Shown here: piece after piece, positions 1 through 64,000 of the stretch
Numbering within the stretch: the first letter of the stretch is position 1
Layout: every line of letters begins with the position of its first letter
NCBI GenBank assembly: GCA_963745235.1
Contig: CAVUXE010000037.1
Coordinates: forward strand, 128,001-192,000
Direction of reading: 5' to 3'
DNA: 64,000 nt
Source of the DNA: an uncultured Spirochaetota bacterium
GTDB lineage: Bacteria; Spirochaetota; Spirochaetia; SZUA-6; Fen-1364
Position numbers and translations under genes: made by a program
The notes under the pieces: model-generated
Seen by the model: the letters and a program-made list of their open reading frames with translations, nothing else
What the model was told of the DNA's origin: nothing
Databases searched by the model: none

Positions 1-125
1 TTTTCCATGATCTGGGCAAAGGTCTTCAGCGAATTGAGGATGACAAGGATCAACGGGTAGATGTAGACCAGCGCCAGCACGGTCATGATCAGGGAAATGG
101 CCAGGGCTCCTCGCAGCCGGTTCAT
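1..125 (-). CDS. Carbohydrate ABC transporter permease (MalG-like), N-terminal part; truncated by window edge
   Basis: Manual translation from ATG at 125: MNRLRGALAISLIMTVLALVYIYPLILVILNSLKTFAQIME, a typical MalG-type start (P...NSLK). ATGA overlap with the stop of the upstream permease. Confidence 0.8.
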   Translation of the reverse strand, partial: MNRLRGALAISLIMTVLALVYIYPLILVILNSLKTFAQIME

Positions 126-1009
126 GCCTGCACCTCCCGGCGCTTGAAGGCGTTGAGCTGAGTCACGGTCACCACGAGGATCAGGAGGAAAAGAACGACC
201 GACTTGGCGGACCCGTAGCCGAAGCGGTTGTCGCTGAACGCCGTCTTGTAGATGTCCAGGGCGATGCTCGTGGTGGCGGTGCCTGGTCCGCCGAATGTCA
301 GGCTGAAAATGACATCGAAGGTCTTCAGGGCATTGGAGACCGAGTAGAAAACCGCCACGGTCACCGACGGCATGATCAGGGGAAGCGTGATCCGAAAGAA
401 GCGGCTCACGGGGCTGGCCCCGTCGATCACCGCAGCCTCCAGCTGCTCCCGGGGGACCGTCTGCAGGCCCGCGATGTAGATGACCATGTAGAACCCGATG
501 GACTGCCATACGGTCACGAGCACGACGCTGAGGAACGCCAGGTGCGAGTCCCCGAGCCAGCTGAGCTGGAAGACGCCCAGGTGCGTGATGGCTCCCAGGG
601 AGTCGAACCCCCGGGAAAAGATGAATCGCCACACGTAGCCGATGACGATGAGGCTGATGATGTTGGGGATGTAGAACGCGGCCCGCAGGAGGTTCCGGCC
701 GCGGATCTTCATGTCCAGGATCACCGCGAGCAGGAGGGCAATGACATTGATGGCCACGACGGCCAGGAGCGTGAAGATGAGCGTGAAAACCAGGGCGCTG
801 CCGAAGGCCGGGTCGCCGACCAGGAGCTCCCTGTAGTTGGCCAGCCCGATGAGCTTCGCCGCCTTGTCGAGCCCGTTCCATCGCGTGAAGGAATACGTGA
901 TGCTCATCAGGAACGGGATCTCGACAAAGAGAAGGATGACGATCACCGCGGGGGCCGTCATCCAGAGAAACTCAAGCCCGCGCGCCCTGCGGGCCTTCAC
1001 CGCTGTCAT
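122..1009 (-). CDS. Carbohydrate ABC transporter permease (MalF/UgpA-like)
   Basis: Multiple TM segments and EAA loop 'LQTVPREQLEAAVIDGAS'. Start taken at ATG 1009, after GAGG. Confidence 0.93.
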   Translation of the reverse strand: MTAVKARRARGLEFLWMTAPAVIVILLFVEIPFLMSITYSFTRWNGLDKAAKLIGLANYRELLVGDPAFGSALVFTLIFTLLAVVAINVIALLLAVILDMKIRGRNLLRAAFYIPNIISLIVIGYVWRFIFSRGFDSLGAITHLGVFQLSWLGDSHLAFLSVVLVTVWQSIGFYMVIYIAGLQTVPREQLEAAVIDGASPVSRFFRITLPLIMPSVTVAVFYSVSNALKTFDVIFSLTFGGPGTATTSIALDIYKTAFSDNRFGYGSAKSVVLFLLILVVTVTQLNAFKRREVQA

Positions 1010-1025
1010 GAACCTCTCCCCTCTG

Positions 1026-1057
1026 AAAAAGAGGCCGGGGAGCAATGCCCCCCGGCC
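1026..1057 (-). terminator. Intra-operon stem-loop plus U-tract after the substrate-binding gene
   Basis: Minus strand GGCCGGGGGGCATTGCTCCCCGGCC followed by TCTTTTT. Confidence 0.65.
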
Positions 1058-1084
1058 GTCATGATTCGTCGCAACGCCCGGTGA

Positions 1085-2314
1085 CTACTTGGAGGCGTTC
1101 ACGATCTGCGTGTACTTCGCATCCAGGGCATCCAGGGTCTGCTGCCGATTTGTCTGTCCGGCGCAGTATCCCTGGAGGATGATTCCCAGTCCTTGTTCCG
1201 TCCCCGTGGGGAACATCTGGTAGTACCAGGGGTAGCTCGGGACCTTCTCCGCCAGCATGGCCACCGTCGCCTGCGCGAGCTCCGCTGAGGACGCCTTTGC
1301 GCCCTTGATGGGGGAGAGCTGCTTGATCTTGTCCGGGATCCAGGCCTTGCCGTACGCGGAGGTGGTCAGCCACTTCAACCACGCAAGGGCGGCGTCCACC
1401 TGGCCGTCCTTGGCAACCCTGATGGTCTGGTTGGAATCATACATGATCCCCGCCTCAGCCGCAGTCCCGGCCACGGGCCCCCGCAGGAAGCCAATGTCGA
1501 TATCCGGCGTGGTCTTGCGGATGGTGTCTTCCGCCCAGTTGCCCTGGTGCATGATGGCGGCCTTGCCGGTGGCAAGGGTGGAGCACTGGTCGTTGAAGTC
1601 CGACTCCATGGGCTTCCGGCCGCCGTACTTCTTGATCAGGTCCAGGACATCAAAAACGGTGCTCATGCCCTTGATGTCCTTGAACGTAAGGGAGCCGCTG
1701 TTCAGCTTGTCCACCATGCCGGCGAAACCGCCGTAGGCCTTTGCCGCGGGGGCAAGCACCTGCCACGCAGTCTGGGGAAGCACCCACCACTCCTTGAAGC
1801 CGGTCGCGAAGGGCTGGATGCCGCGGGCCTGCAGCTTCTGGGCCGCCGCGGCGTAGTCACTCAGGGTCCGGGGGAGCGTCTTGATCCCGACCTGGGCGAA
1901 GACCTTCTTGTTGTAAATGAAGGAATGGGACTGGACCAGGAAGGGATACCCGGTGATCCGCCCGTTCACGGTCACGCCCTGCAGCGCGGAGGGCTCGATC
2001 TGCTTCATGAAGTCGACGTCCGTCAGGTCATACACGTAGTCCTTGTACGTGGAGTTGTCCGCGTACGCGCTGCTCATGAAGACGTCCGGAATGTCACCGG
2101 AGTTGAGCTTCGCTCTCAGGAGCGTCACGTAGTCGGCCTGGTTCACGGTGATATCCAGCGCGTTTCCGGTGTCCGCCTTGTACGCCGCAGCCATGTCGTT
2201 GTACTGGTCGGTGAGCTCCGGGCTGTAGAAGAACAGCTTCAGGGTCTTTCCCTGGCCAACGGCGAGAGCGGCGCACAGCACCACCAGCGCCGCAGCCAGA
2301 AGGTATCTCTTCAT
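1085..2314 (-). CDS. Sugar ABC transporter substrate-binding protein (family 1, MsmE-like)
   Basis: Signal peptide, 'SGDIPDVF', 'FIYNKKVF', 'GKAAIMHQGNW'; lies directly upstream of two permeases. Confidence 0.92.
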   Translation of the reverse strand: MKRYLLAAALVVLCAALAVGQGKTLKLFFYSPELTDQYNDMAAAYKADTGNALDITVNQADYVTLLRAKLNSGDIPDVFMSSAYADNSTYKDYVYDLTDVDFMKQIEPSALQGVTVNGRITGYPFLVQSHSFIYNKKVFAQVGIKTLPRTLSDYAAAAQKLQARGIQPFATGFKEWWVLPQTAWQVLAPAAKAYGGFAGMVDKLNSGSLTFKDIKGMSTVFDVLDLIKKYGGRKPMESDFNDQCSTLATGKAAIMHQGNWAEDTIRKTTPDIDIGFLRGPVAGTAAEAGIMYDSNQTIRVAKDGQVDAALAWLKWLTTSAYGKAWIPDKIKQLSPIKGAKASSAELAQATVAMLAEKVPSYPWYYQMFPTGTEQGLGIILQGYCAGQTNRQQTLDALDAKYTQIVNASK

Positions 2315-2339
2315 CCCTTTCCTCCTTTACCGCTCGAAT

Positions 2340-2357
2340 ATGATGTACGTTTATCAT
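2340..2357. promoter_or_regulatory. Putative LacI-family operator
   Basis: Imperfect palindrome ATGATGTACGTTTATCAT with central CG, between the divergent ABC and LacI genes. Confidence 0.55.
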
Positions 2358-2406
2358 ACGATAGTGGCGTTGTCAACAAAAAACCGCGTAGAATGAGGGA
2401 ACGCAA

Positions 2407-3499
2407 ATGGGCATCACGCAGAAAGAAATAGCAAAGGCGCTGAACCTGCCCCTGATCACGGTGCATCGGGCGCTCAACAGCTCGGGGTACGTGTCCAAGG
2501 AGCTCAAGGGGCGGATCCTCGCGTACGCCCGCGAGGTGCGCTACGTGCCCCACAAGGCGTCCCAGGTCCTGAAACGCAACAAAGTCAGGAAGATCGCCGT
2601 GTTCTCATCCTCACTGCCCCACTACTTCTGGAACGACATCAGGACGGGCATCTCCATCGCGGCAGAGCAGATCCAGGCCCTGAACTACAGGGTCAATTAC
2701 CACATGGTAGCAGAGAGGAGCTCTGACCAGTACCTGGAGCGCCTGGAAGAGGAGATCCGCGACGGCGTTGAGGCAATCGCGTTCGTCAACCAGTGGATCT
2801 ACCGCATGGATGAGATCATTGCGCGCATCACCCGGGCGGGGGTACCTTACGTGACGCTGAATGTGGATGCGCCGGAAGAGTCGCCGGATCTGCTACATCG
2901 GCCCGGACTATCGCGCCGGGGGCGCGCTCGCGGCGGAATACATCGGCAAGACGCTTCTCTTCAAGAATCGTCCGCGCATCCTGGTGCTCACCACCCTGCC
3001 GGATAGTCGCGTGGTCCTCCGCGCGCCTGACATCAACAAGCTGCGATACGAAGGCTTCCGTGAGGTCATGGAGAAGAGCTTTCCCCGGATTCGCCACGAC
3101 ACGGCCTTCATAACGAAAGGCATGAGCTCACCGGCCGCCGCTCGCCACATCGCTGAGCTCCTGGCGGACCGGGACGGAGATTTCGACGCGGTGTACCTGA
3201 TTGCCGCCTACAACGTCCCCTTCATCAGGGCACTGGAGCAGGGAGAGGGCACGCGGCGCGTGGTGGTGCTCCATGACCTTGATTCCTCGTCGAACCACCT
3301 GCTTGAAAAGAACCTCCTGACCGCCGTGATCTACCAGAACCCCATTCTGCAGGGATACTACGCCGTGCGAACGCTGGAGAACCTGCTGGAATCGGGCCAT
3401 CCGTCCGATGTTCGGCAGCTCAACGTGGTTCACAGCGTCATCCTCAATGAGAACAAGGACCTCTACAGGAACCACACCTTTTTCGCCATCATGGAGTGA
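2407..3499 (+). CDS. LacI-family transcriptional regulator, frameshifted near 2875
   Basis: HTH 'ITQKEIAKALNLPLITVHRALN' in ORF 2407-3006; sugar-binding domain continues in ORF 2861-3499 ('YIGPDYRAGGALAAEY', 'IYQNPILQGY'). Confidence 0.85.
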
Positions 3500-3586
3500 C
3501 AGCGATGGGCCGGCAGCGGGAAGGCGGGCAGCGGAAAGGCCCGCGGCAGAAGGGCCTGGCCGGCGCGTCGGCAGTATATTGATGAG

Positions 3587-4291
3587 ATGGATATCGATGC
3601 CGCCGAGGTCAACAGGCGATTCCCCGCGGCCGCCGAGTACCTGAGCGGGATCTACATCCTGGCAAGGGACTACGGACGCGTGAGCAATTCCCGCCTGGCC
3701 GCGTGGACAGGGGTCAGCGGCTCCGCGGTGACGCAGGCCCTTGGCCGGCTCAAGCGCCTTGGACTGGCGCGGCACGTGCGCTACGAGAGCATCGAGCTCA
3801 CCGAGCAGGGCCGCCTGCTGGCCGTAAAAGTCCTCAGGAGGCATTACCTGCTGGAGCACCTCCTGGTCCGCATCCTGGACTACCCCTGGGAAAAAGCGGA
3901 TGAGGAGGCCAAGCGGCTCCAGAGCGAGATCTCGGATGACCTGACAGACCACCTGTTCGCGCGCCTCGGGTCTCCCCAATCCTGTCCCCATGGCAACCCC
4001 ATGCCGGGTTCCGCCCTGGAGCCAAGGCTCCTGAACGCTCCCAAGCTGAGCGATGCCCCCGTGGGTGCCACCGTGCGGATAATCCGCATAACAGAGGAAG
4101 GCGAGCAGATCCCGCTGATGCTGGACTTCTGCCACACCCGGGGAATCAAGCCGGGAGCCGCCTTCCAGGTCGTGGCCCGGGAAGGAGAAATCATCCGTCT
4201 GGGAAGATCGCGCCCGGACAGTGCTCGGGACGACGCCAGTGAGATCGAAGTCCCTTTGGAAAAATCGCAGCACATCAGGTATGAAACTTAA
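3587..4291 (+). CDS. DtxR/MntR/IdeR-family metal-dependent repressor with C-terminal FeoA/SH3 domain
   Basis: 'EYLSGIY', wHTH, 'RRHYLLEHLL', 'CPHGNPMP', FeoA-like tail. Confidence 0.92.
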   Translation: MDIDAAEVNRRFPAAAEYLSGIYILARDYGRVSNSRLAAWTGVSGSAVTQALGRLKRLGLARHVRYESIELTEQGRLLAVKVLRRHYLLEHLLVRILDYPWEKADEEAKRLQSEISDDLTDHLFARLGSPQSCPHGNPMPGSALEPRLLNAPKLSDAPVGATVRIIRITEEGEQIPLMLDFCHTRGIKPGAAFQVVAREGEIIRLGRSRPDSARDDASEIEVPLEKSQHIRYET

Positions 4292-4304
4292 TACATATAA
4301 ACTC

Positions 4305-4336
4305 TTGACAGTAGTTGACCAAAACAGTCATATATA
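4305..4336 (+). promoter_or_regulatory. Sigma70-like promoter overlapped by an IscR/Rrf2 type-1-like box
   Basis: TTGACA at 4305-4310 and CATATA/TATATA at 4329-4336; 25-mer GTAGTTGACCAAAACAGTCATATAT (TGAC-N8-GTCA) at 4311-4335. Confidence 0.55.
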
Positions 4337-4340
4337 GCCG

Positions 4341-6110
4341 ATGAAGCTTCGATTCCTGGGGTGGATTGCCCCTCTCCTTGTCAGTTCTTCCCTCTGGGCG
4401 CAGGGTGCACCCCCCGCGAAGCTCGACACTCTCCTGCTTCCCTTCGAGCGCTCTTTCGCCCAGGCCTCGGCCGGCGAGTGGAAAAGCTCTCTCGACCTGC
4501 TCGAGCAGTTCGCCATGCGCTGGCACATGCTGAACCCCGCTGCAACCGAATCCTCCCGCGCGGTTGAATCCTCCCTCAACGCCGCGGCCCGGGCGCTGCT
4601 GGAAGCGCCGGCAGCGCCCGCGGCAGTACCCGATGCGCTGGCGGCCCTCAGCAAGGCGGTGGGAGTGTACCTTACCGGGGAAGGAGACACGGCAAGCCCC
4701 CAGTTCTTCTCCGCCCTGGCAGTGATTGCCGCAGGCGGCCTGGACTCCGTCCAGGACGCAAAACCGGCAAAAGCCGCCGCAAAGATCCAGGTCTTCGACG
4801 CCCTGTGGGGGCTGGCGGAAGACTCCGTCCATGCAAAGGACCCGGCGTCGTACGCGCGAATCGAAGCCGGGGTCGACAATTCGCTCTCTGCTTTAAAGGC
4901 CCAGCCGGCCGACCTCGCAGGCGCGCGGACCTCGTTGACCGAGCTGCTTTCAACCGTGCAAGCCACGGCAGGCGGCGCCACGACAGGGGCCCCTGTCGCC
5001 GCAGCCGCGCACGGCATTCCTGACCTGCTCCAACTGCTTTCGCGGGCGAATGCTTCCCTGAGCGCAGGCAACGCTCGCGATGCATCCGGCGCACTGCAGG
5101 CCTTCATCGCCGCGTGGCCTCTCGCCGAAGGGGAGGTCAAGGCGAGGTCCGGGGCGGCCTATTCGCGGATCGAAAACGAGATGACCGAGGCGGGCGGGCT
5201 CCTCCTTTCGGGGCCGGCCTCCCGCGCGCGCGCCGCGGTGGTGATCTCTGAAATGTCCGCACAGCTTTCCGGGCTTGCAGAGAGGACCAGCTACACGGCG
5301 TGGGACGCCGGGATGATATTGTTGAGGGAAGGCATGGAGGCGTTGCTCGTCCTTGCGGCCCTGGTGGCAATGCTGCGAAAGTCCGGGGGAAGGCAGCGGG
5401 GGGTGTGGGTATGGTCAGGGGCGGGTGCGGGTCTCCTCCTGAGCGGCATCCTCGCAGTATTTCTCGGGTTCGTGATTTCAAAAGCGACCGCCGGCAGCGC
5501 TCGTGAGCAGCTGGAAGGATTCGTCGGCCTGGCCTCCGTCGGGCTGATGGTGACCGTGGGGGCCTGGCTGCACCGCAGATCCAGCCTCCAATCCTGGAAT
5601 GCCTTTATCAAGAACAAGGTGGGCGGCGCGCTGGCCACGGGGAGCATGTGGTCCATCTTCGCGCTGGCCCTCCTGGCCGTTTTGCGCGAAGGGGCGGAGT
5701 CAGTGGTGTTCTACGTAGGGATTGCGCCGGCCATTTCACTGGCCCGCCTTCTCCTGGGCATCGGCGGCGCCCTTGGCATCCTGATCGTGATCGGGTACCT
5801 GATCATTCGCTTCAGCGTCCGCCTTCCCCTGCACTGGTTTTTCCTGGTTGCAACGCTCCTGATCTATTACCTGGCATTCAAGATCGCGGGGGAGAGCATC
5901 CATTCCCTCCAGGTCGCGAACGTGCTGCCGGCTCACTCCATTCCCTGGCTGCCGACCACCGGGGTCCTGGGCATATACCCCACGTGGGAAACGTTTGCCC
6001 CCCAGGTGGCCGTGCTGGCCTACGTCCTTGCGGAAATGCTCGTCACCGAGCTGCGCCGCCTGATGAGCAAGCGCGCGCAGACCCGGGCTGGAACAGCGGT
6101 CTCCCCCTAG
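4341..6110 (+). CDS. FTR1-family (EfeU/PbrT-like) iron permease with long periplasmic N-terminal domain
   Basis: Two RExxE motifs (LLREGMEA, VLREGAES) in the C-terminal multi-TM domain; signal peptide. Confidence 0.92.
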   Translation: MKLRFLGWIAPLLVSSSLWAQGAPPAKLDTLLLPFERSFAQASAGEWKSSLDLLEQFAMRWHMLNPAATESSRAVESSLNAAARALLEAPAAPAAVPDALAALSKAVGVYLTGEGDTASPQFFSALAVIAAGGLDSVQDAKPAKAAAKIQVFDALWGLAEDSVHAKDPASYARIEAGVDNSLSALKAQPADLAGARTSLTELLSTVQATAGGATTGAPVAAAAHGIPDLLQLLSRANASLSAGNARDASGALQAFIAAWPLAEGEVKARSGAAYSRIENEMTEAGGLLLSGPASRARAAVVISEMSAQLSGLAERTSYTAWDAGMILLREGMEALLVLAALVAMLRKSGGRQRGVWVWSGAGAGLLLSGILAVFLGFVISKATAGSAREQLEGFVGLASVGLMVTVGAWLHRRSSLQSWNAFIKNKVGGALATGSMWSIFALALLAVLREGAESVVFYVGIAPAISLARLLLGIGGALGILIVIGYLIIRFSVRLPLHWFFLVATLLIYYLAFKIAGESIHSLQVANVLPAHSIPWLPTTGVLGIYPTWETFAPQVAVLAYVLAEMLVTELRRLMSKRAQTRAGTAVSP

Positions 6111-6245
6111 GCTCCGGCTGAATGCTGTCCACCTCGGCGAAGCTGGACAGGAACATCATCCGCTCTTCACCTCCTGAGCTGCCCGTCCTGAAGGGCTCAC
6201 AGCGGGAGCACTCAAGGGATAGCCCTCTTCAGTCAGGCGCTTTCC

Positions 6246-6275
6246 TTGACACCTCGGGCGGCAGAAGTCTATAAA
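6246..6275 (+). promoter_or_regulatory. Sigma70-type promoter of the liv operon
   Basis: TTGACA-N18-TATAAA, about 60 nt upstream of a GTG start preceded by AAGGAGG. Confidence 0.65.
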
Positions 6276-6334
6276 GTCCTGTATCCTTTTACATTTCGTG
6301 CATCTTTCCGCGCATCCATAAGGAGGAAACCGCT

Positions 6335-7489
6335 GTGAAACGAACCGTTGCGCTTGCGGGCGCGCTGCTTCTGGTCTGTGCGCTTGCCGCCTTTGCAGCC
6401 GACACCAAGCCGCCTGTCCTGATCGGTCTGCAGGCGCCCATCACGGGCCCCTGGGCGTACGAGGGACAGATGGCCAGGCAGGCTACCCAGATTGCCGCGG
6501 ACCTGATCAACCAGAAGGGCGGGATCCTGGGCGGCAGGCAGGTCCAGATCGTCCTCGAGGACGATGCCGGCCAGCCCCAGACATCCGCCCTCGCTGCCAC
6601 CAAGATCGGCGGACAGAAGAACATCGTGGCCGCCGTCTCCACCTACGGCTCATCGGTCACCGAGCCGGCGTCCAACATCTACGAGAAGCGCAGGATGGTG
6701 AACATCGCCTACGGGGCCACGGCGGTCCGACTGACGGAGCGCGGCTCGAAGTACTTCTTCCGCACCTGCAGCCGCGACGATTCCCAGGCGGAGTTCTTTG
6801 CGAAGGCCGTTCCCCTGAAGTTCGGCGCGAAACGAATCGCGATCATGCATGACAACACGGCATTCGGCAAAGGCCTTGCGGAGAACACCCGGGATGCGCT
6901 GAAGGGGATGGTGGATTCCGGCAAGCTCCAGATCGTGTATTACGACGCAATCACCCCGGGGGAGAAGGACTTCCATGTTCCTCTCACAAAGATGAGGGAA
7001 ACAAAGCCGGACCTCTGGTACTACACCGGCTACTATGCGGAAGCCGCTCTCCTGGTCACCCAGGCCCGGGAAATCGGGATCACCTGTCCTTTCGTCGGGG
7101 GCAACGCGGCCATCAACGCTGAGTTCGTGAAGATCGCCGGCCTCCCTGTCGCGAAGGGCTGCTTCATGACCAACGAGCCCTTGCCCGCGGACCTGCCGAC
7201 TCCTGAAGCCCGTGAGTTCCTCAAGGCGTACAAGGACAAGTTCGGCGACATCCCCTCCAGCCCGTGGCCGGTGTACGCTGCTGACGCGGTGAACATCATC
7301 GCATACGCGGTGGACAAGACCGGGTCCCCCACTGACGGCACCGCGCTTGCGGAGTACCTCAGGAGCAAGGTGAACGGCGTGCCGGGAATCACCGGCAAGA
7401 TCGGATTCACGGACAAGGGTGACCGCGAAGGGGTGCCCATGTTCCTCTACGTCGTGGATGACCAGGGAAACATCGTAATCTCCCGGTAG
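6335..7489 (+). CDS. livK: Branched-chain amino acid ABC transporter substrate-binding protein (LivJ/LivK-like)
   Basis: Signal peptide, 'IGLQAPITG', 'INQKGGILG', 'YFFRTCSRDD'; strong RBS; first gene of a liv-type operon. Confidence 0.9.
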   Translation: MKRTVALAGALLLVCALAAFAADTKPPVLIGLQAPITGPWAYEGQMARQATQIAADLINQKGGILGGRQVQIVLEDDAGQPQTSALAATKIGGQKNIVAAVSTYGSSVTEPASNIYEKRRMVNIAYGATAVRLTERGSKYFFRTCSRDDSQAEFFAKAVPLKFGAKRIAIMHDNTAFGKGLAENTRDALKGMVDSGKLQIVYYDAITPGEKDFHVPLTKMRETKPDLWYYTGYYAEAALLVTQAREIGITCPFVGGNAAINAEFVKIAGLPVAKGCFMTNEPLPADLPTPEAREFLKAYKDKFGDIPSSPWPVYAADAVNIIAYAVDKTGSPTDGTALAEYLRSKVNGVPGITGKIGFTDKGDREGVPMFLYVVDDQGNIVISR

Positions 7490-7498
7490 CCTCGCTGA

Positions 7499-8410
7499 AT
7501 GAGGGTTTTTTTCGAGCAGTTGATCAACGGGCTGACCATCGGGAGCTTCTACGGCCTGATCGCCCTTGGCTACTCAATGGTCTACGGTGTTCTCAAGTTG
7601 ATCAACTTCGCCCACGGGGATTTTTTCGCCCTGGGCTCCTATCTCGGGTACACGATGCTCGTCTTTGGATCGGGTTTCGTGACGACCCACCTCGGGTTGT
7701 GGGGCGGCCTCGCGGTCGCTGTGATCGTGGCCGCCCTCTGTCTTGCGCTTGTCGGCGTTGTGGTGGAACGCGTTGCGTATCGGCCCATCTACCCCGCCGG
7801 CAGGCTGCCCGCGGTGGTGTCGGCCCTGGGAGCCTCCATCATCCTTCAGAACCTCATCATGATCATCTGGGGCCCTCGGTACCAGGCCTATCCCGCGCAG
7901 CTCATCCCCAACTTCCCCATCCACGCGGGGGGCCTGAATCTCACCGGGCTGCAGCTTCTCATTCTCTGCGTCTCGTTTGCCCTGATGGCCGTGCTCTATT
8001 TCGTGATCCAGAAGACCACCTGGGGGGCAGCCGTACGGGCAACTGCCCTGGACCGCGACACCGCGGCCCTCATGGGGATCAACTTCAAGAAGGTGATACG
8101 CTTCATCTTCACACTCGGTCCCGCCCTCGGCGCGCTCACCGGGGTCATGGTGGGCATGTACTACCGGCAGATCAGCTTCACCATGGGGTGGAACTACGGG
8201 CTGAAGGCTTTCACGGCGACCATCCTCGGCGGTATTGGAAACCTCCCGGGGGCCATGTTCGGCGGCCTCATCCTGGGCGTGCTGGAGATGCTTGGCAGCG
8301 CGTACGTTTCCACCGCCTGGAAAGACGTCTTCGTCTTTCTCATCCTGATTCTCGTGCTGATATTCCGTCCCAACGGACTCTTCGGCGAGAAGATAGCAGA
8401 GAAGGTCTGA
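7499..8410 (+). CDS. livH: Branched-chain amino acid ABC transporter permease
   Basis: 'QLINGLTIGSFYGLIALGYSMVYGVLKLINFAHG', 'LKAFTATILGGIG'. Confidence 0.94.
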   Translation: MRVFFEQLINGLTIGSFYGLIALGYSMVYGVLKLINFAHGDFFALGSYLGYTMLVFGSGFVTTHLGLWGGLAVAVIVAALCLALVGVVVERVAYRPIYPAGRLPAVVSALGASIILQNLIMIIWGPRYQAYPAQLIPNFPIHAGGLNLTGLQLLILCVSFALMAVLYFVIQKTTWGAAVRATALDRDTAALMGINFKKVIRFIFTLGPALGALTGVMVGMYYRQISFTMGWNYGLKAFTATILGGIGNLPGAMFGGLILGVLEMLGSAYVSTAWKDVFVFLILILVLIFRPNGLFGEKIAEKV

Positions 8411-8413
8411 GGC

Positions 8414-9413
8414 GTGCCGGGACACTGTGTGCCGCGTCATCTCGCGGCAAGCCGCCAGAAGGCGGCTGGCCTTCTCCTTGTGTTCGCCGCGCTCGTGGTT
8501 TTTCCCTTCTTTGCAGGCGACTACCTGGTGGACGTGGCCTTTTTCTTCGGCATCTACGTCCTGCTCGGCCTGAGCCTCAACATCGTCCTGGGTGAAGTGG
8601 GACTGTACGACCTAGGCCACGCCGGTTTCTATGCTATCGGCGCCTACACCACGGCCATCCTCAACACGAGGTTCGGGATTCCCGTGCTCGTCCTCCTGCC
8701 CGGTGAGCGCCCTCGCCGCCGGCCTGTTCGCTTTCCTGGTCACCTCCCCGATCATCCACCTGCGCGGCGACTACCTGTGCATCGTGACCATCGGGATGGG
8801 GGAGATCGTGCGCCTGGCGCTCATCAACAACCCCCTGGGACTCACCGGAGGCCCCAACGGCGTCTACGGGATCGACTCGCCGACCCTCGGGTTCCTCAGG
8901 CTCGACTCCTCTGCCGGCTCCTACGCGCTGATCTGGGTGGTGGTCGGGCTCGCGGTGTTTGCCCTCTTTCGGCTGCAGCGCTCCCGCATCGGCCGGGCGT
9001 GGAACTGCATCCGGGAGGACGAGATCGCGGCGCAGGCCACCGGCATCAACGTTCGCGCGTACAAGCTGCTTGCCTTCGTGCTGGGCGCCGCGCTGGCCGG
9101 CGTGGCCGGGAACCTGTACGCGGTCAAGCTGATGGTGGTCTCTCCGGAAAGCTTCACGTTCTGGGAATCCTGCCTCATGTTCTCCATCGTGCTGATTGGA
9201 GGGATGGGCTCGGTGCCGGGCGTCATCATCGGCGCGGCGGCAATCAGCCTGTTCCCGGAGATCTTCCGCTCCTTCGCGAGCTACCGCCTCGTGGTCTTTG
9301 GCGTTGTCATGATCCTGATGATGATGTTCCGGCCGGGGGGCGTCTGGCCGCGCAGGCGCGGAGGGACCGAATCCCGTGACCTGCTCCTGCGGCTCGGGAG
9401 GCCCCGTGGGTGA
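8414..9413 (+). CDS. livM: Branched-chain amino acid ABC transporter permease, frameshifted near 8700
   Basis: N-half 'LSLNIVLGEVGLYDLGHAGFYAIGAY' (ORF 8414); C-half 'LRGDYLCIVTIGMGEIVR...IREDEIAA' (ORF 8631). Confidence 0.88.
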
Positions 9414-9417
9414 TCCG

Positions 9418-10209
9418 ATGACCGCGGCCGCCAGGAAAGACGCGGAGATAGTCCTGGAGACGGTCCGTCTTACCAAAGCCTTCGGAGGGCTGACTGCCGT
9501 TGATGCCCTGGACCTGCGCGTCCATCGGGGGGAAATCTCCAGCCTCATCGGTCCCAACGGCGCCGGGAAAACGACGGTCTTCAACGTCGTCACCGGCATC
9601 TACCGGCCCGAAAGAGGCAGCGTCTTCTTCCAGGGAGAGAACATTACGGGCAGGAAGCCGCACCGGATCGTGGAGCGGGGAATAGCGCGCACGTTCCAGA
9701 ACATCCGCCTGTTCCCGAACCTCACCTGCCTGGAGAACGTCATGGCCGGCCGGCATGCGCGGATGCGAAGCGGCCTTGCCGGCGCCCTGTTTCACCCGCG
9801 CACGCAGGTCGCGGAGGAGAGGGAGACGCGTCGAGCCGCGGAAGAGCGGCTGGCCCAGGTGGGATTGGGTGAGTCCCGCAACGAGCTTGCGCGCAACATC
9901 GCCTACGGCCGGCAACGGATGCTGGAGATTGCGCGCGCGCTGGCCACCTCACCGCGCCTGGTCGTCCTGGACGAGCCGTCCAGCGGGCTGAACCCCCGCG
10001 AGACAGAGGATCTGATGGTGTTCATCAGGAAGATCATCAGGGACGAGCGCCTGACCATACTTCTCATCGAGCACGACATGAACGTCGTGATGGGCATCTC
10101 GGACTGGGTCACCGTGATGGACGGGGGACGCAAAATCGCTGAAGGACATCCCCGGCAGATCTACCATGATCCCCGCGTCATCGAGGCATACCTGGGCGGA
10201 GGGACCTGA
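9418..10209 (+). CDS. livG: Branched-chain amino acid ABC transporter ATP-binding protein
   Basis: Walker A GPNGAGKTT, 'GIARTFQNIRLF', 'LDEP', 'IEHDM', C-terminal 'VIEAYLG'. Confidence 0.94.
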   Translation: MTAAARKDAEIVLETVRLTKAFGGLTAVDALDLRVHRGEISSLIGPNGAGKTTVFNVVTGIYRPERGSVFFQGENITGRKPHRIVERGIARTFQNIRLFPNLTCLENVMAGRHARMRSGLAGALFHPRTQVAEERETRRAAEERLAQVGLGESRNELARNIAYGRQRMLEIARALATSPRLVVLDEPSSGLNPRETEDLMVFIRKIIRDERLTILLIEHDMNVVMGISDWVTVMDGGRKIAEGHPRQIYHDPRVIEAYLGGGT

Positions 10210-10212
10210 GGA

Positions 10213-10962
10213 ATGCCGCCGCTTCTCCAGGTGAAAGACCTGCACATCCACTACGGGGCGCTGGAAGCGCTGAAGGGGGTGACCCTGTCCGTGGAGGAAG
10301 GGGAGATCGTGACAGTGCTCGGCGCCAACGGGGCCGGGAAGAGCACCCTCCTGCGCGCCATTTCGGGCCTGCTTGCGGCCAGGGACGGAGAGATCCTCCT
10401 TGACGGCGCCTCCCTGTCGCGCGTGCCCGCGTGCGACATTGTGCTGAAGGGGATTTCCCATGCCCCGGAGGGCCGCAAGGTCTTCTCCACGCTCACCGTG
10501 GAGGAGAACCTCAACCTGGGGGCGTTCACCCGTCGACACCGAAGGCAGGAAGTCACCGAGGCGCGGGAAAGAGTCTTCGGCCTTTTCCCGCTGCTCTCTG
10601 ACCGCAGGCGACAGCTGGCCGGGACGCTCTCCGGCGGTGAGCAGCAGATGCTGGCAATGGGCAGGGCCCTGATGAGCACGCCCCGGATCCTCCTCCTGGA
10701 CGAGCCCTCACTTGGTCTTGCGCCAATCCTCGTGAACCTGATCTTCGACATCATCCAGGAGATCAACCGCCAGGGCGTGGCAATCCTCCTGGTGGAGCAG
10801 AATGCCCACCAGGCCCTCGCGCTGGCGCGGCGCGGATATGTGCTGGAGGCGGGCGTGATTTCCGCGCAAGGCGCGTCACGGGAGCTGCAGTCCGACCGGC
10901 GGATTCAGGAGGCGTACCTGGGAGGCTCGGGTCTCAACGCACGCGGGCCCGAGCGGGGCTAG
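10213..10962 (+). CDS. livF: Branched-chain amino acid ABC transporter ATP-binding protein
   Basis: GANGAGKST, 'LSGGEQQMLA', 'LLDEPSLGLAP', 'VEQNA'. Confidence 0.95.
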   Translation: MPPLLQVKDLHIHYGALEALKGVTLSVEEGEIVTVLGANGAGKSTLLRAISGLLAARDGEILLDGASLSRVPACDIVLKGISHAPEGRKVFSTLTVEENLNLGAFTRRHRRQEVTEARERVFGLFPLLSDRRRQLAGTLSGGEQQMLAMGRALMSTPRILLLDEPSLGLAPILVNLIFDIIQEINRQGVAILLVEQNAHQALALARRGYVLEAGVISAQGASRELQSDRRIQEAYLGGSGLNARGPERG

Positions 10963-11768
10963 CGCTGGCGGACCTTGCCGGGGGCGCGCGGCGGGTGCGC
11001 CCGGGCGGGAGAAAGCGGCTCCGCAATCGGCGTGCTCTCTATCTTCTGGTTCATGATTGCAAGCCCGCCCCCCGCGCTCAGCGTGCTCATGATGACATCG
11101 TGCACGAGGGCCTCGTGACTCAGCCCCCTGCTTCTTCCCAGGCCGTAGACGAGCGCCAGGGACGCGTAGCCGGAGGGCTGCATGCCGCTCGCCATGAGGA
11201 GCTTGCCGATCTGCGCGGAGTCCGCGTCCTCCAGGGGTGCAACGGCTCGCAGGTCCATGATGGCCCCGCAGGCGGCCAGCGCGGACTCGTAGCCTCTCTG
11301 CATGCCCGCCCCCGCGGCGAGGAGCTCTCCGACAAGCTTGTCGGGAAGTCCCGCGCGGAGATAGATCCCGACCTCTTTGAGCGTCTCGTCTCCGGGACGC
11401 GAGAGGAAGGTCCCGCGCAGCCCCGCATTGGCCATGAGGAGCCGGGCCTGCTCCAGCCGCCCCAACTCTCCGTGAAGAGCGCTCACCAGCGTGTCAGGCG
11501 GGATTCCCTTTGCCTCCCCCTCCCGGAGCCTCTCCATGAGCAGCCACTGGGGAACATGGCGCTGGCCTGCTTCCGAAAAGATGTGGCCAAGCTCGCCGCG
11601 AGCGCTCGCGTACGCCGCGGAGCGGGGGTCTGACCCGTACCAAGTCTTCAGCAGGTCGCTCCACGACGCGCCTGCACCGGCGACAAGCAAAACCGATGAA
11701 AAAAGAAGGATTGCCGCGAGAGGCACGCGGCCGGCTCCGGAGGGGACGTTCATGACGTGAACCCTCAC
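10959..11768 (-). CDS. Exported hypothetical helical protein, third gene of the ECF sigma operon
   Basis: Signal-peptide-like N-terminus; GTGA overlap with the anti-sigma stop; no recognisable domain. Confidence 0.7.
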   Translation of the reverse strand: MRVHVMNVPSGAGRVPLAAILLFSSVLLVAGAGASWSDLLKTWYGSDPRSAAYASARGELGHIFSEAGQRHVPQWLLMERLREGEAKGIPPDTLVSALHGELGRLEQARLLMANAGLRGTFLSRPGDETLKEVGIYLRAGLPDKLVGELLAAGAGMQRGYESALAACGAIMDLRAVAPLEDADSAQIGKLLMASGMQPSGYASLALVYGLGRSRGLSHEALVHDVIMSTLSAGGGLAIMNQKIESTPIAEPLSPARAHPPRAPGKVRQR

Positions 11769-12400
11769 AACCTGAGCACGGAGCTCAGACCGCCGAAGCC
11801 ATCATCGATCTGGCTTTCCGAGTGCGGATCCGGGACCCACCGCTGCCCGTCGATCAGGAAGTCGTAGGTGTAGATTCCCCCCGCGCGCAGCGGCACGATG
11901 ATTTCCCAGACGCCGTGCTGTCCGGCCTTCAGGTTCAGCTCGCCGGGACGCCAGCCGTTCCAGTCACCCGCAAGGCTGACCCGTGAGGCCAAGGGAGCCT
12001 CCAGGGTGAAGCGCACCATGACCTGGGCGCCCGCGGAGCGCATGCGCCCCTGGAGGACAAGTCCGCCAATCCCCAGGAGAAGGGCCACGCACCCGGCCAG
12101 GGGAAGCGCCCATCTGACCGTCTGCATGGTTCGTCCGGAGAAGTGATGCACCTTCACTCTGGTGGCCCGTCGCATGACCGAATCCGTGAAGGAGGATGAC
12201 GGCGATTCTTCGAAGGGAACCAGCCCGGAACGCTCTCCCGCGTCGCGGCGGATCAGAGGGATCAGTGCCCCGTAGGCGCGCGCGCACCGTTCGCACGCCC
12301 GGCTGTGATTGATGATGAAAAAGAGGCTCTGGGCATCTGAGACATGCCCTTGTTCCCACTCGCTGATTGCCGCGTCCACGCGTTGACAGGTGTCGTTCAT
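11765..12400 (-). CDS. Zinc-binding anti-sigma factor with TM helix and C-terminal CBM48/glycogen-binding (isoamylase early set) domain
   Basis: HxxxCxxC (HSRACERC), one TM segment, then 'VRFTLEAP.ASRVSLAGDWNGW...GVWEIIVPL..G.YTYDFLIDGQRWVPDP'. Confidence 0.85.
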   Translation of the reverse strand: MNDTCQRVDAAISEWEQGHVSDAQSLFFIINHSRACERCARAYGALIPLIRRDAGERSGLVPFEESPSSSFTDSVMRRATRVKVHHFSGRTMQTVRWALPLAGCVALLLGIGGLVLQGRMRSAGAQVMVRFTLEAPLASRVSLAGDWNGWRPGELNLKAGQHGVWEIIVPLRAGGIYTYDFLIDGQRWVPDPHSESQIDDGFGGLSSVLRL

Positions 12401-12446
12401 ACCGCTGCCTGCTTTGTTACTCTGCCGTTGCCTGCTGGTTATTATA

Positions 12447-13046
12447 CTATGGTAGACCTTCCTTCGTTGCGTTCCTCTGGAGACTTTCGCGCAGCTTCTG
12501 CCGGCCGCGGAAAAGGCGGGACTTCACGTTTTCCACGCCGATATTGAGCACCGCCCCGATTGCCTCCACCTTCATCTCCTCGTAGTAGTACAGCACAACC
12601 ACCTCTCGCAGGGTGGGCGGGAGGGAGTCCACGGCACGGCGCAGCGCGTCTCGCTCGTATTCCTCCATCACGACGCGCTGCGGGTCGGCCTCCCCGCCCG
12701 CGGCCAGCTCGACCTCCACGGCGGTCACCCGCTCCTCGCGTCTTTTCATGCGGCCGTAGGCGCTGCGAAGGTGGTTGACGGCAATGCTGTAGAGCCAGGG
12801 AAGGAGCTTCCTGTCCAGGCTGAAGCGGTGCAGCGACCGATAGGCGCGCAGGAAGATCTCCTGCGCCGCCTCCTCCGCCTCCTCCCGGTTGCCAAGGAAA
12901 GAAAGGGCAAGCCTCACGACGAGGCCCTTGTAGCGATCCACGATGAGCCGAAAGGCGTCCCGGTTTCCGCGGAGGACCTCGCCGATGGCGGCGAGCTCGT
13001 CCGCGCGTTCACTCTCCCCGGCGCGAATCTCTTCCACGGGAGTCAA
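12447..13046 (-). CDS. ECF RNA polymerase sigma factor (sigma70 group 4); start uncertain
   Basis: Region 2 'AEEAAQEIFLRAYRSL...WLYSIAVN'; region 4 'LPPTLREVVVLYYYEEM...NVKSRLFRGRQKLR'. Confidence 0.93.
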   Translation of the reverse strand: MTPVEEIRAGESERADELAAIGEVLRGNRDAFRLIVDRYKGLVVRLALSFLGNREEAEEAAQEIFLRAYRSLHRFSLDRKLLPWLYSIAVNHLRSAYGRMKRREERVTAVEVELAAGGEADPQRVVMEEYERDALRRAVDSLPPTLREVVVLYYYEEMKVEAIGAVLNIGVENVKSRLFRGRQKLRESLQRNATKEGLP

Positions 13047-13129
13047 TGTACCACCCCGCGCCTGGAAAAAGGACAGACCGCATGTTTTCATTCCTGCAAC
13101 CGCGCCGCCACGGGGCGGGTACAATGAAG

Positions 13130-13268
13130 GGTCACCATTGTGGGCGCTGTCGGCCTCCCCAGAGAACTGAACAGCGCGCGGGAGAGCGAAAGCGCGGGCC
13201 CCGTTCCGCGCGCCTCCCGCAAATCCCTTTCCACGGCCGGCCGCAGGCCCCCCTGAGCGCCCTTGATC
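13130..13268. ncRNA. Candidate structured RNA: rod-like hairpin with central bubble (6S-like architecture)
   Basis: Nested pairings GGGCGCT(13142-48)/AGCGCCC(13256-62), GTCGGCC/GGCCGGC, GCGGGAG/CTCCCGC, GCGCGG/CCGCGC with an unpaired central region. Intergenic; not confirmed by any covariance model. Confidence 0.25.
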
Positions 13269-13391
13269 GGGGGCACTGGACCGGCCATCTTTTTTCCCGG
13301 GCCAGGTGCATGCAATAACCCGCCGCGTCGTTCGTCTTTGAGAGCATGACGATCACGGCCCCCGCAGGGTCCCCGTCTCACGCGCAGGCGC

Positions 13392-13456
13392 TTGACGCTC
13401 GGCGCGAAAGACTGTATGTTTTCGAATATTACGGAATCGAACATTTCGTAATCGAA
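13392..13456 (+). promoter_or_regulatory. Promoter of the MarR efflux operon with three tandem operator-like repeats
   Basis: TTGACG-N17-TATGTT; TCGAA recurs with 15-bp period (13422, 13437, 13452), each unit an imperfect TTCG-N4-CGAA palindrome. Confidence 0.65.
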
Positions 13457-13465
13457 GAAACGACC

Positions 13466-13900
13466 ATGAAAGAAATACAGCTTCTTGAGCTCCTGGGTGA
13501 CATCTACCGCCGGGTCTTCCGGGCCGTCGCCCCACTGGCGCAGTCGGAAGGCCTCTCCATGACGGAGATGCTCGTCGTGTGGAAGATGCACTCGCGGGAA
13601 TGCCGCAGGGTGAAGGAGCTGGTCGCGGAGATCGGGCTTCCCCCGAGCACGCTCACCGGGATCCTGGACCGTCTCACCGCCGCCGGCTGGCTCGCCCGGG
13701 AGGACGACCGGGAGGACCGCAGGGCCGTGGTCATGAGGCGCACGGAGAAGCTGGACAAGTTCATCCGCATCTTGAGGCAGGAAAGAACGAAGTCCCTGGA
13801 GGCTGCATTCCGCAAGCTCCCCCGCGACCTCGTCGAACGGCTGACGGAAGACCTGACCGCCGTTCATGACATTCTGGAAGCTGAGGAGAAGCAGGAATGA
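13466..13900 (+). CDS. MarR-family transcriptional regulator
   Basis: 'GLSMTEMLVV', 'STLTGILDRL...GWLAREDDREDRRAV'. Confidence 0.92.
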   Translation: MKEIQLLELLGDIYRRVFRAVAPLAQSEGLSMTEMLVVWKMHSRECRRVKELVAEIGLPPSTLTGILDRLTAAGWLAREDDREDRRAVVMRRTEKLDKFIRILRQERTKSLEAAFRKLPRDLVERLTEDLTAVHDILEAEEKQE

Positions 13901-15492
13901 GCGATATCACGCGGGCGCGGGGGGCGGCCCCCGCGAAGGCTCTGCAGACCGGCGTGGAGGCGGGGCAGTCCGGATACCACTGGATGGCCCCGGTCCTTGT
14001 GGCCCTTATTGGCGCGTTCATGTCCATCCTGGACTCGAGCATCGTCAACGTTGCAATCCCGACGATGATGAACGTGTTCAACGCGAACCCAAGCTCGATC
14101 CAATGGGTGTCCACAATCTACATGCTCGCCCTGGGCGTCGTGATACCGCTCTCCGGCTGGCTCGGAGACCGCATCGGTTTCAAACGGCTGTACGTCCTCT
14201 CCATGGCGGTATTCGTGGCGGGCTCACTGCTGTGCACATTGGCGTGGGACCTGAACTCCCTCATCTTCGCCCGCGTGGTCCAGGCAATGGGCGGCGGGAT
14301 GATCATGCCGACCACAATGGCCATGATCTACCGCATGGTTCCGCGGGACAAGATCGGCTCGGGAATGGGGATCTTCGGCATCGCGCTTCTGGTTGCCCCC
14401 GCCATCGGCCCGACCCTCGGCGGGTACCTTGTCGAGTACGTGGAGTGGCGGTGGATATTCACCATCAACCTTCCCATCGGAGTGATCGGCATTCTGCTCG
14501 CGCTCTTCATCCTCCCGGAGTTCCAGTCCAAGCATCCCGGCAAGCTCGACGTCTGGGGGGTCGTTACATCGGCATCCGCGCTGTTCAGCCTGCTGCTCGC
14601 CCTCAGCAAGGGGTCGGACTGGGGCTGGGGAGATGAAAGGACCGTCCTGCTCTTTCTTGCGAGCTTCTTCTCGTTTGTCCTTTTCATCTACATGGAGCTG
14701 ACGTCGGACAACCCGCTGCTCGATCTGCGGGCTTTCAAGTACGTGAGCTTCACCGTGGCGAATCTCTCTCTCGTGGTGACCACCATCGGGATGTTTTCCG
14801 GCCTCTTCTTCCTTCCCCTGTTCCTGCAGAGCATCCGGGGCATCGGGGCCATGGAGACCGGGCTGCTCATGATGCCCGGCGCAATCATCTCCGGGATGAT
14901 GATGCCCGTGGTTGGCCGGTTGTTCGACAAGATCGGGCCTCGGCCTCTGGTGATAACGGGTCTTCTCCTGCTCTCATTCATCACCTTCCTGTTTCGCAAC
15001 CTGAACCTGGAGACCGCGACCGCCACCATCATGCTGTGGACGCTCCTCCGGGGGTTCGTGATGCCCCTGGCGATGATGCCGGCCCAGACGGCAGCGATGG
15101 TGGATATCCCCACTGAGCTGATCGGCCGGGCCTCCTCCATCACCAACATCGTCTCTCGTGTATCCAGCTCCTTCGGGATTGCCGTTCTGACCTCCATGCT
15201 GACCACCCGCCAGATCATGCACGGCGCGAACCTCGCGTGGAGGGTCTCCGCGGCGAATCCGACGGCAATGAGCGTCATTCACCAGGCAGGTGCTGCCATG
15301 GGCGGCGGCTCCCAGGGCCGGAGCATCGCGCTCGCGTTCCTGGATGGGATGGTGGCCAAGATGTCGTTCGTCAATGCGATCGATGATGTCTTTCTTGTCA
15401 CGGCGGCGTTCACCCTGATAGCGCTCGTCCCCGCGTACTTCCTCAAGAAGGGCGTGCATGGCGGGCCGCGGGGAGCAGCGATGGCCGAATAA
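13897..15492 (+). CDS. emrB: DHA2-family (EmrB/QacA-like) MFS efflux permease
   Basis: 'FMSILDSSIVNVAIP', 'GWLGDRIGFKR', 'APAIGPTLGG', 'WRWIFTINLPIG'; 14-TM size. Confidence 0.92.
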   Translation: MSDITRARGAAPAKALQTGVEAGQSGYHWMAPVLVALIGAFMSILDSSIVNVAIPTMMNVFNANPSSIQWVSTIYMLALGVVIPLSGWLGDRIGFKRLYVLSMAVFVAGSLLCTLAWDLNSLIFARVVQAMGGGMIMPTTMAMIYRMVPRDKIGSGMGIFGIALLVAPAIGPTLGGYLVEYVEWRWIFTINLPIGVIGILLALFILPEFQSKHPGKLDVWGVVTSASALFSLLLALSKGSDWGWGDERTVLLFLASFFSFVLFIYMELTSDNPLLDLRAFKYVSFTVANLSLVVTTIGMFSGLFFLPLFLQSIRGIGAMETGLLMMPGAIISGMMMPVVGRLFDKIGPRPLVITGLLLLSFITFLFRNLNLETATATIMLWTLLRGFVMPLAMMPAQTAAMVDIPTELIGRASSITNIVSRVSSSFGIAVLTSMLTTRQIMHGANLAWRVSAANPTAMSVIHQAGAAMGGGSQGRSIALAFLDGMVAKMSFVNAIDDVFLVTAAFTLIALVPAYFLKKGVHGGPRGAAMAE

Positions 15493-15555
15493 GGTGGGTC
15501 CGTCCCCTGCGCCCGGTCGCCGGGGCCTAATCCAATTTCCAGAGAGGAAGATCTG

Positions 15556-16251
15556 ATGTCACGAAGAACTGTCATTATGCTCGTTATCGCCATTGCGGTG
15601 GTTGCGACGGTGGGAATCGTCGGGTACTACGGGTACCAGGGGTACCGCTACGTCTCCACTGACGACGCGCGGATCGCCTCCAACGTCGTTTCGGTCAGCC
15701 CGGAGATCGCCGGAAAGATCCTGGAATGGCGGGTCAAGGAAGGCGACATGGTCCAGAAGGACGATGTCCTGGGACGCCAGGATCTGGGCGCCGCGCTCAC
15801 CTCGGGGGCAATCAATCCGCAGGCTATGGGCTCGGTGGCGGGTGTCGTGGCGGAAAAGGCGATCCTGCGGGCGCCCCTTGCCGGGCAGGTCATCCTGTCC
15901 ACGGCCGTCGTCGGCGAAATGGCGGTGCCGGGCATGTCCCTCGCCGTCATCGCGGACACGGAAGGGCTGTACGTCAGCGCGAACATCAAAGAGGGGGACA
16001 TTGCCCGCGTGAAGATCGGCCAGCAGGTGAGCGTCTGGATAGATGCGTTTCACGGCAGGCTGTTCCATGGACGGGTGGAGACCATCGGCCGCGCCACCTC
16101 CTCCACGTTCTCCCTCCTTCCCGCCCAGAACGGAGGCGGAAATTACACGAAGGTCGTCCAGGTCATCCCGATCAAGATCAGCATCCTGGATCAGGGCGAC
16201 GCTCGTTTCATGATCGGGATGAACGCATATATCAAGATCCACATCAACTGA
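15556..16251 (+). CDS. Short HlyD/EmrA-family membrane fusion protein
   Basis: N-terminal TM, 'YVSTDDARI', 'FSLLPAQNGGGNYTKVVQVIPIKI' (EmrA signature); the alpha-hairpin is nearly absent. Confidence 0.9.
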   Translation: MSRRTVIMLVIAIAVVATVGIVGYYGYQGYRYVSTDDARIASNVVSVSPEIAGKILEWRVKEGDMVQKDDVLGRQDLGAALTSGAINPQAMGSVAGVVAEKAILRAPLAGQVILSTAVVGEMAVPGMSLAVIADTEGLYVSANIKEGDIARVKIGQQVSVWIDAFHGRLFHGRVETIGRATSSTFSLLPAQNGGGNYTKVVQVIPIKISILDQGDARFMIGMNAYIKIHIN

Positions 16252-16271
16252 GAAATGCAAGGAGCGAAGTC

Positions 16272-17417
16272 GTGAACAATCGGTTCCATAAATCATTCGT
16301 GATCATTACGGCCGCGGCGCTGGCCGTGAGCCTCCTGTCCTGCCAGCCGAAAGCGGCCGTACGTGTCAGCGTACAGACGTCGGCCGCGCATGACGGAAAG
16401 ATAGTCAAAGACGTCGACTTTTCCGGCGTTCTGGTCCCTAATCAAACCGTCAACATTTTCGCGAAGATTGCCGGCCAGGCTACATACGTTGGCGGCGACG
16501 TGGGCACACCGGTGAAGGCCGGGCAGCTCCTGGTGCAGATCGACACAAAGGAGCTGAACGCGCAGCTGAAGGTTGCGGAGGCCCAGCTGTCCGGGGTGTC
16601 AGACCAGGGCGCGCAGGCGAAAATCGGGGTGGAGACCGCGCGGTTGAACCTGGACCTGGCCCAGCGGGCGTACGACCGGACGAAAACGCTGCTGGAGAGC
16701 AAGGTGGTCACGCAGAGCCAGCTGGATGATGCCCAGACGAAGCTGGACCTCGCAAAGAGCGCTTTCGACAATGCAAACCGGCAGTACCAGACCGTCAGCG
16801 GCTCGGGGCTCGCCCAGGCGGAGGCCCAGGTCAACTTCATCAGGGTCCAGATCTCCAACAGCACCATCACGACCCCCATCACGGGCATCATCACGAATCG
16901 CAACATCAATCCCGGCGAGATCACCTCCACGACCACGGCCCTGATGTCGATTGCCGACACGGCAACGCTGAAGCTGCAGGGGAACCTGTCCCAGGAGGAT
17001 ATCGTGCACCTGTCCATCGGGGACGCGGTGAAAGTGTCCGTGGATGCCATCCCGGGAAAGACCTACGCGGGCCGGGTCCAGCAGGTGGGCCCTGTCGCGG
17101 CCGCCACGGGCCAGTATTTCCCGGTTGTCGTTGCCCTCGCGAACGACCGCAAGCTCCTTGCCGGCATGACGGCGAAGGCGTCCTTCACGTTGACAGGGTC
17201 TCCAGGGATCATCGTAGCGCTCCCGGCCATCGACGCGGGAGAGGACGGCCAGGCATATGTGTTCGTGGTCGCCGGCGGCAAGGCTCACAAGAGGCAGGTA
17301 ACTCTCGGAATGAGAAACGGCAACGAGGTGCAGGTGCTGTCCGGGCTTGCGGCGGGGGAGATGGTGGCAGTCACCAATGTGGAAGCGCTGGTGGACGGGA
17401 TGGAGGTGGCTCAATGA
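16272..17417 (+). CDS. RND-type periplasmic adaptor (membrane fusion) lipoprotein
   Basis: GTG start after AAGGAG, lipobox 'SLLSC', lipoyl halves flanking a long coiled coil, C-terminal 'VLSGLAAGEMV'. Confidence 0.88.
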   Translation: MNNRFHKSFVIITAAALAVSLLSCQPKAAVRVSVQTSAAHDGKIVKDVDFSGVLVPNQTVNIFAKIAGQATYVGGDVGTPVKAGQLLVQIDTKELNAQLKVAEAQLSGVSDQGAQAKIGVETARLNLDLAQRAYDRTKTLLESKVVTQSQLDDAQTKLDLAKSAFDNANRQYQTVSGSGLAQAEAQVNFIRVQISNSTITTPITGIITNRNINPGEITSTTTALMSIADTATLKLQGNLSQEDIVHLSIGDAVKVSVDAIPGKTYAGRVQQVGPVAAATGQYFPVVVALANDRKLLAGMTAKASFTLTGSPGIIVALPAIDAGEDGQAYVFVVAGGKAHKRQVTLGMRNGNEVQVLSGLAAGEMVAVTNVEALVDGMEVAQ

Positions 17418-18869
17418 GCGCTCCACTGCGCGCCGCCGCGGCCGTCGCCATGTTCCTGCTGGCGGGCGCCGGCGCCATGGCGTTCGCCCAGGACGCGGGT
17501 CAGAGTGCGTCCGCGACGCAGGGCGCCGGACAGTCCGCGGCGCTCACGCTCACGGTGGATCAGGCCGTGGCGCGTGCGCTCGCCAACCAGCCCCTCATCC
17601 AGCAGGCGCAGGCCGCGGTGGAGGCCGCCCGGGCGCGAGTCGGGGAGGCGAACAGCGCGTACTACCCGTTTCTCAACGGCACGGCTTCGTACAACAGGCT
17701 GTCGGATGAAAGCTTCCCGCTGGGTGCACTGCTTCCCCCCGCAGCCGAGCTCTCCCAGTTCGGGATCACGATTCCCCCCAGCTTTGCGCCGCTTCTGAAT
17801 GCCCCCTTTTCCTTTGCCCCCGTGAACTCGTGGGATTTCAAGCTCGGATTCAATCAGGTGATCTTTCAATTCGGCAGGAGAGGCATCCAGGTCAAGCTGG
17901 CGGAAAATGGCGTCTCCGCAGCCGAAATTGGCGTCGAGCAGATACGCTCAAGTCTCGCGTTCCAGGCCGCGCAGGGGTTCTACACGGTCCTTTTCCTCAA
18001 GCAGCAGCTGGCAGCCCTGGACACGCAGCTTGCGAACCTCCAGGAGCACCTGGATGCGGTGCGGGTACGGACGCAGACCGGAGCGGCCACACGGTACGAC
18101 GAGCTTTCAACCGAGGTGCGCATTACCGCGCTGCGGAGCCAGCGCATCGATGCCGACAACATGCTGAACAAGCAGGCTGTCGGGCTGAAGCTGCTCCTCG
18201 GCATCGAAGCGAATGCACAGCTGGATCTGAGCGGTGACTTCACTCCGGGGGCTGCCGCATCCCCGGACGAGCAGGCCCAGGTCGCCTCCGCACTTTCGCG
18301 TCGGCCGGAGATCCGCCAGGCAGTCGAGGCTGAGAGGGCCGCGGAGCTGAACCGCAGGCTCTCCACCATGGGCGCCTGGCCCACGATCTCCGGGCACGCC
18401 TCGGTTGGCTACTCGAACGGGATACTTCCGGATCTCAACACGCCGGTCCTGAACTGGGTTGCCGGTGTTCAGGTGAATGTCCCCATTTTCCAGGGTTTTC
18501 TCGTTGCCCGCCAGGGTGAGGAAGCCGACAAGAAGCTGCTCGCGGCCCGGGCAGAACACGATGCAGGTCAAGCGCACCATCACGATTCAGGTGCTGCAGG
18601 CCATGCAGGACATAGATGCAGGGGGCAGGCAAGTGGAGAGCGCCCAGGTGCAGCTCGGGCAGGCGAAAGAAATGCTGGACGTGGTCAAGCTGCAGTACGA
18701 CCTGGGGATGCTGACGAACCTGGAGTACCTCGATGCGCAGGCATCGCTGGAGCGCGCGCAGCTCTCGAGCCTGCAGAGCCAGTACCGCCAGGTGCTGAAT
18801 CAGTACTCTCTGGATCTGGCTACCGGGGCGCCCTTCTGGTTGATGGGGCCCGGGGCAACGGGGAAGTGA
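17414..18869 (+). CDS. tolC: TolC-family outer membrane efflux protein, frameshifted near 18550
   Basis: 'LTVDQAVARALANQP', 'YYPFL', 'VNVPIFQGF'; C-terminus 'YDLGMLTNLEYLDAQ...LDLATG' lies in ORF 18477-18869. Confidence 0.85.
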
Positions 18870-18904
18870 ACCGGGCAGATCTGGTCTGCCCGGCCCGCCC
18901 CTTT

Positions 18905-19321
18905 TCAGCTTCTCCCGTCCCGGCACGCTGCGCAGAGACATCCCCGGGGCTTGATGTACGCGTCAAAGTATTCCTTGCCGTAGTGGTAGGACAGCTCCTC
19001 CCCGGGTGAGATCCTCCTGCGCGAATAGATGATGACCCGCTTTCCGCGCGTGTAGGCGACACAGTTGGGCCTGCAGGAATGGTTGATGTAGCGGCTCAGG
19101 TTCTCCCGGCCGCGGCCGTCGATTGTCCAGCGGGAGTTCACCCGAAAGAGATACCTGCCTCCCCTGCGGTCTGCCGCCTCGGTTGCTAGCAGCGCGCCGG
19201 TGTATTCAATGACGAAATCACCCCGCTTGAAGCCCCGCGCGGCGAACAGTCCGAGCCCCGACTGACTTCTCCTTACGACAAAACAGTGCGCGATATCCCG
19301 CCCCTTCTTCTTCCCGGCCAT
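18905..19321 (-). CDS. SET-domain protein (putative lysine methyltransferase)
   Basis: 'GLGLFA', 'IEYTG', 'RYINHSCRPN', 'GEELSYHYG', post-SET 'CLCAAC'. Confidence 0.92.
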   Translation of the reverse strand: MAGKKKGRDIAHCFVVRRSQSGLGLFAARGFKRGDFVIEYTGALLATEAADRRGGRYLFRVNSRWTIDGRGRENLSRYINHSCRPNCVAYTRGKRVIIYSRRRISPGEELSYHYGKEYFDAYIKPRGCLCAACRDGRS

Positions 19322-19387
19322 AGGTGTTGCGGCGTACTGTATACGCAACCGGGACGGGATGTCAGCCCTCGAGCGAGCGGGCGGGCC

Positions 19388-21253
19388 CTACTGCGCTCCG
19401 CCCTCTCGGGCAAGCCCGCGGATGAGACGTGCGACCGTGTCGTCACGGATGTAGCTCCTCAGCCGCGAATCGAAATCCGGTGGCTCCCATCTCCCGGAGA
19501 GCATCTCGCGCATCTGGTCTCGCAGGCGTCTTGCCTGCTCGCTGTCGCCGAGCCGGTCCGATGTGACGGAGGCATAGGCGATGGCGAGCAGCCTCGTTGC
19601 CGGAGAGTTGATGGGCCGCGACTCCGAGGCAAGAAAATACGTTCTCGCGTCGGCCCAATGACGCTTCGCGCATGCAACGAGCCCCAGCTCGAGAGGACCG
19701 AGATAGTAGTCAGGAAGCTCGCGGTCCATCCAGCCAGCCGCCTCTTCCGCTCCGTCGAGACGGTCGAGGGCCAATGACGCGCTGAAAGTCCAATCTGCCC
19801 TGAGAAACGGGTTGATGGCTGCATGCGTCTGCAGGGAAGCGAGAATCCGGTCCCATCCGTCCCTGTCCATTCCCATGCCGTGCAGGCGGGCAAGCTGAAA
19901 GACGCCGTCAAGGAACTCTGAATCCGCGGCGAACCCCTCGGTTTGCGCAAAGGGATCCACGGGTCGCCAGACGGTGAGGTTTCCCGTGGAAAGCTCGTAT
20001 GCCAGAAACGGCCCGAAGCCGGCATAGGAGGGTCGGTAGGAGAAGAGAACGGCGTTGCGGGACCAGTCGATGATGACGCTCTGAACCGTGCAGAAGTTGT
20101 TGATTGTCTTGAACGAATCCTGGAGCAGTGTCTGGTGCACGGGAAAGTCATCATAGGAGTAGAAGTCATGGTTCCCGAGAACCTTTGCCAGGTACTCCGC
20201 GAGCGCAGTCTGCGGGACCTTGGCGCGCAGGATGGACAACGCGTTCTCGCGCGCCAGGTTGTATTCCGCCTGGGAGAGGATGGATGCGTTTGCCTGGCGG
20301 TTGGCAAGGGAAAGGGGGGCGTTGGCCACACACAAGGTGTCAGTCACCATGGGCACTTTCGTGGTCGCGTCACCCAGGGATTCGTACAGCGCGGCGTTCC
20401 GCTCGTCCCGGGAAGAGATCGTGATGAAGTAGTGGGATGCCGAGGAGTGCTCCATGATCGAGTCCACGTCATGAACGGTGGCGCAGTTTTCCAGGACTTC
20501 CTTGACGAGGAAGCCGACGGGAATGACGTTGCCCCGGGCGTACTTCGTGAACGCCGCGGTGTTGACGCTCGCCGCAATTCCCCGATCGTTGAGGCCCGTA
20601 TACACGCCGGGGAGCCCGGCAAAGCCTACGTTGACGTACGGGATCTTCCCGTCCACTGCGACCTTCACGATGGCGGGATATCGGGAGACGAAGTTCGCCG
20701 GCCTCGGGAAATCGAAGTTCCTGCCATGGATGATCTGGTCCCCCCGCCTCACCACCATGGACGTGCAGCTTGCATCGAAGAGCATCTCAGGGGTCATGGC
20801 GAAGAACAGGAAGTCGGTGAATGGAATACCGGCCCCATCCGCGATCCCGCGCACCTCCTCCTCGAAACCGCCCGGCATTGCCGCGCGCATGTCACGGACT
20901 TTCCCGTCCAGGGACAGGCGGAAGAAAAGGCGCCGCAGCCCGCCGCCTGTCAGCTCGTTCAGCAGCCTGTCGTATTCTGCGTAGACTGCGCGGATCTCAG
21001 GCCGCAGGAGGACGCCGTATTGAAGTCCGACTTCGTAGGGCGCGCCCGAAAGATCGAGCAGCGGCACCCCTTCCCGGTCGACACGCTTGCCCGCATGGAA
21101 GACCAGGACATCCGCGCTGCGGTAAGGCTCCCTGTCCCGAGAGGGAGGAGCTCCGGCGCATGACGAGAGGAGCAAAGCCAGCACGAGCGCGGTTGCTGCC
21201 AGAAGGACAGGAACACTCGCAAGAGGGCCATTCCTGGTCACGCTTCTGTTCAT
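19388..21253 (-). CDS. C45-family Ntn-hydrolase (acyltransferase/amidase) lipoprotein with C-terminal TPR-like helices
   Basis: Lipobox 'LLSSC'; 'GAPYEVGLQYG', 'EEVRGIADGAG', nucleophile 'CTS', 'HGRNFDF', 'GLNDRGI'. Confidence 0.85.
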   Translation of the reverse strand: MNRSVTRNGPLASVPVLLAATALVLALLLSSCAGAPPSRDREPYRSADVLVFHAGKRVDREGVPLLDLSGAPYEVGLQYGVLLRPEIRAVYAEYDRLLNELTGGGLRRLFFRLSLDGKVRDMRAAMPGGFEEEVRGIADGAGIPFTDFLFFAMTPEMLFDASCTSMVVRRGDQIIHGRNFDFPRPANFVSRYPAIVKVAVDGKIPYVNVGFAGLPGVYTGLNDRGIAASVNTAAFTKYARGNVIPVGFLVKEVLENCATVHDVDSIMEHSSASHYFITISSRDERNAALYESLGDATTKVPMVTDTLCVANAPLSLANRQANASILSQAEYNLARENALSILRAKVPQTALAEYLAKVLGNHDFYSYDDFPVHQTLLQDSFKTINNFCTVQSVIIDWSRNAVLFSYRPSYAGFGPFLAYELSTGNLTVWRPVDPFAQTEGFAADSEFLDGVFQLARLHGMGMDRDGWDRILASLQTHAAINPFLRADWTFSASLALDRLDGAEEAAGWMDRELPDYYLGPLELGLVACAKRHWADARTYFLASESRPINSPATRLLAIAYASVTSDRLGDSEQARRLRDQMREMLSGRWEPPDFDSRLRSYIRDDTVARLIRGLAREGGAQ

Positions 21254-21304
21254 TTCTTCCCCCCCCTTCAAACACCGGTCGCGCAGAGAACTCACCCGAT
21301 GAAT

Positions 21305-21332
21305 TCAGACGTTTCAGCGGTTGATTTAGTTC
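21305..21332 (-). promoter_or_regulatory. Putative RpoE-like ECF promoter for the C45 hydrolase gene
   Basis: Minus strand GAACTA-N17-TCTGA, about 50 nt upstream of the start codon. Confidence 0.4.
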
Positions 21333-21350
21333 ACCGAGACGCGCTTTTTT

Positions 21351-22256
21351 TCAGCCGGCCCACACGGTGTTCAGGACAAGCAGCAGGAACAGGAGCGGAA
21401 GGTACGCAACGGAAGCACGCAGCAGCAGCCGCCCGCTGCGCTTGTCTCTGCGCGCGGAAGCTCGGGCCGCAAAAACAAGGTACGCTGCCCCCAGGATCGA
21501 GGCGCCCGCCAGGTAGGCCGGACCCGCCATGCGCGTGAAAAACGGCGCCAGGCTCACCGCGATCAGCAGGACCGTTGCCGCCATGATTTCGAAAACCACC
21601 CAGGACCCGGCCGCCGGCAGGGCAGTGATGACCCGGATGCCACCCCGTTGGTAGTCCTCCCGATACATCAATTCCAGCGCCAGGAAGTGGGGAAACTGCC
21701 AGAAGAAAAGGACTGCGAAGAGCGCCCAGGCGTTGACGCCGAGGTCCCCGCGCGCTGAAGCCCACCCAAGGAGGGGCGGCATGGCGCCGGAGATCGCCCC
21801 GGGAATGGTGTGGTGCAGGGTGCGGCGCTTCAAGGGCGTGTAGATGAAGATGTAGCTGACGAAAGTGAAAACGGCGACGCCACCGGCAACGGGCCCGAGG
21901 GCCGCGGTGATTCCGACCACGGCGGCGGTCGTCAGAACGGCCCCGAAGGCAAGCACAGCGCTCGGCCGCAGGCGTCCGCTGGGCAGGGGGCGGTGGGCCG
22001 TGCGGAGCATCATGGCGTCAGTGTCCCGCTCGATGTAGTGGTTCAGCGCGAATATGCCGAAGGCAAGGAGGGCGACACCGCAGGCGGTCTCACCGAGCCG
22101 GGGCCAATCCAGGAAGCGAGGGGACGCCAGGTAGAAGGAGCCGACAGCCACCGTGAGGACCAGGAGAGCGATGCGCGGCTTGGTCAGCTCGATGTACGCC
22201 TTCAGCCTGCCCGGCGTTCGGCTCGGCGGCAGCCGTTCACTCGTTCTCTCGCTCAC
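21351..22256 (-). CDS. cyoE: Protoheme IX farnesyltransferase (heme O synthase)
   Basis: 'LTKPRI', 'NHYIERDTDAMMLRTAHRPLPSGR', 'YTPLKR', 'WQFPHF', 'YREDY'. Confidence 0.93.
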   Translation of the reverse strand: MSERTSERLPPSRTPGRLKAYIELTKPRIALLVLTVAVGSFYLASPRFLDWPRLGETACGVALLAFGIFALNHYIERDTDAMMLRTAHRPLPSGRLRPSAVLAFGAVLTTAAVVGITAALGPVAGGVAVFTFVSYIFIYTPLKRRTLHHTIPGAISGAMPPLLGWASARGDLGVNAWALFAVLFFWQFPHFLALELMYREDYQRGGIRVITALPAAGSWVVFEIMAATVLLIAVSLAPFFTRMAGPAYLAGASILGAAYLVFAARASARRDKRSGRLLLRASVAYLPLLFLLLVLNTVWAG

Positions 22257-23681
22257 GCGCGGCCCCGCGCACCCGCGGCCTGACGGTACCCGAACAGCCC
22301 GCCCGCCTTGATGACGCGGGCGACCTCCTCCGGCACGAGCTCTTCCCAGGATGGATCTCCGTCCCGGAGCCGGGTAAGGACATCGCGAGGGAGAATGGAG
22401 AGATCCGCTTCGGTGGTATCACGGATCGGCTCCACGAGCCGGTTCTCGAACAGGTGGGCGTAGAGATGGCGCAGATTGCCCGGCGCCTTGAAAGTCTCCG
22501 CGGTCACGACCTCTCCCGTCTCGCTGTTTTTCCATGGATACACGAACAGCGTGACGGGGCCCCGCATGAGTCGACCCAGCGCTTCCAGCACGCCGCCTTC
22601 CAGGTCGCGATAATACTCTTCATCCAGGAGCTGGATCATGGTCGGTATGCCGAGCACCATGACTATCCTTTCATGGGTGTAGCGGCGCAGGTAGGCGGTC
22701 ACGTTGTGGAAGCGCGAGTAGTTGGAGACCATCACGGTCTTGCCGAGCGCACGCAGGGTATCCATGCGCCCCAGGAAGTCCTCGTGCTCGATCTTTTCCC
22801 CGAGTGTGAGAAGGTTGCGCAGAGTCATCTCCATGAGGGTGATGGGCTCCCGGCCCGCCATGTCGGGCATCTTCTGCAGCTGCGCGCGGGACCTTTCCAG
22901 CATGTCGAGGGTGACCCGCGTGATCGGGCGAAAGCTTCCCCGCTCAATCGAGGACGGGCTGGTGGTACAGGAGCTCCGCGGGCTCCACGACCTCCCCGTC
23001 AGGGGCGAACATGGCGGCGTTGGTCAGCCGCTGCTCCACGAGCTGCAGGCTCATGAGCCTGTTGTCCACCTGGCGGAAGGTCGGGCCGGTGAGCTTCAGC
23101 ATGTCGACTTCCATGCGGTCACGCGTGAGCTCGTCCATGAGGGACCCGATCAGCGCCTCCGGCGACCCGGTGAGGTAGAACGCCCCGTAGATGAGACTGA
23201 CTCCCAGGATGCCCAGGGCCTCCTGCTGGCGCACGTTGTCCAGGTCCCACATCCTGGCGTGGATGATTATCTCGGAGGCCGGGCCGCGAGGTTCCGTCTG
23301 GAAACGGATCCCGAGCCAGCCGTGGCCGTCCTCCTGGCGGGTATGGCTTTTCGTCGCTACGGTGTCCGCAAAGACGAAGCACTTGGTCTTCTCCGCCCTT
23401 TTCGCATCCAGCCTTTCCAGGAGGAGGGCCCATTCGTGGTCCAGCATGGAGACCAGGCGCTGGCGGCTCACGTAGCGTTCGTGGGTTCCGTAAATGGCGT
23501 CAGAAACCGCCATGTCGTACGCGGAGATCGTCTTCGCCACGGTGCCCGCGGCGCCCCCGACGTGGAAGAACCATCGCGCAACCTCCTGGCCCGCCCCGAT
23601 CTCCGCAAACGTGCCGTAGCGCGCCGCGTCGATGTTTATCCGCAGCGCCTTGTCGTGCGCGCTCAAGCTGTTCGTGCTCAT
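22253..23681 (-). CDS. Conserved nucleotidyltransferase-like protein (often annotated nicotinate-nucleotide adenylyltransferase or mis-annotated as TonB-dependent receptor), frameshifted near 22945
   Basis: 'KALRINID...YGTFAEIGAGQEVARWFF.VGGAAGTVAKTISAYD'; after one-base correction reads 'VLIERGSFRPITRVTLDM' into ORF 22253-22903. Confidence 0.75.
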
Positions 23682-23763
23682 CCCGTTTCTAAAGTAATGC
23701 GTTTCCCTGCAAACAGCGAGCCCTCGACCCCCGTGCGCCCTTGCTGTAGAATCTCCGAACGTC

Positions 23764-24543
23764 ATGAGAATACGAAACGAGAACGAGTTTCCCATCGGGT
23801 ACACGGAGATCGGCGCCCATCGGGCGGAGACGCTCATGGATTTCGGCATCCTGCGCCTCGCGGCGGGGCAGGCCCATCGCTCCAGACCGGGGAAAGAAAG
23901 GGCATTCATCCTCCTGGGCGGCCAGGTGGAGCTGGCCTGGGAGGGACAAAAAGTCCGCGCTTCCCGTGAATCCCTGTTCGATCAGTCTCCCTGGTGTCTC
24001 AGCCTTCCGTCGAACGTCGAAGCGACAATCAGCGCAATTGGCGGGGAGGCTGAGATCTCCGTTCACGCGACGCAGAACCCGCGCCCGTTTCCCGCGCACC
24101 TCTACACGCCGGAAGAGTGCAGGAGCGAAGAACGCGGAAAAGGGACAATGAAGGAAACCTCCACGAGGATCGTCCGTACCATCATCGAGGACCCGCGCGC
24201 TTCATTCTCCAATCTCGTTCTCGGGGAGGTGATCACCTTCCCCGGCAAGTGGTCCAGCTACCCTCCGCATCACCACCCGCAGCCGGAGATCTACCACTAC
24301 AGGTTCCAGCAGCCAGGCGGCTTTGGTCTCTGCCAGATCGGCGAAGAGGCCTACCTGCTTCGAAACCGTGACACCGTCATCATTCCCCCGGGGGCGGTGC
24401 ATCCCCATGCCGCGGCGCCCGGCTATGCGATGTTCTATATCTGGGTGATACGGCACCTGGACGGCGCCCGCTACGGGACGCCCACTTTCGTCCCCGAGCA
24501 TTCCTGGGTCATGGACCCGAAAGCAAAGATCTGGGGCCCCTGA
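23764..24543 (+). CDS. iolB: 5-deoxy-glucuronate isomerase
   Basis: KduI/IolB cupin motif 'GKWSSYPPHHHPQPEIYHY'; 'ERGKG...RIVR'; inositol cluster context. Confidence 0.9.
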   Translation: MRIRNENEFPIGYTEIGAHRAETLMDFGILRLAAGQAHRSRPGKERAFILLGGQVELAWEGQKVRASRESLFDQSPWCLSLPSNVEATISAIGGEAEISVHATQNPRPFPAHLYTPEECRSEERGKGTMKETSTRIVRTIIEDPRASFSNLVLGEVITFPGKWSSYPPHHHPQPEIYHYRFQQPGGFGLCQIGEEAYLLRNRDTVIIPPGAVHPHAAAPGYAMFYIWVIRHLDGARYGTPTFVPEHSWVMDPKAKIWGP

Positions 24544-24634
24544 GGATCGGTTTCAGCAAGGCCTCGCGGGGCGCCCGCCGCTGGCGCGGGGTGCTGGCGT
24601 CGCACGCCCCCGAAGCCGTTCATTCAGGAAGGCT

Positions 24635-26159
24635 TCAGATCATCCCGTCCCAGCTGTTGCGGACCCGGGCCTCCCGCGCTTCCTTCTCCGAGAACCAGTG
24701 CGAGGTGACGCTCTTCAGCTCCGTGTAGAAGCGCACCCCGTCGGTGCCCATGGTGTGGAGGTCTCCGAAGAAGGATGCCTTGTGCCCCGTGAAGCCGAAC
24801 ATCGCCAGGGGAACAGGGATCCCGACGTTCACACCCACCATCCCGGCATGTGACCTGCGTGGTGAACTCCCGGGCGTAGTAGCCGTTCTGCGTGTAGATG
24901 ACGCTCCCGTTTCCGAACTCGCTCTCGTTCATCAGCTCCACGCCCTCGTCGAAGCTCGAAACGCGCTTGATGCAGAGCACCGGCCCGAAGATCTCCCGGT
25001 CCCCGACGCTCATGCCCTTCTTCACGTGATCGAAGAGCGTGGGGCCGAGGTAGAAGCCCTTCTCGTAGCCGGGCACCACGACATCCCGGCCGTCCAGGAC
25101 CATCTGGGCGCCTTCCTGGATACCCTTCTCGATCCAGGAGACGACGCTCGCGCGGTGCTCGGCGTTCACAAGCGGACCGAGCTGGCTCGTCTTGTCGTAT
25201 GCCGGCCCGATCTTGAGCCCCTCCATGACCTTGACGAGCGCTTCGATGAGCTGGTCCGCGACTGCCTCTTCCACCACGGCAACCGGCAGCGCCATGCACC
25301 GCTCCCCGGCGCATCCGCAGGCGGAGTTCACGATGCCCTTCGCGGTGCGCTCCAGGGGGGCATCGCTCATGACCAGCGCGTGGTTCTTTGCCTCGGTCAG
25401 GGCCTGCACCCGCTTGCCGTTGGCGGCCGCGGTGGCATAGATGTGCTTCCCGACGGAGGTGGAGCCGACGAACGAGATTCCTACCACGTCGGGATGGGTC
25501 AGCAGTATCTCGGCCTCCGCCCGCGAACAGGTGACGAGGTTCAGAACGCCCGGGGGAAGCCCTGCTTCCTGCCACAGCTCCATGATGCGCATGGAGGAGC
25601 GCGGGACAAAGCTCGCGGCCTTGAGCACCATGGTGTTGCCCGTCGCTATGCACAGCGGCGCCATCCAACCCATGGGGATCATCGCGGGGAAGTTCCACGG
25701 GGAGATCCCCGCGAACACGCCCAGGGGCTCCAGGTATTGCGTCGTGTCGTACCCGGGGGTGGCGTTCATGATTGCGGGCCCCTTGATGAGATGCGGGACT
25801 CCGGCCGCGTACTCCACCACTTCAATCACCTTGAGCACGTCCCCCATGGCCTCGTCCCAGACCTTGCCGTGCTCCTCGGCTACCAGGTGCGTGAGCTCAT
25901 CCACGTGGCGGTCCAGGATGCTCTTCATCCGAAACAGAACCTGCGCCCTCTTGTTCGGCGGCATGTCCGCCCAGGCGGGGAAAGCAGCCTTTGCCGCGGC
26001 AATTGCAGCCCGGACCTCCTCCGCAGTGCACTGCGGAGTGCGCGCAACGACCTCCCCGATGGAAGGATCGTAGCAGTCCATGTAATGGTCGGTCTTCGAG
26101 GTCTTCCACTCTCCGCCGACCCAGTATTTCAATTTCTTCGGCTCGACAGCTGTTATCAT
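24635..26159 (-). CDS. iolA: CoA-acylating (methyl)malonate-semialdehyde dehydrogenase, frameshifted near 24855
   Basis: 'PWNFPAMIP', 'SFVGST', 'AKNH', 'GCAGERCMA', 'EIFGPVL'; C-terminus '[12 protein letters not shown]...[13 protein letters not shown]' in ORF 24635-24841. Confidence 0.92.
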
Positions 26160-26202
26160 GTCGATCCTCCTTGCATTCATTCAGCCGGGCGCCAGCCAGG
26201 CG

Positions 26203-27288
26203 TCAGCCCTCCGGCAGCATGGCGTCCCTCATGAGGGCCGCCAGGTCCTCCGTGGCTTTGCAGAACTGCCGCAGCGTGCGCACCGACGCGCCGTACAGGT
26301 CGAACTGGTCCGGCCGCATGCCGTCCTCCTGGTAGGCCCGCGCGAAGTCAGGGAACTTTTTCAGCAGCTCTCCGACGATGACGGGGTCCACGGGAGTCCC
26401 GATGCGGCTCTCCACGGAAACGTCAGACGCGTTGAAACGCTTCTGCCACTCGTAGGGAGGGGAGATGACAACGTCTCCGCCGATGAGCTCGGACCAGTGA
26501 AGATGATTACGAAAGGCGGCGGAGAGGAGCCGCAGCCTGTAGCCTCGCTCCTGGTAGATCCCGTACGCCTTCTTGAAAACTGCGACTCCCGCCCAGTCCA
26601 GCACCGCCGGGTCGGCAATGATTCCTTTCCTCTCCGCGAGGGCTTTCAGCCAGTCATCGAGCCGTCCCACCATGAGGGTGCAGACCGGGCCCATGCGGCT
26701 CGTATCCTTGCCCTCCTTTTCCCGGCGTTTCAGTCCGCGCTCCACCGCCTCCGCTACCGCAATTGCCTGCGGCAGCGTGAAGCTCACCGTCGCGTTGACG
26801 CTGATCCCCCGGTAGGTGGCTTCCTCGATGGCCGCAACACCCGCGTGCGTGACGGGGATCTTCGTGATGATGTTGGGCGCCATGGCGTTGAATCGCTCAG
26901 CCTGCTCGACGATGGCCCGCGCGTTGCGGTACAGCCGCGGGTCAGTCTGGACGGAGAGTCTGCCGTTTCTTCCATTCTCCCGGTGAAAGATCGGCTCGAG
27001 GAGCTTTGCGGCCTTGATTGACATCTCCTCCACCAGGCGCCAGGCAACTTCGTCCTCTGTGGCCGCCGGCATCTCGGCGATGATTGCCGGGATCCGGTCC
27101 TTCCACAGGTGCAGCTCCTTTTTCAGAACGCCCAGGACGATGACCGGGTTGGCCGTGGCGCCCACGGCGCCATTCTGACTGATGGAAGAGGAAAGCTCTT
27201 CGATAGAGCAGGAGTCGTTCCACAGGGCTGTCGGGGTGGTGGATGTCATCTGGCGCAACAGCGTGGTTGTGACGGCTTGTGTCGGCAT
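26203..27288 (-). CDS. Transaldolase-family protein (paralog 1)
   Basis: 'LWNDS', 'GATANP', Schiff-base lysine 'NIITKIP', 'NATVSF', 'VGRLDD', 'AAFRN'. Confidence 0.9.
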   Translation of the reverse strand: MPTQAVTTTLLRQMTSTTPTALWNDSCSIEELSSSISQNGAVGATANPVIVLGVLKKELHLWKDRIPAIIAEMPAATEDEVAWRLVEEMSIKAAKLLEPIFHRENGRNGRLSVQTDPRLYRNARAIVEQAERFNAMAPNIITKIPVTHAGVAAIEEATYRGISVNATVSFTLPQAIAVAEAVERGLKRREKEGKDTSRMGPVCTLMVGRLDDWLKALAERKGIIADPAVLDWAGVAVFKKAYGIYQERGYRLRLLSAAFRNHLHWSELIGGDVVISPPYEWQKRFNASDVSVESRIGTPVDPVIVGELLKKFPDFARAYQEDGMRPDQFDLYGASVRTLRQFCKATEDLAALMRDAMLPEG

Positions 27289-27362
27289 AGGCGGGCCCAC
27301 GGAGTGGTAGAAAAAATATACTCATGGCTGTATGCTGGGGCAAAAGAAATGGGAGGTCGCCC

Positions 27363-28202
27363 ATGATCGAAAGACGTCGATTTGCCCTGAACAGGATAAC
27401 ATGCCCGTCACTCGGACTGGAGGATTTCTTTCGGTTCGCCGCGGAGCTCGGCATCTCCCGAGTCGAGCTGCGAAACGACCTCGCCGGCGGCCAGGTCACG
27501 GACAACCTTTCCCCGTCGCGAGCCGCGGCGCTGGCAAAGGCGAGCGGGGTTCAGATCATCACCATCAACGCCCTGCAGAAGTTCAACCTGACATCCGCCC
27601 GGCAGAAGGCGGCCGGCGAGCTGGAGAAGCTGCTCGACCTTGCTGAGGAACTGCGCTGCCCGGCGCTCGTCCTGTGCCCCAACAACGACACCGCTGACGC
27701 GAGGGACGCAAAGACACGGGTCGCGGAAGCGGTGGACGCCTTGAAAGCGTTCGGACCGTCGTTCATGAAGAAGGGAATCCTGGGGTACGTGGAGCCGCTC
27801 GGGTTTCACGAGTCGTCCCTGGCTTCTCTCATCGTCGCCGTGGAGACGATCAAGAGCTCGGGCTTCAGCTGCTACCGCACGGTGTACGACACTTTCCATC
27901 ACTACCTGGGACCGGACACGGAGAATGACATCGGCCCGCACTACGAGGTCACCAACACGGGCCTCATCCACGTCTCAGGCGTCGAGGCGGACATACCCAA
28001 GGAGAAGTATCGGGATGAGCATCGCGTTCTTCCCGGCCCGAAAGACCGCACTTTCTGCAGGGAGCAGGTTGCCCACCATGACCGCCTGGGCTACACCGGG
28101 GACATCTCTTTTGAGCCTTTCTCCGCGGAGGTTCAGCGCATGGGACGCGCGGACCTTGCCGCTGCCCTGAGAAAGAGCATGGAGTACCTGCAGGGGAGCT
28201 AG
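27363..28202 (+). CDS. iolI: Xylose-isomerase-like TIM barrel protein, probable inosose isomerase (IolI-like)
   Basis: 'FALNRI', 'VELRND', 'INALQKFN', 'VEPLGF', 'DTFHH', 'DEHRVL', 'SFEPFS'; inositol cluster context. Confidence 0.78.
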   Translation: MIERRRFALNRITCPSLGLEDFFRFAAELGISRVELRNDLAGGQVTDNLSPSRAAALAKASGVQIITINALQKFNLTSARQKAAGELEKLLDLAEELRCPALVLCPNNDTADARDAKTRVAEAVDALKAFGPSFMKKGILGYVEPLGFHESSLASLIVAVETIKSSGFSCYRTVYDTFHHYLGPDTENDIGPHYEVTNTGLIHVSGVEADIPKEKYRDEHRVLPGPKDRTFCREQVAHHDRLGYTGDISFEPFSAEVQRMGRADLAAALRKSMEYLQGS

Positions 28203-29213
28203 GCTTCGCTTCTCGACGTTCTTCCGCACGTCGATGGTCACGGCCACGACGATGATGATGGCGCGCGCCACCTGCTGGAAGTCCGCGGAGACGTTCAGGA
28301 TGTCCAGGCCGTTCTTCATGACGCCGATGATGAGGGCGCCGATGAGCGTGCCTCCCGCGCTTCCCAACCCTCCCGCAAGGCTCGTGCCCCCGATGACCGA
28401 CGCGGCAATGGCATCCAGCTCGTAGCCCAGGCCGAGGCCCGGCTGGCCGGAGCCGATGCGCGCGGTCAGAACGATGGCGGCAACGGCTGCGAGAAAGCCC
28501 GCGTACGTGTAGACCAGGATGAGGTAGCGGTTCGTCTTGATCCCCGAAACCACCGCCGCCTGCAGGTTGCTGCCCAGCGCATACGTGTAGCGGCCCCACA
28601 AGGTGTGCTGGAGTATCACGTAGGTGATCACCACGCAGACAATGAGCACGATTGCCGGGTTGGGGATGCCCAGGATGTCTCCCTGACCGATGACCTGGAA
28701 GGAGTCGATGAGACTTCCGCGGGGGCGGCCCTGCGAATAGATGAAGGCCCACCCGCGGGCGAAGGTCATCATGCCGAGGGTGGCGATGAACGGCGGGATC
28801 TTCAGCCAGGCGATCATGCTGCCGTTGACGAACCCGATGGCAACTCCGACTCCCAGACCGATAAGGACCACGGGAACAATCGGCCAGGGGTGCCCGCCCT
28901 TGTACAGCCGGTCCATGGCGTCCGCGCTCTGCACGAGGCTTGCCACTGCCACCGCGACAGCGGCCACCACCGCGCCGGAGGAAAGGTCGATCCCCGCGGT
29001 GATGATGCACATGGTGACGCCCAGGGCGATGATCCCGATGACGCTGATCTGGCGCAGCACGTTCAGGAGGTTGTTGATCCGCAGGAAGATTCCGCCGGAA
29101 AGGATTGCGATCACGATGCACAGCCCCACGAGGATCAGCAGGATGCTGTACTTGCTCATGAGCGCAAGAACGCGGGATTCCCTTCGGGGAGCAATCTTGA
29201 CGGCTTCAATCAC
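28199..29213 (-). CDS. Ribose/inositol-type ABC transporter permease (stop probably displaced by an indel near 28210)
   Basis: 'GIDLSSG', 'IPPFIATLGM', 'YELDAIAASVIGGTSL.GG.G'. The ORF as read runs 227 nt into iolI, but family similarity ends at 'IDVRKN' next to an off-frame TAG at 28199-28201. Confidence 0.88.
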
Positions 29214-29233
29214 GGCGTGCCTCCGGTCCGACC

Positions 29234-30756
29234 CTAATAGTAGTGCACTTCCTTGAACGTGCTGAGCGGCTCTCCGGTTGCCATGTGGAGGATCTTCTCC
29301 TGCGTGGCCTCCGCCCGGCTGATCTCTCCGACCTTCCGCCCTTCGTGCATGACCATGATCCTGTCCGACATGGCCAGGATCTCCGGCATCTCGGATGAGA
29401 TGAGGATGATTGCCTTCCCCTCCCTGGCAAGGTTGGACATGATCTTGTAGATCTCGCTCTTTGTGGCCACATCGATGCCCCGGGTTGGCTCATCCATGAT
29501 CAGGAGGGCCGGCACCGTGGCGAGCCAGCGCGACACGAGGACCTTCTGCTGGTTGCCGCCGCTCAGGAACATCACCAGCTGGTCCAGGCTGGGAGTCTTG
29601 ATCCGCAGCGACCCGACGGCGTCGTCGCAGAGCTTGCGAAGCGCGCGATGCTTGAGAAACAGGGCTGCTCAGGTTGTTGCGCAGGCTGGGCATGATGATG
29701 TTGTCCCGCACGGAAAGGTTCAGGTACAGCCCGCTCCTCTTCCTGTCCTCCGTCAGGAACGCCATCCCGTGCCGGATGGCGTCGAAGGGGGTGTCGATGC
29801 TCACCTGCTTCCCGCGGATCCTGATCGTCCCCGCCTGCCGGGGCGAGACGCCGAAGACTGACTCCATGACCTCGGTCCTTCCCGCGCCGATCAGGCCGGC
29901 CACCCCGAGGATCTCTCCTTCTCTCACGGAAAAGCTGATGTCGTGGAAGTAGCCGCGCCGGGTGAGCCCCTCCACCTCGAGGACCGGCTTGCCGACCTCC
30001 GCCTTTTCCTTCTGGAAGAACTGGTCGATGGTGCGGCCCACCATCATCTTGATGAGCTTTTCGCGGGTGAGGTTGACGCTGTCCTCATGACCCACGAACT
30101 CCCCGTCGCGGTAGACGCTTACCTCGTCGGTGATCGCGAACACCTCATCCATCTTGTGCGTGATGTAGATGACCGCCACGCCGCGGCTCTTCAGGTCCTT
30201 GATGATGGTGAACAGGTGTCCTACTTCTTTTTCCGTCAGGGCGGAGGTGGGCTCATCCATGATGATGAGATCCGCCTTCCGGGAGACCGCCTCCGCGATC
30301 TCCACCAGCTGCATCTGGGCAACGCTCAGCCTGCCCATGATCTGGCGCGGCTTGAGATTGATCTTCAGCTCTTTCAGGATCTCTTCCGAGGCCTTGTCGA
30401 TGGCCCGGTGATCGATCAGCCCCAGGCGGTTCTTCATCTCCCGGCCCAGGAAGATGTTCTGCGCCACGGTCATGTACGGGAGCGGGCTCATCTCCTGGTG
30501 GATCATGGAGATGCCCTTGGTGAGGGAATCATGGACGCTCTCAAAGGTCGACCGGCCGCCCGCGCAGCGTGATGGTGCCCGAGTCCGGCCTGTACAAGCC
30601 GATGGCAACCTTCATGAGGGTGGACTTGCCCGCCCCGTTTTCGCCCATGACGCCGTGCACCGTGCCCGGGCGGACATGGAGCTGCACTCCGTTCAGGGCG
30701 TGCACGCCGGGGAAACTTTTGTGGATGCCTTCCATCTCCAGGATGAACTCGCTCAC
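29234..30756 (-). CDS. Sugar ABC transporter ATP-binding protein (RbsA/MglA-like, two ABC domains), frameshifted near 30545 and 29600-29660
   Basis: 'KSFPGVHAL...[12 protein letters not shown]' (ORF 30541), 'MDEPTSAL...TEDRK' (ORF 29490), 'LSGGNQQKV...DEPTRGIDV' (ORF 29234). Confidence 0.88.
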
Positions 30757-30787
30757 GGCGTGCCCGCTCCTTGTCCAGGAAGTCGCG

Positions 30788-30824
30788 AAAGAAAACCAGG
30801 GGCCGGGCTTCCGCCCGACCCCTG
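30788..30824 (-). terminator. Stem-loop plus U-tract after the inositol substrate-binding gene
   Basis: Minus strand CAGGGGTCGGGC-GGAA-GCCCGGCCCCTG followed by GTTTTCTTT. Confidence 0.7.
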
Positions 30825-30836
30825 CCGCAGTCTGCC

Positions 30837-31765
30837 CTACTTCATGTACTTCTTGTAGTTGTCGTACGTCACTGGCTCGAACGGGATCGCCGTGAAGACC
30901 GGGACGTTTTGCGTGATTGATCAGCTTCAACGCCGTCTGGACGGCGCCGCGGCCCTGTGCTCCGCCGTTCTGGAACACGGTCATGTCCAGTCTCTTGTCC
31001 GCGATGAACTTCAAGCGCGTCCGAGGTGGCGTCAACGCCCGTGACAACCACCTTGTTCTTCATGCCCTTCTCTTCGAGGACCAGCACCGCGCCGAGGGCC
31101 ATCTCGTCATTGTTGCGCGATGATGGCGTCGATCTTCACGTCGCCGGCCAGCCAGTTCTCTACCACGGTGACTGCGTCAGGCCGCTGGAAGTTCGCGGTC
31201 TGCTCCCGCACGACCTTCATGCCGGGGTACTTCGCAAGCACGTCCTTGCTGCCCTGCGTGCGGCCGATCTGCGGCGCGCTTCCCATGGTTCCCATCAGGA
31301 TGGCGACATTTCCCTTGCCGTCGCAGCTTCTTGGCCACGAACTCGCCTTCCAGGTTGCCTGCCACCACCTCGGGGGAAGCGACGGCGACGGCCTTTCCGG
31401 GAACGAGGGCCGAATCATCCGGCTTGCGGTTGAAATACACCAGGGGGATGTTCGCTGCCAGGCATTCCTTGGTGATGGTTGGCGCAAGGGTCTGGTCAAT
31501 GACGTGGATGAGAATGGCATCCACACCCTGCGTGATGAAGTTCTCAACCTGCTTGAGCTGCTCGTTCGGGTCCCGTTTCCCGTCGGCTGCGACGACGTCG
31601 ACGTTGTCTCTTCGTCGCCTCGGCGGTCAGCTGGTCGAGCGCATAGCGCATGAACACGTCATTGAAGTCTTCGATGGTGACGCCCATCTTCAACTTCGGG
31701 GCGGCCGTCGCGATGAGCGGCGCTGCCATCAGAGCCACCAGCGCAAACACAAGGATCTTCCGCAT
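30837..31765 (-). pseudogene. Sugar (probably inositol) ABC transporter substrate-binding protein, RbsB-like, broken by several frameshifts (likely sequencing errors)
   Basis: Consecutive fragments: 'MRKILVFALVALMAAPL...EDFNDVF', 'VDAILIHVID...PLVYFNR', 'GKGNVAILMG...GMKVVREQTANFQR', 'MALGAV...VVVTGVDAT', '[15 protein letters not shown]', ending KKYMK*. Confidence 0.8.
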
Positions 31766-31799
31766 ACGCACCTCCTTGAGAGATTTTTCGCGTTTGCAA

Positions 31800-31813
31800 T
31801 GCAAACGCTTGCA
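31800..31813. promoter_or_regulatory. LacI-type operator upstream of the inositol ABC genes
   Basis: TGCAAACGCTTGCA, one mismatch from the perfect palindrome at 38933-38946; minus-strand TTGACA lies at 31884-31889. Confidence 0.65.
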
Positions 31814-31899
31814 TAATGGGGCTTTAAAAAGCGGAAATACTTCCGCATGGTGAACCAATAATAAAACCGTTCCCATAGACAGTTGTCAAGCAAAAACTG

Positions 31900-32992
31900 G
31901 AGCCACTTATCCGGATTCGGGATCATCTGGTCCCGGATCAGCACCACCAGGTCGTCGACTGCCTTGCAGAACTGCCGCAGGGTCCTGCGGGTCGCCCCGT
32001 AGTCATCGAACTCCTCGGCCGTCATGCCCTTCTCGTCGTATGCGCGGCGGAAGTCCTCGAACTTCCGCTCCAGCTCCTCCAGGATCTTCGGATCCACCGG
32101 GGCGTCCATGCGGCTTCCACCGTCGACGTCGGAAGCGTTGAACCGCTTCTGCCACTCGAACGGGGGGGAAATCACGACGTCTCCGCCGATGAACTCGCTC
32201 CAGTGCAGGTGGTTGCGGAACGCCGCGGACAGGAGGCGCAGCCGGTAGCCGCGCTCCCGGTAGATTGCGTAGGCCTTCTTCATCACGGCAACCCCCGCCC
32301 AGTCGAAGATCCGCGGATCTGCGATGATGCCCTGCTTCTCCGCCACGACCTTCAGCCAGTCGTCGAGCCGGCCCACCATCAGCGTGCACACCGGCCCCAT
32401 GCGGCTGATGTCCTTCCTTTCTTTCTCCCGACGGTTCAGTCCCCGCTCCACGGCCTCCGCCACCGCAATTGCCTGCGGAAGCGTGAAGCTCACCGTGGCG
32501 TTGATGCTGATGCCCCGCTACGTGGCCTCCTCGATGGCCTGCAATCCCCGCGCGTGTGGCCGGGATCTTCACGATCATGTTGGGGGCAAGGGAGTCGAAG
32601 TGCTCCGCCTGCGCGGCAATTGCCGCGGCGTCCCGATAGAGCCGCGGATCCGTCTGAATGGAGAGCCGGCCGTTCCTTCCTTTTTCCCGATCGAAGACCG
32701 GCTTCAGCAGCTCCGCCGCCTTCAGCGACATCTCCTCCACGAGGCGCCAGGCCACCTCTCCCTCCGTGGCGCATGCCATTTCAGTGATGAGCTCGCCGAT
32801 CCTGTCCTTCCACTGGTTCCACTCCTTTTTCAGCACGGCGAGCACGATCACCGGGTTGCAGGTCGCGCCGACCGTGCCGTTGTCCTGGATCGAAGCCCCC
32901 AGCTCCTGCAGCGAGCAGGAGTCGTTCCAGAGCACGGACGGGGTGGTCCGGGTCATGAGGTGCAAAGGTGTTTCGTTCTGGTTGTTGCTCAT
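31900..32992 (-). CDS. Transaldolase-family protein (paralog 2), frameshifted near 32520-32545; 3' end approximate
   Basis: N-half 'LWNDSC...GATCNP...LSIQTDPRL...NMIVKIP' (ORF 32003-32992); C-half 'VCTLMVGRLDD...AAFRNHLHWSE' (ORF 31729-32493); clearly paralogous to 26203-27288. Confidence 0.87.
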
Positions 32993-33035
32993 GTGTGTGG
33001 TTCTCCTCCCTGTGATCGGCGTGAGGCTCTGTCCC

Positions 33036-33929
33036 TCACAGCCCGGCTTTCTCCCGGATGAACGCGCGGGCCTTGACCGCGTACTCGAACGGGTTCGCCT
33101 TGGCCGGATCCTGCTCAGCTTCCACGACGTACCAGCCCCGGTAGCCCTTCCTGTCGAGCAGGCGGAAAACCGGCTCGAAGTTCACGCCGCCATCCCCGGG
33201 GACCGTGAAGACTCCCTCCTTCACCGCGCGCAGGAAGCTCATGCGCTCCTTCTTCACCCGCTCGAGCACCGGCAGGCGCACGTCCTTCAAGTGCACGTGC
33301 CGCACGCGCCCGACGTGACGCTCCAGCACGGCAACATAGTCCTCACCCGAGAAGGCAAGGTGGCCTGAGTCATACAGGAGAGAGAGAAGAGAGGGATCCG
33401 TCATTTCCATCAGCCGGTCGACCTCCGCAGCGGTCTGTACCCCGGTTCCCATGTGGTGATGGTAGGTCAGGGTCATATCCTTCTCACGCGCCCGCTCCCC
33501 GAGCCTGTTCAGCCCCTCCGCGAGCCGCTTCCATTCCTCGTCAGTGAAGCGGGGCTTGCCCTCAAGCACGGGGACGTCCTGCATGCCCTGGATGGAATGG
33601 CCCTGTTCCGCGGCGCCAATGACGCGAGCGCCCACGGCGCAGAGAAAATCACGGTGCAGGAGAAATGCCTTCTCGACTTCCTCGTAGGGCCGGGTGGTGA
33701 GGAAGGAGCTGAACCAGGCGTTGCAGATGGTGAGCCCTCGCAGGTCCAGATAGTGCTTGAGCACCGCGGGGTCCCGGGGATACTTGTTGCCCACCTCGCT
33801 TCCTTCGTAGCCGGCGAGGGCCATTTCGGAGATGCACTGCTCGAAGGTGTTGCCGCCCCCGAGCTCAGGCAGGTCATCGTTGGTCCAGGCAATCGGAGCG
33901 ATTGCAAGGCGCACTCTCCTGTCTTTCAT
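33036..33929 (-). CDS. iolE: myo-inosose-2 dehydratase
   Basis: 'IAPIAWTNDDLPELGG', 'YHHHMGT', 'HVHLKD', 'FTVPGDG', 'VEAEQDP'. Confidence 0.96.
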   Translation of the reverse strand: MKDRRVRLAIAPIAWTNDDLPELGGGNTFEQCISEMALAGYEGSEVGNKYPRDPAVLKHYLDLRGLTICNAWFSSFLTTRPYEEVEKAFLLHRDFLCAVGARVIGAAEQGHSIQGMQDVPVLEGKPRFTDEEWKRLAEGLNRLGERAREKDMTLTYHHHMGTGVQTAAEVDRLMEMTDPSLLSLLYDSGHLAFSGEDYVAVLERHVGRVRHVHLKDVRLPVLERVKKERMSFLRAVKEGVFTVPGDGGVNFEPVFRLLDRKGYRGWYVVEAEQDPAKANPFEYAVKARAFIREKAGL

Positions 33930-33951
33930 CTGACGTTCCTTTTCGTGGTCC

Positions 33952-35817
33952 CTAGAACTTCCTGGCAGATTCGACTTCCCGCCCGATCTTCTTCGCCGCC
34001 TCCACTACTTTCGGGTTCTCGGAGACCTGCGCCGTTCCGACGCGCCACCACGACTCGTAGTCGTGCGTCATTGACTTCTGGGTCACCTTCACGTCGATCA
34101 CGGTGGAGACCGCGCCCGCCATGGCGTTTTTCACCGCGTCGCCGAACTCCGCAAGCGACTTCGGCGAGTACCCGCGGGCCCCGTAGCTTTCCCCGTTCTT
34201 CGCGAAGTCCAGGGGCATCAGGCTGCCGGTGAGCCTGCCTGTTTTCGGATCTCTCCGCCGGAGGTCGTTTCCGAACTTCACGACGCCCTGGCTGGTCTGG
34301 AGGTTGTCGATGCACTGGTAGCCGGCGTTGTCGAAGACGACGACGTGGATCTTGATTCCTTCCTGGATGGCCGTCAAGAGCTCGGAATGCAGCATCACGT
34401 ACGAGCCGTCCCCGACCAGGGCAAACACCTCCCGATGAGGCGCGGCCATCCGCGCGCCGACTGCCGCCGCTATCTCGTACCCCATGCAGGAAAAGCCGTA
34501 TTCCATATGGTAGGAGTCAGGCTCGCGGGAACGCCATACCCGCTGCAGATCGCCCGGAAGGCTCCCGGAGGCCCCCACCACAATGGCGTCCCGGGGCAGG
34601 AGCTTCTCGTTCAGCTCGCCGAGGAGCCTCACCTGGGAGAGCCCCGCCGGATCTTCCTCCGAGTACAGCCTGTCCTCTTCCTTTCGCCACTCCGCGCGGA
34701 TCTTTTCCACCTCGCCTTTCCAGCCGGCTTTCCACCCGGCAGAGCGCAACGCCTGCGTCAGCGCCTTCAGGCTTTCCCGGGCGTCGGCTACGACCGTAGT
34801 CGCGTTCATCTTGGCGGCATCAAAGGAGCTCACGTTGATCGTGAGGATGACGGAGCTCGGGTTCTTGAACAGGTTGCGGGAACCGGTCGTGAAATCGCCC
34901 AGCCGGGTCCCCACGGCAATGACCAGGTCCGCTTCATGGGCAATGCGGTTGGCGGCAAGCCCGCCGGTGACTCCCACGCCGCCCAGGTTGAACGGTTCCT
35001 CCCACGATATGACCCCTTTGCCCGCCTGCGTCTCGCCCATGGGCACGCCGAATGCGGCGCAGAAATCCGAAAGCTCTCTGCCCGCCTCGGAGTAGCGGAC
35101 CCCCCCGCCGCAGATGACGAGTGGTCGGGACCGGGACTTTACCAGCGCGACTGCCCGCTCGATCTGCCCCTTTGTCGGCAGGCGTCGCTCCACGTGATGG
35201 ACCCGCTTCTCCAGGAACTCCACGGGGTAGTCATACGGCTCCCCCTGAACGTCCTGGGGCAGGGCAAGCGTCACGGGACCTGTTTCCGCCGGGTCAGTCA
35301 GCACCCGCATGGCGTTGATGCATGCGGCCATGAGCTGTTCCGGCCTGTTGATCCTGTCCCAGTACCGCGAGACGGCGCGAAAAGCGTCGTTTGCCGTGGC
35401 CGTGTAGTCGTCCCATTGCTCCACCTGCTGGAGAACCGGATCCGGTTGCCGGCAGGCGAATACGTCCCCGGGCAGGAGAAGCACCGGGATTCGATTGACC
35501 AGGGCAACTCCGGCCGCTGTCACCATGTTGAGCGCCCCGGGTCCGATTGAGCTGGTCACGGCGAAGATCTGCTTCCTGTTCATCTGCTTCGCGTAGCCGA
35601 TGGCCATGTGGGCCGCGCCCTGCTCGTTGTGTCCCTGGAAATAGGTCAGGCCGTGGTTCCCCTGGGCAAGCGCTTCACCAAAGCCCACAACGTTGCCGTG
35701 CCCGAATATCCCGCCCACGCCCTTCACGAACTTCGTCTCGACCCCGTCGAACTCCGCATACTGCGCGTCGAGGAAGCGCAGGAGCGCCTGGGCCATTGTC
35801 AGCCGGAGAGTCTTCAT
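33952..35817 (-). CDS. iolD: 3D-(3,5/4)-trihydroxycyclohexane-1,2-dione acylhydrolase (ThDP-dependent)
   Basis: 'RLTMAQAL', 'IFGHGNV', 'TSSIGPG', 'PDPVLQQ', 'EYGFSCMGYE', 'VGDGSY'. Confidence 0.96.
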   Translation of the reverse strand: MKTLRLTMAQALLRFLDAQYAEFDGVETKFVKGVGGIFGHGNVVGFGEALAQGNHGLTYFQGHNEQGAAHMAIGYAKQMNRKQIFAVTSSIGPGALNMVTAAGVALVNRIPVLLLPGDVFACRQPDPVLQQVEQWDDYTATANDAFRAVSRYWDRINRPEQLMAACINAMRVLTDPAETGPVTLALPQDVQGEPYDYPVEFLEKRVHHVERRLPTKGQIERAVALVKSRSRPLVICGGGVRYSEAGRELSDFCAAFGVPMGETQAGKGVISWEEPFNLGGVGVTGGLAANRIAHEADLVIAVGTRLGDFTTGSRNLFKNPSSVILTINVSSFDAAKMNATTVVADARESLKALTQALRSAGWKAGWKGEVEKIRAEWRKEEDRLYSEEDPAGLSQVRLLGELNEKLLPRDAIVVGASGSLPGDLQRVWRSREPDSYHMEYGFSCMGYEIAAAVGARMAAPHREVFALVGDGSYVMLHSELLTAIQEGIKIHVVVFDNAGYQCIDNLQTSQGVVKFGNDLRRRDPKTGRLTGSLMPLDFAKNGESYGARGYSPKSLAEFGDAVKNAMAGAVSTVIDVKVTQKSMTHDYESWWRVGTAQVSENPKVVEAAKKIGREVESARKF

Positions 35818-35829
35818 GACCGCCTCCCG

Positions 35830-36837
35830 TCAAACGTCCACTTCGGAAATATTCACCGGGCGGCCTTCGGCCAGGGACTTCTTTGCGGCGAATCCCATGA
35901 GCAGCGGTTTCAGGCCGTCAATGTCACCCACGGGGCATGGTTTCCCGTCAATTACCATGTCGAAGAACGCGTTCATTTCGTCCAGGAAAGCCTGGTGATA
36001 GCGCTCCAGGAAGAAGTACAGCGGCTTGTCACCAGCCACCCCGATTTCGTTGGAGAGGACCACCGAGGTCGGAGTGTCGTTGGCGCAGGAAAGCGCCCCC
36101 TTGGACCCGAAGACCTCCACGCGCTGGTCATAGCCGTACGTTGCCTTGCGCGAGTTGTCGATCACGCCGATGCAGCCGTTCTGGAACGTGATCGTCACCA
36201 CGGCGGTGTCCACGTCTCCGGCCTTTCCAATGGCGGGATCCACGAGCACCGCGCCCTTGGCGTAGACCTCGACCGCATCGGATCCGGCCAGGTAGCGTGC
36301 CATGTCGAAGTCGTGAATGGTCATATCCAGGAAGATCCCGCCTGAGACTTTCACGTATTCGGGAGAAGGGGGAGCGGGGTCCCGAGAGGTGATGCGAAGG
36401 ATGTGCGGTTCCCCAATGGCACCCTGGTTGACGAGGTCTCGGACCCGGCGGAAATTGTGATCGAACCTCCGGTTGAACCCGACCTGGAGCGTCACCCCGG
36501 CTTTTTTCGCCGCGGCGAGCGCCTTCTTCACTTTCGCCACCGTGAGGTCCACGGGCTTCTCGCAGAAGATGTGCTTCCCCTTTTCAGCCGCCGCAATGAC
36601 CATATCCGCGTGCGTGTCGGTGGAGCTGCAGACCAGGACCGCTTTTATCTCGGGGTCCGCCAGCAGGTCGTGAGCGTCGCTACTCACCCGGGAAACGCCG
36701 AGCCCCTTCGCCCAATCACGCACCGTGTCAGCCGCCACGTCCGCGATGCGGGAAATCTGCGCGCGCGGGATGTGATGCGCAATGTTTTCCGCGTGGATCT
36801 TTCCGATCCTCCCCGCCCCGATCAGTCCGATCTTCAT
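35830..36837 (-). CDS. iolG: myo-inositol 2-dehydrogenase
   Basis: 'IGAGRIGKIHA', 'FCEKP', 'GFNRRFD', 'ITSRDP', 'DMTIHDFD', 'YGYDQRVEVFG', 'FFLERY'. Confidence 0.94.
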   Translation of the reverse strand: MKIGLIGAGRIGKIHAENIAHHIPRAQISRIADVAADTVRDWAKGLGVSRVSSDAHDLLADPEIKAVLVCSSTDTHADMVIAAAEKGKHIFCEKPVDLTVAKVKKALAAAKKAGVTLQVGFNRRFDHNFRRVRDLVNQGAIGEPHILRITSRDPAPPSPEYVKVSGGIFLDMTIHDFDMARYLAGSDAVEVYAKGAVLVDPAIGKAGDVDTAVVTITFQNGCIGVIDNSRKATYGYDQRVEVFGSKGALSCANDTPTSVVLSNEIGVAGDKPLYFFLERYHQAFLDEMNAFFDMVIDGKPCPVGDIDGLKPLLMGFAAKKSLAEGRPVNISEVDV

Positions 36838-37865
36838 GTGTCTCCTCCTTGTGAAAGCCGCACGAGCTCGTCCCGGCGGAACGACTGGGTTGCGGCAAAA
36901 GCCACCCTGGTTGCCATGACTCCGTCGCGGACGCTGACCTGCGGTTTGCGTCCCTCCCGGATGCAATCCACGAACTCCTGCGTTTCCGCGCAGTACGCCG
37001 CGCCGAATCGTTCCAGGAAGTTCTGCGAGCACTCCCGCACCGCGCCCCGGTCGTCGAGGAGCTCCACCATGTCCTTCTGCGGAACGCTGGCGATCCGCAG
37101 CGCCGCCCGCGTCCCGATGATCTCCGTCTCCACGGCATACCCGTGGGCAGCGGTCCTGCCGGCGAGCAGGAAGGCCATGGCATCGTTGTCGAACCGTATG
37201 AAGGCGGCCAGGTTGTCCCCGTCACCGTACTGCGCAAACTCGGGGTGCGCGTAGCAGCCTCCGGCGGCGAAGACCGTTGTCGCCTCGGCGCCGAGCATCC
37301 ATCTGGCCAGGTCGATGTCGTGCACCGCCATGTCCAGGAACTGGCCGCCGGAGGACGGCGCAAAGCGGATGGCACCGTCGATGGCGGATTCCGGGTCAAC
37401 AGAGTAGCCTCGAAAGAGTATGGGACGGCCGATATACCCGTCCTGGATCAGCTTGCGGGCCCTGCTGTACGACTCATCGTAGCGGCGCATGAATCCAAGC
37501 ATGAATACCTTCCGTGGATGCTTCGCCACGGCCTCTTCCGCCAGGACGCACTCTTCCAGGCTGATGCCAAGGGGCTTCTCGCAAAAGACATGGAAGCCGG
37601 CCTCCAGGGCCTGCCCGATCTGCCGGCAGTGCTCGCCGGAGCTCGAGGCAATGAAAATGGCATCCAGGTCCCTGTTCTCCAGCATCCCCTCGAACGAGGC
37701 GTAGCCTTTCGTCACCCCCCACGTCTCCTGGGCGTGACGCACCCGGTCCGGTTCCAGCGCGCACACCGCCGCCAGCTCGGCCCCCGCCGTTCGCACCGCG
37801 ATGTTTTCAGCGTGCTTCATCCCCAGTCTGCCAAGGCCGACAATCCCGACCCGTACCTTCTTCAT
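36834..37865 (-). CDS. Gfo/Idh/MocA oxidoreductase; second inositol dehydrogenase (stereoisomer unknown)
   Basis: 'GLGRLG', 'FCEKP', 'GFMRRYD', 'DMAVHDID', 'FLERF'; ATGA-coupled to iolG. Confidence 0.88.
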   Translation of the reverse strand: MKKVRVGIVGLGRLGMKHAENIAVRTAGAELAAVCALEPDRVRHAQETWGVTKGYASFEGMLENRDLDAIFIASSSGEHCRQIGQALEAGFHVFCEKPLGISLEECVLAEEAVAKHPRKVFMLGFMRRYDESYSRARKLIQDGYIGRPILFRGYSVDPESAIDGAIRFAPSSGGQFLDMAVHDIDLARWMLGAEATTVFAAGGCYAHPEFAQYGDGDNLAAFIRFDNDAMAFLLAGRTAAHGYAVETEIIGTRAALRIASVPQKDMVELLDDRGAVRECSQNFLERFGAAYCAETQEFVDCIREGRKPQVSVRDGVMATRVAFAATQSFRRDELVRLSQGGDT

Positions 37866-37877
37866 GGAGCCTCTCAC

Positions 37878-38951
37878 TTACGATCCGCGCCCGCCCGTTG
37901 TCTCGCGGATCACCAGCTTCGGAGCCAGGAGCGTGCGCCGGGGATCACCTCGACCGCTCCCCGCCCTGCGGCCCCTGATGAGCTCCAGGAGCCGCTCGCA
38001 CGTCGCCAGGGAAAGCTCCTCCCTCGGCTGGTGGATCGTGCTGAGGGACGGTCGGACGCAGGCGGCGAGATCCGTATCGTCATATCCGATCAGGGCTATT
38101 CCCTCCGGCACGCGCAGACCGAGCCTGTTCACCGCCAGGAGAGCGCCAATGGCCATGAGGTCATTGAGGGCAAGGATGGCGTCGTACTCGCGGATCCTCC
38201 CCGCGACGCTCATCACGGCGTTGTAGCCGGACTCCATAGTCTGGTCCCCGAAGAGGAGGTCATCAGGACCGAGTGCGACCGCGGATTCCGAAAGCGCGCG
38301 CCGCGCGCCGGCAAGGCGGAGCACGAACTCACGCTCGGTGACTTTCTCCCCCGGAGTGGCGATGCACAGGATTCGCTTTTTCCCGAGCGAGCAGAGGTAC
38401 CGCGCCGCGATGTATCCTCCATACTCGTTGTCCGGGTAGATGATGTCCACGTCGGGCGGGCAGAGGTCCGGCGGCGGATAATGGGAGAACACAAAGGGCA
38501 TGTCCTTGGCATGGAGGTAGTCGATGAGCTCCCGCTCGAACACGGGCTGCACAATGATGAGCCCGTCCACCTTCTTGCGAGCGACAAGCTTCCTGACGTT
38601 GTTGCCGCCGGTGAAGTGGTTGTTCAGGAACGAGACAAGAAGGTCGATATCGTTGCATTCCAGGACGCTTCTCAGGGAGCTGTGCAGCGTGCCGTGATAC
38701 AGGTTCACCCCCAGCTGGTCATAGTCCGGGGGAAGAATGATTCCGATGGTTCCGACGCGTCGGGTGATGAGGCTGCGCGCGTGCGTGTTGAAGTCGAAGC
38801 CGAGCCCATCCGCGATCTCGCGGACACGTTTGCGGGTCTTCTCTGGGATCAGGGACGATTCATTCAGGCTCCTTGAAACCGTGGCCATGCTGACTCCCGC
38901 AGCTCTTGCCACGTCTCTGAGCGTGATCTCTTTGCAAACGTTTGCATCCAT
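37878..38951 (-). CDS. LacI-family regulator of the inositol cluster
   Basis: 'ITLRDVARAAGVSMATVSRSLN', 'NDLMAIG', 'IGYDD', 'LSTIHQP'. Confidence 0.93.
   Translation of the reverse strand: MDANVCKEITLRDVARAAGVSMATVSRSLNESSLIPEKTRKRVREIADGLGFDFNTHARSLITRRVGTIGIILPPDYDQLGVNLYHGTLHSSLRSVLECNDIDLLVSFLNNHFTGGNNVRKLVARKKVDGLIIVQPVFERELIDYLHAKDMPFVFSHYPPPDLCPPDVDIIYPDNEYGGYIAARYLCSLGKKRILCIATPGEKVTEREFVLRLAGARRALSESAVALGPDDLLFGDQTMESGYNAVMSVAGRIREYDAILALNDLMAIGALLAVNRLGLRVPEGIALIGYDDTDLAACVRPSLSTIHQPREELSLATCERLLELIRGRRAGSGRGDPRRTLLAPKLVIRETTGGRGS
38933..38946. promoter_or_regulatory. Perfect LacI-type operator inside the first codons of the regulator gene
   Basis: TGCAAACGTTTGCA, a 14-bp perfect palindrome. 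Confidence 0.65.
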
Positions 38952-39036
38952 TCGATCATGCAGTAAGGCATTTGTTTTCATTTGTCAAGCTCGAATCAAG
39001 TCAGCAGCGCCTCCTCCGAAGTGCCCGGAGTGACTA

Positions 39037-41607
39037 TCAGCGCACAAATGTGTTCTTGACCCGGTTGGATGTGAGCATGTAGGGAATCCAAATGGCGGCC
39101 CCTGCAACGGCCTGCAGGATTGCACGGGAAACTCCGCCGGGGTCCAGGGACTGGTCGGTGGGGACAGAGAGCATCCGATTGAACACCGCGTTTGCGATGA
39201 CAATCGCCGCCTCGAAACCAAGAAGCCAGATGAACAGCGTCGGGAATCTGCGGCGGCGCTGGAAGAACATCACGGCGAGAAAGATGTTTGCGGCAACGAT
39301 GGCAAGGTTTCCAATGATAACGTACATGAAATAAGGGGCCCACAGGGCCCTGAACCTCGCGCCAGCGGGGTTGGTCAGGTCGTACCAGTTCCCGGCGGAG
39401 AATGAACCCCAGCTCTGCCTCAAGGAAAGGACAGCGGTGATGGGCCTCAGGAGAAGACCTATTGCCACCAGCACGAGCCATCCCCCAAGGCCGCTGAGCT
39501 CTGGATACGCGTTTGTCGAGATAGCAGGTGACCGGGGCGGCCGGATTGCCAGGCGGTATCCGCCGAAGCCACCCACCGCCAGCAGGAGCGCAGAGAGCAC
39601 CATGATGACCGTCACTGACCCGTCGATGGCTCCGCCCCCGAGCGCGTTCATAGCCTGCCATGTCAGGTCAAAGCCGAGCTTGACGTCGATATCCTTGACG
39701 TCTTCATCATAGGCCTCGACCCTCGCCACGGGGACGGAATCAGCGAGAGACCGGTATCGATAGTCCAGCACGACGGTCGAGTCATGAGAGGAGTAGTCCG
39801 CTCTTATTTCAAAGGCCGCGGTGGTGATGGTCGCTGTCTCACCCTTCACCGGCCAGGGGCCGGGAAGGTTGACTTCGATCCTCTCCTCCGCGGATTTCGG
39901 GTACTCAACAGCGAAGGGGGAGGTGCGGATCTTCGTCTTTGGCACAGGAATCAGGCCGTAAATATACTCGGGGAAGAGTTTCGCCCGGTAGTTCCGCTTG
40001 TCGGAGAGGAGCGTCCAGAAACCGGGAACTCGATAGCGTTCGACCGTGGTGAAGATGTTTCGCTCACCATCATCATGGATTTCAAGGTTCCCCGCTGATT
40101 CGATTCTTGGATAGGTTGCCGCGTAAAAATTGAGGTAGTCCTGCTTTATCTCTTCCGCGCTCCTGGTGGCAAAGACCCCCCTGGCATCGTCAGCCGCGCC
40201 TCCGGAAGCCGTGGTCCGCACTTCCAGCAGGGCTGGTTCTTCCTGTCCGTTCGACGTGAAGGTGTCGACGACCGTGATCTCGGGAGCCTTTCCCTGGGAA
40301 GAGCCGAATCGCACAAGGCTCGTTTCTCCGGGCGCAACCACGAGGCCGTACCCGAAATCCGGAAGGTAGCGTTCCAGGACGGGACCCCGCTGATATGCCT
40401 CTGTCGGGTCCACGAAGACCCTTTTGCCTTCCAGGGTGACCACCACGATGACGTGATTGAAGTCGTAAGGGGAGGGCAGCCTCTCTGCAAGCAGGGAGCG
40501 GGCCCACGTGCTCACAAGCACGGGGTGAGCTTCCAACCCGAGCCGCGACAGGAGCGCGCACAGGAGATATGACTTGTCCTTGCAGTCCCCGAAACGCTCC
40601 TCGAAGACTGTCCGCGGAGAGCGCGGCCTGTAGGAACCATCCCCCAGCTCAATTCCGACGTAGCGCACCTGCTGCTGCACGTAGTCCAGGGCCGCCTGCA
40701 GCCGATCCTCCGGCTTCGTGAGCTTCGTGCTCCAGTCTGCGGCCAGGCGTGCCAGCTCGGATGGAAGCGAGGCCGGCGGGTACAGGGGCTGGGCCCAGCG
40801 GTCCACGGCCGCCCAATCCGAGAACTCTGAAACCTCGATCCATGGCCGCCTCACGTGCCACGAGGGTGTGCGGTCTTCCGAAAGGACGGGGGCAAGGTCT
40901 GAAAACTCCCACAGGTACTCAGTCGTCGCCCCCGCGTGGGAGATGCGCGGCTCGGCGCCCGCCCCGATGTCCCGGAATCCGAGCGGTCTCGAGGAGGGGC
41001 ACAGGACTCGAACTCTTTCCCGCCCAAGGGCGAATGTCCATCCGTGCGTGAAGGAGTCAGCGAACAGGTTTCCAAACACGGGGTTGCGCCCGCGGACAGT
41101 GTAGGCGTAATCGATGCGATCACCCGGCCTGATGTCTTTCAACACGAAGGACGCGGTCAGCGAGCCGTCAAGCATGGAAGACTCCAGGTCTGTTTCCCGC
41201 CGCAAGAGGCTCACCGCGCCCGGTGAAAGGCGTGAGGACGAAGCGCCGCCGCGAACAACGCTGATCTGGTGAAAGAGAAGAGTCTGATAGGCCGGGTCGT
41301 AATCCACCGCTATTGTCGAGCCGTCCTGCACTCCCTCCGCAGTCTTCAATTCCTTGACGATTCGCACGTACAGCTCACCGGCGGCGACATTTTCCTGGTA
41401 ATCGACCAGGAGGTACGTCTCACGGGCGTCGGAACCGTGCGTGGGCTCCACGAAGCCTCCGGCCGCTTCGGGAAGAACCCAGCGAGCAGGAGGAGCCACG
41501 GCAAAAGTGCTGCTGAAATCCTCCGCCGGGATGCGGGCAGGGACAAGAAACAGGAGGACAGCAAAAAGGTGCACCCCCACGCGCGAGAGGACGGCGGTGT
41601 TTCCCAT
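39037..41607 (-). CDS. DUF3857 / transglutaminase-like / DUF2569 fusion membrane protein
   Basis: Signal peptide; DUF3857-like 'YDPAYQTL.FH...LRRETDLE...DIRPGDRIDYAYT'; catalytic triad 'GDCKDK', 'FNHVI', 'VDPT'; C-terminal 'GLGGWL...WIPYMLTSNRVKNTF'. Confidence 0.85.
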   Translation of the reverse strand: MGNTAVLSRVGVHLFAVLLFLVPARIPAEDFSSTFAVAPPARWVLPEAAGGFVEPTHGSDARETYLLVDYQENVAAGELYVRIVKELKTAEGVQDGSTIAVDYDPAYQTLLFHQISVVRGGASSSRLSPGAVSLLRRETDLESSMLDGSLTASFVLKDIRPGDRIDYAYTVRGRNPVFGNLFADSFTHGWTFALGRERVRVLCPSSRPLGFRDIGAGAEPRISHAGATTEYLWEFSDLAPVLSEDRTPSWHVRRPWIEVSEFSDWAAVDRWAQPLYPPASLPSELARLAADWSTKLTKPEDRLQAALDYVQQQVRYVGIELGDGSYRPRSPRTVFEERFGDCKDKSYLLCALLSRLGLEAHPVLVSTWARSLLAERLPSPYDFNHVIVVVTLEGKRVFVDPTEAYQRGPVLERYLPDFGYGLVVAPGETSLVRFGSSQGKAPEITVVDTFTSNGQEEPALLEVRTTASGGAADDARGVFATRSAEEIKQDYLNFYAATYPRIESAGNLEIHDDGERNIFTTVERYRVPGFWTLLSDKRNYRAKLFPEYIYGLIPVPKTKIRTSPFAVEYPKSAEERIEVNLPGPWPVKGETATITTAAFEIRADYSSHDSTVVLDYRYRSLADSVPVARVEAYDEDVKDIDVKLGFDLTWQAMNALGGGAIDGSVTVIMVLSALLLAVGGFGGYRLAIRPPRSPAISTNAYPELSGLGGWLVLVAIGLLLRPITAVLSLRQSWGSFSAGNWYDLTNPAGARFRALWAPYFMYVIIGNLAIVAANIFLAVMFFQRRRRFPTLFIWLLGFEAAIVIANAVFNRMLSVPTDQSLDPGGVSRAILQAVAGAAIWIPYMLTSNRVKNTFVR

Positions 41608-41608
41608 G

Positions 41609-43492
41609 TCACGCCTCGACGAGCTCGCTCATGGCTTTCTTCAGCTCCTGCAGCCTGTACGGCTTCGGAAGGACGCCAAGCGCTCCATGACGGCGGTGGT
41701 CCGCAAGAACGGGATCGTTTGAGTACCCCGAAGACACGATGACTCTTGCCGAGGGGTCGAGGGAAAGGATTCGGGAAAGGGCTTCTTTCCCGCCCATGCC
41801 TCCGATCACGGTGAGGTCCAGGATGACCACGTCGAAGGGATGATGGCCACGAAGCGCCGCGGCAAAGAGACTGACGGCTTCCTGGCCGCTGCCGGCCCCG
41901 ACGGCGGAAAAGCCCATTTCCGTCAGCATTCGAAGGGCCACCGCGCGGACCATCTCCTGGTCATCCATCACAAGGACCCGTTTTCCCTGGGCAAAAACCT
42001 CCAAGTCCCGGGGAGCCACGCGGGGGAGCTCACGGTCCGGCTCCGCGGGAATCAGGAAGGTGAACGTGCTGCCCCGGCCGGGCGCGGATTGTGCGCCCAG
42101 GTATCCGCGGTGGCTTCGGATGATGGAGTATGACGTTGCCAGGCCAAGGCCGCTGCCGGTCTGCTTGGTCGTGAAGTACGGATCGAATATCCTCCGAAGA
42201 AGATCTTCCTGGATGCCCGTCCCCTCATCGGAGACGGAGATCTCCAGGTAGGGGCCCGCGGGAAGGGCATGGCGATTCCCGCCTGCCAGCCGCCTGTTCA
42301 CCGCCCGTACGGTGATCCGCCCGCCGCCCGGCATCGCCTGGACCGCGTTGATGACGATATTCTGGATCACCTGGCTCAGCTGGCCCTCGTCGATCTCGGA
42401 TGGCCACAGGTCCGCGGCAATCTCGAAGACGCAGGCGCACGGGGAGCCGTGGCAGGCGAATCCAGCGGATTCGCGGACCAGGTGCCCGGCGTCGGCCAGG
42501 CGCCTGACGGGTGCACCGCCCCGGGCAAAGGTCAGGAGCTGCTGGGTGAGGTCCCTGGCGCGCAGCAGCGCCTGTTCAGCATTCCGCAGGCTCTCGTCAG
42601 CCTGCCGGGCATCAGAAAGCTCCAAGCGGGCAAGAGAGATGTTGCCCAGGACCCCGGCGAGCAGGTTGTTGAAGTCATGGGCAATGCCGCCCGCGAGGAG
42701 CGAGAGGGATTCCAGCTTCTGGGCGGTGAGCTGCGCTTCCTCCATGCGCCTGCGCTCGGTGACGTCCCGGGTGATTGTAAGGACGCATCGCACCCCGTCT
42801 ATTTCGATCAGGCGCGCCGACATCATTCCGGTGAGGATGGTTCCGTCCTTGCGACGGAATGGTGCTTCAAGCTCCGCCTCCCCGCGCTCCGCCAGCCCGG
42901 TGACCATGCGCTCACGGTCTTCGCTGTTCACCCAGATACCGAGATCTCCGGGCATGGAGGAGCGCCCAAGAACGTCCTCATCCGTGTAGCCCGTCATGCG
43001 GGTGAATCCTTCGTTGATCTCCAGGTACACGCCGTCTTCGAAGCGATTGATGTTGATGGAGTCCGGGCTTCCGTGAAACGCCCGGGAGAACTTCTCCTCG
43101 GAGTCCTTCAGCGCTTTCTGCGCGCGCACTCTGTCCGAGATGTCATGAATGATGCTGAACAGGAACCTCTCACCGTCGAGCTCCACCGGGCTGGAGTAGA
43201 TCTCAACGGTCCTGATCTCCCCGGAAGCGAGCCCATGCGGAAAGACGAAGTGGTTGCGCTCTTCCCGGAAGGCCGCATCCACGGCCTCCTCCAGATCCCC
43301 AGAGGCTATGCGGTTGATGTCCCGGATTCGCAGAGCGCACAGCTCATCATGGGTGTACCCGTAAAAGCGAACGGCGGCCGGGTTGGCTTCCACGACCCGT
43401 CTCTCTTCCTGGCTGATGAGGAGGATCATTGCCGCGTGTCGATGGAAACGTTTCATGAACGCGGCGACTTCCGCTGTTGCATGTCCGTGCAT
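41609..43492 (-). CDS. PAS-PAS hybrid sensor histidine kinase with receiver domain
   Basis: Two PAS domains, H-box '[12 protein letters not shown]', 'FDPYFTTK..GSGLGL', receiver 'VLVMDD...ILDLT...SSGY...KPY'. Confidence 0.93.
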   Translation of the reverse strand: MHGHATAEVAAFMKRFHRHAAMILLISQEERRVVEANPAAVRFYGYTHDELCALRIRDINRIASGDLEEAVDAAFREERNHFVFPHGLASGEIRTVEIYSSPVELDGERFLFSIIHDISDRVRAQKALKDSEEKFSRAFHGSPDSININRFEDGVYLEINEGFTRMTGYTDEDVLGRSSMPGDLGIWVNSEDRERMVTGLAERGEAELEAPFRRKDGTILTGMMSARLIEIDGVRCVLTITRDVTERRRMEEAQLTAQKLESLSLLAGGIAHDFNNLLAGVLGNISLARLELSDARQADESLRNAEQALLRARDLTQQLLTFARGGAPVRRLADAGHLVRESAGFACHGSPCACVFEIAADLWPSEIDEGQLSQVIQNIVINAVQAMPGGGRITVRAVNRRLAGGNRHALPAGPYLEISVSDEGTGIQEDLLRRIFDPYFTTKQTGSGLGLATSYSIIRSHRGYLGAQSAPGRGSTFTFLIPAEPDRELPRVAPRDLEVFAQGKRVLVMDDQEMVRAVALRMLTEMGFSAVGAGSGQEAVSLFAAALRGHHPFDVVILDLTVIGGMGGKEALSRILSLDPSARVIVSSGYSNDPVLADHRRHGALGVLPKPYRLQELKKAMSELVEA

Positions 43493-43532
43493 GGGCTTTT
43501 ACAGCAGCACATTTTCGCTGTCATGTCCACTT

Positions 43533-44318
43533 TCACGCGGACGCCCCGGAATAGCGTCGGCTTCCTCGCGTCCACACGATCCTGGCAGCCACGAAAAGCA
43601 GCGCCGCAAGGGCAAAAGCCCCGGCGAGAGTCTGCCAGGACAGGCGCCCCGCGAGGGCCTGCGCCGGCACCGTTGTCGCGAAGGCCACGGGCACCAGGAA
43701 GGTCAGACCGACGCGAAGCCAGCGGGGATACAGGGTAACCGGCCAGCGTCCCGCCTCGTAGATGGACTGGAAGATGACCAGGATGTTTTCCACCCGCACA
43801 AACCAGAAAGAGAGAGAGGCGAGGATCACCCAGAAGCTGTAGACGATCAGCCCACCGGGAACCAGGGCCGCCGCGAATGCCGCCAGCTGGAGCGCTCCCA
43901 CGTGGGTCCCCAGTCTGCCAAGGGAGACGATGATCACTGCGATCCCGAGGACGAAATCAGTGAGCTTCCAGATCTCCACGCGCTGGATGCTCGCAAGGAG
44001 CTGGGAGTCTTCGGGCTTGGTCAGGGTGAAATCCAGGGTCCCTTCGCGCACGCTCTCGATGAGCTGTTCCATGCTCGGCTGGATGACCAGGCGGATGGCG
44101 CCTCCTACCAGGAAGAACACCCCGATCAGCGCCGCCACTTCCTCGGGGCGCCAGCCGCCCAGTGTGGCGGTGTAGGAGAATACGACGGCAAGGCCCCCGA
44201 ACGCCGTGCCGAGGTCAATGGCGGATTCCAGGAGCTGCAGGAAGAAGTTTGTGCGGTAGGCAAGCTCTCCCATGGCGCCGACGCGAAAGAAGACCCACAG
44301 GAGACGAAGCAGCCTCAT
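43533..44318 (-). CDS. ABC-2 family (DUF990-type) transporter permease
   Basis: 'LAYRTNF', 'VREGTLDFTLTKPEDSQ', 'RWPVTLYP'; start at ATG 44318 overlaps the upstream stop. Confidence 0.88.
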   Translation of the reverse strand: MRLLRLLWVFFRVGAMGELAYRTNFFLQLLESAIDLGTAFGGLAVVFSYTATLGGWRPEEVAALIGVFFLVGGAIRLVIQPSMEQLIESVREGTLDFTLTKPEDSQLLASIQRVEIWKLTDFVLGIAVIIVSLGRLGTHVGALQLAAFAAALVPGGLIVYSFWVILASLSFWFVRVENILVIFQSIYEAGRWPVTLYPRWLRVGLTFLVPVAFATTVPAQALAGRLSWQTLAGAFALAALLFVAARIVWTRGSRRYSGASA

Positions 44319-45115
44319 GCGCCCACCGCCGCGTACACACGCACACCCGCGCGCCACACGGTTCGCAGCAGGAGCAGGGCCAGGGCCAGCCATGCTGCCT
44401 GGGCGGCAAGACCCGTCATCGCCTGGCCGGGGCTCAGTCGTCCCAGAAGCAGCTCCACCGGGAAGCTGATCATCCACCGAAAAGGCAGGATGGCGGCAGC
44501 CACCTGCAGGGGGTGGGGAAGCAGCGAAAGCGGCGCCATCTGTCCCGAGAGAAAGAGGGCGGCAACGAAGTAGCCCTGGTTGATCGCGCCGACCCGCGTG
44601 GTCCAGAACGCGCTCAAGCTAAGGGTCCACTCGACGGCGAACTTGACGCCAAAAGCAAGAAGGAGCGCCGGGACAAAAAGGGCCGCGGCCCAGGGCGGCG
44701 GGGAAAACACCGGCCTGAAGAGGACCACGAGCACGGCCGCCGCAGCCAGCATCAGGGGAAGCGTGATCAGCTTGGATGAGACGTTATCCACGAGGTCCGT
44801 GTGAATGGGATGGATGGGTCGCAGCAGCGCAAAGGAAAGGGAGCCGTGACGGATCTTGTACTCGTACTCGAACATGACCCAGGTGTAGGTGACCTGGGTA
44901 ACGAGCATGAGGACGATGAAATAGGCGGCGAACTGGGCGGTGTCGAAACCACCAACGCTCCCGCCCGTGGCGCGCGCCACCGCGGACCACACAACGAGGT
45001 AGATGAGCGGTTCCAGTATCCTGTCGATGGTCCAGATGAAGATGGAGGCCCGGTACTGGATGAAGGAGGCGAGCGTGGTGCGGAACTGCTGGCGGTAGAC
45101 ATCTCCCAATCCCAT
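44315..45115 (-). CDS. ABC-2 family (DUF990-type) transporter permease
   Basis: 'IQYRAS', 'IRHGSLSFALLRP', 'LSGQMAPLSLLP', 'LPFRW...PVELLLG'. Confidence 0.87.
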   Translation of the reverse strand: MGLGDVYRQQFRTTLASFIQYRASIFIWTIDRILEPLIYLVVWSAVARATGGSVGGFDTAQFAAYFIVLMLVTQVTYTWVMFEYEYKIRHGSLSFALLRPIHPIHTDLVDNVSSKLITLPLMLAAAAVLVVLFRPVFSPPPWAAALFVPALLLAFGVKFAVEWTLSLSAFWTTRVGAINQGYFVAALFLSGQMAPLSLLPHPLQVAAAILPFRWMISFPVELLLGRLSPGQAMTGLAAQAAWLALALLLLRTVWRAGVRVYAAVGA

Positions 45116-46129
45116 CACGAACCCTCGGCGGCAAACACTCGTTCGATAACCTCTTCTATCGGCGGGTCCTCCACGGTCAAGTCTATCACCGGGCAGGTCC
45201 GCCAGGATGCGACCCGTCACGCGCGCCGTCTCCTCACGAGGCACGCGAAGGGTCACGACCCCTTCCTCCCGGGAGATCACATCCCCGTATTGTCCCAGGT
45301 ACGCGAGTACGCGTTCGGCGAGCACGCCGTCCGCCTCCCCGTCCTCCAGCTTCACCGCGATGGTCTTGTGCGCCGTGAACTTCCCCACCAGCGCGGCAAG
45401 CTCTCCATCGAACAGGAGCTTCCCGTGATGGATGACGATGACTCGGCGGCAGAGGGCCTCAACGTCCGCCATGGAGTGGCTTGTAAGGAGGACCGTCGCC
45501 CCGAAGCGCTGGTTGTACTGCGCGATGAATCCGCGTACGCGCCGCTGCATGGTGACATCGAGACCGATGGTCGGCTCATCGAGGAAAACGACCCGCGGCC
45601 GGTGCAGCAGAGCGGCTGCCAGCTCGCACTTCATGCGCTCACCGAGGGAAAGGTTCCGAACGGGCTTGCGAAGGAGCGGGCCGAGCTCCAGGAGGTCGGT
45701 GAGCTCCTGCACGGTGCTTTTGAAGTCGGAGGCGGGAATGCGGTAGATCGCCCGGTTCAGCTCGAAGGAGTCCGCTGCCGGTATGTCCCACACGAGCTGG
45801 CTGCGTTGTCCCATGACCAGCGTGATCTGGCGCAGGAATGCCTTCTCCCGCTTCCACGGCACATGGCCCAGCACGGAGACCTCCCCGCCTGTGGGGTGAA
45901 GGAGGCCCGAGAGCATCTTCAGCGTGGTGGTTTTTCCCGCGCCATTCGGGCCCAGGAAACCGACGATTTCTCCCGGTTGGAGGGCGAACGAGATGCCATC
46001 CACGGCTGCCACCTCTTCCCGCCGCCTGCGCACCAGGCTGGCCAGGGCGGCCCCGACGCCGGATTCCCGCTCCGTCACGATGAAGGACTTGCGAAGCTCT
46101 GTGGCGCGGACTGCCGCTGGATGCTCCAT
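45115..46129 (-). CDS. ABC transporter ATP-binding protein (apparent fusion to the permease results from a frameshift near 45190)
   Basis: GPNGAGKTT, 'LSLGERMKCE', 'LDEPTIGLD'; the natural C-terminus 'VIDLTVEDPPIEEVIERVF...*' is present in the adjacent frame with TGA at 45115-45117. Confidence 0.9.
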
Positions 46130-46229
46130 CCGCCCAGTATAGGCGGACAGGGCGCGGGGGAACAATCCGGGCCGACAGCTCGGCGCGGGGTTTTCATGAA
46201 ACTTGTCCGTGAGTACACTTCCGGGCATA

Positions 46230-47234
46230 ATGCTTTCCCAGGTCGATGTTGCCAGAAAGGCGCGCGTGTCCATCATGACGGTCTCCCGAGTCATCAACGG
46301 CCGCTCGAACGTAAGCAAGGACACCCGTGAGCGTGTTCTGCAGGCAATCCGCGAGCTGTCCTATTTTCCGAACGCCGCGGCCCGGGCGCTCAGCCGCAAC
46401 CGGGCGAACGTCATCGAGGTGACCGTTCCCCGGCGGGACTATTTCTCCTCTTCCGAGTATTTCAGCGAGCTGATCTTCAGCGTCGAAGCAGTTGTCCGTC
46501 AGCACGACTACAACGTCATTTTCAACCCGTATGACCCCGCGGGCCCCGTGGACTACGGCGCCCTGTACAGGCAGCGCAAGGTTGACGGGCTCTTGATCGT
46601 GGCCCGCTCCATGAGCCAGCAGCAGGTCCAGAGCCTCTGCAGCGAGCAAATCGCTTTTGTCCTGGTCAATTCGCGCCGTGATGACAAACCGCTGAGCTAT
46701 GTGGACGTGGATAACCACAAGGGCGCGGTTATGGCCGTGGAGTACCTGCGGTCCCTGGGCCACACGAAAATAGCTGCCATGACGGGTGGGACAGAGGCCA
46801 TCAACTCAATCCACCGACTGCAAGGCTACCGGCAGGCACTGCAGCGAAAAGGGCTGCCCATGCGCGAAGAGTGGGTCATTGAGGGGAACTGGTCGGAGGA
46901 AAGCGGCTACGAGGCGTTCAAGAAGCTGGCCCATCTTGCTGACAGGCCCTCCGCGGTCTTCTGCGCCAACGACCTGATGGCAATAGGAGCTTTGCGCGCG
47001 GCGGCGGACAGCGCAGTCGCCGTGCCGCAGGATATGTCGATCATTGGTTTTGATGACATCCGGCTTGCCTCGTTCACGAATCCGCGCCTCACTACGATCC
47101 GACAGCCGATTGGGCAGACGGGACAGGTGGCTGCCAGGATTCTCCTGGACCTGCTTTCGGGCCAGGCAACCGAGCCGCAGAAGATAATCCTCGAACCAAC
47201 GCTGATTGTCCGTTCATCCTGCGCCGCGCGATAA
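46230..47234 (+). CDS. LacI-family transcriptional regulator
   Basis: 'DVARKARVSIMTVSRVIN', 'PNAAARAL', 'NDLMAIG', 'IGFDD', 'LTTIRQP'. Confidence 0.95.
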   Translation: MLSQVDVARKARVSIMTVSRVINGRSNVSKDTRERVLQAIRELSYFPNAAARALSRNRANVIEVTVPRRDYFSSSEYFSELIFSVEAVVRQHDYNVIFNPYDPAGPVDYGALYRQRKVDGLLIVARSMSQQQVQSLCSEQIAFVLVNSRRDDKPLSYVDVDNHKGAVMAVEYLRSLGHTKIAAMTGGTEAINSIHRLQGYRQALQRKGLPMREEWVIEGNWSEESGYEAFKKLAHLADRPSAVFCANDLMAIGALRAAADSAVAVPQDMSIIGFDDIRLASFTNPRLTTIRQPIGQTGQVAARILLDLLSGQATEPQKIILEPTLIVRSSCAAR

Positions 47235-47278
47235 GGGCGAAAGAGCAATCTCATCCCGGAGGACACGAAGGATTTTTC

Positions 47279-47331
47279 TTGACAAGACGGGCAGACTCGT
47301 GATTACAATTATCCCTGTGTTAGCGCTAACA
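47279..47331 (+). promoter_or_regulatory. Sigma70 promoter plus perfect LacI-type operator
   Basis: TTGACA (47279-84), TACAAT (47304-09; spacer 19, slightly long), then perfect palindrome TGTTAGCGCTAACA (47318-31). Confidence 0.7.
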
Positions 47332-47382
47332 TGACTGTCGTCACCAGGATGGCTCATGTTGGATCCTGGTTGTGTGAAGGAG

Positions 47383-48150
47383 ATGAAACGCAGTATGGCA
47401 GCCAAGGCAAGAGTCCTTTTAGTCGGCGAAACATGGGTAACGATGAAAATCAACATCAAGGGCATCGACGTCTTCCCAGTGGGCGGTTACGAAAACTTCG
47501 GCATCTGGTTCATGGAGGCCATGGCAAAGTTCAGCGACATCGAGGCTGAGCACATGCCCAACCATGTGGCCCTGGCCTCCTTCCCGTCAACACTCGATCA
47601 AATCAACAAATACGATGTCGTGATTTTCAGCGACTGCGGCAAGAACACCATATTGCTGTACCCTGAAATGTTCACCGTGCCCATGGGGCCCGATCGCCTG
47701 GCCCTGATCAAGGAGTATGTGGACAAGGGTAAAGCTTTCGTCATGGCAGGAGGCTGGAACTCATACCAGGGGCTGAACGGCATTCCCGGATACCACGGGA
47801 CGTGTGTGGAAGAAGTTCTTCCCGTTGAGATCCAGGCCACAGACGACAGGGTGGAGACGCCCCAGGGAGTGCGCCCGAGCATCACCGCGAGGGAGCATCC
47901 CCTTTTCAAGGGGCTCCCAGCGGAGTGGCCTCTTTTCCTTGGCTACAACAAGGTCACTGCAAAGGCGGACGCGCAGTTGCTTGCAACCATAGGTGGGCAC
48001 CCCTTTGTCGCCGCGCACAGCTTCGGGAAGGGAAGGACCCTGGCCTTCACCTCGGACCTCGCCAAGCACTGGGGCACGGATTTCATAACGTGGGAAGGCT
48101 ATGGACGGTTCTGGCACAACGCCGTGCTTTGGCTCTCGGGCGGTGCATAG
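47383..48150 (+). CDS. Class I glutamine amidotransferase-like protein (DUF1355 type)
   Basis: 'VLLVGETW', 'YDVVIFSDCG.NT.LL', 'MAGGWNSYQG', 'DDRVETPQG', 'LGYN', 'FTSDLAKHW'. Confidence 0.82.
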   Translation: MKRSMAAKARVLLVGETWVTMKINIKGIDVFPVGGYENFGIWFMEAMAKFSDIEAEHMPNHVALASFPSTLDQINKYDVVIFSDCGKNTILLYPEMFTVPMGPDRLALIKEYVDKGKAFVMAGGWNSYQGLNGIPGYHGTCVEEVLPVEIQATDDRVETPQGVRPSITAREHPLFKGLPAEWPLFLGYNKVTAKADAQLLATIGGHPFVAAHSFGKGRTLAFTSDLAKHWGTDFITWEGYGRFWHNAVLWLSGGA

Positions 48151-48350
48151 GCCTTTCAGCCGCGCCCCCCTCCCCCGCCGAACCCGCTCTCGACCAGTCC
48201 ATATCCAGCCCATCACCAATGGCTTGTTGAAACATCTTTTCCCAAGAGTCATGGCGTAGGACCCCCTGCCGCGCATGGCGAGGCTGTGCTCGGTATTTCA
48301 GAGAGCTTGCCATTCCCGTGTTAGTATGGATCTCGGAAGGACAAGACACC

Positions 48351-50832
48351 ATGCAGCAGGACTCTGCCTACTTCCTGGAAGCCAGCGCAAAGACCAGAAA
48401 CCTCGGGCTCGCCATGAGCATGATACTGGTGATCGTGCTGCCGGTATTCCTGTACCTCGATTCTACAACGCCGCAGCTGCACGGCATTCGGTGGTGGAGG
48501 ATCGGGGCAACCGTGCCGGCCCTCATTTTCGTGTTCTACGCATTCTTCCTGTTCCCGAAACACCGCCGCTTCGCCATTCCGCTCCACATGGCGCAGCTCG
48601 CCGGATTGATGATCATGATGTGCGGGATCAGCGCAGAGCTGGCCGCCCGGCCGGAGTTTCCGCAATTCGGACGGACCGCCCTCATTTCCTCTCTCATCAT
48701 CTGCATCTTCGCGGACTTCGCATTTGCCGCGGGGGCGCGCAAGTACCTTGGGGCAATTCTCATGCTGCCCTTGGCGGCCATGAGCGTGTATCTCGTTGCC
48801 GCGGGGAAGTCCCTGACGCACATGGAGCTGCTGTGGATCATCATCAACCCCGTGACAATGGCCGTTGTGCTTTCCGCGCTCGCCCTGTACCAGGAAAGAT
48901 CCAGCGCGAAGGAGTTCACCGTCCGCTCGGAGTTGAAACGCGCCGAAGGTGCGCTTCGCGAAAGCGAGAAGAAATACCACGAGCTCTTCGAGAACGCGGA
49001 GGTGGGCATGTTCCAGATGGAGCCTCGCGGCTTGAAAATCATCGACGTGAACCGCACGTGCCTGGAGCTCACAGGGCGAGCTCGTGAGGAGATGATCGGC
49101 AGCTCTTCAGCAATCCACTGGGCGGACCCACGCGAACATGAAGAGATGATGCGTGTGCTCGCCCGTGACGGCCATGTCACGAACTTCGAGTGTCGGATCG
49201 TCAACGTCCGCGGGAAAGACCGAAGTTGCATAGCCTCGCTGAGCCCGCATTCCGAGCTGCAGGTCCTCGAAGGATCCCTCCTTGATATCACCGAGCGCAA
49301 GCGCCTGGAGGCAGAACGCGAAGGGATGCTCCAGCGGCTGGAGTTTGTGATGGCGACAACGCAGACGGGTCTGGACATCATCGACGAAGGCTACGTCGTG
49401 CAGTATGTGGATCCCGCGCGGCGGAGGGTTTTTGGTGATCCGAGAGGCCAGCGCTGCTACGAGTACTTCCGCGGAAAATCCTCCCCCTGCGACGGCTGCG
49501 CGATGCAGGACGCTTTGAAGACCCGGCAGGTCCAGGTCCGGGAGCAGACTCCCCCCAGCAGCAACCGACCCACCCAGACCACGTCTTTGCCGTACCAGGA
49601 TGATTCCGGGAAATGGTTTGTCGCAGAGGTGCTGGTGGATATTTCGGAGCGCAAAAGGGTCGAAGCGGAGCGCCTTGATCTTGAGCGCCACATGGCTGAA
49701 TCACAAAGACTGGAAGGACTGGGAATCCTTGCCGGAGGGGTTGCGCACAACTTCAACAATCTCCTGACGGTCATACTCGGCCATGCGGAGCTGCTGAAGG
49801 AAGCGCTTCCACGAGACCCTGCCACAACCTCCTCGGTCCAGGAGATTCTCAAGGCGGGGGATCGATCACGTGAGCTGGTCAGCCGGCTGCTCTCATTGGG
49901 CAGACGGCAGGTCCTGGAATTGCGGCCCCTGGACGTGAACGCGGTGATCAGGGAATCCGGCGCAATGCTTCGCCAGGCGCTTCGCGAAAACATCTCCCTG
50001 GACCACCGCCTTTCGACTTCTCCGTGCCCCGTGGCCGCCGACCCGGCGCGAATCGAGCAGGTCCTTCTGAACCTCGCTTTGAACGCGCAGGATGCGATGC
50101 CACGGGAAGGGCGAATCGAGATAGCGACCACTGAGGTACTGCTTGAAGGAGCGTTGGCTCGGCGCTACAACGACCTCCCGCCTGGCCGCTACGTCCAGCT
50201 TGGTTTCAGCGACACGGGGCAGGGAATGGACAAGGAGACATTGACGAAGATCTTCACCCCATTTTTCACGACGAAGGAGCAGGGCAAAGGCACGGGGCTG
50301 GGGCTCTTTACCGTATACGGGATCGTGAAGCAACACAACGGCACCATTCGAGGTGGAAAGCCACCTCGGGGCCGGGACGCGATTCTCGATCTACCTCCCG
50401 CGAATTGAGCTCCCCGCGGAAGAAGCCCCACCTGCCAGGGAGATGCCCAGGGCAGAAGGCAGGGAAACGATCGTGCTCGTGGAGGATGAAGAACCCATTC
50501 GCAGGATGCTCTCACACCAGCTTCGAAGTCTCGGATACACGGTGATGGAAGCTTCCGACGGCATCGCCGCCCTCCAGGTTCTCTCAGAGCATGGAAAGGC
50601 CGCACACATCCTTGTCACTGACGTTGTCATGCCGGGAATGAACGGGACTGACCTGCGCGACCACCTGCGAAAACAAATGCCTCACCTCAAGGTGCTGTTC
50701 ATGTCCGGATATGCCAAAGAGGTGCTCAGCTCGCACTTTCCGGGAGAGAAGGACATGGAGCTGATGACGAAGCCCTTCACGGGGCGAGCCCTGGCGTCCA
50801 GGATTCGGGAAATCCTCGGCGGTCAGAAGTAG
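48351..50832 (+). CDS. Membrane-bound PAS hybrid histidine kinase with receiver domain, frameshifted near 50350
   Basis: About six N-terminal TMs, two PAS domains, 'AGGVAHNFNNLL', '[15 protein letters not shown]'; continues as 'VESHLGAGTRFSIYLP...ETIVLVEDE' in ORF 50353-50832. Confidence 0.88.
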
Positions 50833-51464
50833 ACTTCGGCAAAAATGCGGGAGGCGGGAACGCCGCAGCCCCGCAGGATGGCGTAGCACTCGTAGATCAT
50901 GTCGCTGTTCCCGCAGAGATAGCACAGCCGTGTGGCCTCCACCTGGCTCTCGCGAAGGTGCGCGGTCACGCGACCGCCTCGCCATCGTGTCTCCCCCCCG
51001 GGGGGCTCGGCCCCGCTGACGCAGGCAGTGAGCCTGTGAGGATCGAATACCTCATGATCGTAGAGCTGCCGGGGGGAGCGAACGCCGTGAAGGAGGGTGT
51101 AGTCGAGGCCCGGATAGCTCAGGGCAAAGCAGTGGAAGGGGGACACGCCCGTTCCGGTGGCGACAAAGAGGAACTTCCCCCCCGTAGCACCTCGATCGAT
51201 GAGGAATGAGCCGTGGGGGCCGTCCACCTGGAGCAGATCCCCTTCACGGCAGCGATGGAGGTCCCGGGATACCGTGCCGCCTTCCACTTCTTTGACCAGC
51301 ACTTCGATGAAATCCTCCGAGGGCGCGGAGTAGATCGTGTACTCACGGCGCTCGATGCTCCCGGTACGGCCAAGGTTGATCCATTGGCCGGCGCGAAAGT
51401 CCAGCCCGCCACGCTCCAGCCGAAGGACGAAGGCGCTGTCAGAGATCTGGCGGTTGCTGATCAC
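50823..51464 (-). CDS. Ferredoxin/flavodoxin-NADP+ reductase-like FAD-binding oxidoreductase; start uncertain
   Basis: 'FRAGQW', 'REYTIYS', 'GPHGSF', 'ATGTGVSPF', 'YLCGNSDM', terminal 'EVYF'. Confidence 0.88.
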   Translation of the reverse strand: MISNRQISDSAFVLRLERGGLDFRAGQWINLGRTGSIERREYTIYSAPSEDFIEVLVKEVEGGTVSRDLHRCREGDLLQVDGPHGSFLIDRGATGGKFLFVATGTGVSPFHCFALSYPGLDYTLLHGVRSPRQLYDHEVFDPHRLTACVSGAEPPGGETRWRGGRVTAHLRESQVEATRLCYLCGNSDMIYECYAILRGCGVPASRIFAEVYF

Positions 51465-51533
51465 CCGATGCGCGCGACCCGGGCAAGGGTTGCGTGTGAG
51501 CCGCCGGGAAAGACCCGCGGGGAGCGGCCTCTC

Positions 51534-52478
51534 TCACGAGGAAGCAGGCTGCCGTGCGGCGGCTTTCGCCGCGCGGAGCTCGGCAAGGTGCTGCTGGAAT
51601 CCCTGGAACTGGACATCGGCGTGATAGGAGGAGCGGACAAAAGGCCCGGCCTCGCAATAGAGGAAGCCTTTCTCCATGGCGATGCCCTTGAGCCTCTGGA
51701 ACTCCGTGGGCGTCCAGTAGCGGCGCACCGGGATGTGGTTGCGCGTGGGCTGGAGGTACTGGCCGATGTTCACGACGTCCACGCCGCAGGAGCGAAGGTC
51801 AGTGAGAGTCTCCTCCACTTCCTCCGAGGTCTCTCCCAGGCCGAGCATGATGCTGGACTTGGTCACCATGTCCGGGGCGAGCCTGCGCGAAACGCGGAGG
51901 AACTCCAGTGACCGCTCGTAGCTTGAGCGCGAGCGGACCCGGGGGGTCAGCCTGCGCACGGTCTCCACGTTGTGGCTGATGATGTCAGGGCCGCTCTCGA
52001 CCACAGCGCGGATTGCATCTTCAGACCCCATGAAGTCCGAGGTCAAGACCTCCACGGAACAGTCCGGGGCGCGCCAGCGAAGGGCCCGAACGGTGGCGGC
52101 CATGATGGAGGCCCCGCCGTCGGGAAGGTCATCCCTGTTCACCATGGTCACGTGGACATGCTTCAGCTTCATGTGTTCAACGGCGCCTGCCACCCGCAGG
52201 GGCTCCAGCGTGTCCACTTCGCCGGGAAGACCCGTGTTCACGGCGCAGAACCGGCACCGCCGGGTGCACGTATCTCCGAGGATCATGAAGCTCGCCGTGC
52301 GCAGTGTGCCCCAGCACTCCTGGAGGTTCGGGCAGCGGGCCTCCTCGCACACGGTGTGCAGGGTCTCCGCGCGCATGAGCTTCTTCAGGAAGTGATAGTT
52401 GTCAGTGGTATTGAGTCGGATCTTCAGCCATTCGGGCTTGCGTCGGGACACCGCCGGGTCAGACATTCCTTCCCTCAC
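51534..52478 (-). CDS. lipA: Lipoyl synthase
   Basis: 'RKPEWLK', CX4CX5C ([12 protein letters not shown]), CX3CX2C (CTRRCRFC), 'GQYLQP', 'VRSSY'. Confidence 0.97.
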
Positions 52479-53524
52479 TCTCCGTCACCGTTGTTTTGAA
52501 ATTGGAGGACGCTGACACGGGCAGCAATTGCCCGGGCAAGCCGACGAAATGCCGCCGCGGACTCCAGGGGCTCCTCCACGGTCACTGGTGGCCTTCCCTC
52601 GTCTCCCAACCGGGAGACTGCGGGGTCCAGGGGGATGCGCCCCAGGAACGGGACCTCCATTTCCTGGGCGGCCCGCTCTCCGCCGCCTTCGCCAAAGACC
52701 TCTCCCGCCATGTTCTCAACGATCCCCAGGATGGGAACGTTCAGCTTCTTGAAGGCGGTCACGCCCCTGCGGGCATCGCTCACGGAAAGCATCTGCGGCG
52801 TTGTGACCACGACTCCGCCCGTGAGAGGGACCAGTTGCGCAACGCTGAGCTGCGCGTCCCCCGTGCCCGGCGGCAGGTCCACGATCAGGTAGTCCAGCTC
52901 GCCCCAGACCACCTCCGTGAACAACTGCTGGAGAGCCCCGTGGATCATGGGCCCCCTCCACACGAGGGCCTCGGTCTCGGAGACAAGAAAGCCCATGCTC
53001 ATGACGAGGACCCCATGGGCCCGTGCCGGGACGATCTTTTCTTTCAACGGAGGCGGAAGCTGCTGGATGCCCATCAGCGTAGGGACATTCGGGCCGTAGA
53101 TGTCAGCGTCCAGGAGACCGACTGCCGCGCCGGACTGCGCAAGCCCCACGGCGAGGTTGACCGCAACGGTTGACTTTCCCACGCCGCCTTTGCCGCTTCC
53201 CACGGCGACGATCGTCTTGATGGGCAGCTTCAGCTTGTCCATGATCCGACGGTCGGCCCGCATGCGGGCGTCGAACCCGACCTGGATCTGGCCGACGTCC
53301 GGCATGAAGTCGCGGATGGCCTTTTCACTGTCCTGCTTGAGCTTGTCCTTCAAAGGGCACGCGGGGGTGGTGAGCGTTATGGTGAAGCTGACATCCCTGC
53401 CGCTGATGCGTATGTCGCGGATGAAGTCCAGGGAAACGAGGTCCTTGTGAAGGTCGGGATCCTGGACAGTGCTCAGGGCCTCCCTGATGCGCTCCACGGA
53501 CACCGCGTTCTCAGTTGTTGGCAC
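52475..53524 (-). CDS. mrp: Mrp/ApbC/NBP35-family Fe-S carrier ATPase with N-terminal DUF59 (FeS assembly P) domain
   Basis: 'VQDPDL', 'LTTPACP', 'GKGGVGKST', 'LDADIYGP', 'WRGPM', 'DLPPGTGD', 'TTPQ', 'VENM'. Confidence 0.93.
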
Positions 53525-53639
53525 AAACCCTCCTCGGAAGCATGTTGAACAGGAAGCAGGTTAAATATCACATAAATAGGGGAAGTTGACAAAGCACGGC
53601 TTGACCCGCGCGCATCCTGACCGTGAATATTTGACGTAT

Positions 53640-56600
53640 ATGGAAGAAGTGAAGCTTCCGAGACCGCACCTGCTGAAGGTGTTCGCCGTCCTCTGTCTCC
53701 TTGCGGGCCTTCCCGCCCTTTCCTGGGGACAGTATTTCGAGCGAAACAAGGTGCAGTATGGAGCGCTCGATTTTTCCGTTCTGAAGACCGAGCATTTCCA
53801 GATCTATCACTATCCGCAGGGCGCCCCGGCCGTGATGGACGCCGCGCGCATCCTGGAGAGCGCGTACGCCCACCATGCAGATATCTTCGGCTACGGGATC
53901 AAGGGCCCGCAGAAAGTGATCCTGTACGACAGCTTTATCGACTTCGAGCAGACCAACGTCATCCCCGGCATCATCTCACTGGGGGAAGGAGGCGTGACAG
54001 AGGGCCTCGGGCGGAGGATTGTCCTCCCGCTCACGGGCACCTACAGCGAGAATGCCCACGTGCTTGCGCACGAGCTCGTTCACGCTTTCCAGTTCGAGAA
54101 GATGAACCCCCTGGGGTTGTTCGCTGCATCTTCCCAACCCCTGCCCCTGTGGTTCATCGAAGGCCAGGCGGAGTATCTCTCCCTCGGACCGGATGATCCC
54201 CTGACGGACATGTGGATGCGGGATGCCGTTCTCAATGATGACATCCCCAGCATTGGAGACCTCGCCTCGAAGCAGGGCAAATACTTCCCCTACCGATTCG
54301 GGGATGCCGTCTGGTATTGGATCGACAGAGGCTGGGGAAAGACTGGCATGCGGGATTTCTTCATCGATGCAACCGAAAAGGGCATCCCGAGCGCCGTGAC
54401 GACCGCTCTCGGCGTGAAAACCATGGATGATTTCTCCGCCCGCTGGAAGGGAGACTTCCTGATCACCTACAGGCCGAAGATCGCAGGGCGCGCGACCCCC
54501 GCGGAGGTGGGCCACGTGCTCCCGGGGCTCAAGAGCGGCCTGAACCTCAGCCCCGTCATCAGTCCGGACGGCAAATACATCGCAGTTTTTTCCCTGCGCA
54601 ACCTCTTTGGCCTGGACCTTTACCTGACGGACGCGAAAACGGGAGAGGTTCTCAAGAACCTCTCCAGCTCCGACAGCGACGCGCGCTACGACGTCCTGAA
54701 CTTCATCGACTCCGCGGGGACCTGGTCGCCTGACTCGCGCTCCTTTGCCTTCGTCGTTGAAAAGGGCGGCAAGGATGCGGTGGCAATTGTCGAGGTGCCC
54801 TCGGGAAAGCTTCAAAAAATCATCTCTCTGGACGTCAAGGGAGCGGCGGGGTTGGCCTGGTCCCCTGATGGCTCACGGATCGCGTTGTCAGCCACGCAGG
54901 AGGCGCTGAGGGACATCTACCTCCTTGATCCCGCCACCGGAGCCCTCGAGCGTCTCACCAGCGGCTGGCACACGAAGCTCCAGCCTGCATGGTCTCCCGA
55001 CGGAAAGACGCTGGCATTTGCCACCGACCAGGGGGCCCACACGGACCTCGCCACCCTCACTTTCCAGTCGATGAACATCGGGCTCCTGGACATGCAGACA
55101 CGGGAAACCCGGATCATAGCCGTCAAGGATGGAGCCCGGCACATCAACCCGCTGTTCACATCGGACGGGAAAGACCTGTACTTCATAGCGGACACTGACG
55201 GCTACAGCGACTTGTATAGATACGACCTTACGACGCAGCAGTTCTTCCGCGTGACCAACCTCGCTACCGGCATCAGCGGTCTCACGATACTCTCCCCGTG
55301 CCTGTCCCTGGCAGGATCAACGGGCAACCTGGTCTTCACCATCTTCAACAAAAAGAAGTACGAGGTGCACGTGCTCGCCATGGACCAGGCACAGGGCACG
55401 CCCGTGAGCCTGGAGGGCGCCATCAATGCCCCGTCCCTCCCCTCGGAAATCACCTCGGGCAAGATAGAATCCCTGCCTGTTCTCCAGAACACCAGGCTGT
55501 TTCACTACTCCCCCGCGTTCTCTCTCCTGGCAATCAGCCAGGTCGGGGTGGGCTTCGGTGTGAGCCCCTTCGGCACGAGCGTGGGCGGGGCCGCGGCATT
55601 TTCCTTTGCCGACGTGCTGGGGAACCACCAGATCGATACCGCGGTCCAGGCGTCGGGCTCACTCGACAGCGTGGGGGCCCAGCTGGACTACGTCAACCGC
55701 AGCGACCACATCAACTGGGGAGCTGTCGTAGCGCACATCCCGCAGCTCTACTACACGGCCCTGACTCCGCCCTTCCCCGTCGCAGGCGCGGATACCGGGA
55801 TCCTGCAGCAGGTCATCTTCCAGGAGGAGGCGGACCTGTTCGCCCAATACCCCGTCACGATCAATCGTCGCTGGGAATTGGACGTCGGCTACACGCGCTA
55901 CTGGTGGGAGGGGACCATCCCCGCCTACTACTACCAGGGCGGCGTGCTCGTGGAGACCGACCAGGTCTCCTACCTCACTCCGCCGCCGCTGGATCTCGCC
56001 CACGCCGGGCTGGCGTACGTCGGGGACTATTCCTTTTTCGGCTTCACGGGCCCCATCAGGGGCTCTCGCTACCGGTTCGAGATGGACGGAGATATCGGAA
56101 CCACGTATTACCTCACCGCCCTCGGGGACCTCCGGGAATACCTGTTCCTGAATCCCGTCACCATTGCCTTTCGCGCGGTTTCTATCGGCCGGTACCTCGG
56201 CGGCGCGGACAACCAGACCCTGACCCAGTTCTATCTCGGGGAACCCGACCTTGTGCGCGGGTACGAGTACTATTCCATCCTTTCCATCGAGGGAGCGGGA
56301 ACGAGCGGAAACATTCCCCAGATCAATCGACTCTTCGGATCGAAGATAGCGGTGGTCAACCTGGAGGTGCGCGTTCCCGTCCTGGGAAACGATCAGTTCG
56401 GGATCCTGAGCTTCCCGTACCTCCCGGTGGACCTGGTCGGGTTCGTTGATGGAGGAGTCGCCTGGACGGAGAGCGATTATCCCGCCCTCGAGCTTTCCAC
56501 GGACCAGTACGCGCGCATTCCCGTGTTCAGCGCAGGGGCGGCGCTCCGGATCAACCTCCTGGGCGCGCTGGTATTTCAAATCTACTGGGCATGGCCCTTC

Positions 56601-56654
56601 GAGCGCCAGAACATCGGAGGCTCCTGGGGGCTCGTCCTCGAATCCGGCTGGTGA
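53640..56654 (+). CDS. Omp85-family outer membrane protein with N-terminal zincin-like peptidase (HExxH) domain and TolB-like PD40 beta-propeller
   Basis: Signal peptide; 'AHELVHAFQ...PLWFIEGQAEY'; repeated 'SPDG/WSPD'; barrel with 'VRGY', 'NLEVRVP', 'FVDGG.AW', 'SAGAALR', terminal W. Confidence 0.85.
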   Translation: MEEVKLPRPHLLKVFAVLCLLAGLPALSWGQYFERNKVQYGALDFSVLKTEHFQIYHYPQGAPAVMDAARILESAYAHHADIFGYGIKGPQKVILYDSFIDFEQTNVIPGIISLGEGGVTEGLGRRIVLPLTGTYSENAHVLAHELVHAFQFEKMNPLGLFAASSQPLPLWFIEGQAEYLSLGPDDPLTDMWMRDAVLNDDIPSIGDLASKQGKYFPYRFGDAVWYWIDRGWGKTGMRDFFIDATEKGIPSAVTTALGVKTMDDFSARWKGDFLITYRPKIAGRATPAEVGHVLPGLKSGLNLSPVISPDGKYIAVFSLRNLFGLDLYLTDAKTGEVLKNLSSSDSDARYDVLNFIDSAGTWSPDSRSFAFVVEKGGKDAVAIVEVPSGKLQKIISLDVKGAAGLAWSPDGSRIALSATQEALRDIYLLDPATGALERLTSGWHTKLQPAWSPDGKTLAFATDQGAHTDLATLTFQSMNIGLLDMQTRETRIIAVKDGARHINPLFTSDGKDLYFIADTDGYSDLYRYDLTTQQFFRVTNLATGISGLTILSPCLSLAGSTGNLVFTIFNKKKYEVHVLAMDQAQGTPVSLEGAINAPSLPSEITSGKIESLPVLQNTRLFHYSPAFSLLAISQVGVGFGVSPFGTSVGGAAAFSFADVLGNHQIDTAVQASGSLDSVGAQLDYVNRSDHINWGAVVAHIPQLYYTALTPPFPVAGADTGILQQVIFQEEADLFAQYPVTINRRWELDVGYTRYWWEGTIPAYYYQGGVLVETDQVSYLTPPPLDLAHAGLAYVGDYSFFGFTGPIRGSRYRFEMDGDIGTTYYLTALGDLREYLFLNPVTIAFRAVSIGRYLGGADNQTLTQFYLGEPDLVRGYEYYSILSIEGAGTSGNIPQINRLFGSKIAVVNLEVRVPVLGNDQFGILSFPYLPVDLVGFVDGGVAWTESDYPALELSTDQYARIPVFSAGAALRINLLGALVFQIYWAWPFERQNIGGSWGLVLESGW

Positions 56655-56657
56655 CCT

Positions 56658-56684
56658 GCCGGCGGCCCGCCGGCGCTTTGTTTT
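56658..56684 (+). terminator. Possible intrinsic terminator after the Omp85 gene
   Basis: GCCGGC-GGCCC-GCCGGC followed by GCTTTGTTTT. Confidence 0.4.
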
Positions 56685-56711
56685 GGACCGGGGTTTTCTT
56701 ACATTTGCCCG

Positions 56712-57290
56712 ATGAAGGGAAAGATTGCAATCATTGGCAAAGGCCACGTGGGGGCCGCGCTGAACGACGGCTTGAAACGGGCGGGATACGAGACGCGCAT
56801 GACCGGCAAGGGGCCCGGCGTGAGGGAGACGGCGGCCTGGGGTGACGTCCTGATCCTGGCGGTGCCTTTCAGCGCCGTCGACGCGGCAGTCGCGGAGTTA
56901 GGGGGAGCCGTTGACGGCAAGGCGGTGGTGGACGTCACCAACGCGATAGGACCGAAGATGGAGCTTGCCCTCGGCTTCACCACCAGCGGGGGAGAGCAAC
57001 TGCAGAAAAAGGCGCCATCTGCCCGGGTGGTGAAGGCCTTCAACACCGTGTTCGCCCAGAATATGAGCACGGGAAAAGTGAAAGGGAAGATGATTTCCTG
57101 CTTCGCTGCCGGCGACGACCAGGCGGCCAGGGCCCAGGTGCTCGAGCTTGCGCGGGACATCGGCTTCGACCCGGTGGACGCGGGACCGCTCGCCAACGCC
57201 CGCTGGCTTGAGGCGATGGGCTATATGCAGATCCAGCTGGGATACGCGCTGGGACTGGGACCCGCCATCGGATTTGCGCTGGTGAGGTAG
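56712..57290 (+). CDS. NADP oxidoreductase, F420-dependent/dinucleotide-binding family
   Basis: 'IIGKGHVG', 'LAVPF', 'VDVTN', 'VVKAFNT', 'AGDD', 'DAGPLANARWLE'. Confidence 0.88.
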   Translation: MKGKIAIIGKGHVGAALNDGLKRAGYETRMTGKGPGVRETAAWGDVLILAVPFSAVDAAVAELGGAVDGKAVVDVTNAIGPKMELALGFTTSGGEQLQKKAPSARVVKAFNTVFAQNMSTGKVKGKMISCFAAGDDQAARAQVLELARDIGFDPVDAGPLANARWLEAMGYMQIQLGYALGLGPAIGFALVR

Positions 57291-57362
57291 AGCCCCGGTA
57301 TCCCCGTTTCCCCCGGTTGACTCCGACCCGCCCCTCGGATACACAGAGGGTACAGGGCCCCA

Positions 57363-59625
57363 GTGAGCCGGGAAAGCGACATCCTGAATCTCATAGCAGA
57401 CGCCGTCCTCGTTTTCGACGATGACTCGGCCCGCGTGGTGGAAGCCAACCGGGCCGCCAGCGGCATGCTGGGATACGAGCGGGATGAGCTGCTCGGCACC
57501 CGCCTGGGCGACCTGTCAGCGGAGCCGGACCAGTCCCTGAGGGCGTTCGGTGAGCGTGTTCACTACATCCCCTTGCGCCGCTACCGCAGGAAAGACGGCA
57601 GCATCATTTCGGTTGAAATCACAACGATGTACGCCCAATGGAAGGGACGCCCGGCTCATGTGGCCACCTACCGGGACGTATCCAAGCGGGAGGAAGCGGA
57701 GCGCGCGCTGCGGGACAGCGAGGAGCACTTCCGGGCCCTGGTGAAGAACCTTGGCGCCGGCGTGTGCATCGTGGACCCCAGGGAGTTCTTCCTCTACGCA
57801 AACCAGGCAGCGGAGAAGATCTTCGGAACCCAGGGGGACCTGGTCGGGAGGAACCTGGGGGAGTTCACGGAGGAGGCGGAGTTCGCAAGGATCCAGGAGG
57901 AGACTGCACGAAGGAAGAGCGGGGAGAAGGGCAGCTACCTCCTGTGGATCCGGCGTCCTGACGGGGAACGGCGCCAGTTGTCCGTCATCGCCAGTCCGCA
58001 GTTCGACACCCAGGGCGGTTTCAGCGGCACCTTCGGCATCTTCCAGGACATCACGGAGCAGGCGCGGCTCGAGCAGAGCCTGCAGAGGGAGCGAAACCTC
58101 CTGCTCACGCTCATCAACAACCTCCCGGACCACATTTACCTGCGGGATAAGGAAGACCGCTTCATCCTGGCCAACCGGGCAGTGGCCGCCTTCATGGGCG
58201 CGGGGGACCCCGAGGCCCTCGTGGGAAAGCGGGATTCGGATTTCTACCCGCCCTCCGTTGCCGAGGTCTTCGCCGCGGACGATCGCCTGATACTGGAAGA
58301 GGGAAAGAGCGTCATCAACCAGGAGCGCTGCGATCGCTCGGCCTCGGGGGAGCTGCGGTGGACCATGACGACGAAAGTGCCCCTGTTCGACGAGTCGGGG
58401 AGCGTAATCGGGCTGGTGGGCGTGAGCCGGGACTTCACCGAGTCCCGGGAAACCAAGGAAGCGCTGCGCCGCAGCCAGGAGCAGCTGCAGCAGGGGCTGA
58501 AGATGGAGGCCATCGGCAGGCTGGCGGGCGGCATTGCGCACGACTTCAACAACCTCCTGACCGTCATCAAGGGATTTGCGGAGCTGATTGACGGCCGACT
58601 GCCGGACGGGCACCCCTCCAAGGTGGAGATCGCTGAAATCAGGGGCGCCTCGCAGAGAGCGGCGCGGCTCACGTCTCAGCTCCTGGCCTTCGGAAGAAAG
58701 CAGATCCTGCAGCCACGGATCGTAAAGCTCAACGACGTGGTCCTTGCCATGCGCAACATGCTTCCCCGCATCCTCGGGGAAGATATCGAGATCACCGTGC
58801 GCCTGTGCGACGACGCGGGCAGCATCCGGGCAGACCAGGGGCAGCTGGAGCAGGTGATCATGAACCTGTCCGTCAACGCGCGCGACGCGATGCCCGGGGG
58901 CGGGCGGCTCACCATCTCCACTGACAATGCGGAGCCGTCGGCCTCCATGAAGCGCGACCACCCCGAGCTCAAACCGGGTCCCTACGTGGCGCTCACCGTT
59001 GTCGACTCGGGAACCGGAATGGACGCCAATACCCTCGCGCGGATCTTCGAGCCCTTCTTCACGACCAAGGAGCTGGGCAAAGGGACCGGCCTCGGTCTGT
59101 CCACCGTCTATGGGATCGTCAAGCAGAGCGGGGGATACATCTACTGTGACTCCGCTCCGGGGAAAGGGACGTCTTTCATCATTTACTTTCCGCGCGTGCG
59201 CGGGGAGGACCCCGAGACGCACGTCGAAGGGCATGCGGAGGTGAAGGGCCCCGGCGAGTGAGACGGTGCTCCTGGTCGAGGATGAGGATGCTCTTCGCGG
59301 ATTCCTTCGCTCGACACTGGAGAGCAACGGTTACACCGTTGTCGATGCGCGGGACGGCGTGTCAGCCCTGGAGCTGCTGTCGAACGGCAGGCGCACCTTC
59401 GACGTCCTGGTCACCGACGTCGTCATGCCCCGCATGGGAGGGCAGGAGCTCGCCCGGCGCGTGCTCCAGGGAAGCCCCGAAACCCGGGTCTTGTACATGA
59501 GCGGCTACGCGGAGGAATCCGTGATGCCTCCGCACCTCGAGGGGCAGCGGGTGGACCTGATCCGCAAGCCCTTTGAAGCCGCTGCCCTGCTCGCCAGGCT
59601 GCGGGAGGTCCTGGACAGGGGGTGA
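57363..59625 (+). CDS. Three-PAS hybrid histidine kinase with receiver domain, frameshifted near 59255
   Basis: Three PAS domains, '[12 protein letters not shown]', '[15 protein letters not shown]'; removing one base restores the canonical linker '[11 protein letters not shown]' into ORF 59266-59625. Confidence 0.9.
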
Positions 59626-59632
59626 GCCCGTT

Positions 59633-60559
59633 CTAGGAGACGGCCTCCAATGCCGCAACCTCGCTGTCAGTCAGGCGCCATCCGAGGGCCCCGGCGTTCT
59701 CCTGGAGATGCGGGATGCTGGTGGCTCCGGGAATGGGCAGCGCCCCCTTGCAAAGCACCCAGTTGAGCGCCACCTGGGAAGGAGTCTTTCCCCCGTGGAC
59801 CAGTCCGATCTGCCGCACCGTCTCGGCAAGGGATGGCCGCGCCTGCCTACCGGCCGCCATGAGCCTGCGCCAGCCATGAGTCTGGACGCTCTCCCCGCCG
59901 GCGAGGCGCCCGAGCGCCAGCGGCCGGTAGGCAACGAGCGTCACTCCCAGCTCACGGCACGCGGCGAGCGTGCCGTTTCCCTCCGCCGCCCTGTGAGCAA
60001 GGCTGAGCTCCACCTCGTTGCAGGCAAGGACGATGCCGCGGGAGGAGAGAACGGCGTGCGCCCTCCGCACCTGGGACGCGTTGTAGTTGGACACGCCAAC
60101 CGCGCGCACCAGCCCGGCCTCAGCCGCGTCCGCCAGCGCTTCCACCCACGTTTCGATGGAAACCGGACCCCACGGGAAGTGAATCAGGTAGATATCCAGC
60201 GCGGCGAGGCGCAGCCGGTCCATGCTTCGTCGAAGAGCATCGACCAGCGCTGTCTTTCGGAGACGCCACGGGAAGGGAAAGAACTTCGAAAGCACGGCGG
60301 GCCGCTCCCGCCCTTCGAGCCCGGCAAGGAAAAGGCCGACAGTGCGCTCCGAGCCACCGGCCCCGTATACTTCAGCGGTATCCACGATGGCCACACCGCG
60401 GGAAAGGGCGGCCTCGAACACCGCCTGCAGCTCGGGCTTCGGTCTGCCCGCCCTGCCCCACGCATTTGTGCCGAGCCCAAGAGGGCTGACAAGGACGCCG
60501 CTCTTTCCCAGCGGGATCTTCGACAACGGCGCGGGGCTCACGCGGTGTCCCTGGTGCAC
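59633..60559 (-). CDS. Aldo/keto reductase
   Basis: 'LGLGTNAWG', 'DTAEVYG', 'SKF', 'YLIH', 'VGVSNY', 'IPGAT'. Confidence 0.92.
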   Translation of the reverse strand: MHQGHRVSPAPLSKIPLGKSGVLVSPLGLGTNAWGRAGRPKPELQAVFEAALSRGVAIVDTAEVYGAGGSERTVGLFLAGLEGRERPAVLSKFFPFPWRLRKTALVDALRRSMDRLRLAALDIYLIHFPWGPVSIETWVEALADAAEAGLVRAVGVSNYNASQVRRAHAVLSSRGIVLACNEVELSLAHRAAEGNGTLAACRELGVTLVAYRPLALGRLAGGESVQTHGWRRLMAAGRQARPSLAETVRQIGLVHGGKTPSQVALNWVLCKGALPIPGATSIPHLQENAGALGWRLTDSEVAALEAVS

Positions 60560-61924
60560 ACCCTGTTCTTGCCCGACTCCTTGGCCCTGTACAAGAGCTC
60601 ATCCGCCGTGCGGATGAGCTCTTCCGGGCTCGCCGCGTCGTCAGGGCAGACGGCAAGCCCCAGGCTCGCCGTGACGGAGAAAGGCGGCCGGGAATCAGTG
60701 CTGGAAAACCCGGCGGAGGCAATGGCCGTCCGGATGCGCTCCGCCACCACTGCTGCTCCCGCCCTGTCCGTGTACGGGAGGACCACCGCAAACTCCTCAC
60801 CGCCGTAGCGCGCAGCCAGGTCGATCTCCCTCACTGACCGCCTGATCCGCTCAGCAGTTTCGATGAGGATCATGTCGCCGGTCGCGTGCCCGAAGTTGTC
60901 GTTCTTCCTCTTGAAGTCGTCTATGTCCAGCATGATGAGCGACGTGGGATGTTTTTTTCTCCGCGAACGCTTCACCTCGAGCTCGAGGAACTTCCTGAAA
61001 TAGCCGTGGTTGGAGAGCTTCGTCATTCGAATCGTTGGAGGCCGCGCTCAGCGCCGTCCTGTAGTGCTCTTTCAGCCAGGTGAGCTCCGTCTTCTGCTTG
61101 AGGAGCCGGGCAACGCGCAGGGACACCTCGCGGGAATCGAAGGGTCGCACCAGCAATTCGCTGACACCCCAATCCAGGAGGCGCACGCGGAGCTCAGGGT
61201 CATCCGGAGGGACCGCCGCAAGGGTCGGCAGGTTTTCCGTCTTTGACCGAAGCGCGCCGAGCATCTCCTGCGGCATCGAGGAGTCCAGGACCACGACGTC
61301 TGTTTCGCGCCGCAGGAAGCTCTGCGGGTCGTCCCCGCTGGATGCCATCTCCACGCGATAGAGGTCCGCCGGGAGCCCCGCGGCCACGAGGTCGCGCTCC
61401 TGCATGTCTTCAAGGAACACGAGGACGCTGCGAGGCCCGACGCCGTCCTTTTCCCTGTCCTCGCGGGAGGCCCCCTCTGCCGTGAGAGAAAGGGAGTGAT
61501 TGAGGAGCTGTTCCTGGTATTCCCTGAGCCGGAGCATGGACCGAATCCGCACCAGGAGCTCCGAACGATCCACCGGCTTGGGCAGGAGCTCGTCCGCGCC
61601 GGCCTCGAGGCCCTTGAGCTTGTTGCCCGGGTCGTTCAGACCCGTCATCAGAATTATCGGGATGGCAAGGGTGGCCGGGTCACTTTTCAACATGCGGGTT
61701 GCGTGGTACCCGTCCAGATCAGGCAACTGAACGTCAAGGAGGATGAGGTCCGGGGAATGCGCGCGCGCCTTTCTGATGGCGTCTTTCCCGCTGGTTCCAG
61801 CCAGGACTTCATACCCCTCCACTCTGAGAAGCGCGGAGAACGCCCTTGCCGTCTGCGGGTCGTCATCAACCACAAGGAGCCGAGCGCGGCTGCGCGTGGC
61901 CCCGTCCTGGAAGGTTTTTCCCAT
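60538..61924 (-). CDS. PleD-like response regulator / diguanylate cyclase (REC-REC-GGDEF), frameshifted near 61030
   Basis: REC 'LLVVDDD...ILLDV...KP', degenerate second REC, then 'DIDDFKRKNDNFGH..GD', I-site 'REID', 'RYGGEEF'. Confidence 0.88.
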
Positions 61925-62006
61925 GGAGCGCCCTGCAGGTAAAATAGTACGCGCCCCCTTTATCGAGCAAGCCCCCTTTGCGGCCTTTGTGCGGCGGCGG
62001 TCGCCT

Positions 62007-62588
62007 CTATGCCGCCTGGCCGGCTATCATGTCCAGGAAGTACCTGTGCACGCGCCCGTCTTCGGTCAGCTCAGGATGGAAGGCGGTAGCGAGCAGCTTC
62101 CCTTGCCGGGCGGCCACGACGCGGCCATCCGTCAACGTGGCAAGGACCCTGACTTCCCTTCCGGTCTTCTCGATGAGCGGCGCCCGGATGAACACTCCAC
62201 GAAATGGCGCCTCACCGAGGGCCGGCACGTTCAGGCTCTCCTCGAAGCTGTCCAGCTGCCGCCCGAACGCGTTCCTTTTCACGGTGATGTCCATGACGCC
62301 GATCAGGGGCTGATCCATGCCGCCAATGTCGCGCGCCAGGAGGATCATGCCTGCGCACGTGCCGTACACCGGCATCCCCCGCTTCACCGCGGCGCGCAGC
62401 GGCTCCAGCAGCCCGGAGAGGACCAGGAGCTTCCCGATCGTGGTGCTCTCCCCTCCCGGTATGATCAGGCCCGCAATGCCTTCCATGTGCTCGGGCAGCC
62501 TGACGAGGACCGGGGAAGCTGAGGCCCGCCTGAGGGCCTCAGCATGCTCCGCGAAAGACCCCTGGAGAGCAAGCACGCCGACTTTCAT
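62007..62588 (-). CDS. pdxT: PLP synthase glutaminase subunit
   Basis: 'GVLALQG', 'PGGESTT', 'GTCAG', 'RNAFGRQ', 'FIRAP', 'FHPELT'. Confidence 0.97.
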   Translation of the reverse strand: MKVGVLALQGSFAEHAEALRRASASPVLVRLPEHMEGIAGLIIPGGESTTIGKLLVLSGLLEPLRAAVKRGMPVYGTCAGMILLARDIGGMDQPLIGVMDITVKRNAFGRQLDSFEESLNVPALGEAPFRGVFIRAPLIEKTGREVRVLATLTDGRVVAARQGKLLATAFHPELTEDGRVHRYFLDMIAGQAA

Positions 62589-62590
62589 CT

Positions 62591-63478
62591 CTACCAGCCC
62601 CTCACCGCCAGGCGCTGGCCGTCTGTCATGCTGGCAACCTCCAGCCCCCGCATCGGCATCCCGAGCCCCTTGGACACCCGGGCAATCACGGCAGGGTCCT
62701 GGAAGTGAGTGGTCGCTTCAACGATGGCGCGGGCCATCCTCTCAGGGTCCTCCGATTTGAAGATCCCTGAGCCCACGAAGTTCCCCTCCGCGCCGAGCTG
62801 CATCATGAGCGCCGCGTCAGCGGGGGTTGCGATCCCGCCCGCCGCGAAGTTGACGACGGGAAGTCTCCCGGTTTCGGCAACCTCAGCGACCAGGTCGTAC
62901 GGCGCCCCGAGGTTCTTCGCCGTGGCCATGAGCTCCGTCTTGTCCATGGAGCGAAGCCGCCTCACCTCGTCCATCACGGTGCGCATGTGCCGCACGGCCT
63001 CCACCACGTTGCCCGTGCCGGCCTCGCCCTTTGTGCGGATCATGGCCGCCCCTTCCCCGATCCTGCGCAGCGCCTCGCCGAGGTCCCGCGCGCCGCAGAC
63101 GAACGGGATCTTGAAGGCGTGCTTGTCGATGTGGTGCGCCTCGTCGGCGGGCGTGAGGACCTCGCTCTCATCGACGTAGTCCACGCCCATTGCCTCCAGG
63201 ATCTGCGCCTCCACGAAGTGGCCGATCCTTGCCTTTGCCATGACAGGGATGGTCACGGCCTCCATGATCTGCTCGATGAGCGAAGGGTCGCTCATGCGCG
63301 CCACGCCCCCCGCCGCGCGAATATCGGCGGGAACGCGCTCGAGGGCCATCACGGCAACGGCCCCCGCCTGCTCCGCGATCTTCGCCTGGTCAGGGGTCAC
63401 GACGTCCATGATCACGCCGCCCTTCAGCATCTGCGCCAGGCCTTTCTTTGTGGCAAACGTCGACTTGTCCATCTTCAT
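62591..63478 (-). CDS. pdxS: PLP synthase lyase subunit
   Basis: '[13 protein letters not shown]', '[10 protein letters not shown]', '[10 protein letters not shown]', '[12 protein letters not shown]', terminal 'RGW'. Confidence 0.97.
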
Positions 63479-64000
63479 CCTCCTCTGGTCTTCAGTGCAT
63501 TGCCGAGAATCCGCATGCCTTTCTCGATTTTGTCCTCGTCGATGCCGGCGAACCCCAGCCGGAGGCCCGCCCTCTCCCACTCCTCGACGGAGAAGATCCT
63601 GTCAGGGGCAAAGAGGACCCCCTGGCTCCTTGCCTTCAAGAGGAGGGCAAGGACATCGGTTCCCCGGGGCAGATCCACCCACTGGAACAATCCGCCCCGC
63701 GGCTTTTTCCAGACCGCCTCCGGGGGGAAATGGGCTTTCATCGCCTCCAGCATCAGGTCCCGCCTCTTCCGGTAGACTGCCTGCTTGCGCTTGAGGTGCC
63801 GGTCCAGGAGCCCTTTCTGGCAGAACTCCAGGAGCGCTCCCTGGAGGATCCTGCTGGAGTACAAGTCGGTGAACTGCTTGATCAGCAGGAGCCTGTCGAT
63901 GACCGCCGCCGGGGCCACGATCCAGCTCAGCCGGATCCCCGGGCACAGGATCTCCGAAAAGCTCCCGAGGTAGATCACCCCGTCGCGCGCGTCCCGGGCT
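63475..64000 (-). CDS. MocR/PdxR-like PLP-dependent aminotransferase-fold protein, C-terminal part; truncated by window edge
   Basis: 'VIYLGSFS(E)IL.PGIRL.W', 'YRKRRDLM', 'PRGGLFQW', 'LRLGFA'; overlaps the pdxS start. Confidence 0.82.

Follow-up and report, generated by a model that had tools for sequence, protein, structure and literature searches.

Transaldolase-like proteins in inositol catabolic clusters that have no recognisable IolC kinase: a candidate kinase-independent route

The window, that is the whole stretch of DNA analysed here, spans 64,000 nucleotides (C37:128001-192000) and carries an inositol cluster at 23764-38981 (Table 1). The host of the cluster is a soil bacterium. The cluster contains genes for a LacI-family regulator, two IolG-type dehydrogenases, IolD, IolE, the transaldolase-family protein TAL2, an ABC importer, an IolI-like protein, a second transaldolase-family protein, TAL1, IolA and IolB. 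The LacI gene is the first gene of a long minus-strand operon, and iolB is convergent with iolA. Pfam and NCBIfam profile scores match the gene content and coordinates that a first-pass annotation had proposed, and both flanks are unrelated, with a UbiA prenyltransferase on one side and DUF3857/transglutaminase and sensor kinase genes on the other. The two TAL genes also sit where they had been placed: TAL2 starts 44 bp past iolE, and TAL1 lies directly upstream of iolA across a gap of 23-44 bp. The IolG1 reading frame is open to 37032 with homology from residue 66, and the TAL homology of TAL2 stops near 31909. Orthologues of the IolI-like gene occupy the equivalent position in L018, L022 and the collinear relative L019, and homologues of IolB (41-52% identity) adjoin iolD in L105, L106 and L111.

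Table 1. Genes of the inositol cluster and single-nucleotide insertions relative to L019 (window positions)
Feature	Position	Strand	Evidence
LacI-family regulator	37878..38981	-	Pfam LacI + Peripla_BP_3; 77% identity, full length, to L019 orthologue
IolG2, second GFO/IDH/MocA dehydrogenase	36834..37877	-	TIGR04380 340.1 bits, just below 355 cut-off; intact relative to L019
IolG1, inositol 2-dehydrogenase	35830..36837	-	TIGR04380 478 bits, above 355 cut-off
IolD, trihydroxycyclohexane-1,2-dione acylhydrolase	33952..35817	-	TIGR04377 914.6 bits, above 715 cut-off
IolE, inosose dehydratase	33036..33929	-	TIGR04379 418.2 bits, above 290 cut-off
TAL2, second Gln-type TAL copy	31729..32992	-	two PF00923 pieces, profile 1-122 and 140-266
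+1 insertion, TAL2	~32538-32541		gene split
Periplasmic sugar-binding protein, ABC importer	30840..31804	-	Peripla_BP_4 fragment; multi-frame pieces against 320-aa L019 orthologue
+1 insertions, binding protein	~30912, ~31016, ~31116, ~31322, ~31608
ABC ATPase, two nucleotide-binding domains	29237..30813	-	ABC_tran pieces; three frames against 526-aa L019 orthologue
+1 insertions, ABC ATPase	~29666, ~30550
ABC permease, intact	28206..29213	-	BPD_transp_2 144.8 bits; 94% identity to L019 orthologue, 336 aa
IolI/IolH-like xylose-isomerase-type TIM barrel	27324..28202	+	PF01261 63.2 bits; no NCBIfam match
TAL1, intact Gln-type TAL-family protein	26203..27288 (or to 27300)	-	PF00923 138.5 bits
IolA, CoA-acylating malonate/methylmalonate-semialdehyde dehydrogenase (MMSDH)	24624 (or 24635)..26180	-	TIGR01722 468.2 bits, above 448.5 cut-off
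+1 insertion, iolA	~24860		last 74 residues in other frame; the two frames 94% and 97% identical to L019
IolB-type 5-deoxyglucuronate isomerase, spirochaete type	23764..24543	+	Pfam KduI/IolB 196.4 bits; TIGR04378 111.5 bits, below 205 cut-off

As assembled, four of these genes are not open reading frames: compared with L019, the window contains nine uncompensated insertions of one nucleotide. The first-pass annotation was silent on the four broken genes. Nine frameshifts, together with an in-frame TAG in TAL2 (32518-32520, where 71 of 82 family members encode Tyr), might be taken as the mark of a decaying pseudogene array in a host with no working pathway. This is hardly credible, as every one of the nine is a +1 insertion and the out-of-frame segments are still 88-97% identical to the L019 proteins. 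Moreover, Logan contigs omit one letter at all nine sites, in two to four of four other soil or peat runs, each site and run being represented by a single contig of depth 3-7 and one run possibly being the source sample. The letter inserted in iolA is missing from contigs of runs X1, X2 and X3, and that in TAL2 from contigs of X2 and X5. Because contigs of other runs omit the letter at every site, the insertions are best read, from these comparisons, as assembly errors of the metagenome-assembled genome (MAG) and not as gene decay; the TAG of TAL2 falls outside this reading.

Does the genome encode a kinase and an aldolase that could complete the canonical route? In that route IolG, IolE, IolD and IolB generate unphosphorylated 2-deoxy-5-keto-D-gluconate (DKG), which is phosphorylated by IolC and then cleaved by IolJ. 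The first-pass annotation had reported neither a PfkB-type kinase nor a class II aldolase in the window, and this is borne out by a profile search, whose whole-genome matches to both families all lie outside the window, and by tblastn with four PfkB and two class II aldolase queries, which gave no match in it. The whole-genome search that it had called for found, in a genome that is 85.7% complete, no DUF2090 match and no IolC above the TIGR04382 cut-off (300 bits) among 18 PfkB matches. The best match to the IolC model (227.9 bits) has a fructokinase score of 218.7 bits and lies beside HtrA and NuoF-like genes, an unrelated context. Eight class II aldolase matches were found, one of them adjacent to a PfkB kinase at C54:130982-133080; this kinase, with only 101 bits against the IolC model, sits in a different sugar ABC cluster. 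A housekeeping transaldolase is encoded on C75 (TIGR02134, 336.8 bits against a cut-off of 281.95), and TAL1 and TAL2 are therefore not needed for the pentose-phosphate pathway.

TAL1 and TAL2, 70-77% identical to each other, represent an unusual branch of the transaldolase family. All NCBIfam transaldolase models score far below cut-off on TAL1, but its AF2 model (pLDDT 95) aligns in Foldseek to PDB 3r5e with a TM of 0.82, and K147, the Schiff-base lysine, is conserved with E. coli TalB, as are N169, T171, R213 and R264. The subfamily differs from classical transaldolases such as TalB in that the catalytic Glu is replaced throughout: Q118 of TAL1 occupies the TalB E96 position, and Gln is found there in 82/82 subfamily sequences. 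In this it resembles the lyase FSA, of which we take Gln at the catalytic Glu position to be typical. It differs from FSA in lacking the Tyr at the TalB F178 position, where TAL1 has M210 and all 82 members have Met. In E. coli TalB, a Glu-to-Gln change cripples transfer, which counts against a transfer reaction by the TAL proteins. Sequence searches show a large, conserved subfamily: each of the 8000 candidates scored has E <= 0.001, identity is 71-96% among the 120 matches listed, and a relative is encoded in 583 of the 597 stretches that were candidates in species genomes, from many phyla.

Across genomes, the distributions of TAL and IolC are near-complementary. Among 33 genomes in which TAL, IolB and IolD are clustered, a set chosen by the TAL feature in which kin are not independent and most carriers are MAGs, none has IolC above cut-off (best score 147 bits); nor was IolC found in TAL-bearing Bacteroidales. 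A sample of 401 genomes from the phylum of G006 contains 26 with IolD, 13 of which also have IolB; these 13 split into nine with IolC only and four with TAL only, with none having both and none neither, and the 13 IolD genomes that lack IolB have neither IolC nor TAL. In the sample from the phylum of G002, all six IolB-positive genomes have IolC and none has TAL. The mutual exclusivity that the first-pass annotation had proposed to test holds in the nine-to-four split and the 33 carriers, but breaks down in one spirochaete genus. There, L107 has the order iolJ-iolC-iolB-TAL-iolA-ABC-iolD-iolE-iolG-iolG with iolC and iolJ intact, and in G326, of the same genus, TAL accompanies one iolD locus and iolC another. 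The TAL proteins found beside canonical genes in this genus are 45-49% identical to TAL1 and have an unchanged active-site signature, so TAL does not stand in for the canonical enzymes in every case. Intact iolC and iolJ in homologous clusters had been named in advance as evidence against a replacement; they occur in this genus, whereas the genome under study has no IolC above cut-off. Furthermore, iolB and iolD are present in three Spirochaetota genomes, including the closed genomes G283 and G380, in which neither IolC nor TAL occurs, so that absence of IolC alone is no proof of a TAL route.

The L107 arrangement invites a more conservative view, namely that the TAL proteins are accessory, perhaps ordinary sugar-phosphate transaldolases balancing fructose-6-phosphate, glyceraldehyde-3-phosphate and pentose phosphates while the cell grows on inositol, with DKG processed by a kinase and an aldolase that are not orthologous to IolC and IolJ and are encoded at other loci. 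The 18 PfkB and eight class II aldolase matches, including the C54 pair, and the 14% of the genome that is missing would accommodate it. We consider it improbable in view of the nine-to-four split, the 33 carriers, the transaldolase already present on C75, the replacement of the catalytic Glu across the whole subfamily, and the low IolC-model score and different context of the C54 kinase.

What company does TAL keep? Within 10 kb on either side of the best 80 of 583 loci, the recurrent neighbours are IolB (37/80), IolG (36/80), IolD (35/80), LacI (31/80), aldehyde dehydrogenase (28/80) and IolE-like proteins (28/80); IolB or IolD is present in 39 of these loci and both in 33. Hosts include Spirochaetota, Bacteroidales, Acidobacteriota, Chloroflexota and Dormibacterota. 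Of 78 loci, 31 have TAL no more than 300 bp from an iol gene, and 11 have it that close to an aldehyde dehydrogenase gene. In the best 80 loci, tblastn with four PfkB and two class II aldolase queries, for which positive controls matched, returned one weak PfkB match (L051) and no class II aldolase. About half of the best 80 loci have no iol genes and instead carry a Zn-dependent alcohol dehydrogenase (Zn-ADH), ABC transporter, aldo/keto reductase (AKR), GFO-type dehydrogenase or aldehyde dehydrogenase, and DKG therefore cannot be the sole substrate of the family. Even within inositol clusters TAL might act on another unphosphorylated ketose, for example one that the additional GFO or Zn-dependent dehydrogenases produce, or one from aminocyclitol or methyl-inositol breakdown. 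Non-iol contexts such as Zn-ADH, ABC transporter and TAL, or ALDH, Zn-ADH, GFO, AKR and TAL, would fit such a role, as would the DegT aminotransferases in 10 acidobacterial iol-TAL loci and the interleaving of iol and non-iol clades on the TAL tree. We nevertheless find it very doubtful: it leaves the absence of IolC exactly where TAL is present unexplained, and the compact Bacteroidales operons, which consist only of a sodium:solute symporter (SSF), TAL, IolB, IolD, ALDH, IolE and IolG, offer TAL no other step.

An unusual transaldolase-like enzyme where the kinase is missing, in many bacterial phyla, points to a new shortcut in an otherwise familiar pathway; our literature searches found no description of a transaldolase-type DKG route. 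We propose that the ABC importer takes up inositol, which IolG, IolE, IolD and IolB would turn into unphosphorylated DKG, as in the canonical pathway. At this point TAL1, with TAL2 as its paralogue, would act in place of IolC and IolJ. C4-C6 of DKG form a dihydroxyacetone unit with a free CH2OH and a fructose-like C3/C4 configuration, the donor type of transaldolases, and a transaldolase would accept DKG itself as donor, not the phosphorylated DKGP. Lys147 would form a Schiff base with the keto group and the C3-C4 bond would be cleaved, releasing malonate semialdehyde, which the adjacent IolA would convert into acetyl-CoA and CO2; the bound dihydroxyacetone unit would then pass to glyceraldehyde-3-phosphate, yielding fructose-6-phosphate. 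We infer this substrate, acceptor and set of products, and place the probability of the proposal at about 0.6. The replacement of IolC and IolJ at the DKG step, first suggested by the annotation, is favoured by the lack of an IolC above cut-off, the grouping of TAL with iol genes in several phyla, the nine-to-four split and the separate housekeeping transaldolase; it is tempered by the L107 genus, the non-inositol contexts and a genome completeness of 85.7%.

The Gln signature may alternatively denote an FSA-like lyase that splits DKG into malonate semialdehyde and free dihydroxyacetone (DHA); a DHA kinase would then phosphorylate the DHA, or it would be reduced to glycerol. By PDB titles, E96Q/F178Y and E60Q/F132Y are engineered transaldolase-to-aldolase changes, and the window's genome does encode a Dak1 DHA kinase (C15:120016-120939). 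We hold such a lyase to be unlikely, although worth bearing in mind. The second FSA hallmark, Tyr, is replaced by Met, and the recurrent neighbours of TAL include neither a DHA kinase nor a glycerol dehydrogenase. Dak1-type DHA kinase occurs in only 9 of the 33 carrier genomes and in 0 of 7 Bacteroidales, which favours transfer of the dihydroxyacetone unit over its release.

Pathway chemistry and a phylogenetic profile lead us to propose that TAL1 and TAL2, the two transaldolase-family genes of the inositol (iol) cluster, encode a (trans)aldolase for 2-deoxy-5-keto-D-gluconate (DKG), the product of IolB, and so bypass both the kinase IolC and the aldolase IolJ. We assign this reading a probability of about 0.6. 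The route is well supported by comparative genomics, and the enzyme activity is predicted from sequence. The gene list of the first-pass annotation was confirmed by an ORF listing and profile scans of the window (G+C ~63%), whose source is a 5.85-Mb metagenome-assembled genome (MAG) in 104 contigs with 85.7% completeness and 5.9% contamination. The minus-strand genes from LacI through the permease form one tight array, and profile scans find unrelated genes on both flanks of the cluster (UbiA, DUF3857/transglutaminase, sensor kinases, MFS and ABC-2 genes). Homologues of the IolB-type cupin adjoin iolD in three other spirochaete genomes. A second IolA/MMSDH paralogue, 77% identical over residues 15-442, lies elsewhere in the MAG (C29:153528-154808). 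In L019, the closest collinear relative, no TAL1 stands between iolA and the IolI-like gene (window 26180-27283) and the TAL gene after iolE is the only one kept; another locus, L018, carries both copies; TAL copy number thus differs among close relatives.

Features of the inositol cluster and sites of single-base insertions in the assembled sequence
Feature	Position	Strand	Remarks
LacI	37878-38981	-	
IolG2	36834-37877	-	TIGR04380 340 bits, just below cut-off 355
IolG1	35830-36837	-	TIGR04380 478 bits, above cut-off 355
IolD	33952-35817	-	TIGR04377 915 bits, above cut-off 715
IolE	33036-33929	-	TIGR04379 418 bits, above cut-off 290
TAL2	31729-32992	-	PF00923 pieces 56.8 and 37.3 bits
Sugar-binding protein, two-domain ABC ATPase, permease	28206-31804	-	
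IolI-like TIM-barrel gene	27324-28202	+	
TAL1	26203-27288	-	PF00923 138.5 bits (gathering score 27); IolA 23-44 bp downstream
IolA/MMSDH	to ~24635	-	TIGR01722 468.2 bits, above cut-off 448.5
IolB-type cupin	23764-24543	+, convergent	Pfam KduI/IolB 196 bits; TIGR04378 111.5 bits, below 205
+1 site	~24860		in iolA; letter absent in X1, X2, X3
+1 site	~29666-29669		letter absent in all four runs
+1 site	~30550		letter absent in X1, X3, X5
+1 site	~30911-30912		letter absent in X1, X2
+1 site	~31013-31016		letter absent in X1, X3, X5
+1 site	~31115-31116		letter absent in X1, X3
+1 site	31322		letter absent in X1, X3, X5
+1 site	~31608-31610		letter absent in X1, X3, X5
+1 site	~32538-32541		in TAL2; letter absent in X2, X5

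The lack of a recognisable IolC, part of the basis of the first-pass annotation's proposal, extends beyond the window. In the 85.7% complete genome the IolC model TIGR04382 has 18 PfkB matches, none above its 300-bit cut-off, and DUF2090 has no match. The lack of an aldolase holds for the window, where tblastn found neither a PfkB kinase nor a class II aldolase, but the genome as a whole does contain eight class II aldolase matches (not specific to IolJ), none of them near iol genes. The best match to the IolC model (C15:210722-211666, 227.9 bits) was rejected as a hidden iolC: it scores 218.7 bits on a fructokinase model and its neighbours encode an HtrA protease and NuoF-like and GltD-like proteins. 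A pair of PfkB kinase and class II aldolase on contig C54 was likewise rejected, the kinase reaching 101 bits on the IolC model and the pair belonging to another ABC sugar cluster. Elsewhere the genome encodes a bona fide short transaldolase (C75; TIGR02134 336.8 bits, above the cut-off of 281.95) and a third member of the TAL family, highly divergent and 471 aa long (C53:96290-97702, equivalent to L104:6290-7702; best NCBIfam score 62.7 bits against a cut-off of 396), so TAL1 and TAL2 are not needed for the pentose-phosphate pathway.

What kind of enzyme is TAL1? The 365-aa, long-type protein scores far below the cut-off of every NCBIfam transaldolase model (best NF002881, 121.5 bits against 367; TIGR00876, 91.5 against 233.75; the FSA model TIGR00875, 41.3 against 245.95), and NCBIfam release 20 has no model claiming the TAL clade. 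A protein database search scored 8000 candidates, none with E above 0.001; the 120 listed have identities of 71-96% and bear generic names only, and the Protein Atlas gives just the generic name 'transaldolase'. The AF2 model of TAL1 (mean pLDDT 95.0) has as its best Foldseek match 3r5e, the Corynebacterium glutamicum transaldolase (E 2.2e-18, TM 0.82/0.83), and its predicted fold is the class I aldolase TIM barrel of transaldolases. We read the active site from a MAFFT alignment with Escherichia coli TalB (L121) and an alignment of 82 family sequences. K147 corresponds to the Schiff-base lysine K132 of TalB and is invariant (82/82), as are N169/T171 (TalB N154/T156) and R213 and R264 (the phosphate-binding R181 and R228); the position of S226 is Ala in TAL1. 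MAFFT places TalB D17 opposite Q42. HMMER pairs the invariant D29 of the WND motif, at the end of the first strand in the AF2 model, with the Asp of the WLDD motif in 3r5e, and on the strength of this pairing and the predicted strand D29 is probably the Asp17 equivalent, although MAFFT disagrees. Two positions set the family apart: the catalytic Glu96 of TalB, Glu in the C. glutamicum enzyme too, is replaced by Gln118, and Phe178 by Met210, each in all 82 sequences. Gln at the Glu96 position is the state of FSA, a lyase, whose other hallmark is Tyr at the F178 position; PDB titles of engineered E96Q/F178Y and E60Q/F132Y variants agree with these hallmarks. As the family combines Gln at the former position with Met, not Tyr, at the latter, its sequences point to a subfamily that is neither classical transaldolase nor FSA.

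Established pathway chemistry suggests how such an enzyme could serve inositol catabolism. DKG, a 5-keto compound whose C6 is a free CH2OH and whose C4/C3 configuration is fructose-like, would qualify as a transaldolase-type donor; its phosphorylated form, DKGP, would not, because its 'C1' hydroxyl is blocked. Cleavage of DKG would yield malonate semialdehyde, on which IolA, encoded next to TAL1, acts, and the dihydroxyacetone (DHA) unit would be moved to glyceraldehyde-3-P (GAP) to give fructose-6-P (F6P), making a further enzyme unnecessary. An FSA-like lyase that releases free DHA from DKG would fit the Gln at the catalytic Glu position, and G000, the MAG of the window, does encode the DHA kinase Dak1. 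This kinase is found in only 9 of 33 genomes with TAL and iol genes together, and in none of seven Bacteroidales among them, which favours transfer to GAP; we regard the lyase variant as unlikely.

The proposed transfer has a counterpart in sulfoglycolysis. In the sulfo-TAL pathway, reportedly described by Frommeyer and by Liu in 2020, a 6-deoxy-6-sulfofructose transaldolase (SF-TAL; SqvA / BmSF-TAL, PDB 8bc3 and 8c4i) replaces a kinase and an aldolase. The logic would be the same here: an unphosphorylated ketose with an acidic tail, DHA transfer to GAP giving F6P, and an acidic aldehyde left for a dehydrogenase. SF-TAL differs from TAL1 in substrate, in pathway and in the Gln/Met active-site signature, and is short (~220 aa) and only a distant relative; 8bc3 matches TAL1 at E 2.2e-6 over residues 111-184 only, and TAL1 falls outside the SF-TAL family. 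From classical transaldolases (TalB, 3r5e) TAL1 differs by the two substitutions and by the location of its genes in iol operons, but the fold and the equivalents of the Schiff-base Lys, Asn154/Thr156 and Arg181/Arg228 are kept. With FSA it shares the Gln, which would permit release of free DHA, but it is of long type, unlike the ~220-aa FSA, and has Met where FSA has Tyr. The canonical route of Bacillus subtilis is said, after Yoshida and co-workers, to run through IolG, IolE, IolD, IolB, IolC, IolJ and IolA. Curated models identify IolG, IolE, IolD and IolA here as well, and Pfam an IolB-type cupin that stays below the TIGR04378 cut-off; the predicted end products are alike, namely malonate semialdehyde on its way to acetyl-CoA and a C3 unit entering glycolysis; unlike B. 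subtilis, G000 has a TAL-family gene in the operon in place of an IolC above cut-off or a DUF2090 fusion. Thermotoga maritima reportedly (Rodionova, 2013) uses a variant with IolM, IolN and IolO that proceeds via 5-keto-L-gluconate and dispenses with IolC, IolJ, IolE, IolD and IolB. Like the route proposed here, it is a natural inositol route without IolC and IolJ, but IolE, IolD and an IolB-type cupin are present here. The Zn-dependent alcohol dehydrogenases (Zn-ADHs) that neighbour TAL genes reach 216 bits on the IolM model, against a cut-off of 450.

TAL genes are widespread. Of 597 candidate stretches in the genomes of species representatives, 583 code for a relative; Spirochaetota, Bacteroidales, Acidobacteriota, Chloroflexota, Dormibacterota and other phyla contribute to the 80 best loci, at 65-76% identity. 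When every ORF of 100 aa or more in these best 80 of 583 loci was clustered and the representatives were annotated, the recurrent neighbours were IolB (37 loci; representative 285 bits, above 205), IolG (36), IolD (35), LacI (31), aldehyde dehydrogenase (ALDH, 28), IolE-like proteins (28) and Zn-ADH (23). IolB or IolD occurs in 39 of the 80 and both in 33, and in Bacteroidales the genes form compact operons of a sodium:solute symporter (SSF), TAL, IolB, IolD, ALDH, IolE and IolG. Searches of the 80 loci by tblastn with four PfkB proteins, two of them true IolC, and two class II aldolases returned one weak PfkB match (L051) and no aldolase, with positive controls. ORF clusters 1, 4, 11 and 12, antisense inside TAL or iolD of GC-rich loci, were discarded as artefacts, and family searches gave no annotation for the recurrent neighbour clusters c9 (1202 aa), c36 (in the position of the binding protein) and c42. 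Several acidobacterial iol-TAL clusters (L042, L056, L057, L062, L073, L075, L077, L079, L083 and L088) carry a DegT/DnrJ-type aminotransferase together with APC-family permeases; scyllo-inosamine or another aminocyclitol may be what they break down.

The remaining loci pair TAL with Zn-ADH and an ABC transporter, or with ALDH, Zn-ADH, a GFO protein and an aldo/keto reductase (AKR), and in a FastTree phylogeny the non-iol clades interleave with the iol clades. Ten loci without iol genes (L017, L021, L026, L027, L030, L037, L043, L048, L054 and L080) have Zn-ADHs, ABC sugar transporters, ALDHs, GFO dehydrogenases and AKRs as neighbours, a hint that other polyols or ketoses are catabolised without a kinase. 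Of 78 loci, 31 have an iol gene no more than 300 bp from TAL, and 11 have an ALDH gene at such a distance. That TAL acts on some ketose other than DKG in the iol cluster too would suit the neighbourhoods without iol genes; we hold it to be very improbable. A broader and decidedly tentative extension, possible but short of probable, is that Gln-type TALs constitute a widespread, uncharacterised class of DHA transferases for unphosphorylated ketoses and keto-acids, operating in kinase-free routes of which the inositol one (DKG + GAP giving malonate semialdehyde + F6P) would be an example. Members beside Zn-ADH, ALDH, GFO dehydrogenase and ABC transporter genes would serve polyol or ketose catabolism likewise, all would work with a catalytic machinery devoid of the canonical Glu, and in soil Acidobacteriota, gut Bacteroidales, Spirochaetota and Chloroflexota it would be phosphofructokinase, no longer a dedicated ATP kinase, that bears the cost of phosphorylation. 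We speculate that this shift might be a benefit, phosphofructokinase perhaps being PPi-dependent in some groups.

Does TAL replace IolC across genomes? The first-pass annotation had suggested a test of whether the two exclude each other, and we profiled four sets of genomes, which consist mostly of MAGs and include kin that are not independent. Among the 33 genomes with IolB and IolD at the TAL locus (group A, chosen by the TAL feature itself), none has an IolC above cut-off (best 147 bits), the seven TAL-bearing Bacteroidales included. In group B, 401 genomes sampled from the phylum of genome G006, IolD exceeds its cut-off in 26 genomes other than the centre; 13 of them have IolB, 9 IolC and 4 TAL (62-73% identity). 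The 13 with IolB are exactly the 9 with IolC and without TAL plus the 4 with TAL and without IolC; IolC lies on the IolD contig in 9/9, and TAL adjoins IolD in 2/4. The other 13 have neither, only IolD-like, IolE-like and GFO genes; with IolB not above cut-off, we set them apart as a different system and did not count them against complementarity. Their IolD-like gene scores 812-847 bits (L113-L117, from G633, G826, G683, G509 and G569), and these loci suggest that homologues of IolD and IolE are put to another use, one not yet described. In the 401-genome sample of the phylum of G002 (group C), IolC is present in 6/6 genomes with IolB besides the centre, and TAL in 0/6.

The exclusivity did not carry over to the phylum of the window itself (group D, 401 genomes). 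Fifteen genomes besides G000 have IolD; IolC is above cut-off in nine and TAL present in three, at 46-49% identity, giving seven with IolC only, one with TAL only (G272), two with both (G318 and G326) and five with neither (G101, 276.6 bits; G397, 195 bits; the closed genomes G283 and G380; and the fragmented G208). At L107, the locus of G318, the gene order is iolJ (encoding a class II aldolase), iolC (342.6 bits, cut-off 300), iolB, TAL, iolA, ABC, iolD, iolE, iolG, iolG; in G326, TAL and iolA accompany one iolD locus, and iolJ and iolC a second. Intact iolC and iolJ thus accompany TAL in a homologous cluster in one low-GC spirochaete genus, where TAL does not replace the canonical enzymes. 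An accessory role of TAL would agree with these two genomes; set beside the 33 genomes of group A and the split of 9 against 4 in group B, it appears improbable. As G283 and G380 show, there are other ways of doing without IolC. In G380, locus L106 (C1:3935001-3955000; 7123-19301) encodes an IolI-like protein, IolG, IolB, IolD and IolE with neither IolC nor TAL; downstream lie genes for a PGK-like kinase, an archaeal-type (type II) GAPDH, a malic-enzyme-like protein and a LarA-family racemase, and the locus may represent yet another handling of the DKG step.

What are the implications of a DKG-cleaving TAL? In soil and gut, the myo-inositol that phytate and plant matter supply is a major source of carbon, and its bacterial catabolism is regarded as solved and annotated by the iolBCDE core. 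If our reading is true, a transaldolase branch would explain iol clusters without iolC and add Acidobacteriota, Bacteroidales (Rikenellaceae), Spirochaetota and Chloroflexota to the predicted users of inositol. Sulfoglycolysis would then be joined by a second natural example of a transaldolase in place of kinase plus aldolase, and the branch would reveal a transaldolase clade that functions without the canonical catalytic Glu. The proposed route amounts to an iol pathway given a bypass of the sulfo-TAL type. A search of full texts, mostly outside subscription journals and confined to the articles proper, found no paper placing a transaldolase in inositol catabolism. In its treatment of clusters missing a fourth core gene, a 2022 survey of iol clusters ascribes them to incomplete genomes or errors, with no mention there of transaldolase (PMC9430895).

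Four cluster genes are not open frames as assembled, which had escaped the first-pass annotation. Stop-to-stop translation and tblastn with the L019 proteins spread IolA over two frames, the ATPase over three, TAL2 over two and the binding protein over three, with shifts at five sites in the last. DNA alignment with L019 revealed nine uncompensated changes, in each case one extra base in the window and never within a homopolymer, and the out-of-frame pieces are still 88-97% identical to the L019 proteins. Such breaks are what a dead cluster would show. We compared window 24000-33500 with Logan contigs from four soil/peat runs of four studies (X1, X2, X3 and X5), and the inserted letter is left out at 9/9 sites in contigs of two to four runs, each run contributing at a site a single contig of depth 3-7 and one run possibly being the source sample. 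Because contigs from other runs omit the letter at every site, we conclude that the nine insertions are assembly errors and that the genes are intact in the population; pseudogene decay was rejected as the cause of the frameshifts, and a dead cluster is extremely improbable. TAL2 also has an in-frame TAG at 32518-32520, where 71 of 82 family members encode Tyr; this codon may reflect an error of assembly, or else a genuine nonsense mutation in a paralogue that is redundant. The local density of +1 errors is high (nine in 9.5 kb), and other genes of this MAG may be falsely split in the same way. At 44318-46324 on the minus strand, a single 669-aa ORF joins an ABC ATPase domain to an ABC-2 membrane domain and may be either a true fusion or two genes merged by an assembly error.

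Follow-up and report, generated by a model that had tools for sequence, protein, structure and literature searches.

The transaldolase/fructose-6-phosphate aldolase (FSA) superfamily has a binary textbook rule: enzymes with Glu and Phe at two active-site positions are transferases, those with Gln and Tyr are lyases, and residue swaps interconvert the two activities. In our alignments the rule held for E. coli TalB versus FsaA, as an earlier note on this DNA had stated, and it is also reflected in the accessible text of PMC3962226 and PMC13259622 and in PDB entry titles. The same portion of PMC3962226 reports that a Phe to Tyr swap in TalB yields an aldolase, and describes the TalB phosphate site as two Arg and one Ser (R181, R228, and S226). 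According to the available part of PMC13259622, a Gln59-Thr109-Tyr131 triad surrounds the catalytic water in FSA, with Tyr131 as the dominant proton shuttle. Sulfofructose transaldolase (SftT/SqvA, or sulfo-TAL; PDB 8BC3, BmSF-TAL) splits a ketose that is anionic but not phosphorylated, with glyceraldehyde-3-phosphate (GAP) or E4P as acceptor of the C3 unit; the ketose is supplied by an isomerase acting upstream, a sugar kinase is unnecessary, and the C3 aldehyde is oxidized by a neighboring aldehyde dehydrogenase (PMC7491151, available text). In inositol catabolism of the Bacillus subtilis type, carbon of 5-dehydro-2-deoxy-D-gluconate (DKG) is carried to malonate semialdehyde and a triose-level unit by IolC, a PfkB kinase, and IolJ, a class II or DeoC-type aldolase.

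The window analyzed here, 64,000 nucleotides from an uncultured Spirochaetota bacterium, holds an inositol cluster in which the transaldolase-family gene tal1 (26203 to 27300, minus strand; 365 aa from GTG 27300; PF00923) lies directly upstream of mmsA/iolA. The latter (24624 to 26180, minus strand) encodes a CoA-acylating malonate/methylmalonate-semialdehyde dehydrogenase (TIGR01722, 468 bits, over the cut-off), begins 22 bases past the tal1 stop, and has a frame change near 24855-24859. An iolB-like 5-deoxy-glucuronate isomerase gene (23764 to 24543, plus strand) scored 196 bits with PF04962 and 111.5 bits with TIGR04378, under the cut-off of 205; its product would make the ketose DKG. On the other side, divergent from tal1, lies a gene for an IolI/IolH-like TIM barrel of the xylose-isomerase fold (27324 to 28202, plus strand; PF01261). 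Profile searches placed a sugar ABC importer (permease, ATPase, and binding protein; 27975 to 31876, minus strand) next, with several frame changes in the ATPase and binding-protein genes. Beyond a second transaldolase-family copy, tal2 (31909 to 32992, minus strand), come genes, all on the minus strand, for an iolE-like inosose dehydratase (33036 to 33929; PF01261; 92% identical to its counterpart in locus L012), the ThDP-dependent trihydroxycyclohexane-1,2-dione hydrolase IolD (33952 to 35817; three TPP_enzyme domains), and, by profile search, two iolG-like GFO/IDH/MocA dehydrogenases (35830 to 37877) and a LacI-family regulator at the cluster edge (37878 to 38981). Within this cluster (iolG twice, iolD, iolE, iolB, and mmsA), profile searches found neither a PfkB kinase nor a class II aldolase. 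The tal1 reading frame opens at GTG 27300, but the ATG at 27288, which the earlier note used, matches the N-termini of homologues better and is the probable start.

Tal1 belongs to the transaldolase/FSA superfamily (PF00923, 138.5 bits against a cut-off of 27), and scored far under the cut-off for all NCBIfam transaldolase/FSA models. The best of these, NF002881, gave 121.5 bits against 367; talAB gave 57.4 against 396.2, and TIGR00875 (FSA) gave 41.3 against 245.95. The AF2 model of Tal1 (pLDDT 97) is a TIM-barrel superposable on solved transaldolases. In a Foldseek search of the PDB its best fold was the C. glutamicum transaldolase 3r5e (TM 0.81, E 1.5e-19, 25% identity), and TM values were 0.79-0.81 with long-type transaldolases and 0.69 with TalB (1ucw). 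Two further transaldolase-family (TAL) genes in the same genome (contigs C53 and C75) carry the canonical Glu/Phe/Ser residues. Since Tal1 falls under the NCBIfam cut-offs, its PDB relatives are at most 25% identical, and canonical TAL genes are found elsewhere in the genome, we regard it as a separate family. It also stands outside the short SftT subfamily: phmmer aligned it with BmSF-TAL (8bc3) at E 2.2e-6 over residues 111-184 only (74 residues), and SftT, a member of the short TAL subfamily, is 41.7% identical to a Thermoplasma enzyme (PMC7491151, available text), whereas Tal1 has the long-type fold.

Residue equivalences were taken from three independent alignments. With phmmer against the PDB, GRLSVQTDPRL and TLMVGRLD of Tal1 corresponded to GRVSIEVDPRI and SFFVSRVD of the C. 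glutamicum transaldolase 3r5e. A MAFFT alignment with the E. coli TalB and FsaA sequences from NC_000913.3 equated Q118 of Tal1 with TalB E96 and FSA Q59, and M210 with TalB F178 and the FSA tyrosine that is Tyr131 in the literature numbering. An hhalign comparison of a 46-sequence profile with TalB gave the same equivalences (probability 99.0, E 6e-18). All three concur with what had been noticed by eye, namely Gln (codon CAG, 26947 to 26949, minus strand) at the Glu96 site and Met (codon ATG, 26671 to 26673, minus strand) at the Phe178 site, a pair that is neither the transaldolase nor the FSA pattern. The claimed retention of the Schiff-base Lys, the N-terminal Asp, TxNP, and both anion-binding Arg was likewise borne out, with K147, D29, T49/N51, R213, and R264 aligned. 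Lys147, on strand 4 of the barrel (TalB Lys132; 26860 to 26862, minus strand), is invariant in the 46-sequence alignment, and Asp29, on strand 1 (TalB Asp17; 27214 to 27216, minus strand) is present in 120/120 close homologues. N169 and T171 are also kept, and T208 preserves the hydroxyl of TalB Ser176, which contacts the donor C1-OH. A third signature change was absent from the earlier note. TalB Ser226, the phosphate ligand, is Ala262 in Tal1 (codon GCC, 26515 to 26517, minus strand; the first Ala of AAFR), so that the phosphate site keeps R213 and R264 and lacks the Ser. In addition, TalB Leu158 is Ser. Overall, Tal1 retains or conservatively substitutes 10 of the 12 active-site positions of TalB.

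Compared to the classical transaldolases (TalB, C. glutamicum 3r5e, and N. gonorrhoeae 3clm), Tal1 shares the TIM-barrel, Schiff-base Lys, Asp, Thr/Asn, Asn/Thr, and two anion-binding Arg, but differs by Glu96 to Gln, Phe178 to Met, Ser226 to Ala, and Leu158 to Ser, by an identity of at most 25%, and by a gene position outside any pentose-phosphate context. With FsaA it shares the Gln at the Glu96 site and the Thr holding the catalytic water (PMC13259622, available part); of the FSA triad, Gln and Thr are present and Tyr is replaced by Met210. Moreover, Tal1 has 365 residues and the long fold, whereas FSA is a decamer of about 220 residues, and Tal1 has Asn169 and a hydroxyl at position 208 where FsaA has Leu and Ala. 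Met210 supplies no proton donor of the FSA-Tyr kind; being non-acidic, it may preserve the shielding role of Phe178.

The earlier note ascribed the signature to both paralogs. The motifs are indeed present in tal2: one reads GRLSIQTDPRL, with its Gln codon at 32654-32656, and the other VCTLMVGR, with its Met codon at 32377-32379. As assembled, however, the reading frame of tal2 is broken: an extra base (+1) is inserted near 32538, TAG interrupts the frame at 32518-32520, and a stop is lacking where the gene should end. One contig of sequencing run X5, from a relative, lacks the insertion and has TGG in place of the TAG; contigs matching tal2 come from relatives and say nothing on the reality of the lesions in the present organism. 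Of the words sampled from the tal2 stretch, a fraction of at most 0.19 occurred in any one sequencing run. A contig from a peat RNA library spans 32731-32959 with 5 differences, which is not proof of transcription.

We further examined conservation in a close set (the top 120 homologues) and a distant set (150 cluster representatives at 50% identity, counting at each site only the representatives that cover it). Q118, M210, and A262 were each found in 120/120 of the close set. In the distant set, the Glu96 site was Gln in 104/116 and Glu in 0/116, the Phe178 site was Met in 105/131, Phe in 4/131, and Tyr in 0/131, and the Ser226 site was Ala in 94/128 and Ser in 4/128. By these alignments the Gln/Met/Ala pattern is far beyond chance and marks a large unstudied enzyme group, with Tal1 a member of a distinct, widespread clade within the superfamily of which Gln/Met/Ala is the hallmark. 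In a sample of 201 Spirochaetota genomes, 4 carried the TAL gene, the present genome included, which is too small a number for cross-tabulation with IolC in that phylum. Searches of the literature and the PDB found no paper and no solved structure for this clade, and full-text searches, covering literature other than subscription journals and bioRxiv supplements, found no transaldolase linked to inositol catabolism or DKG. Two candidate precedents were set aside: in the available part of PMC13311982 the enzyme put forward for DKG-6-P is a class II aldolase and not a transaldolase, and PMC12130570 uses the two terms in unconnected places. What is new here is the residue-level Gln/Met/Ala signature of a transaldolase-like inositol-cluster enzyme.

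Could Tal1 nevertheless be an ordinary pentose-phosphate transaldolase with tolerated substitutions, whose place beside inositol genes is fortuitous or serves to balance sugar phosphates? The fold and the 10 of 12 active-site positions would agree with this. Against it stand the talAB and nearest-model scores given above, the catalytic Glu in none of the 116 clade members examined, the two canonical-residue genes elsewhere in the genome, and an association with iol clusters without IolC and IolJ that recurs across phyla. We disfavour this explanation and consider it very improbable.

The earlier note also proposed that the acid/base function has moved, possibly to the Cys of VCTLM or to a His of NHLHW. 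An acid/base mechanism differing from known transaldolases is plausible, but neither candidate fared well. Cys207 belongs to strand 206-210, whose T208 and M210 face inward, and should therefore point out of the barrel, and it is Cys in 56/129 distant clade members. His268 belongs to a clade-typical His-rich turn (Arg264-Asn-His266-Leu-His268; 26497 to 26511, minus strand) that begins with the anion-binding Arg (TalB Arg228). DSSP of the AF2 model assigned a helix at 267-270 directly after strand 257-261, and His268 sits 4 residues past Arg264, so that anion binding fits it better than the water site. Conservation analysis found no clade-wide new Glu, Asp, or Tyr at any strand end, and no other Glu or Tyr at the water site, the finding that the earlier note had named as contrary to its view. 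The acid would thus be either shared with TalB (Asp29) or unconventional. Asp29, the counterpart of the catalytic Asp17 of TalB, is a candidate general base, and together with Thr171, which holds the catalytic water, it could be sufficient for catalysis. The alternative, for any substrate, is that a clade-specific group replaces Glu96, either His268 or the substrate's own carboxylate. The lack of a new acidic residue or Tyr would suit it, as would the presence of His268 in 119/120 close and 82/119 distant homologues, with positions 265 and 266 also often His. However, by TalB analogy His268 lies one helical turn beyond Arg264, at the phosphate end and away from the water site, it is replaced by Gln, Ala, or Pro in 29/119 distant members, Cys207 is expected to face out of the barrel and is Cys in just those 56/129, and substrate assistance would be useless for the half-reaction with GAP. 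We judge a replacement of Glu96 of this kind to be quite unlikely.

Gene context was examined at 80 TAL loci from at least 8 phylum-level groups as named in sequence records. IolG was found at 41 loci, IolD at 35, IolE at 31, MmsA at 28, and IolB at 21. When 92 ORFs from 8 loci were scanned with Pfam, iol genes lay beside the TAL gene in 5 loci; in these, iolG, iolD, and iolE-like genes were present in 5/5, mmsA in 4/5, and iolB in 3/5, and over the 8 loci PfkB, F_bP_aldolase, and Dak matched 0/92 ORFs. When four PfkB kinases, four class II aldolases, and DhaK of the present genome were used as queries, 0/80 loci matched, and the IolB positive control did match. The IolC model (TIGR04382) exceeded its cut-off in 0/5 genomes with such clusters (best 117 bits against 300). 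Close homologues of Tal1 sit in iolG-E-D-B-mmsA clusters of several phyla, without the IolC kinase, the IolJ aldolase, and DHA kinase, and this context strongly backs the earlier suggestion of a different substrate. In the present genome the best IolC score was 227.9 bits against the cut-off of 300; a hidden iolC at C15:210722-211666 (228 bits) was rejected, because this PfkB gene stands alone in an unrelated context, flanked by a helicase gene and by NuoF-like genes.

The relation between TAL and IolC was counted in 151 genomes of one acidobacterial class, of which 35 were IolD-positive. Twenty of the 35, without TAL and IolC (a group at about 840 bits), were set apart before counting; L098, the only one of the 20 inspected, has its IolD-like gene in a non-iol context. 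Among the remaining 15 iol-type genomes, 7 had a TAL gene, 8 had IolC over the cut-off, and none had both, with the limit that related genomes in these counts are not independent samples. Two TAL-positive genomes (G282 and G348) have IolC-like kinases just below the cut-off, at 285 and 271 bits, which counts against the replacement of IolC by Tal1.

Tal1 might instead be an FSA-like aldolase that splits DKG to malonate semialdehyde and free dihydroxyacetone, the latter phosphorylated by a DHA kinase encoded away from the cluster. In favour of this, FSA too has Gln where TalB has Glu96, a Dak1-family DhaK is encoded on contig C15, an acceptor would be unnecessary, and with A262 in place of the phosphate-binding Ser a phosphorylated partner may not be bound at all. 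The proton-shuttle Tyr of FSA (role as given in the available part of PMC13259622), however, is absent, with Tyr at the Phe178 site in 0/131 clade members, DhaK is found at 0/80 loci, both anion-binding Arg are conserved even in homologues whose operons give no hint of an acid substrate, and the fold is the long transaldolase one rather than the 220-residue FSA type. Taken together, we regard such an aldolase as unlikely.

The donor itself may also be a different one. Homologues 68-77% identical are also found in non-iol operons, and DKG is maybe one donor among several. On this account Tal1 would be a transaldolase-type C3 transferase acting on another unphosphorylated ketose or keto-acid of cyclitol or sugar catabolism, or a generalist for which inositol breakdown is one use among others. 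Those homologues lie in other kinase-free operons: three loci (L010, L018, and L020) combine a Zn-ADH, an ABC importer, an amidohydrolase, a cupin, DUF6282, and TAL; an aldehyde:ferredoxin oxidoreductase (AOR) gene adjoins the TAL gene in L053 and is about 6 kb off in L032; an L-arabinose isomerase gene is about 4 kb from it in L014; and L044 has a PQQ dehydrogenase, ThuA, and a Zn-ADH. The two paralogues within the one window cluster point the same way. Yet iol is the commonest context (IolD at 35/80 and IolG at 41/80 loci), only DKG among the pathway intermediates has a dihydroxyacetone-type end for TAL chemistry, mmsA is directly downstream of tal1, and TAL and IolC are mutually exclusive in the 15 IolD-positive genomes. 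A donor other than DKG for Tal1 is in our estimate improbable.

We favour, with moderate confidence, the reading that Tal1 in inositol clusters replaces IolC plus IolJ by splitting unphosphorylated DKG, with malonate semialdehyde going to MmsA and the C3 unit to GAP. We infer the following donor, acceptor, products, and residue roles. DKG, which resembles fructose-6-phosphate (F6P) with a carboxylate in place of the phosphate end, would be bound through its C5 keto group as a Schiff base to Lys147. Cleavage of the C3-C4 bond would release malonate semialdehyde, to be oxidized by the product of the next gene, mmsA. The bound dihydroxyacetone unit would be shielded by the non-acidic Met210 and handed to GAP, giving F6P. 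Protons would most likely be moved by Asp29 together with a water that Gln118 and Thr171 keep in place; the Cys of VCTLM would be unlikely to take part, and the His of NHLHW would more probably aid anion binding. Retention of both anion-site Arg fits a phosphorylated acceptor, and the TAL donor site would not accommodate a C6 phosphate such as that of DKG-6-P. In proposed working the closest system would be SftT/SqvA, whose context is echoed by the IolB isomerase upstream in the pathway, the adjacent MmsA aldehyde dehydrogenase, and the lack of a kinase, except that the Tal1 donor would be a carboxylate sugar acid instead of a sulfonate. Compared to IolC and IolJ, Tal1 would hold the same pathway position as a single class I TAL-fold enzyme from an unrelated family, with no ATP-dependent step and with the C3 unit leaving as F6P instead of DHAP.

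Several findings count against this cleavage of unphosphorylated DKG. Gln at the Glu96 site is the aldolase state seen in FSA. E-to-Q variants of true transaldolases are poor transaldolases, so a natural Gln enzyme must compensate somehow, or may be a lyase. With DhaK on C15, free dihydroxyacetone could be used. Beyond the cluster, the genome encodes 8 class II aldolase homologues and numerous PfkB kinases, and a non-orthologous kinase/aldolase pair among them is possible. Finally, the DKG carboxylate is several bonds nearer the scissile bond than the phosphate of F6P, and may fall short of Arg213 and Arg264.

More tentatively, the Gln/Met/Ala clade as a whole may represent a third catalytic solution, in which the water is served by neither an enzyme carboxylate nor a phenol, the strand-1 Asp alone, or in part the substrate carboxylate, moves the protons, and this rewiring allows unphosphorylated keto-sugars or keto-acids (DKG, and other ketoses in AOR- or dehydrogenase-linked operons) to donate a C3 unit to GAP. 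A large natural Gln plus Met clade fits neither half of the superfamily rule, and would therefore show directly which residues Schiff-base chemistry and retention of the C3 unit really require. If this third solution is real, it would amount to a kinase-free gateway into glycolysis in at least 8 phylum-level groups; enzymes taking unphosphorylated donors are also sought for biocatalysis. If Tal1 does replace IolC and IolJ, the last steps of textbook myo-inositol catabolism would be rewritten, with one enzyme standing for kinase and aldolase. Bacteria of many phyla, from soil, peat, gut, and sediment, would use the route, and annotation pipelines that require IolC and IolJ would score such genomes as inositol-negative.

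The tal1 gene (26203-27300, minus strand) is an intact ORF, and the span proposed in the earlier note (26203..27288) is sound, since the N-termini of homologues match near ATG 27288. When all PDB chains were searched with phmmer, GRLSVQTDPRL of its product, Tal1, aligned with GRVSIEVDPRI of C. glutamicum 3r5e (E 7.6e-24), and VCTLMVGRLD with VASFFVSRVD. MAFFT alignment with E. coli TalB and FsaA (sequences from NC_000913.3) placed Gln118 at TalB Glu96 and the FSA Gln, and Met210 at TalB Phe178 and the FSA Tyr; a 46-sequence profile compared with TalB by hhalign gave identical columns (probability 99.0), and the codon coordinates of the signature residues were verified. The Gln and Met that the note had placed by eye at the Glu96 and Phe178 sites were therefore confirmed by all three methods. 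So was its reading that the Schiff-base Lys, N-terminal Asp, TxNP and both anion-site Arg are retained: Tal1 keeps Asp29 (Asp17 in TalB), Thr49 and Asn51 (Asn35), Lys147 (Lys132), Asn169 and Thr171 (Asn154 and Thr156), Arg213 (Arg181) and Arg264 (Arg228). Thr208 stands at the position of TalB Ser176, with the hydroxyl kept. We found two changes beyond those noted before, TalB Ser226 to Ala262 and TalB Leu158 to Ser173. PMC3962226 describes phosphate coordination by "2x Arg, 1x Ser", with Ser226 among them. PMC13259622 gives the FSA catalytic-water site as Gln59-Thr109-Tyr131 and reports that exchange of water-organising residues interconverts FSA and TalB activities. The PDB titles "Transaldolase B E96Q F178Y" (4rz6) and "E60Q/F132Y" (4xz9) mark the two positions as a recognised switch.

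The source MAG is 5.85 Mb and 85.7% complete, and its nearest protein relatives are Spirochaetia by name. Tal1, a protein of 365 aa, matched the Pfam TAL_FSA profile at 138.5 bits and was far under the cut-off of all curated NCBIfam models for transaldolases or FSA (best 121.5 bits vs 367; talAB model 57 vs 396; FSA model 41 vs 246). Its AlphaFold2 model, built from the 46-sequence alignment (pLDDT 97.0, pTM 0.93), was closest in Foldseek to long-type transaldolases, with 3r5e at the top (TM 0.81, 25% identity), then N. gonorrhoeae entries (TM ~0.79-0.80), TalB at ~0.68 and short decameric forms at ~0.47; no solved structure from the clade was among the PDB sequence and fold matches.

The Gln/Met/Ala signature is a hallmark of the clade. 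Gln118, Met210 and Ala262 were each present in 120/120 of the best homologues (71-96% identical to Tal1). A search of cluster representatives returned 378 clusters at E <= 1e-30. For clusters at 50% identity, the 150 best-matching representatives were examined; many are fragments, and each was counted only where it covers the site. Gln118 was found in 104/116 (Glu in 0), Met210 in 105/131 (Tyr 0, Phe 4, Leu 6) and Ala262 in 94/128 (Ser 4). Thr49, Gln118, Lys147 and Thr171 were among the invariant columns of the 46 full-length sequences, which reach down to 32% identity. The signature is not a habit of the lineage, since two further TAL-family genes on other contigs of the source genome (C53 and C75) each carry canonical Glu, Phe and Ser. 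The C75 gene (L002, 1474-2658) encodes a HAD-like phosphatase part at the N-terminus, joined to a short transaldolase domain that has the canonical Glu/Phe; a sugar-isomerase gene (GmhA-like by eye) and epimerase-like genes lie nearby, which suggests a role in heptose or LPS sugars rather than in the pentose-phosphate pathway.

The second paralogue, tal2 (31909-32992, minus strand), adjoins iolE and encodes the motifs GRLSIQTDPRL, ISINATVSF, VCTLMVGR and LLSAAFRNHLHW. That both paralogues carry the signature, as had been claimed, thus holds for the motifs, but tal2 is broken as assembled: it has a +1 insertion near 32538 relative to tal1 and to the orthologue at L012, a comparison locus; TAG stands in frame at 32518-32520 (TGG in L012, TAC in tal1); and a stop codon is missing where the gene should end. 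Frame changes also affect mmsA (1), the ABC ATPase gene (2) and the binding-protein gene (at least 3), besides tal2 (1 plus the TAG); they lie at 24855-24859, 29237-30813, 30840-31804 and 32518-32547, in genes otherwise 80-97% identical to the L012 proteins. They reflect either an indel-rich assembly or a decaying transporter/tal2 arm of the cluster. In one peat run, a contig that is ~96% alike is free of the insertion and has TGG in place of TAG, which shows that intact versions of tal2 exist in relatives and nothing more. A 230-base peat metatranscriptome contig matches the N-terminal part of tal2 (32731-32959) with 5 differences, a hint rather than proof that close relatives are transcribed in peat.

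On the minus strand the cluster runs from a LacI regulator through two iolG-like genes, iolD, iolE and tal2 to an ABC importer, followed by an IolI-like gene (plus strand), tal1 and mmsA, whose ATG lies 22 bases past the tal1 stop; iolB is convergent. A profile scan of the window cluster found neither a PfkB kinase nor a class II aldolase. A class II aldolase gene and genes for PfkB-like kinases do occur on the contig (6046-6900, 9163-9426 and 19688-20485), over 100 kb ahead of the window and far from the iol genes, and score only 44-68 bits with the IolC model. At least 583 stretches of species-representative genomes encode relatives that are 65-76% identical; their record titles point to Spirochaetota, Bacteroidales, Acidobacteriota, Chloroflexota, Dormibacterota, Planctomycetes, Gemmatimonadetes and Chthoniobacterales. 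In the 80 loci kept from these, tblastn with window proteins (E <= 1e-15, at least half the query length) detected IolG in 41, IolD in 35, IolE in 31, MmsA in 28 and IolB in 21. Queries with the four PfkB kinases, the four class II aldolases and the DhaK of the source genome matched none of the 80, while IolB as the control query did match. When 92 ORFs from eight loci were scanned with Pfam, the TAL gene had iol neighbours in 5/8, from four phyla (iolG, iolD and iolE-like genes in 5/5, mmsA in 4/5, iolB in 3/5), and PfkB, F_bP_aldolase or Dak domains were found in 0/92. One Spirochaetota MAG (L011, CAWJSK010000021.1; L013, CAWJSK010000012.1) carries the Gln/Met transaldolase in at least three copies: two lie in its iol cluster, as in the window, and the third adjoins an ABC importer and a gene for an Old-Yellow-Enzyme-type flavoprotein.

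The kinase IolC (TIGR04382) scored above cut-off in 0/5 carrier genomes. The best score in the source genome, 228 bits, is under the cut-off of 300, and that gene was rejected as its iolC because it stands alone in an unrelated neighbourhood. In a sample of 151 genomes from one acidobacterial class, 35 passed the IolD model, and 20 of these, with an IolD-like form of ~840 bits, were set apart before counting. The remaining 15 comprised 7 with the TAL gene, 8 with IolC above cut-off and 0 with both, a split among related, non-independent genomes in which G282 and G348 hold kinases just below the IolC cut-off. The ~840-bit form occurs in 20 of the 151 genomes, all with neither IolC nor the TAL gene. 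In the one inspected (L098, G216:C1:4420000-4439999), the gene for this ThDP enzyme (9593-11530), above the TIGR04377 cut-off, has as neighbours an HpcH/HpaI aldolase gene, a DUF3500 gene and an ABC-2 exporter but no iol genes; a paralogue from another pathway seems to be picked up by the curated IolD model.

We found no transaldolase in inositol catabolism in the full-text literature searched, and we infer the reaction as a whole. The IolB product, 5-dehydro-2-deoxy-D-gluconate (DKG), is CH2OH-CO-CHOH-CHOH-CH2-COO-, that is, fructose-6-P (F6P) with a carboxymethyl group in place of the C5-C6-phosphate end. Transaldolase chemistry needs a free dihydroxyacetone end, and the kinase would be dispensable because DKG has one whereas DKG-6-P, the IolJ substrate, does not. 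Lys147 would form a Schiff base with DKG, C3-C4 cleavage would release malonate semialdehyde for MmsA, and the enamine would add to glyceraldehyde-3-P to give F6P. An aldolase that releases the C3 unit instead of transferring it is a less likely alternative, with three points in its favour: Gln118 matches the FSA residue, the Ser of TalB position 226 is missing, and the source genome encodes DhaK. We favour transfer because Met210, like the Phe it replaces, is non-acidic and no Tyr is present, because Thr208 keeps the hydroxyl that in TalB Ser176 contacts the donor C1-OH, because both anion-site Arg are kept even in operons without hint of an acid substrate, and because no DHA kinase accompanies the TAL gene. 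PMC7491151 shows the same logic experimentally for sulfofructose transaldolase, whereas for Tal1 we infer it.

The earlier interpretation, of a different acid/base mechanism and a different substrate, was partly supported. At the mouth of the barrel, Asp29 and Asp120 are the residues that can ionise, and TalB has them too; the clade alignments revealed no new clade-wide Glu, Asp or Tyr at strand ends; clade-typical residues are Cys31, Ser/Cys173 and a His-rich turn after Arg264. The Cys of VCTLM, previously suggested as acid/base, fares poorly: Cys207, on modelled strand 206-210, should point outward because it lies between inward-facing Thr208 and Met210, and it varies across the clade (119/120 close, 56/129 distant). 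His268 (119/120 close, 82/119 distant) lies in modelled helix 267-270, one turn past Arg264, by analogy probably at the anion end of the pocket. Given the lack of a new clade-wide acid and these predicted placements, we favour Asp29 with a water held by Gln118 and Thr171 as the putative acid/base; His268 and the substrate carboxylate are live alternatives.

Homologues 68-77% identical also occur in kinase-free operons without iol genes. An operon recurrent in Chloroflexota MAGs (L010, 1532-11065; L018, 1119-10697; L020, 726-9644) combines a Zn-dependent dehydrogenase (Zn-ADH), a sugar ABC importer, amidohydrolase_2, cupin and DUF6282 genes with a Gln/Met transaldolase 71-77% identical to Tal1. 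A tungsten-type aldehyde:ferredoxin oxidoreductase gene (AFOR_N/AFOR_C) adjoins the transaldolase gene in L053 (7052-11074), which also has an ABC importer, and lies ~6 kb from it in L032 (2166-11056), with ADH, ALDH and other genes between; this points to an anaerobic counterpart of the partner that oxidises the aldehyde. In L014, an L-arabinose isomerase gene is ~4 kb away. What is new here is the residue-level signature, its clade-wide conservation and the Ser226Ala change. Partners that recur in the operons inspected are a sugar importer, a dehydrogenase or isomerase, and an aldehyde oxidiser, never a sugar kinase, and this set fits a general role of the clade on unphosphorylated donors.
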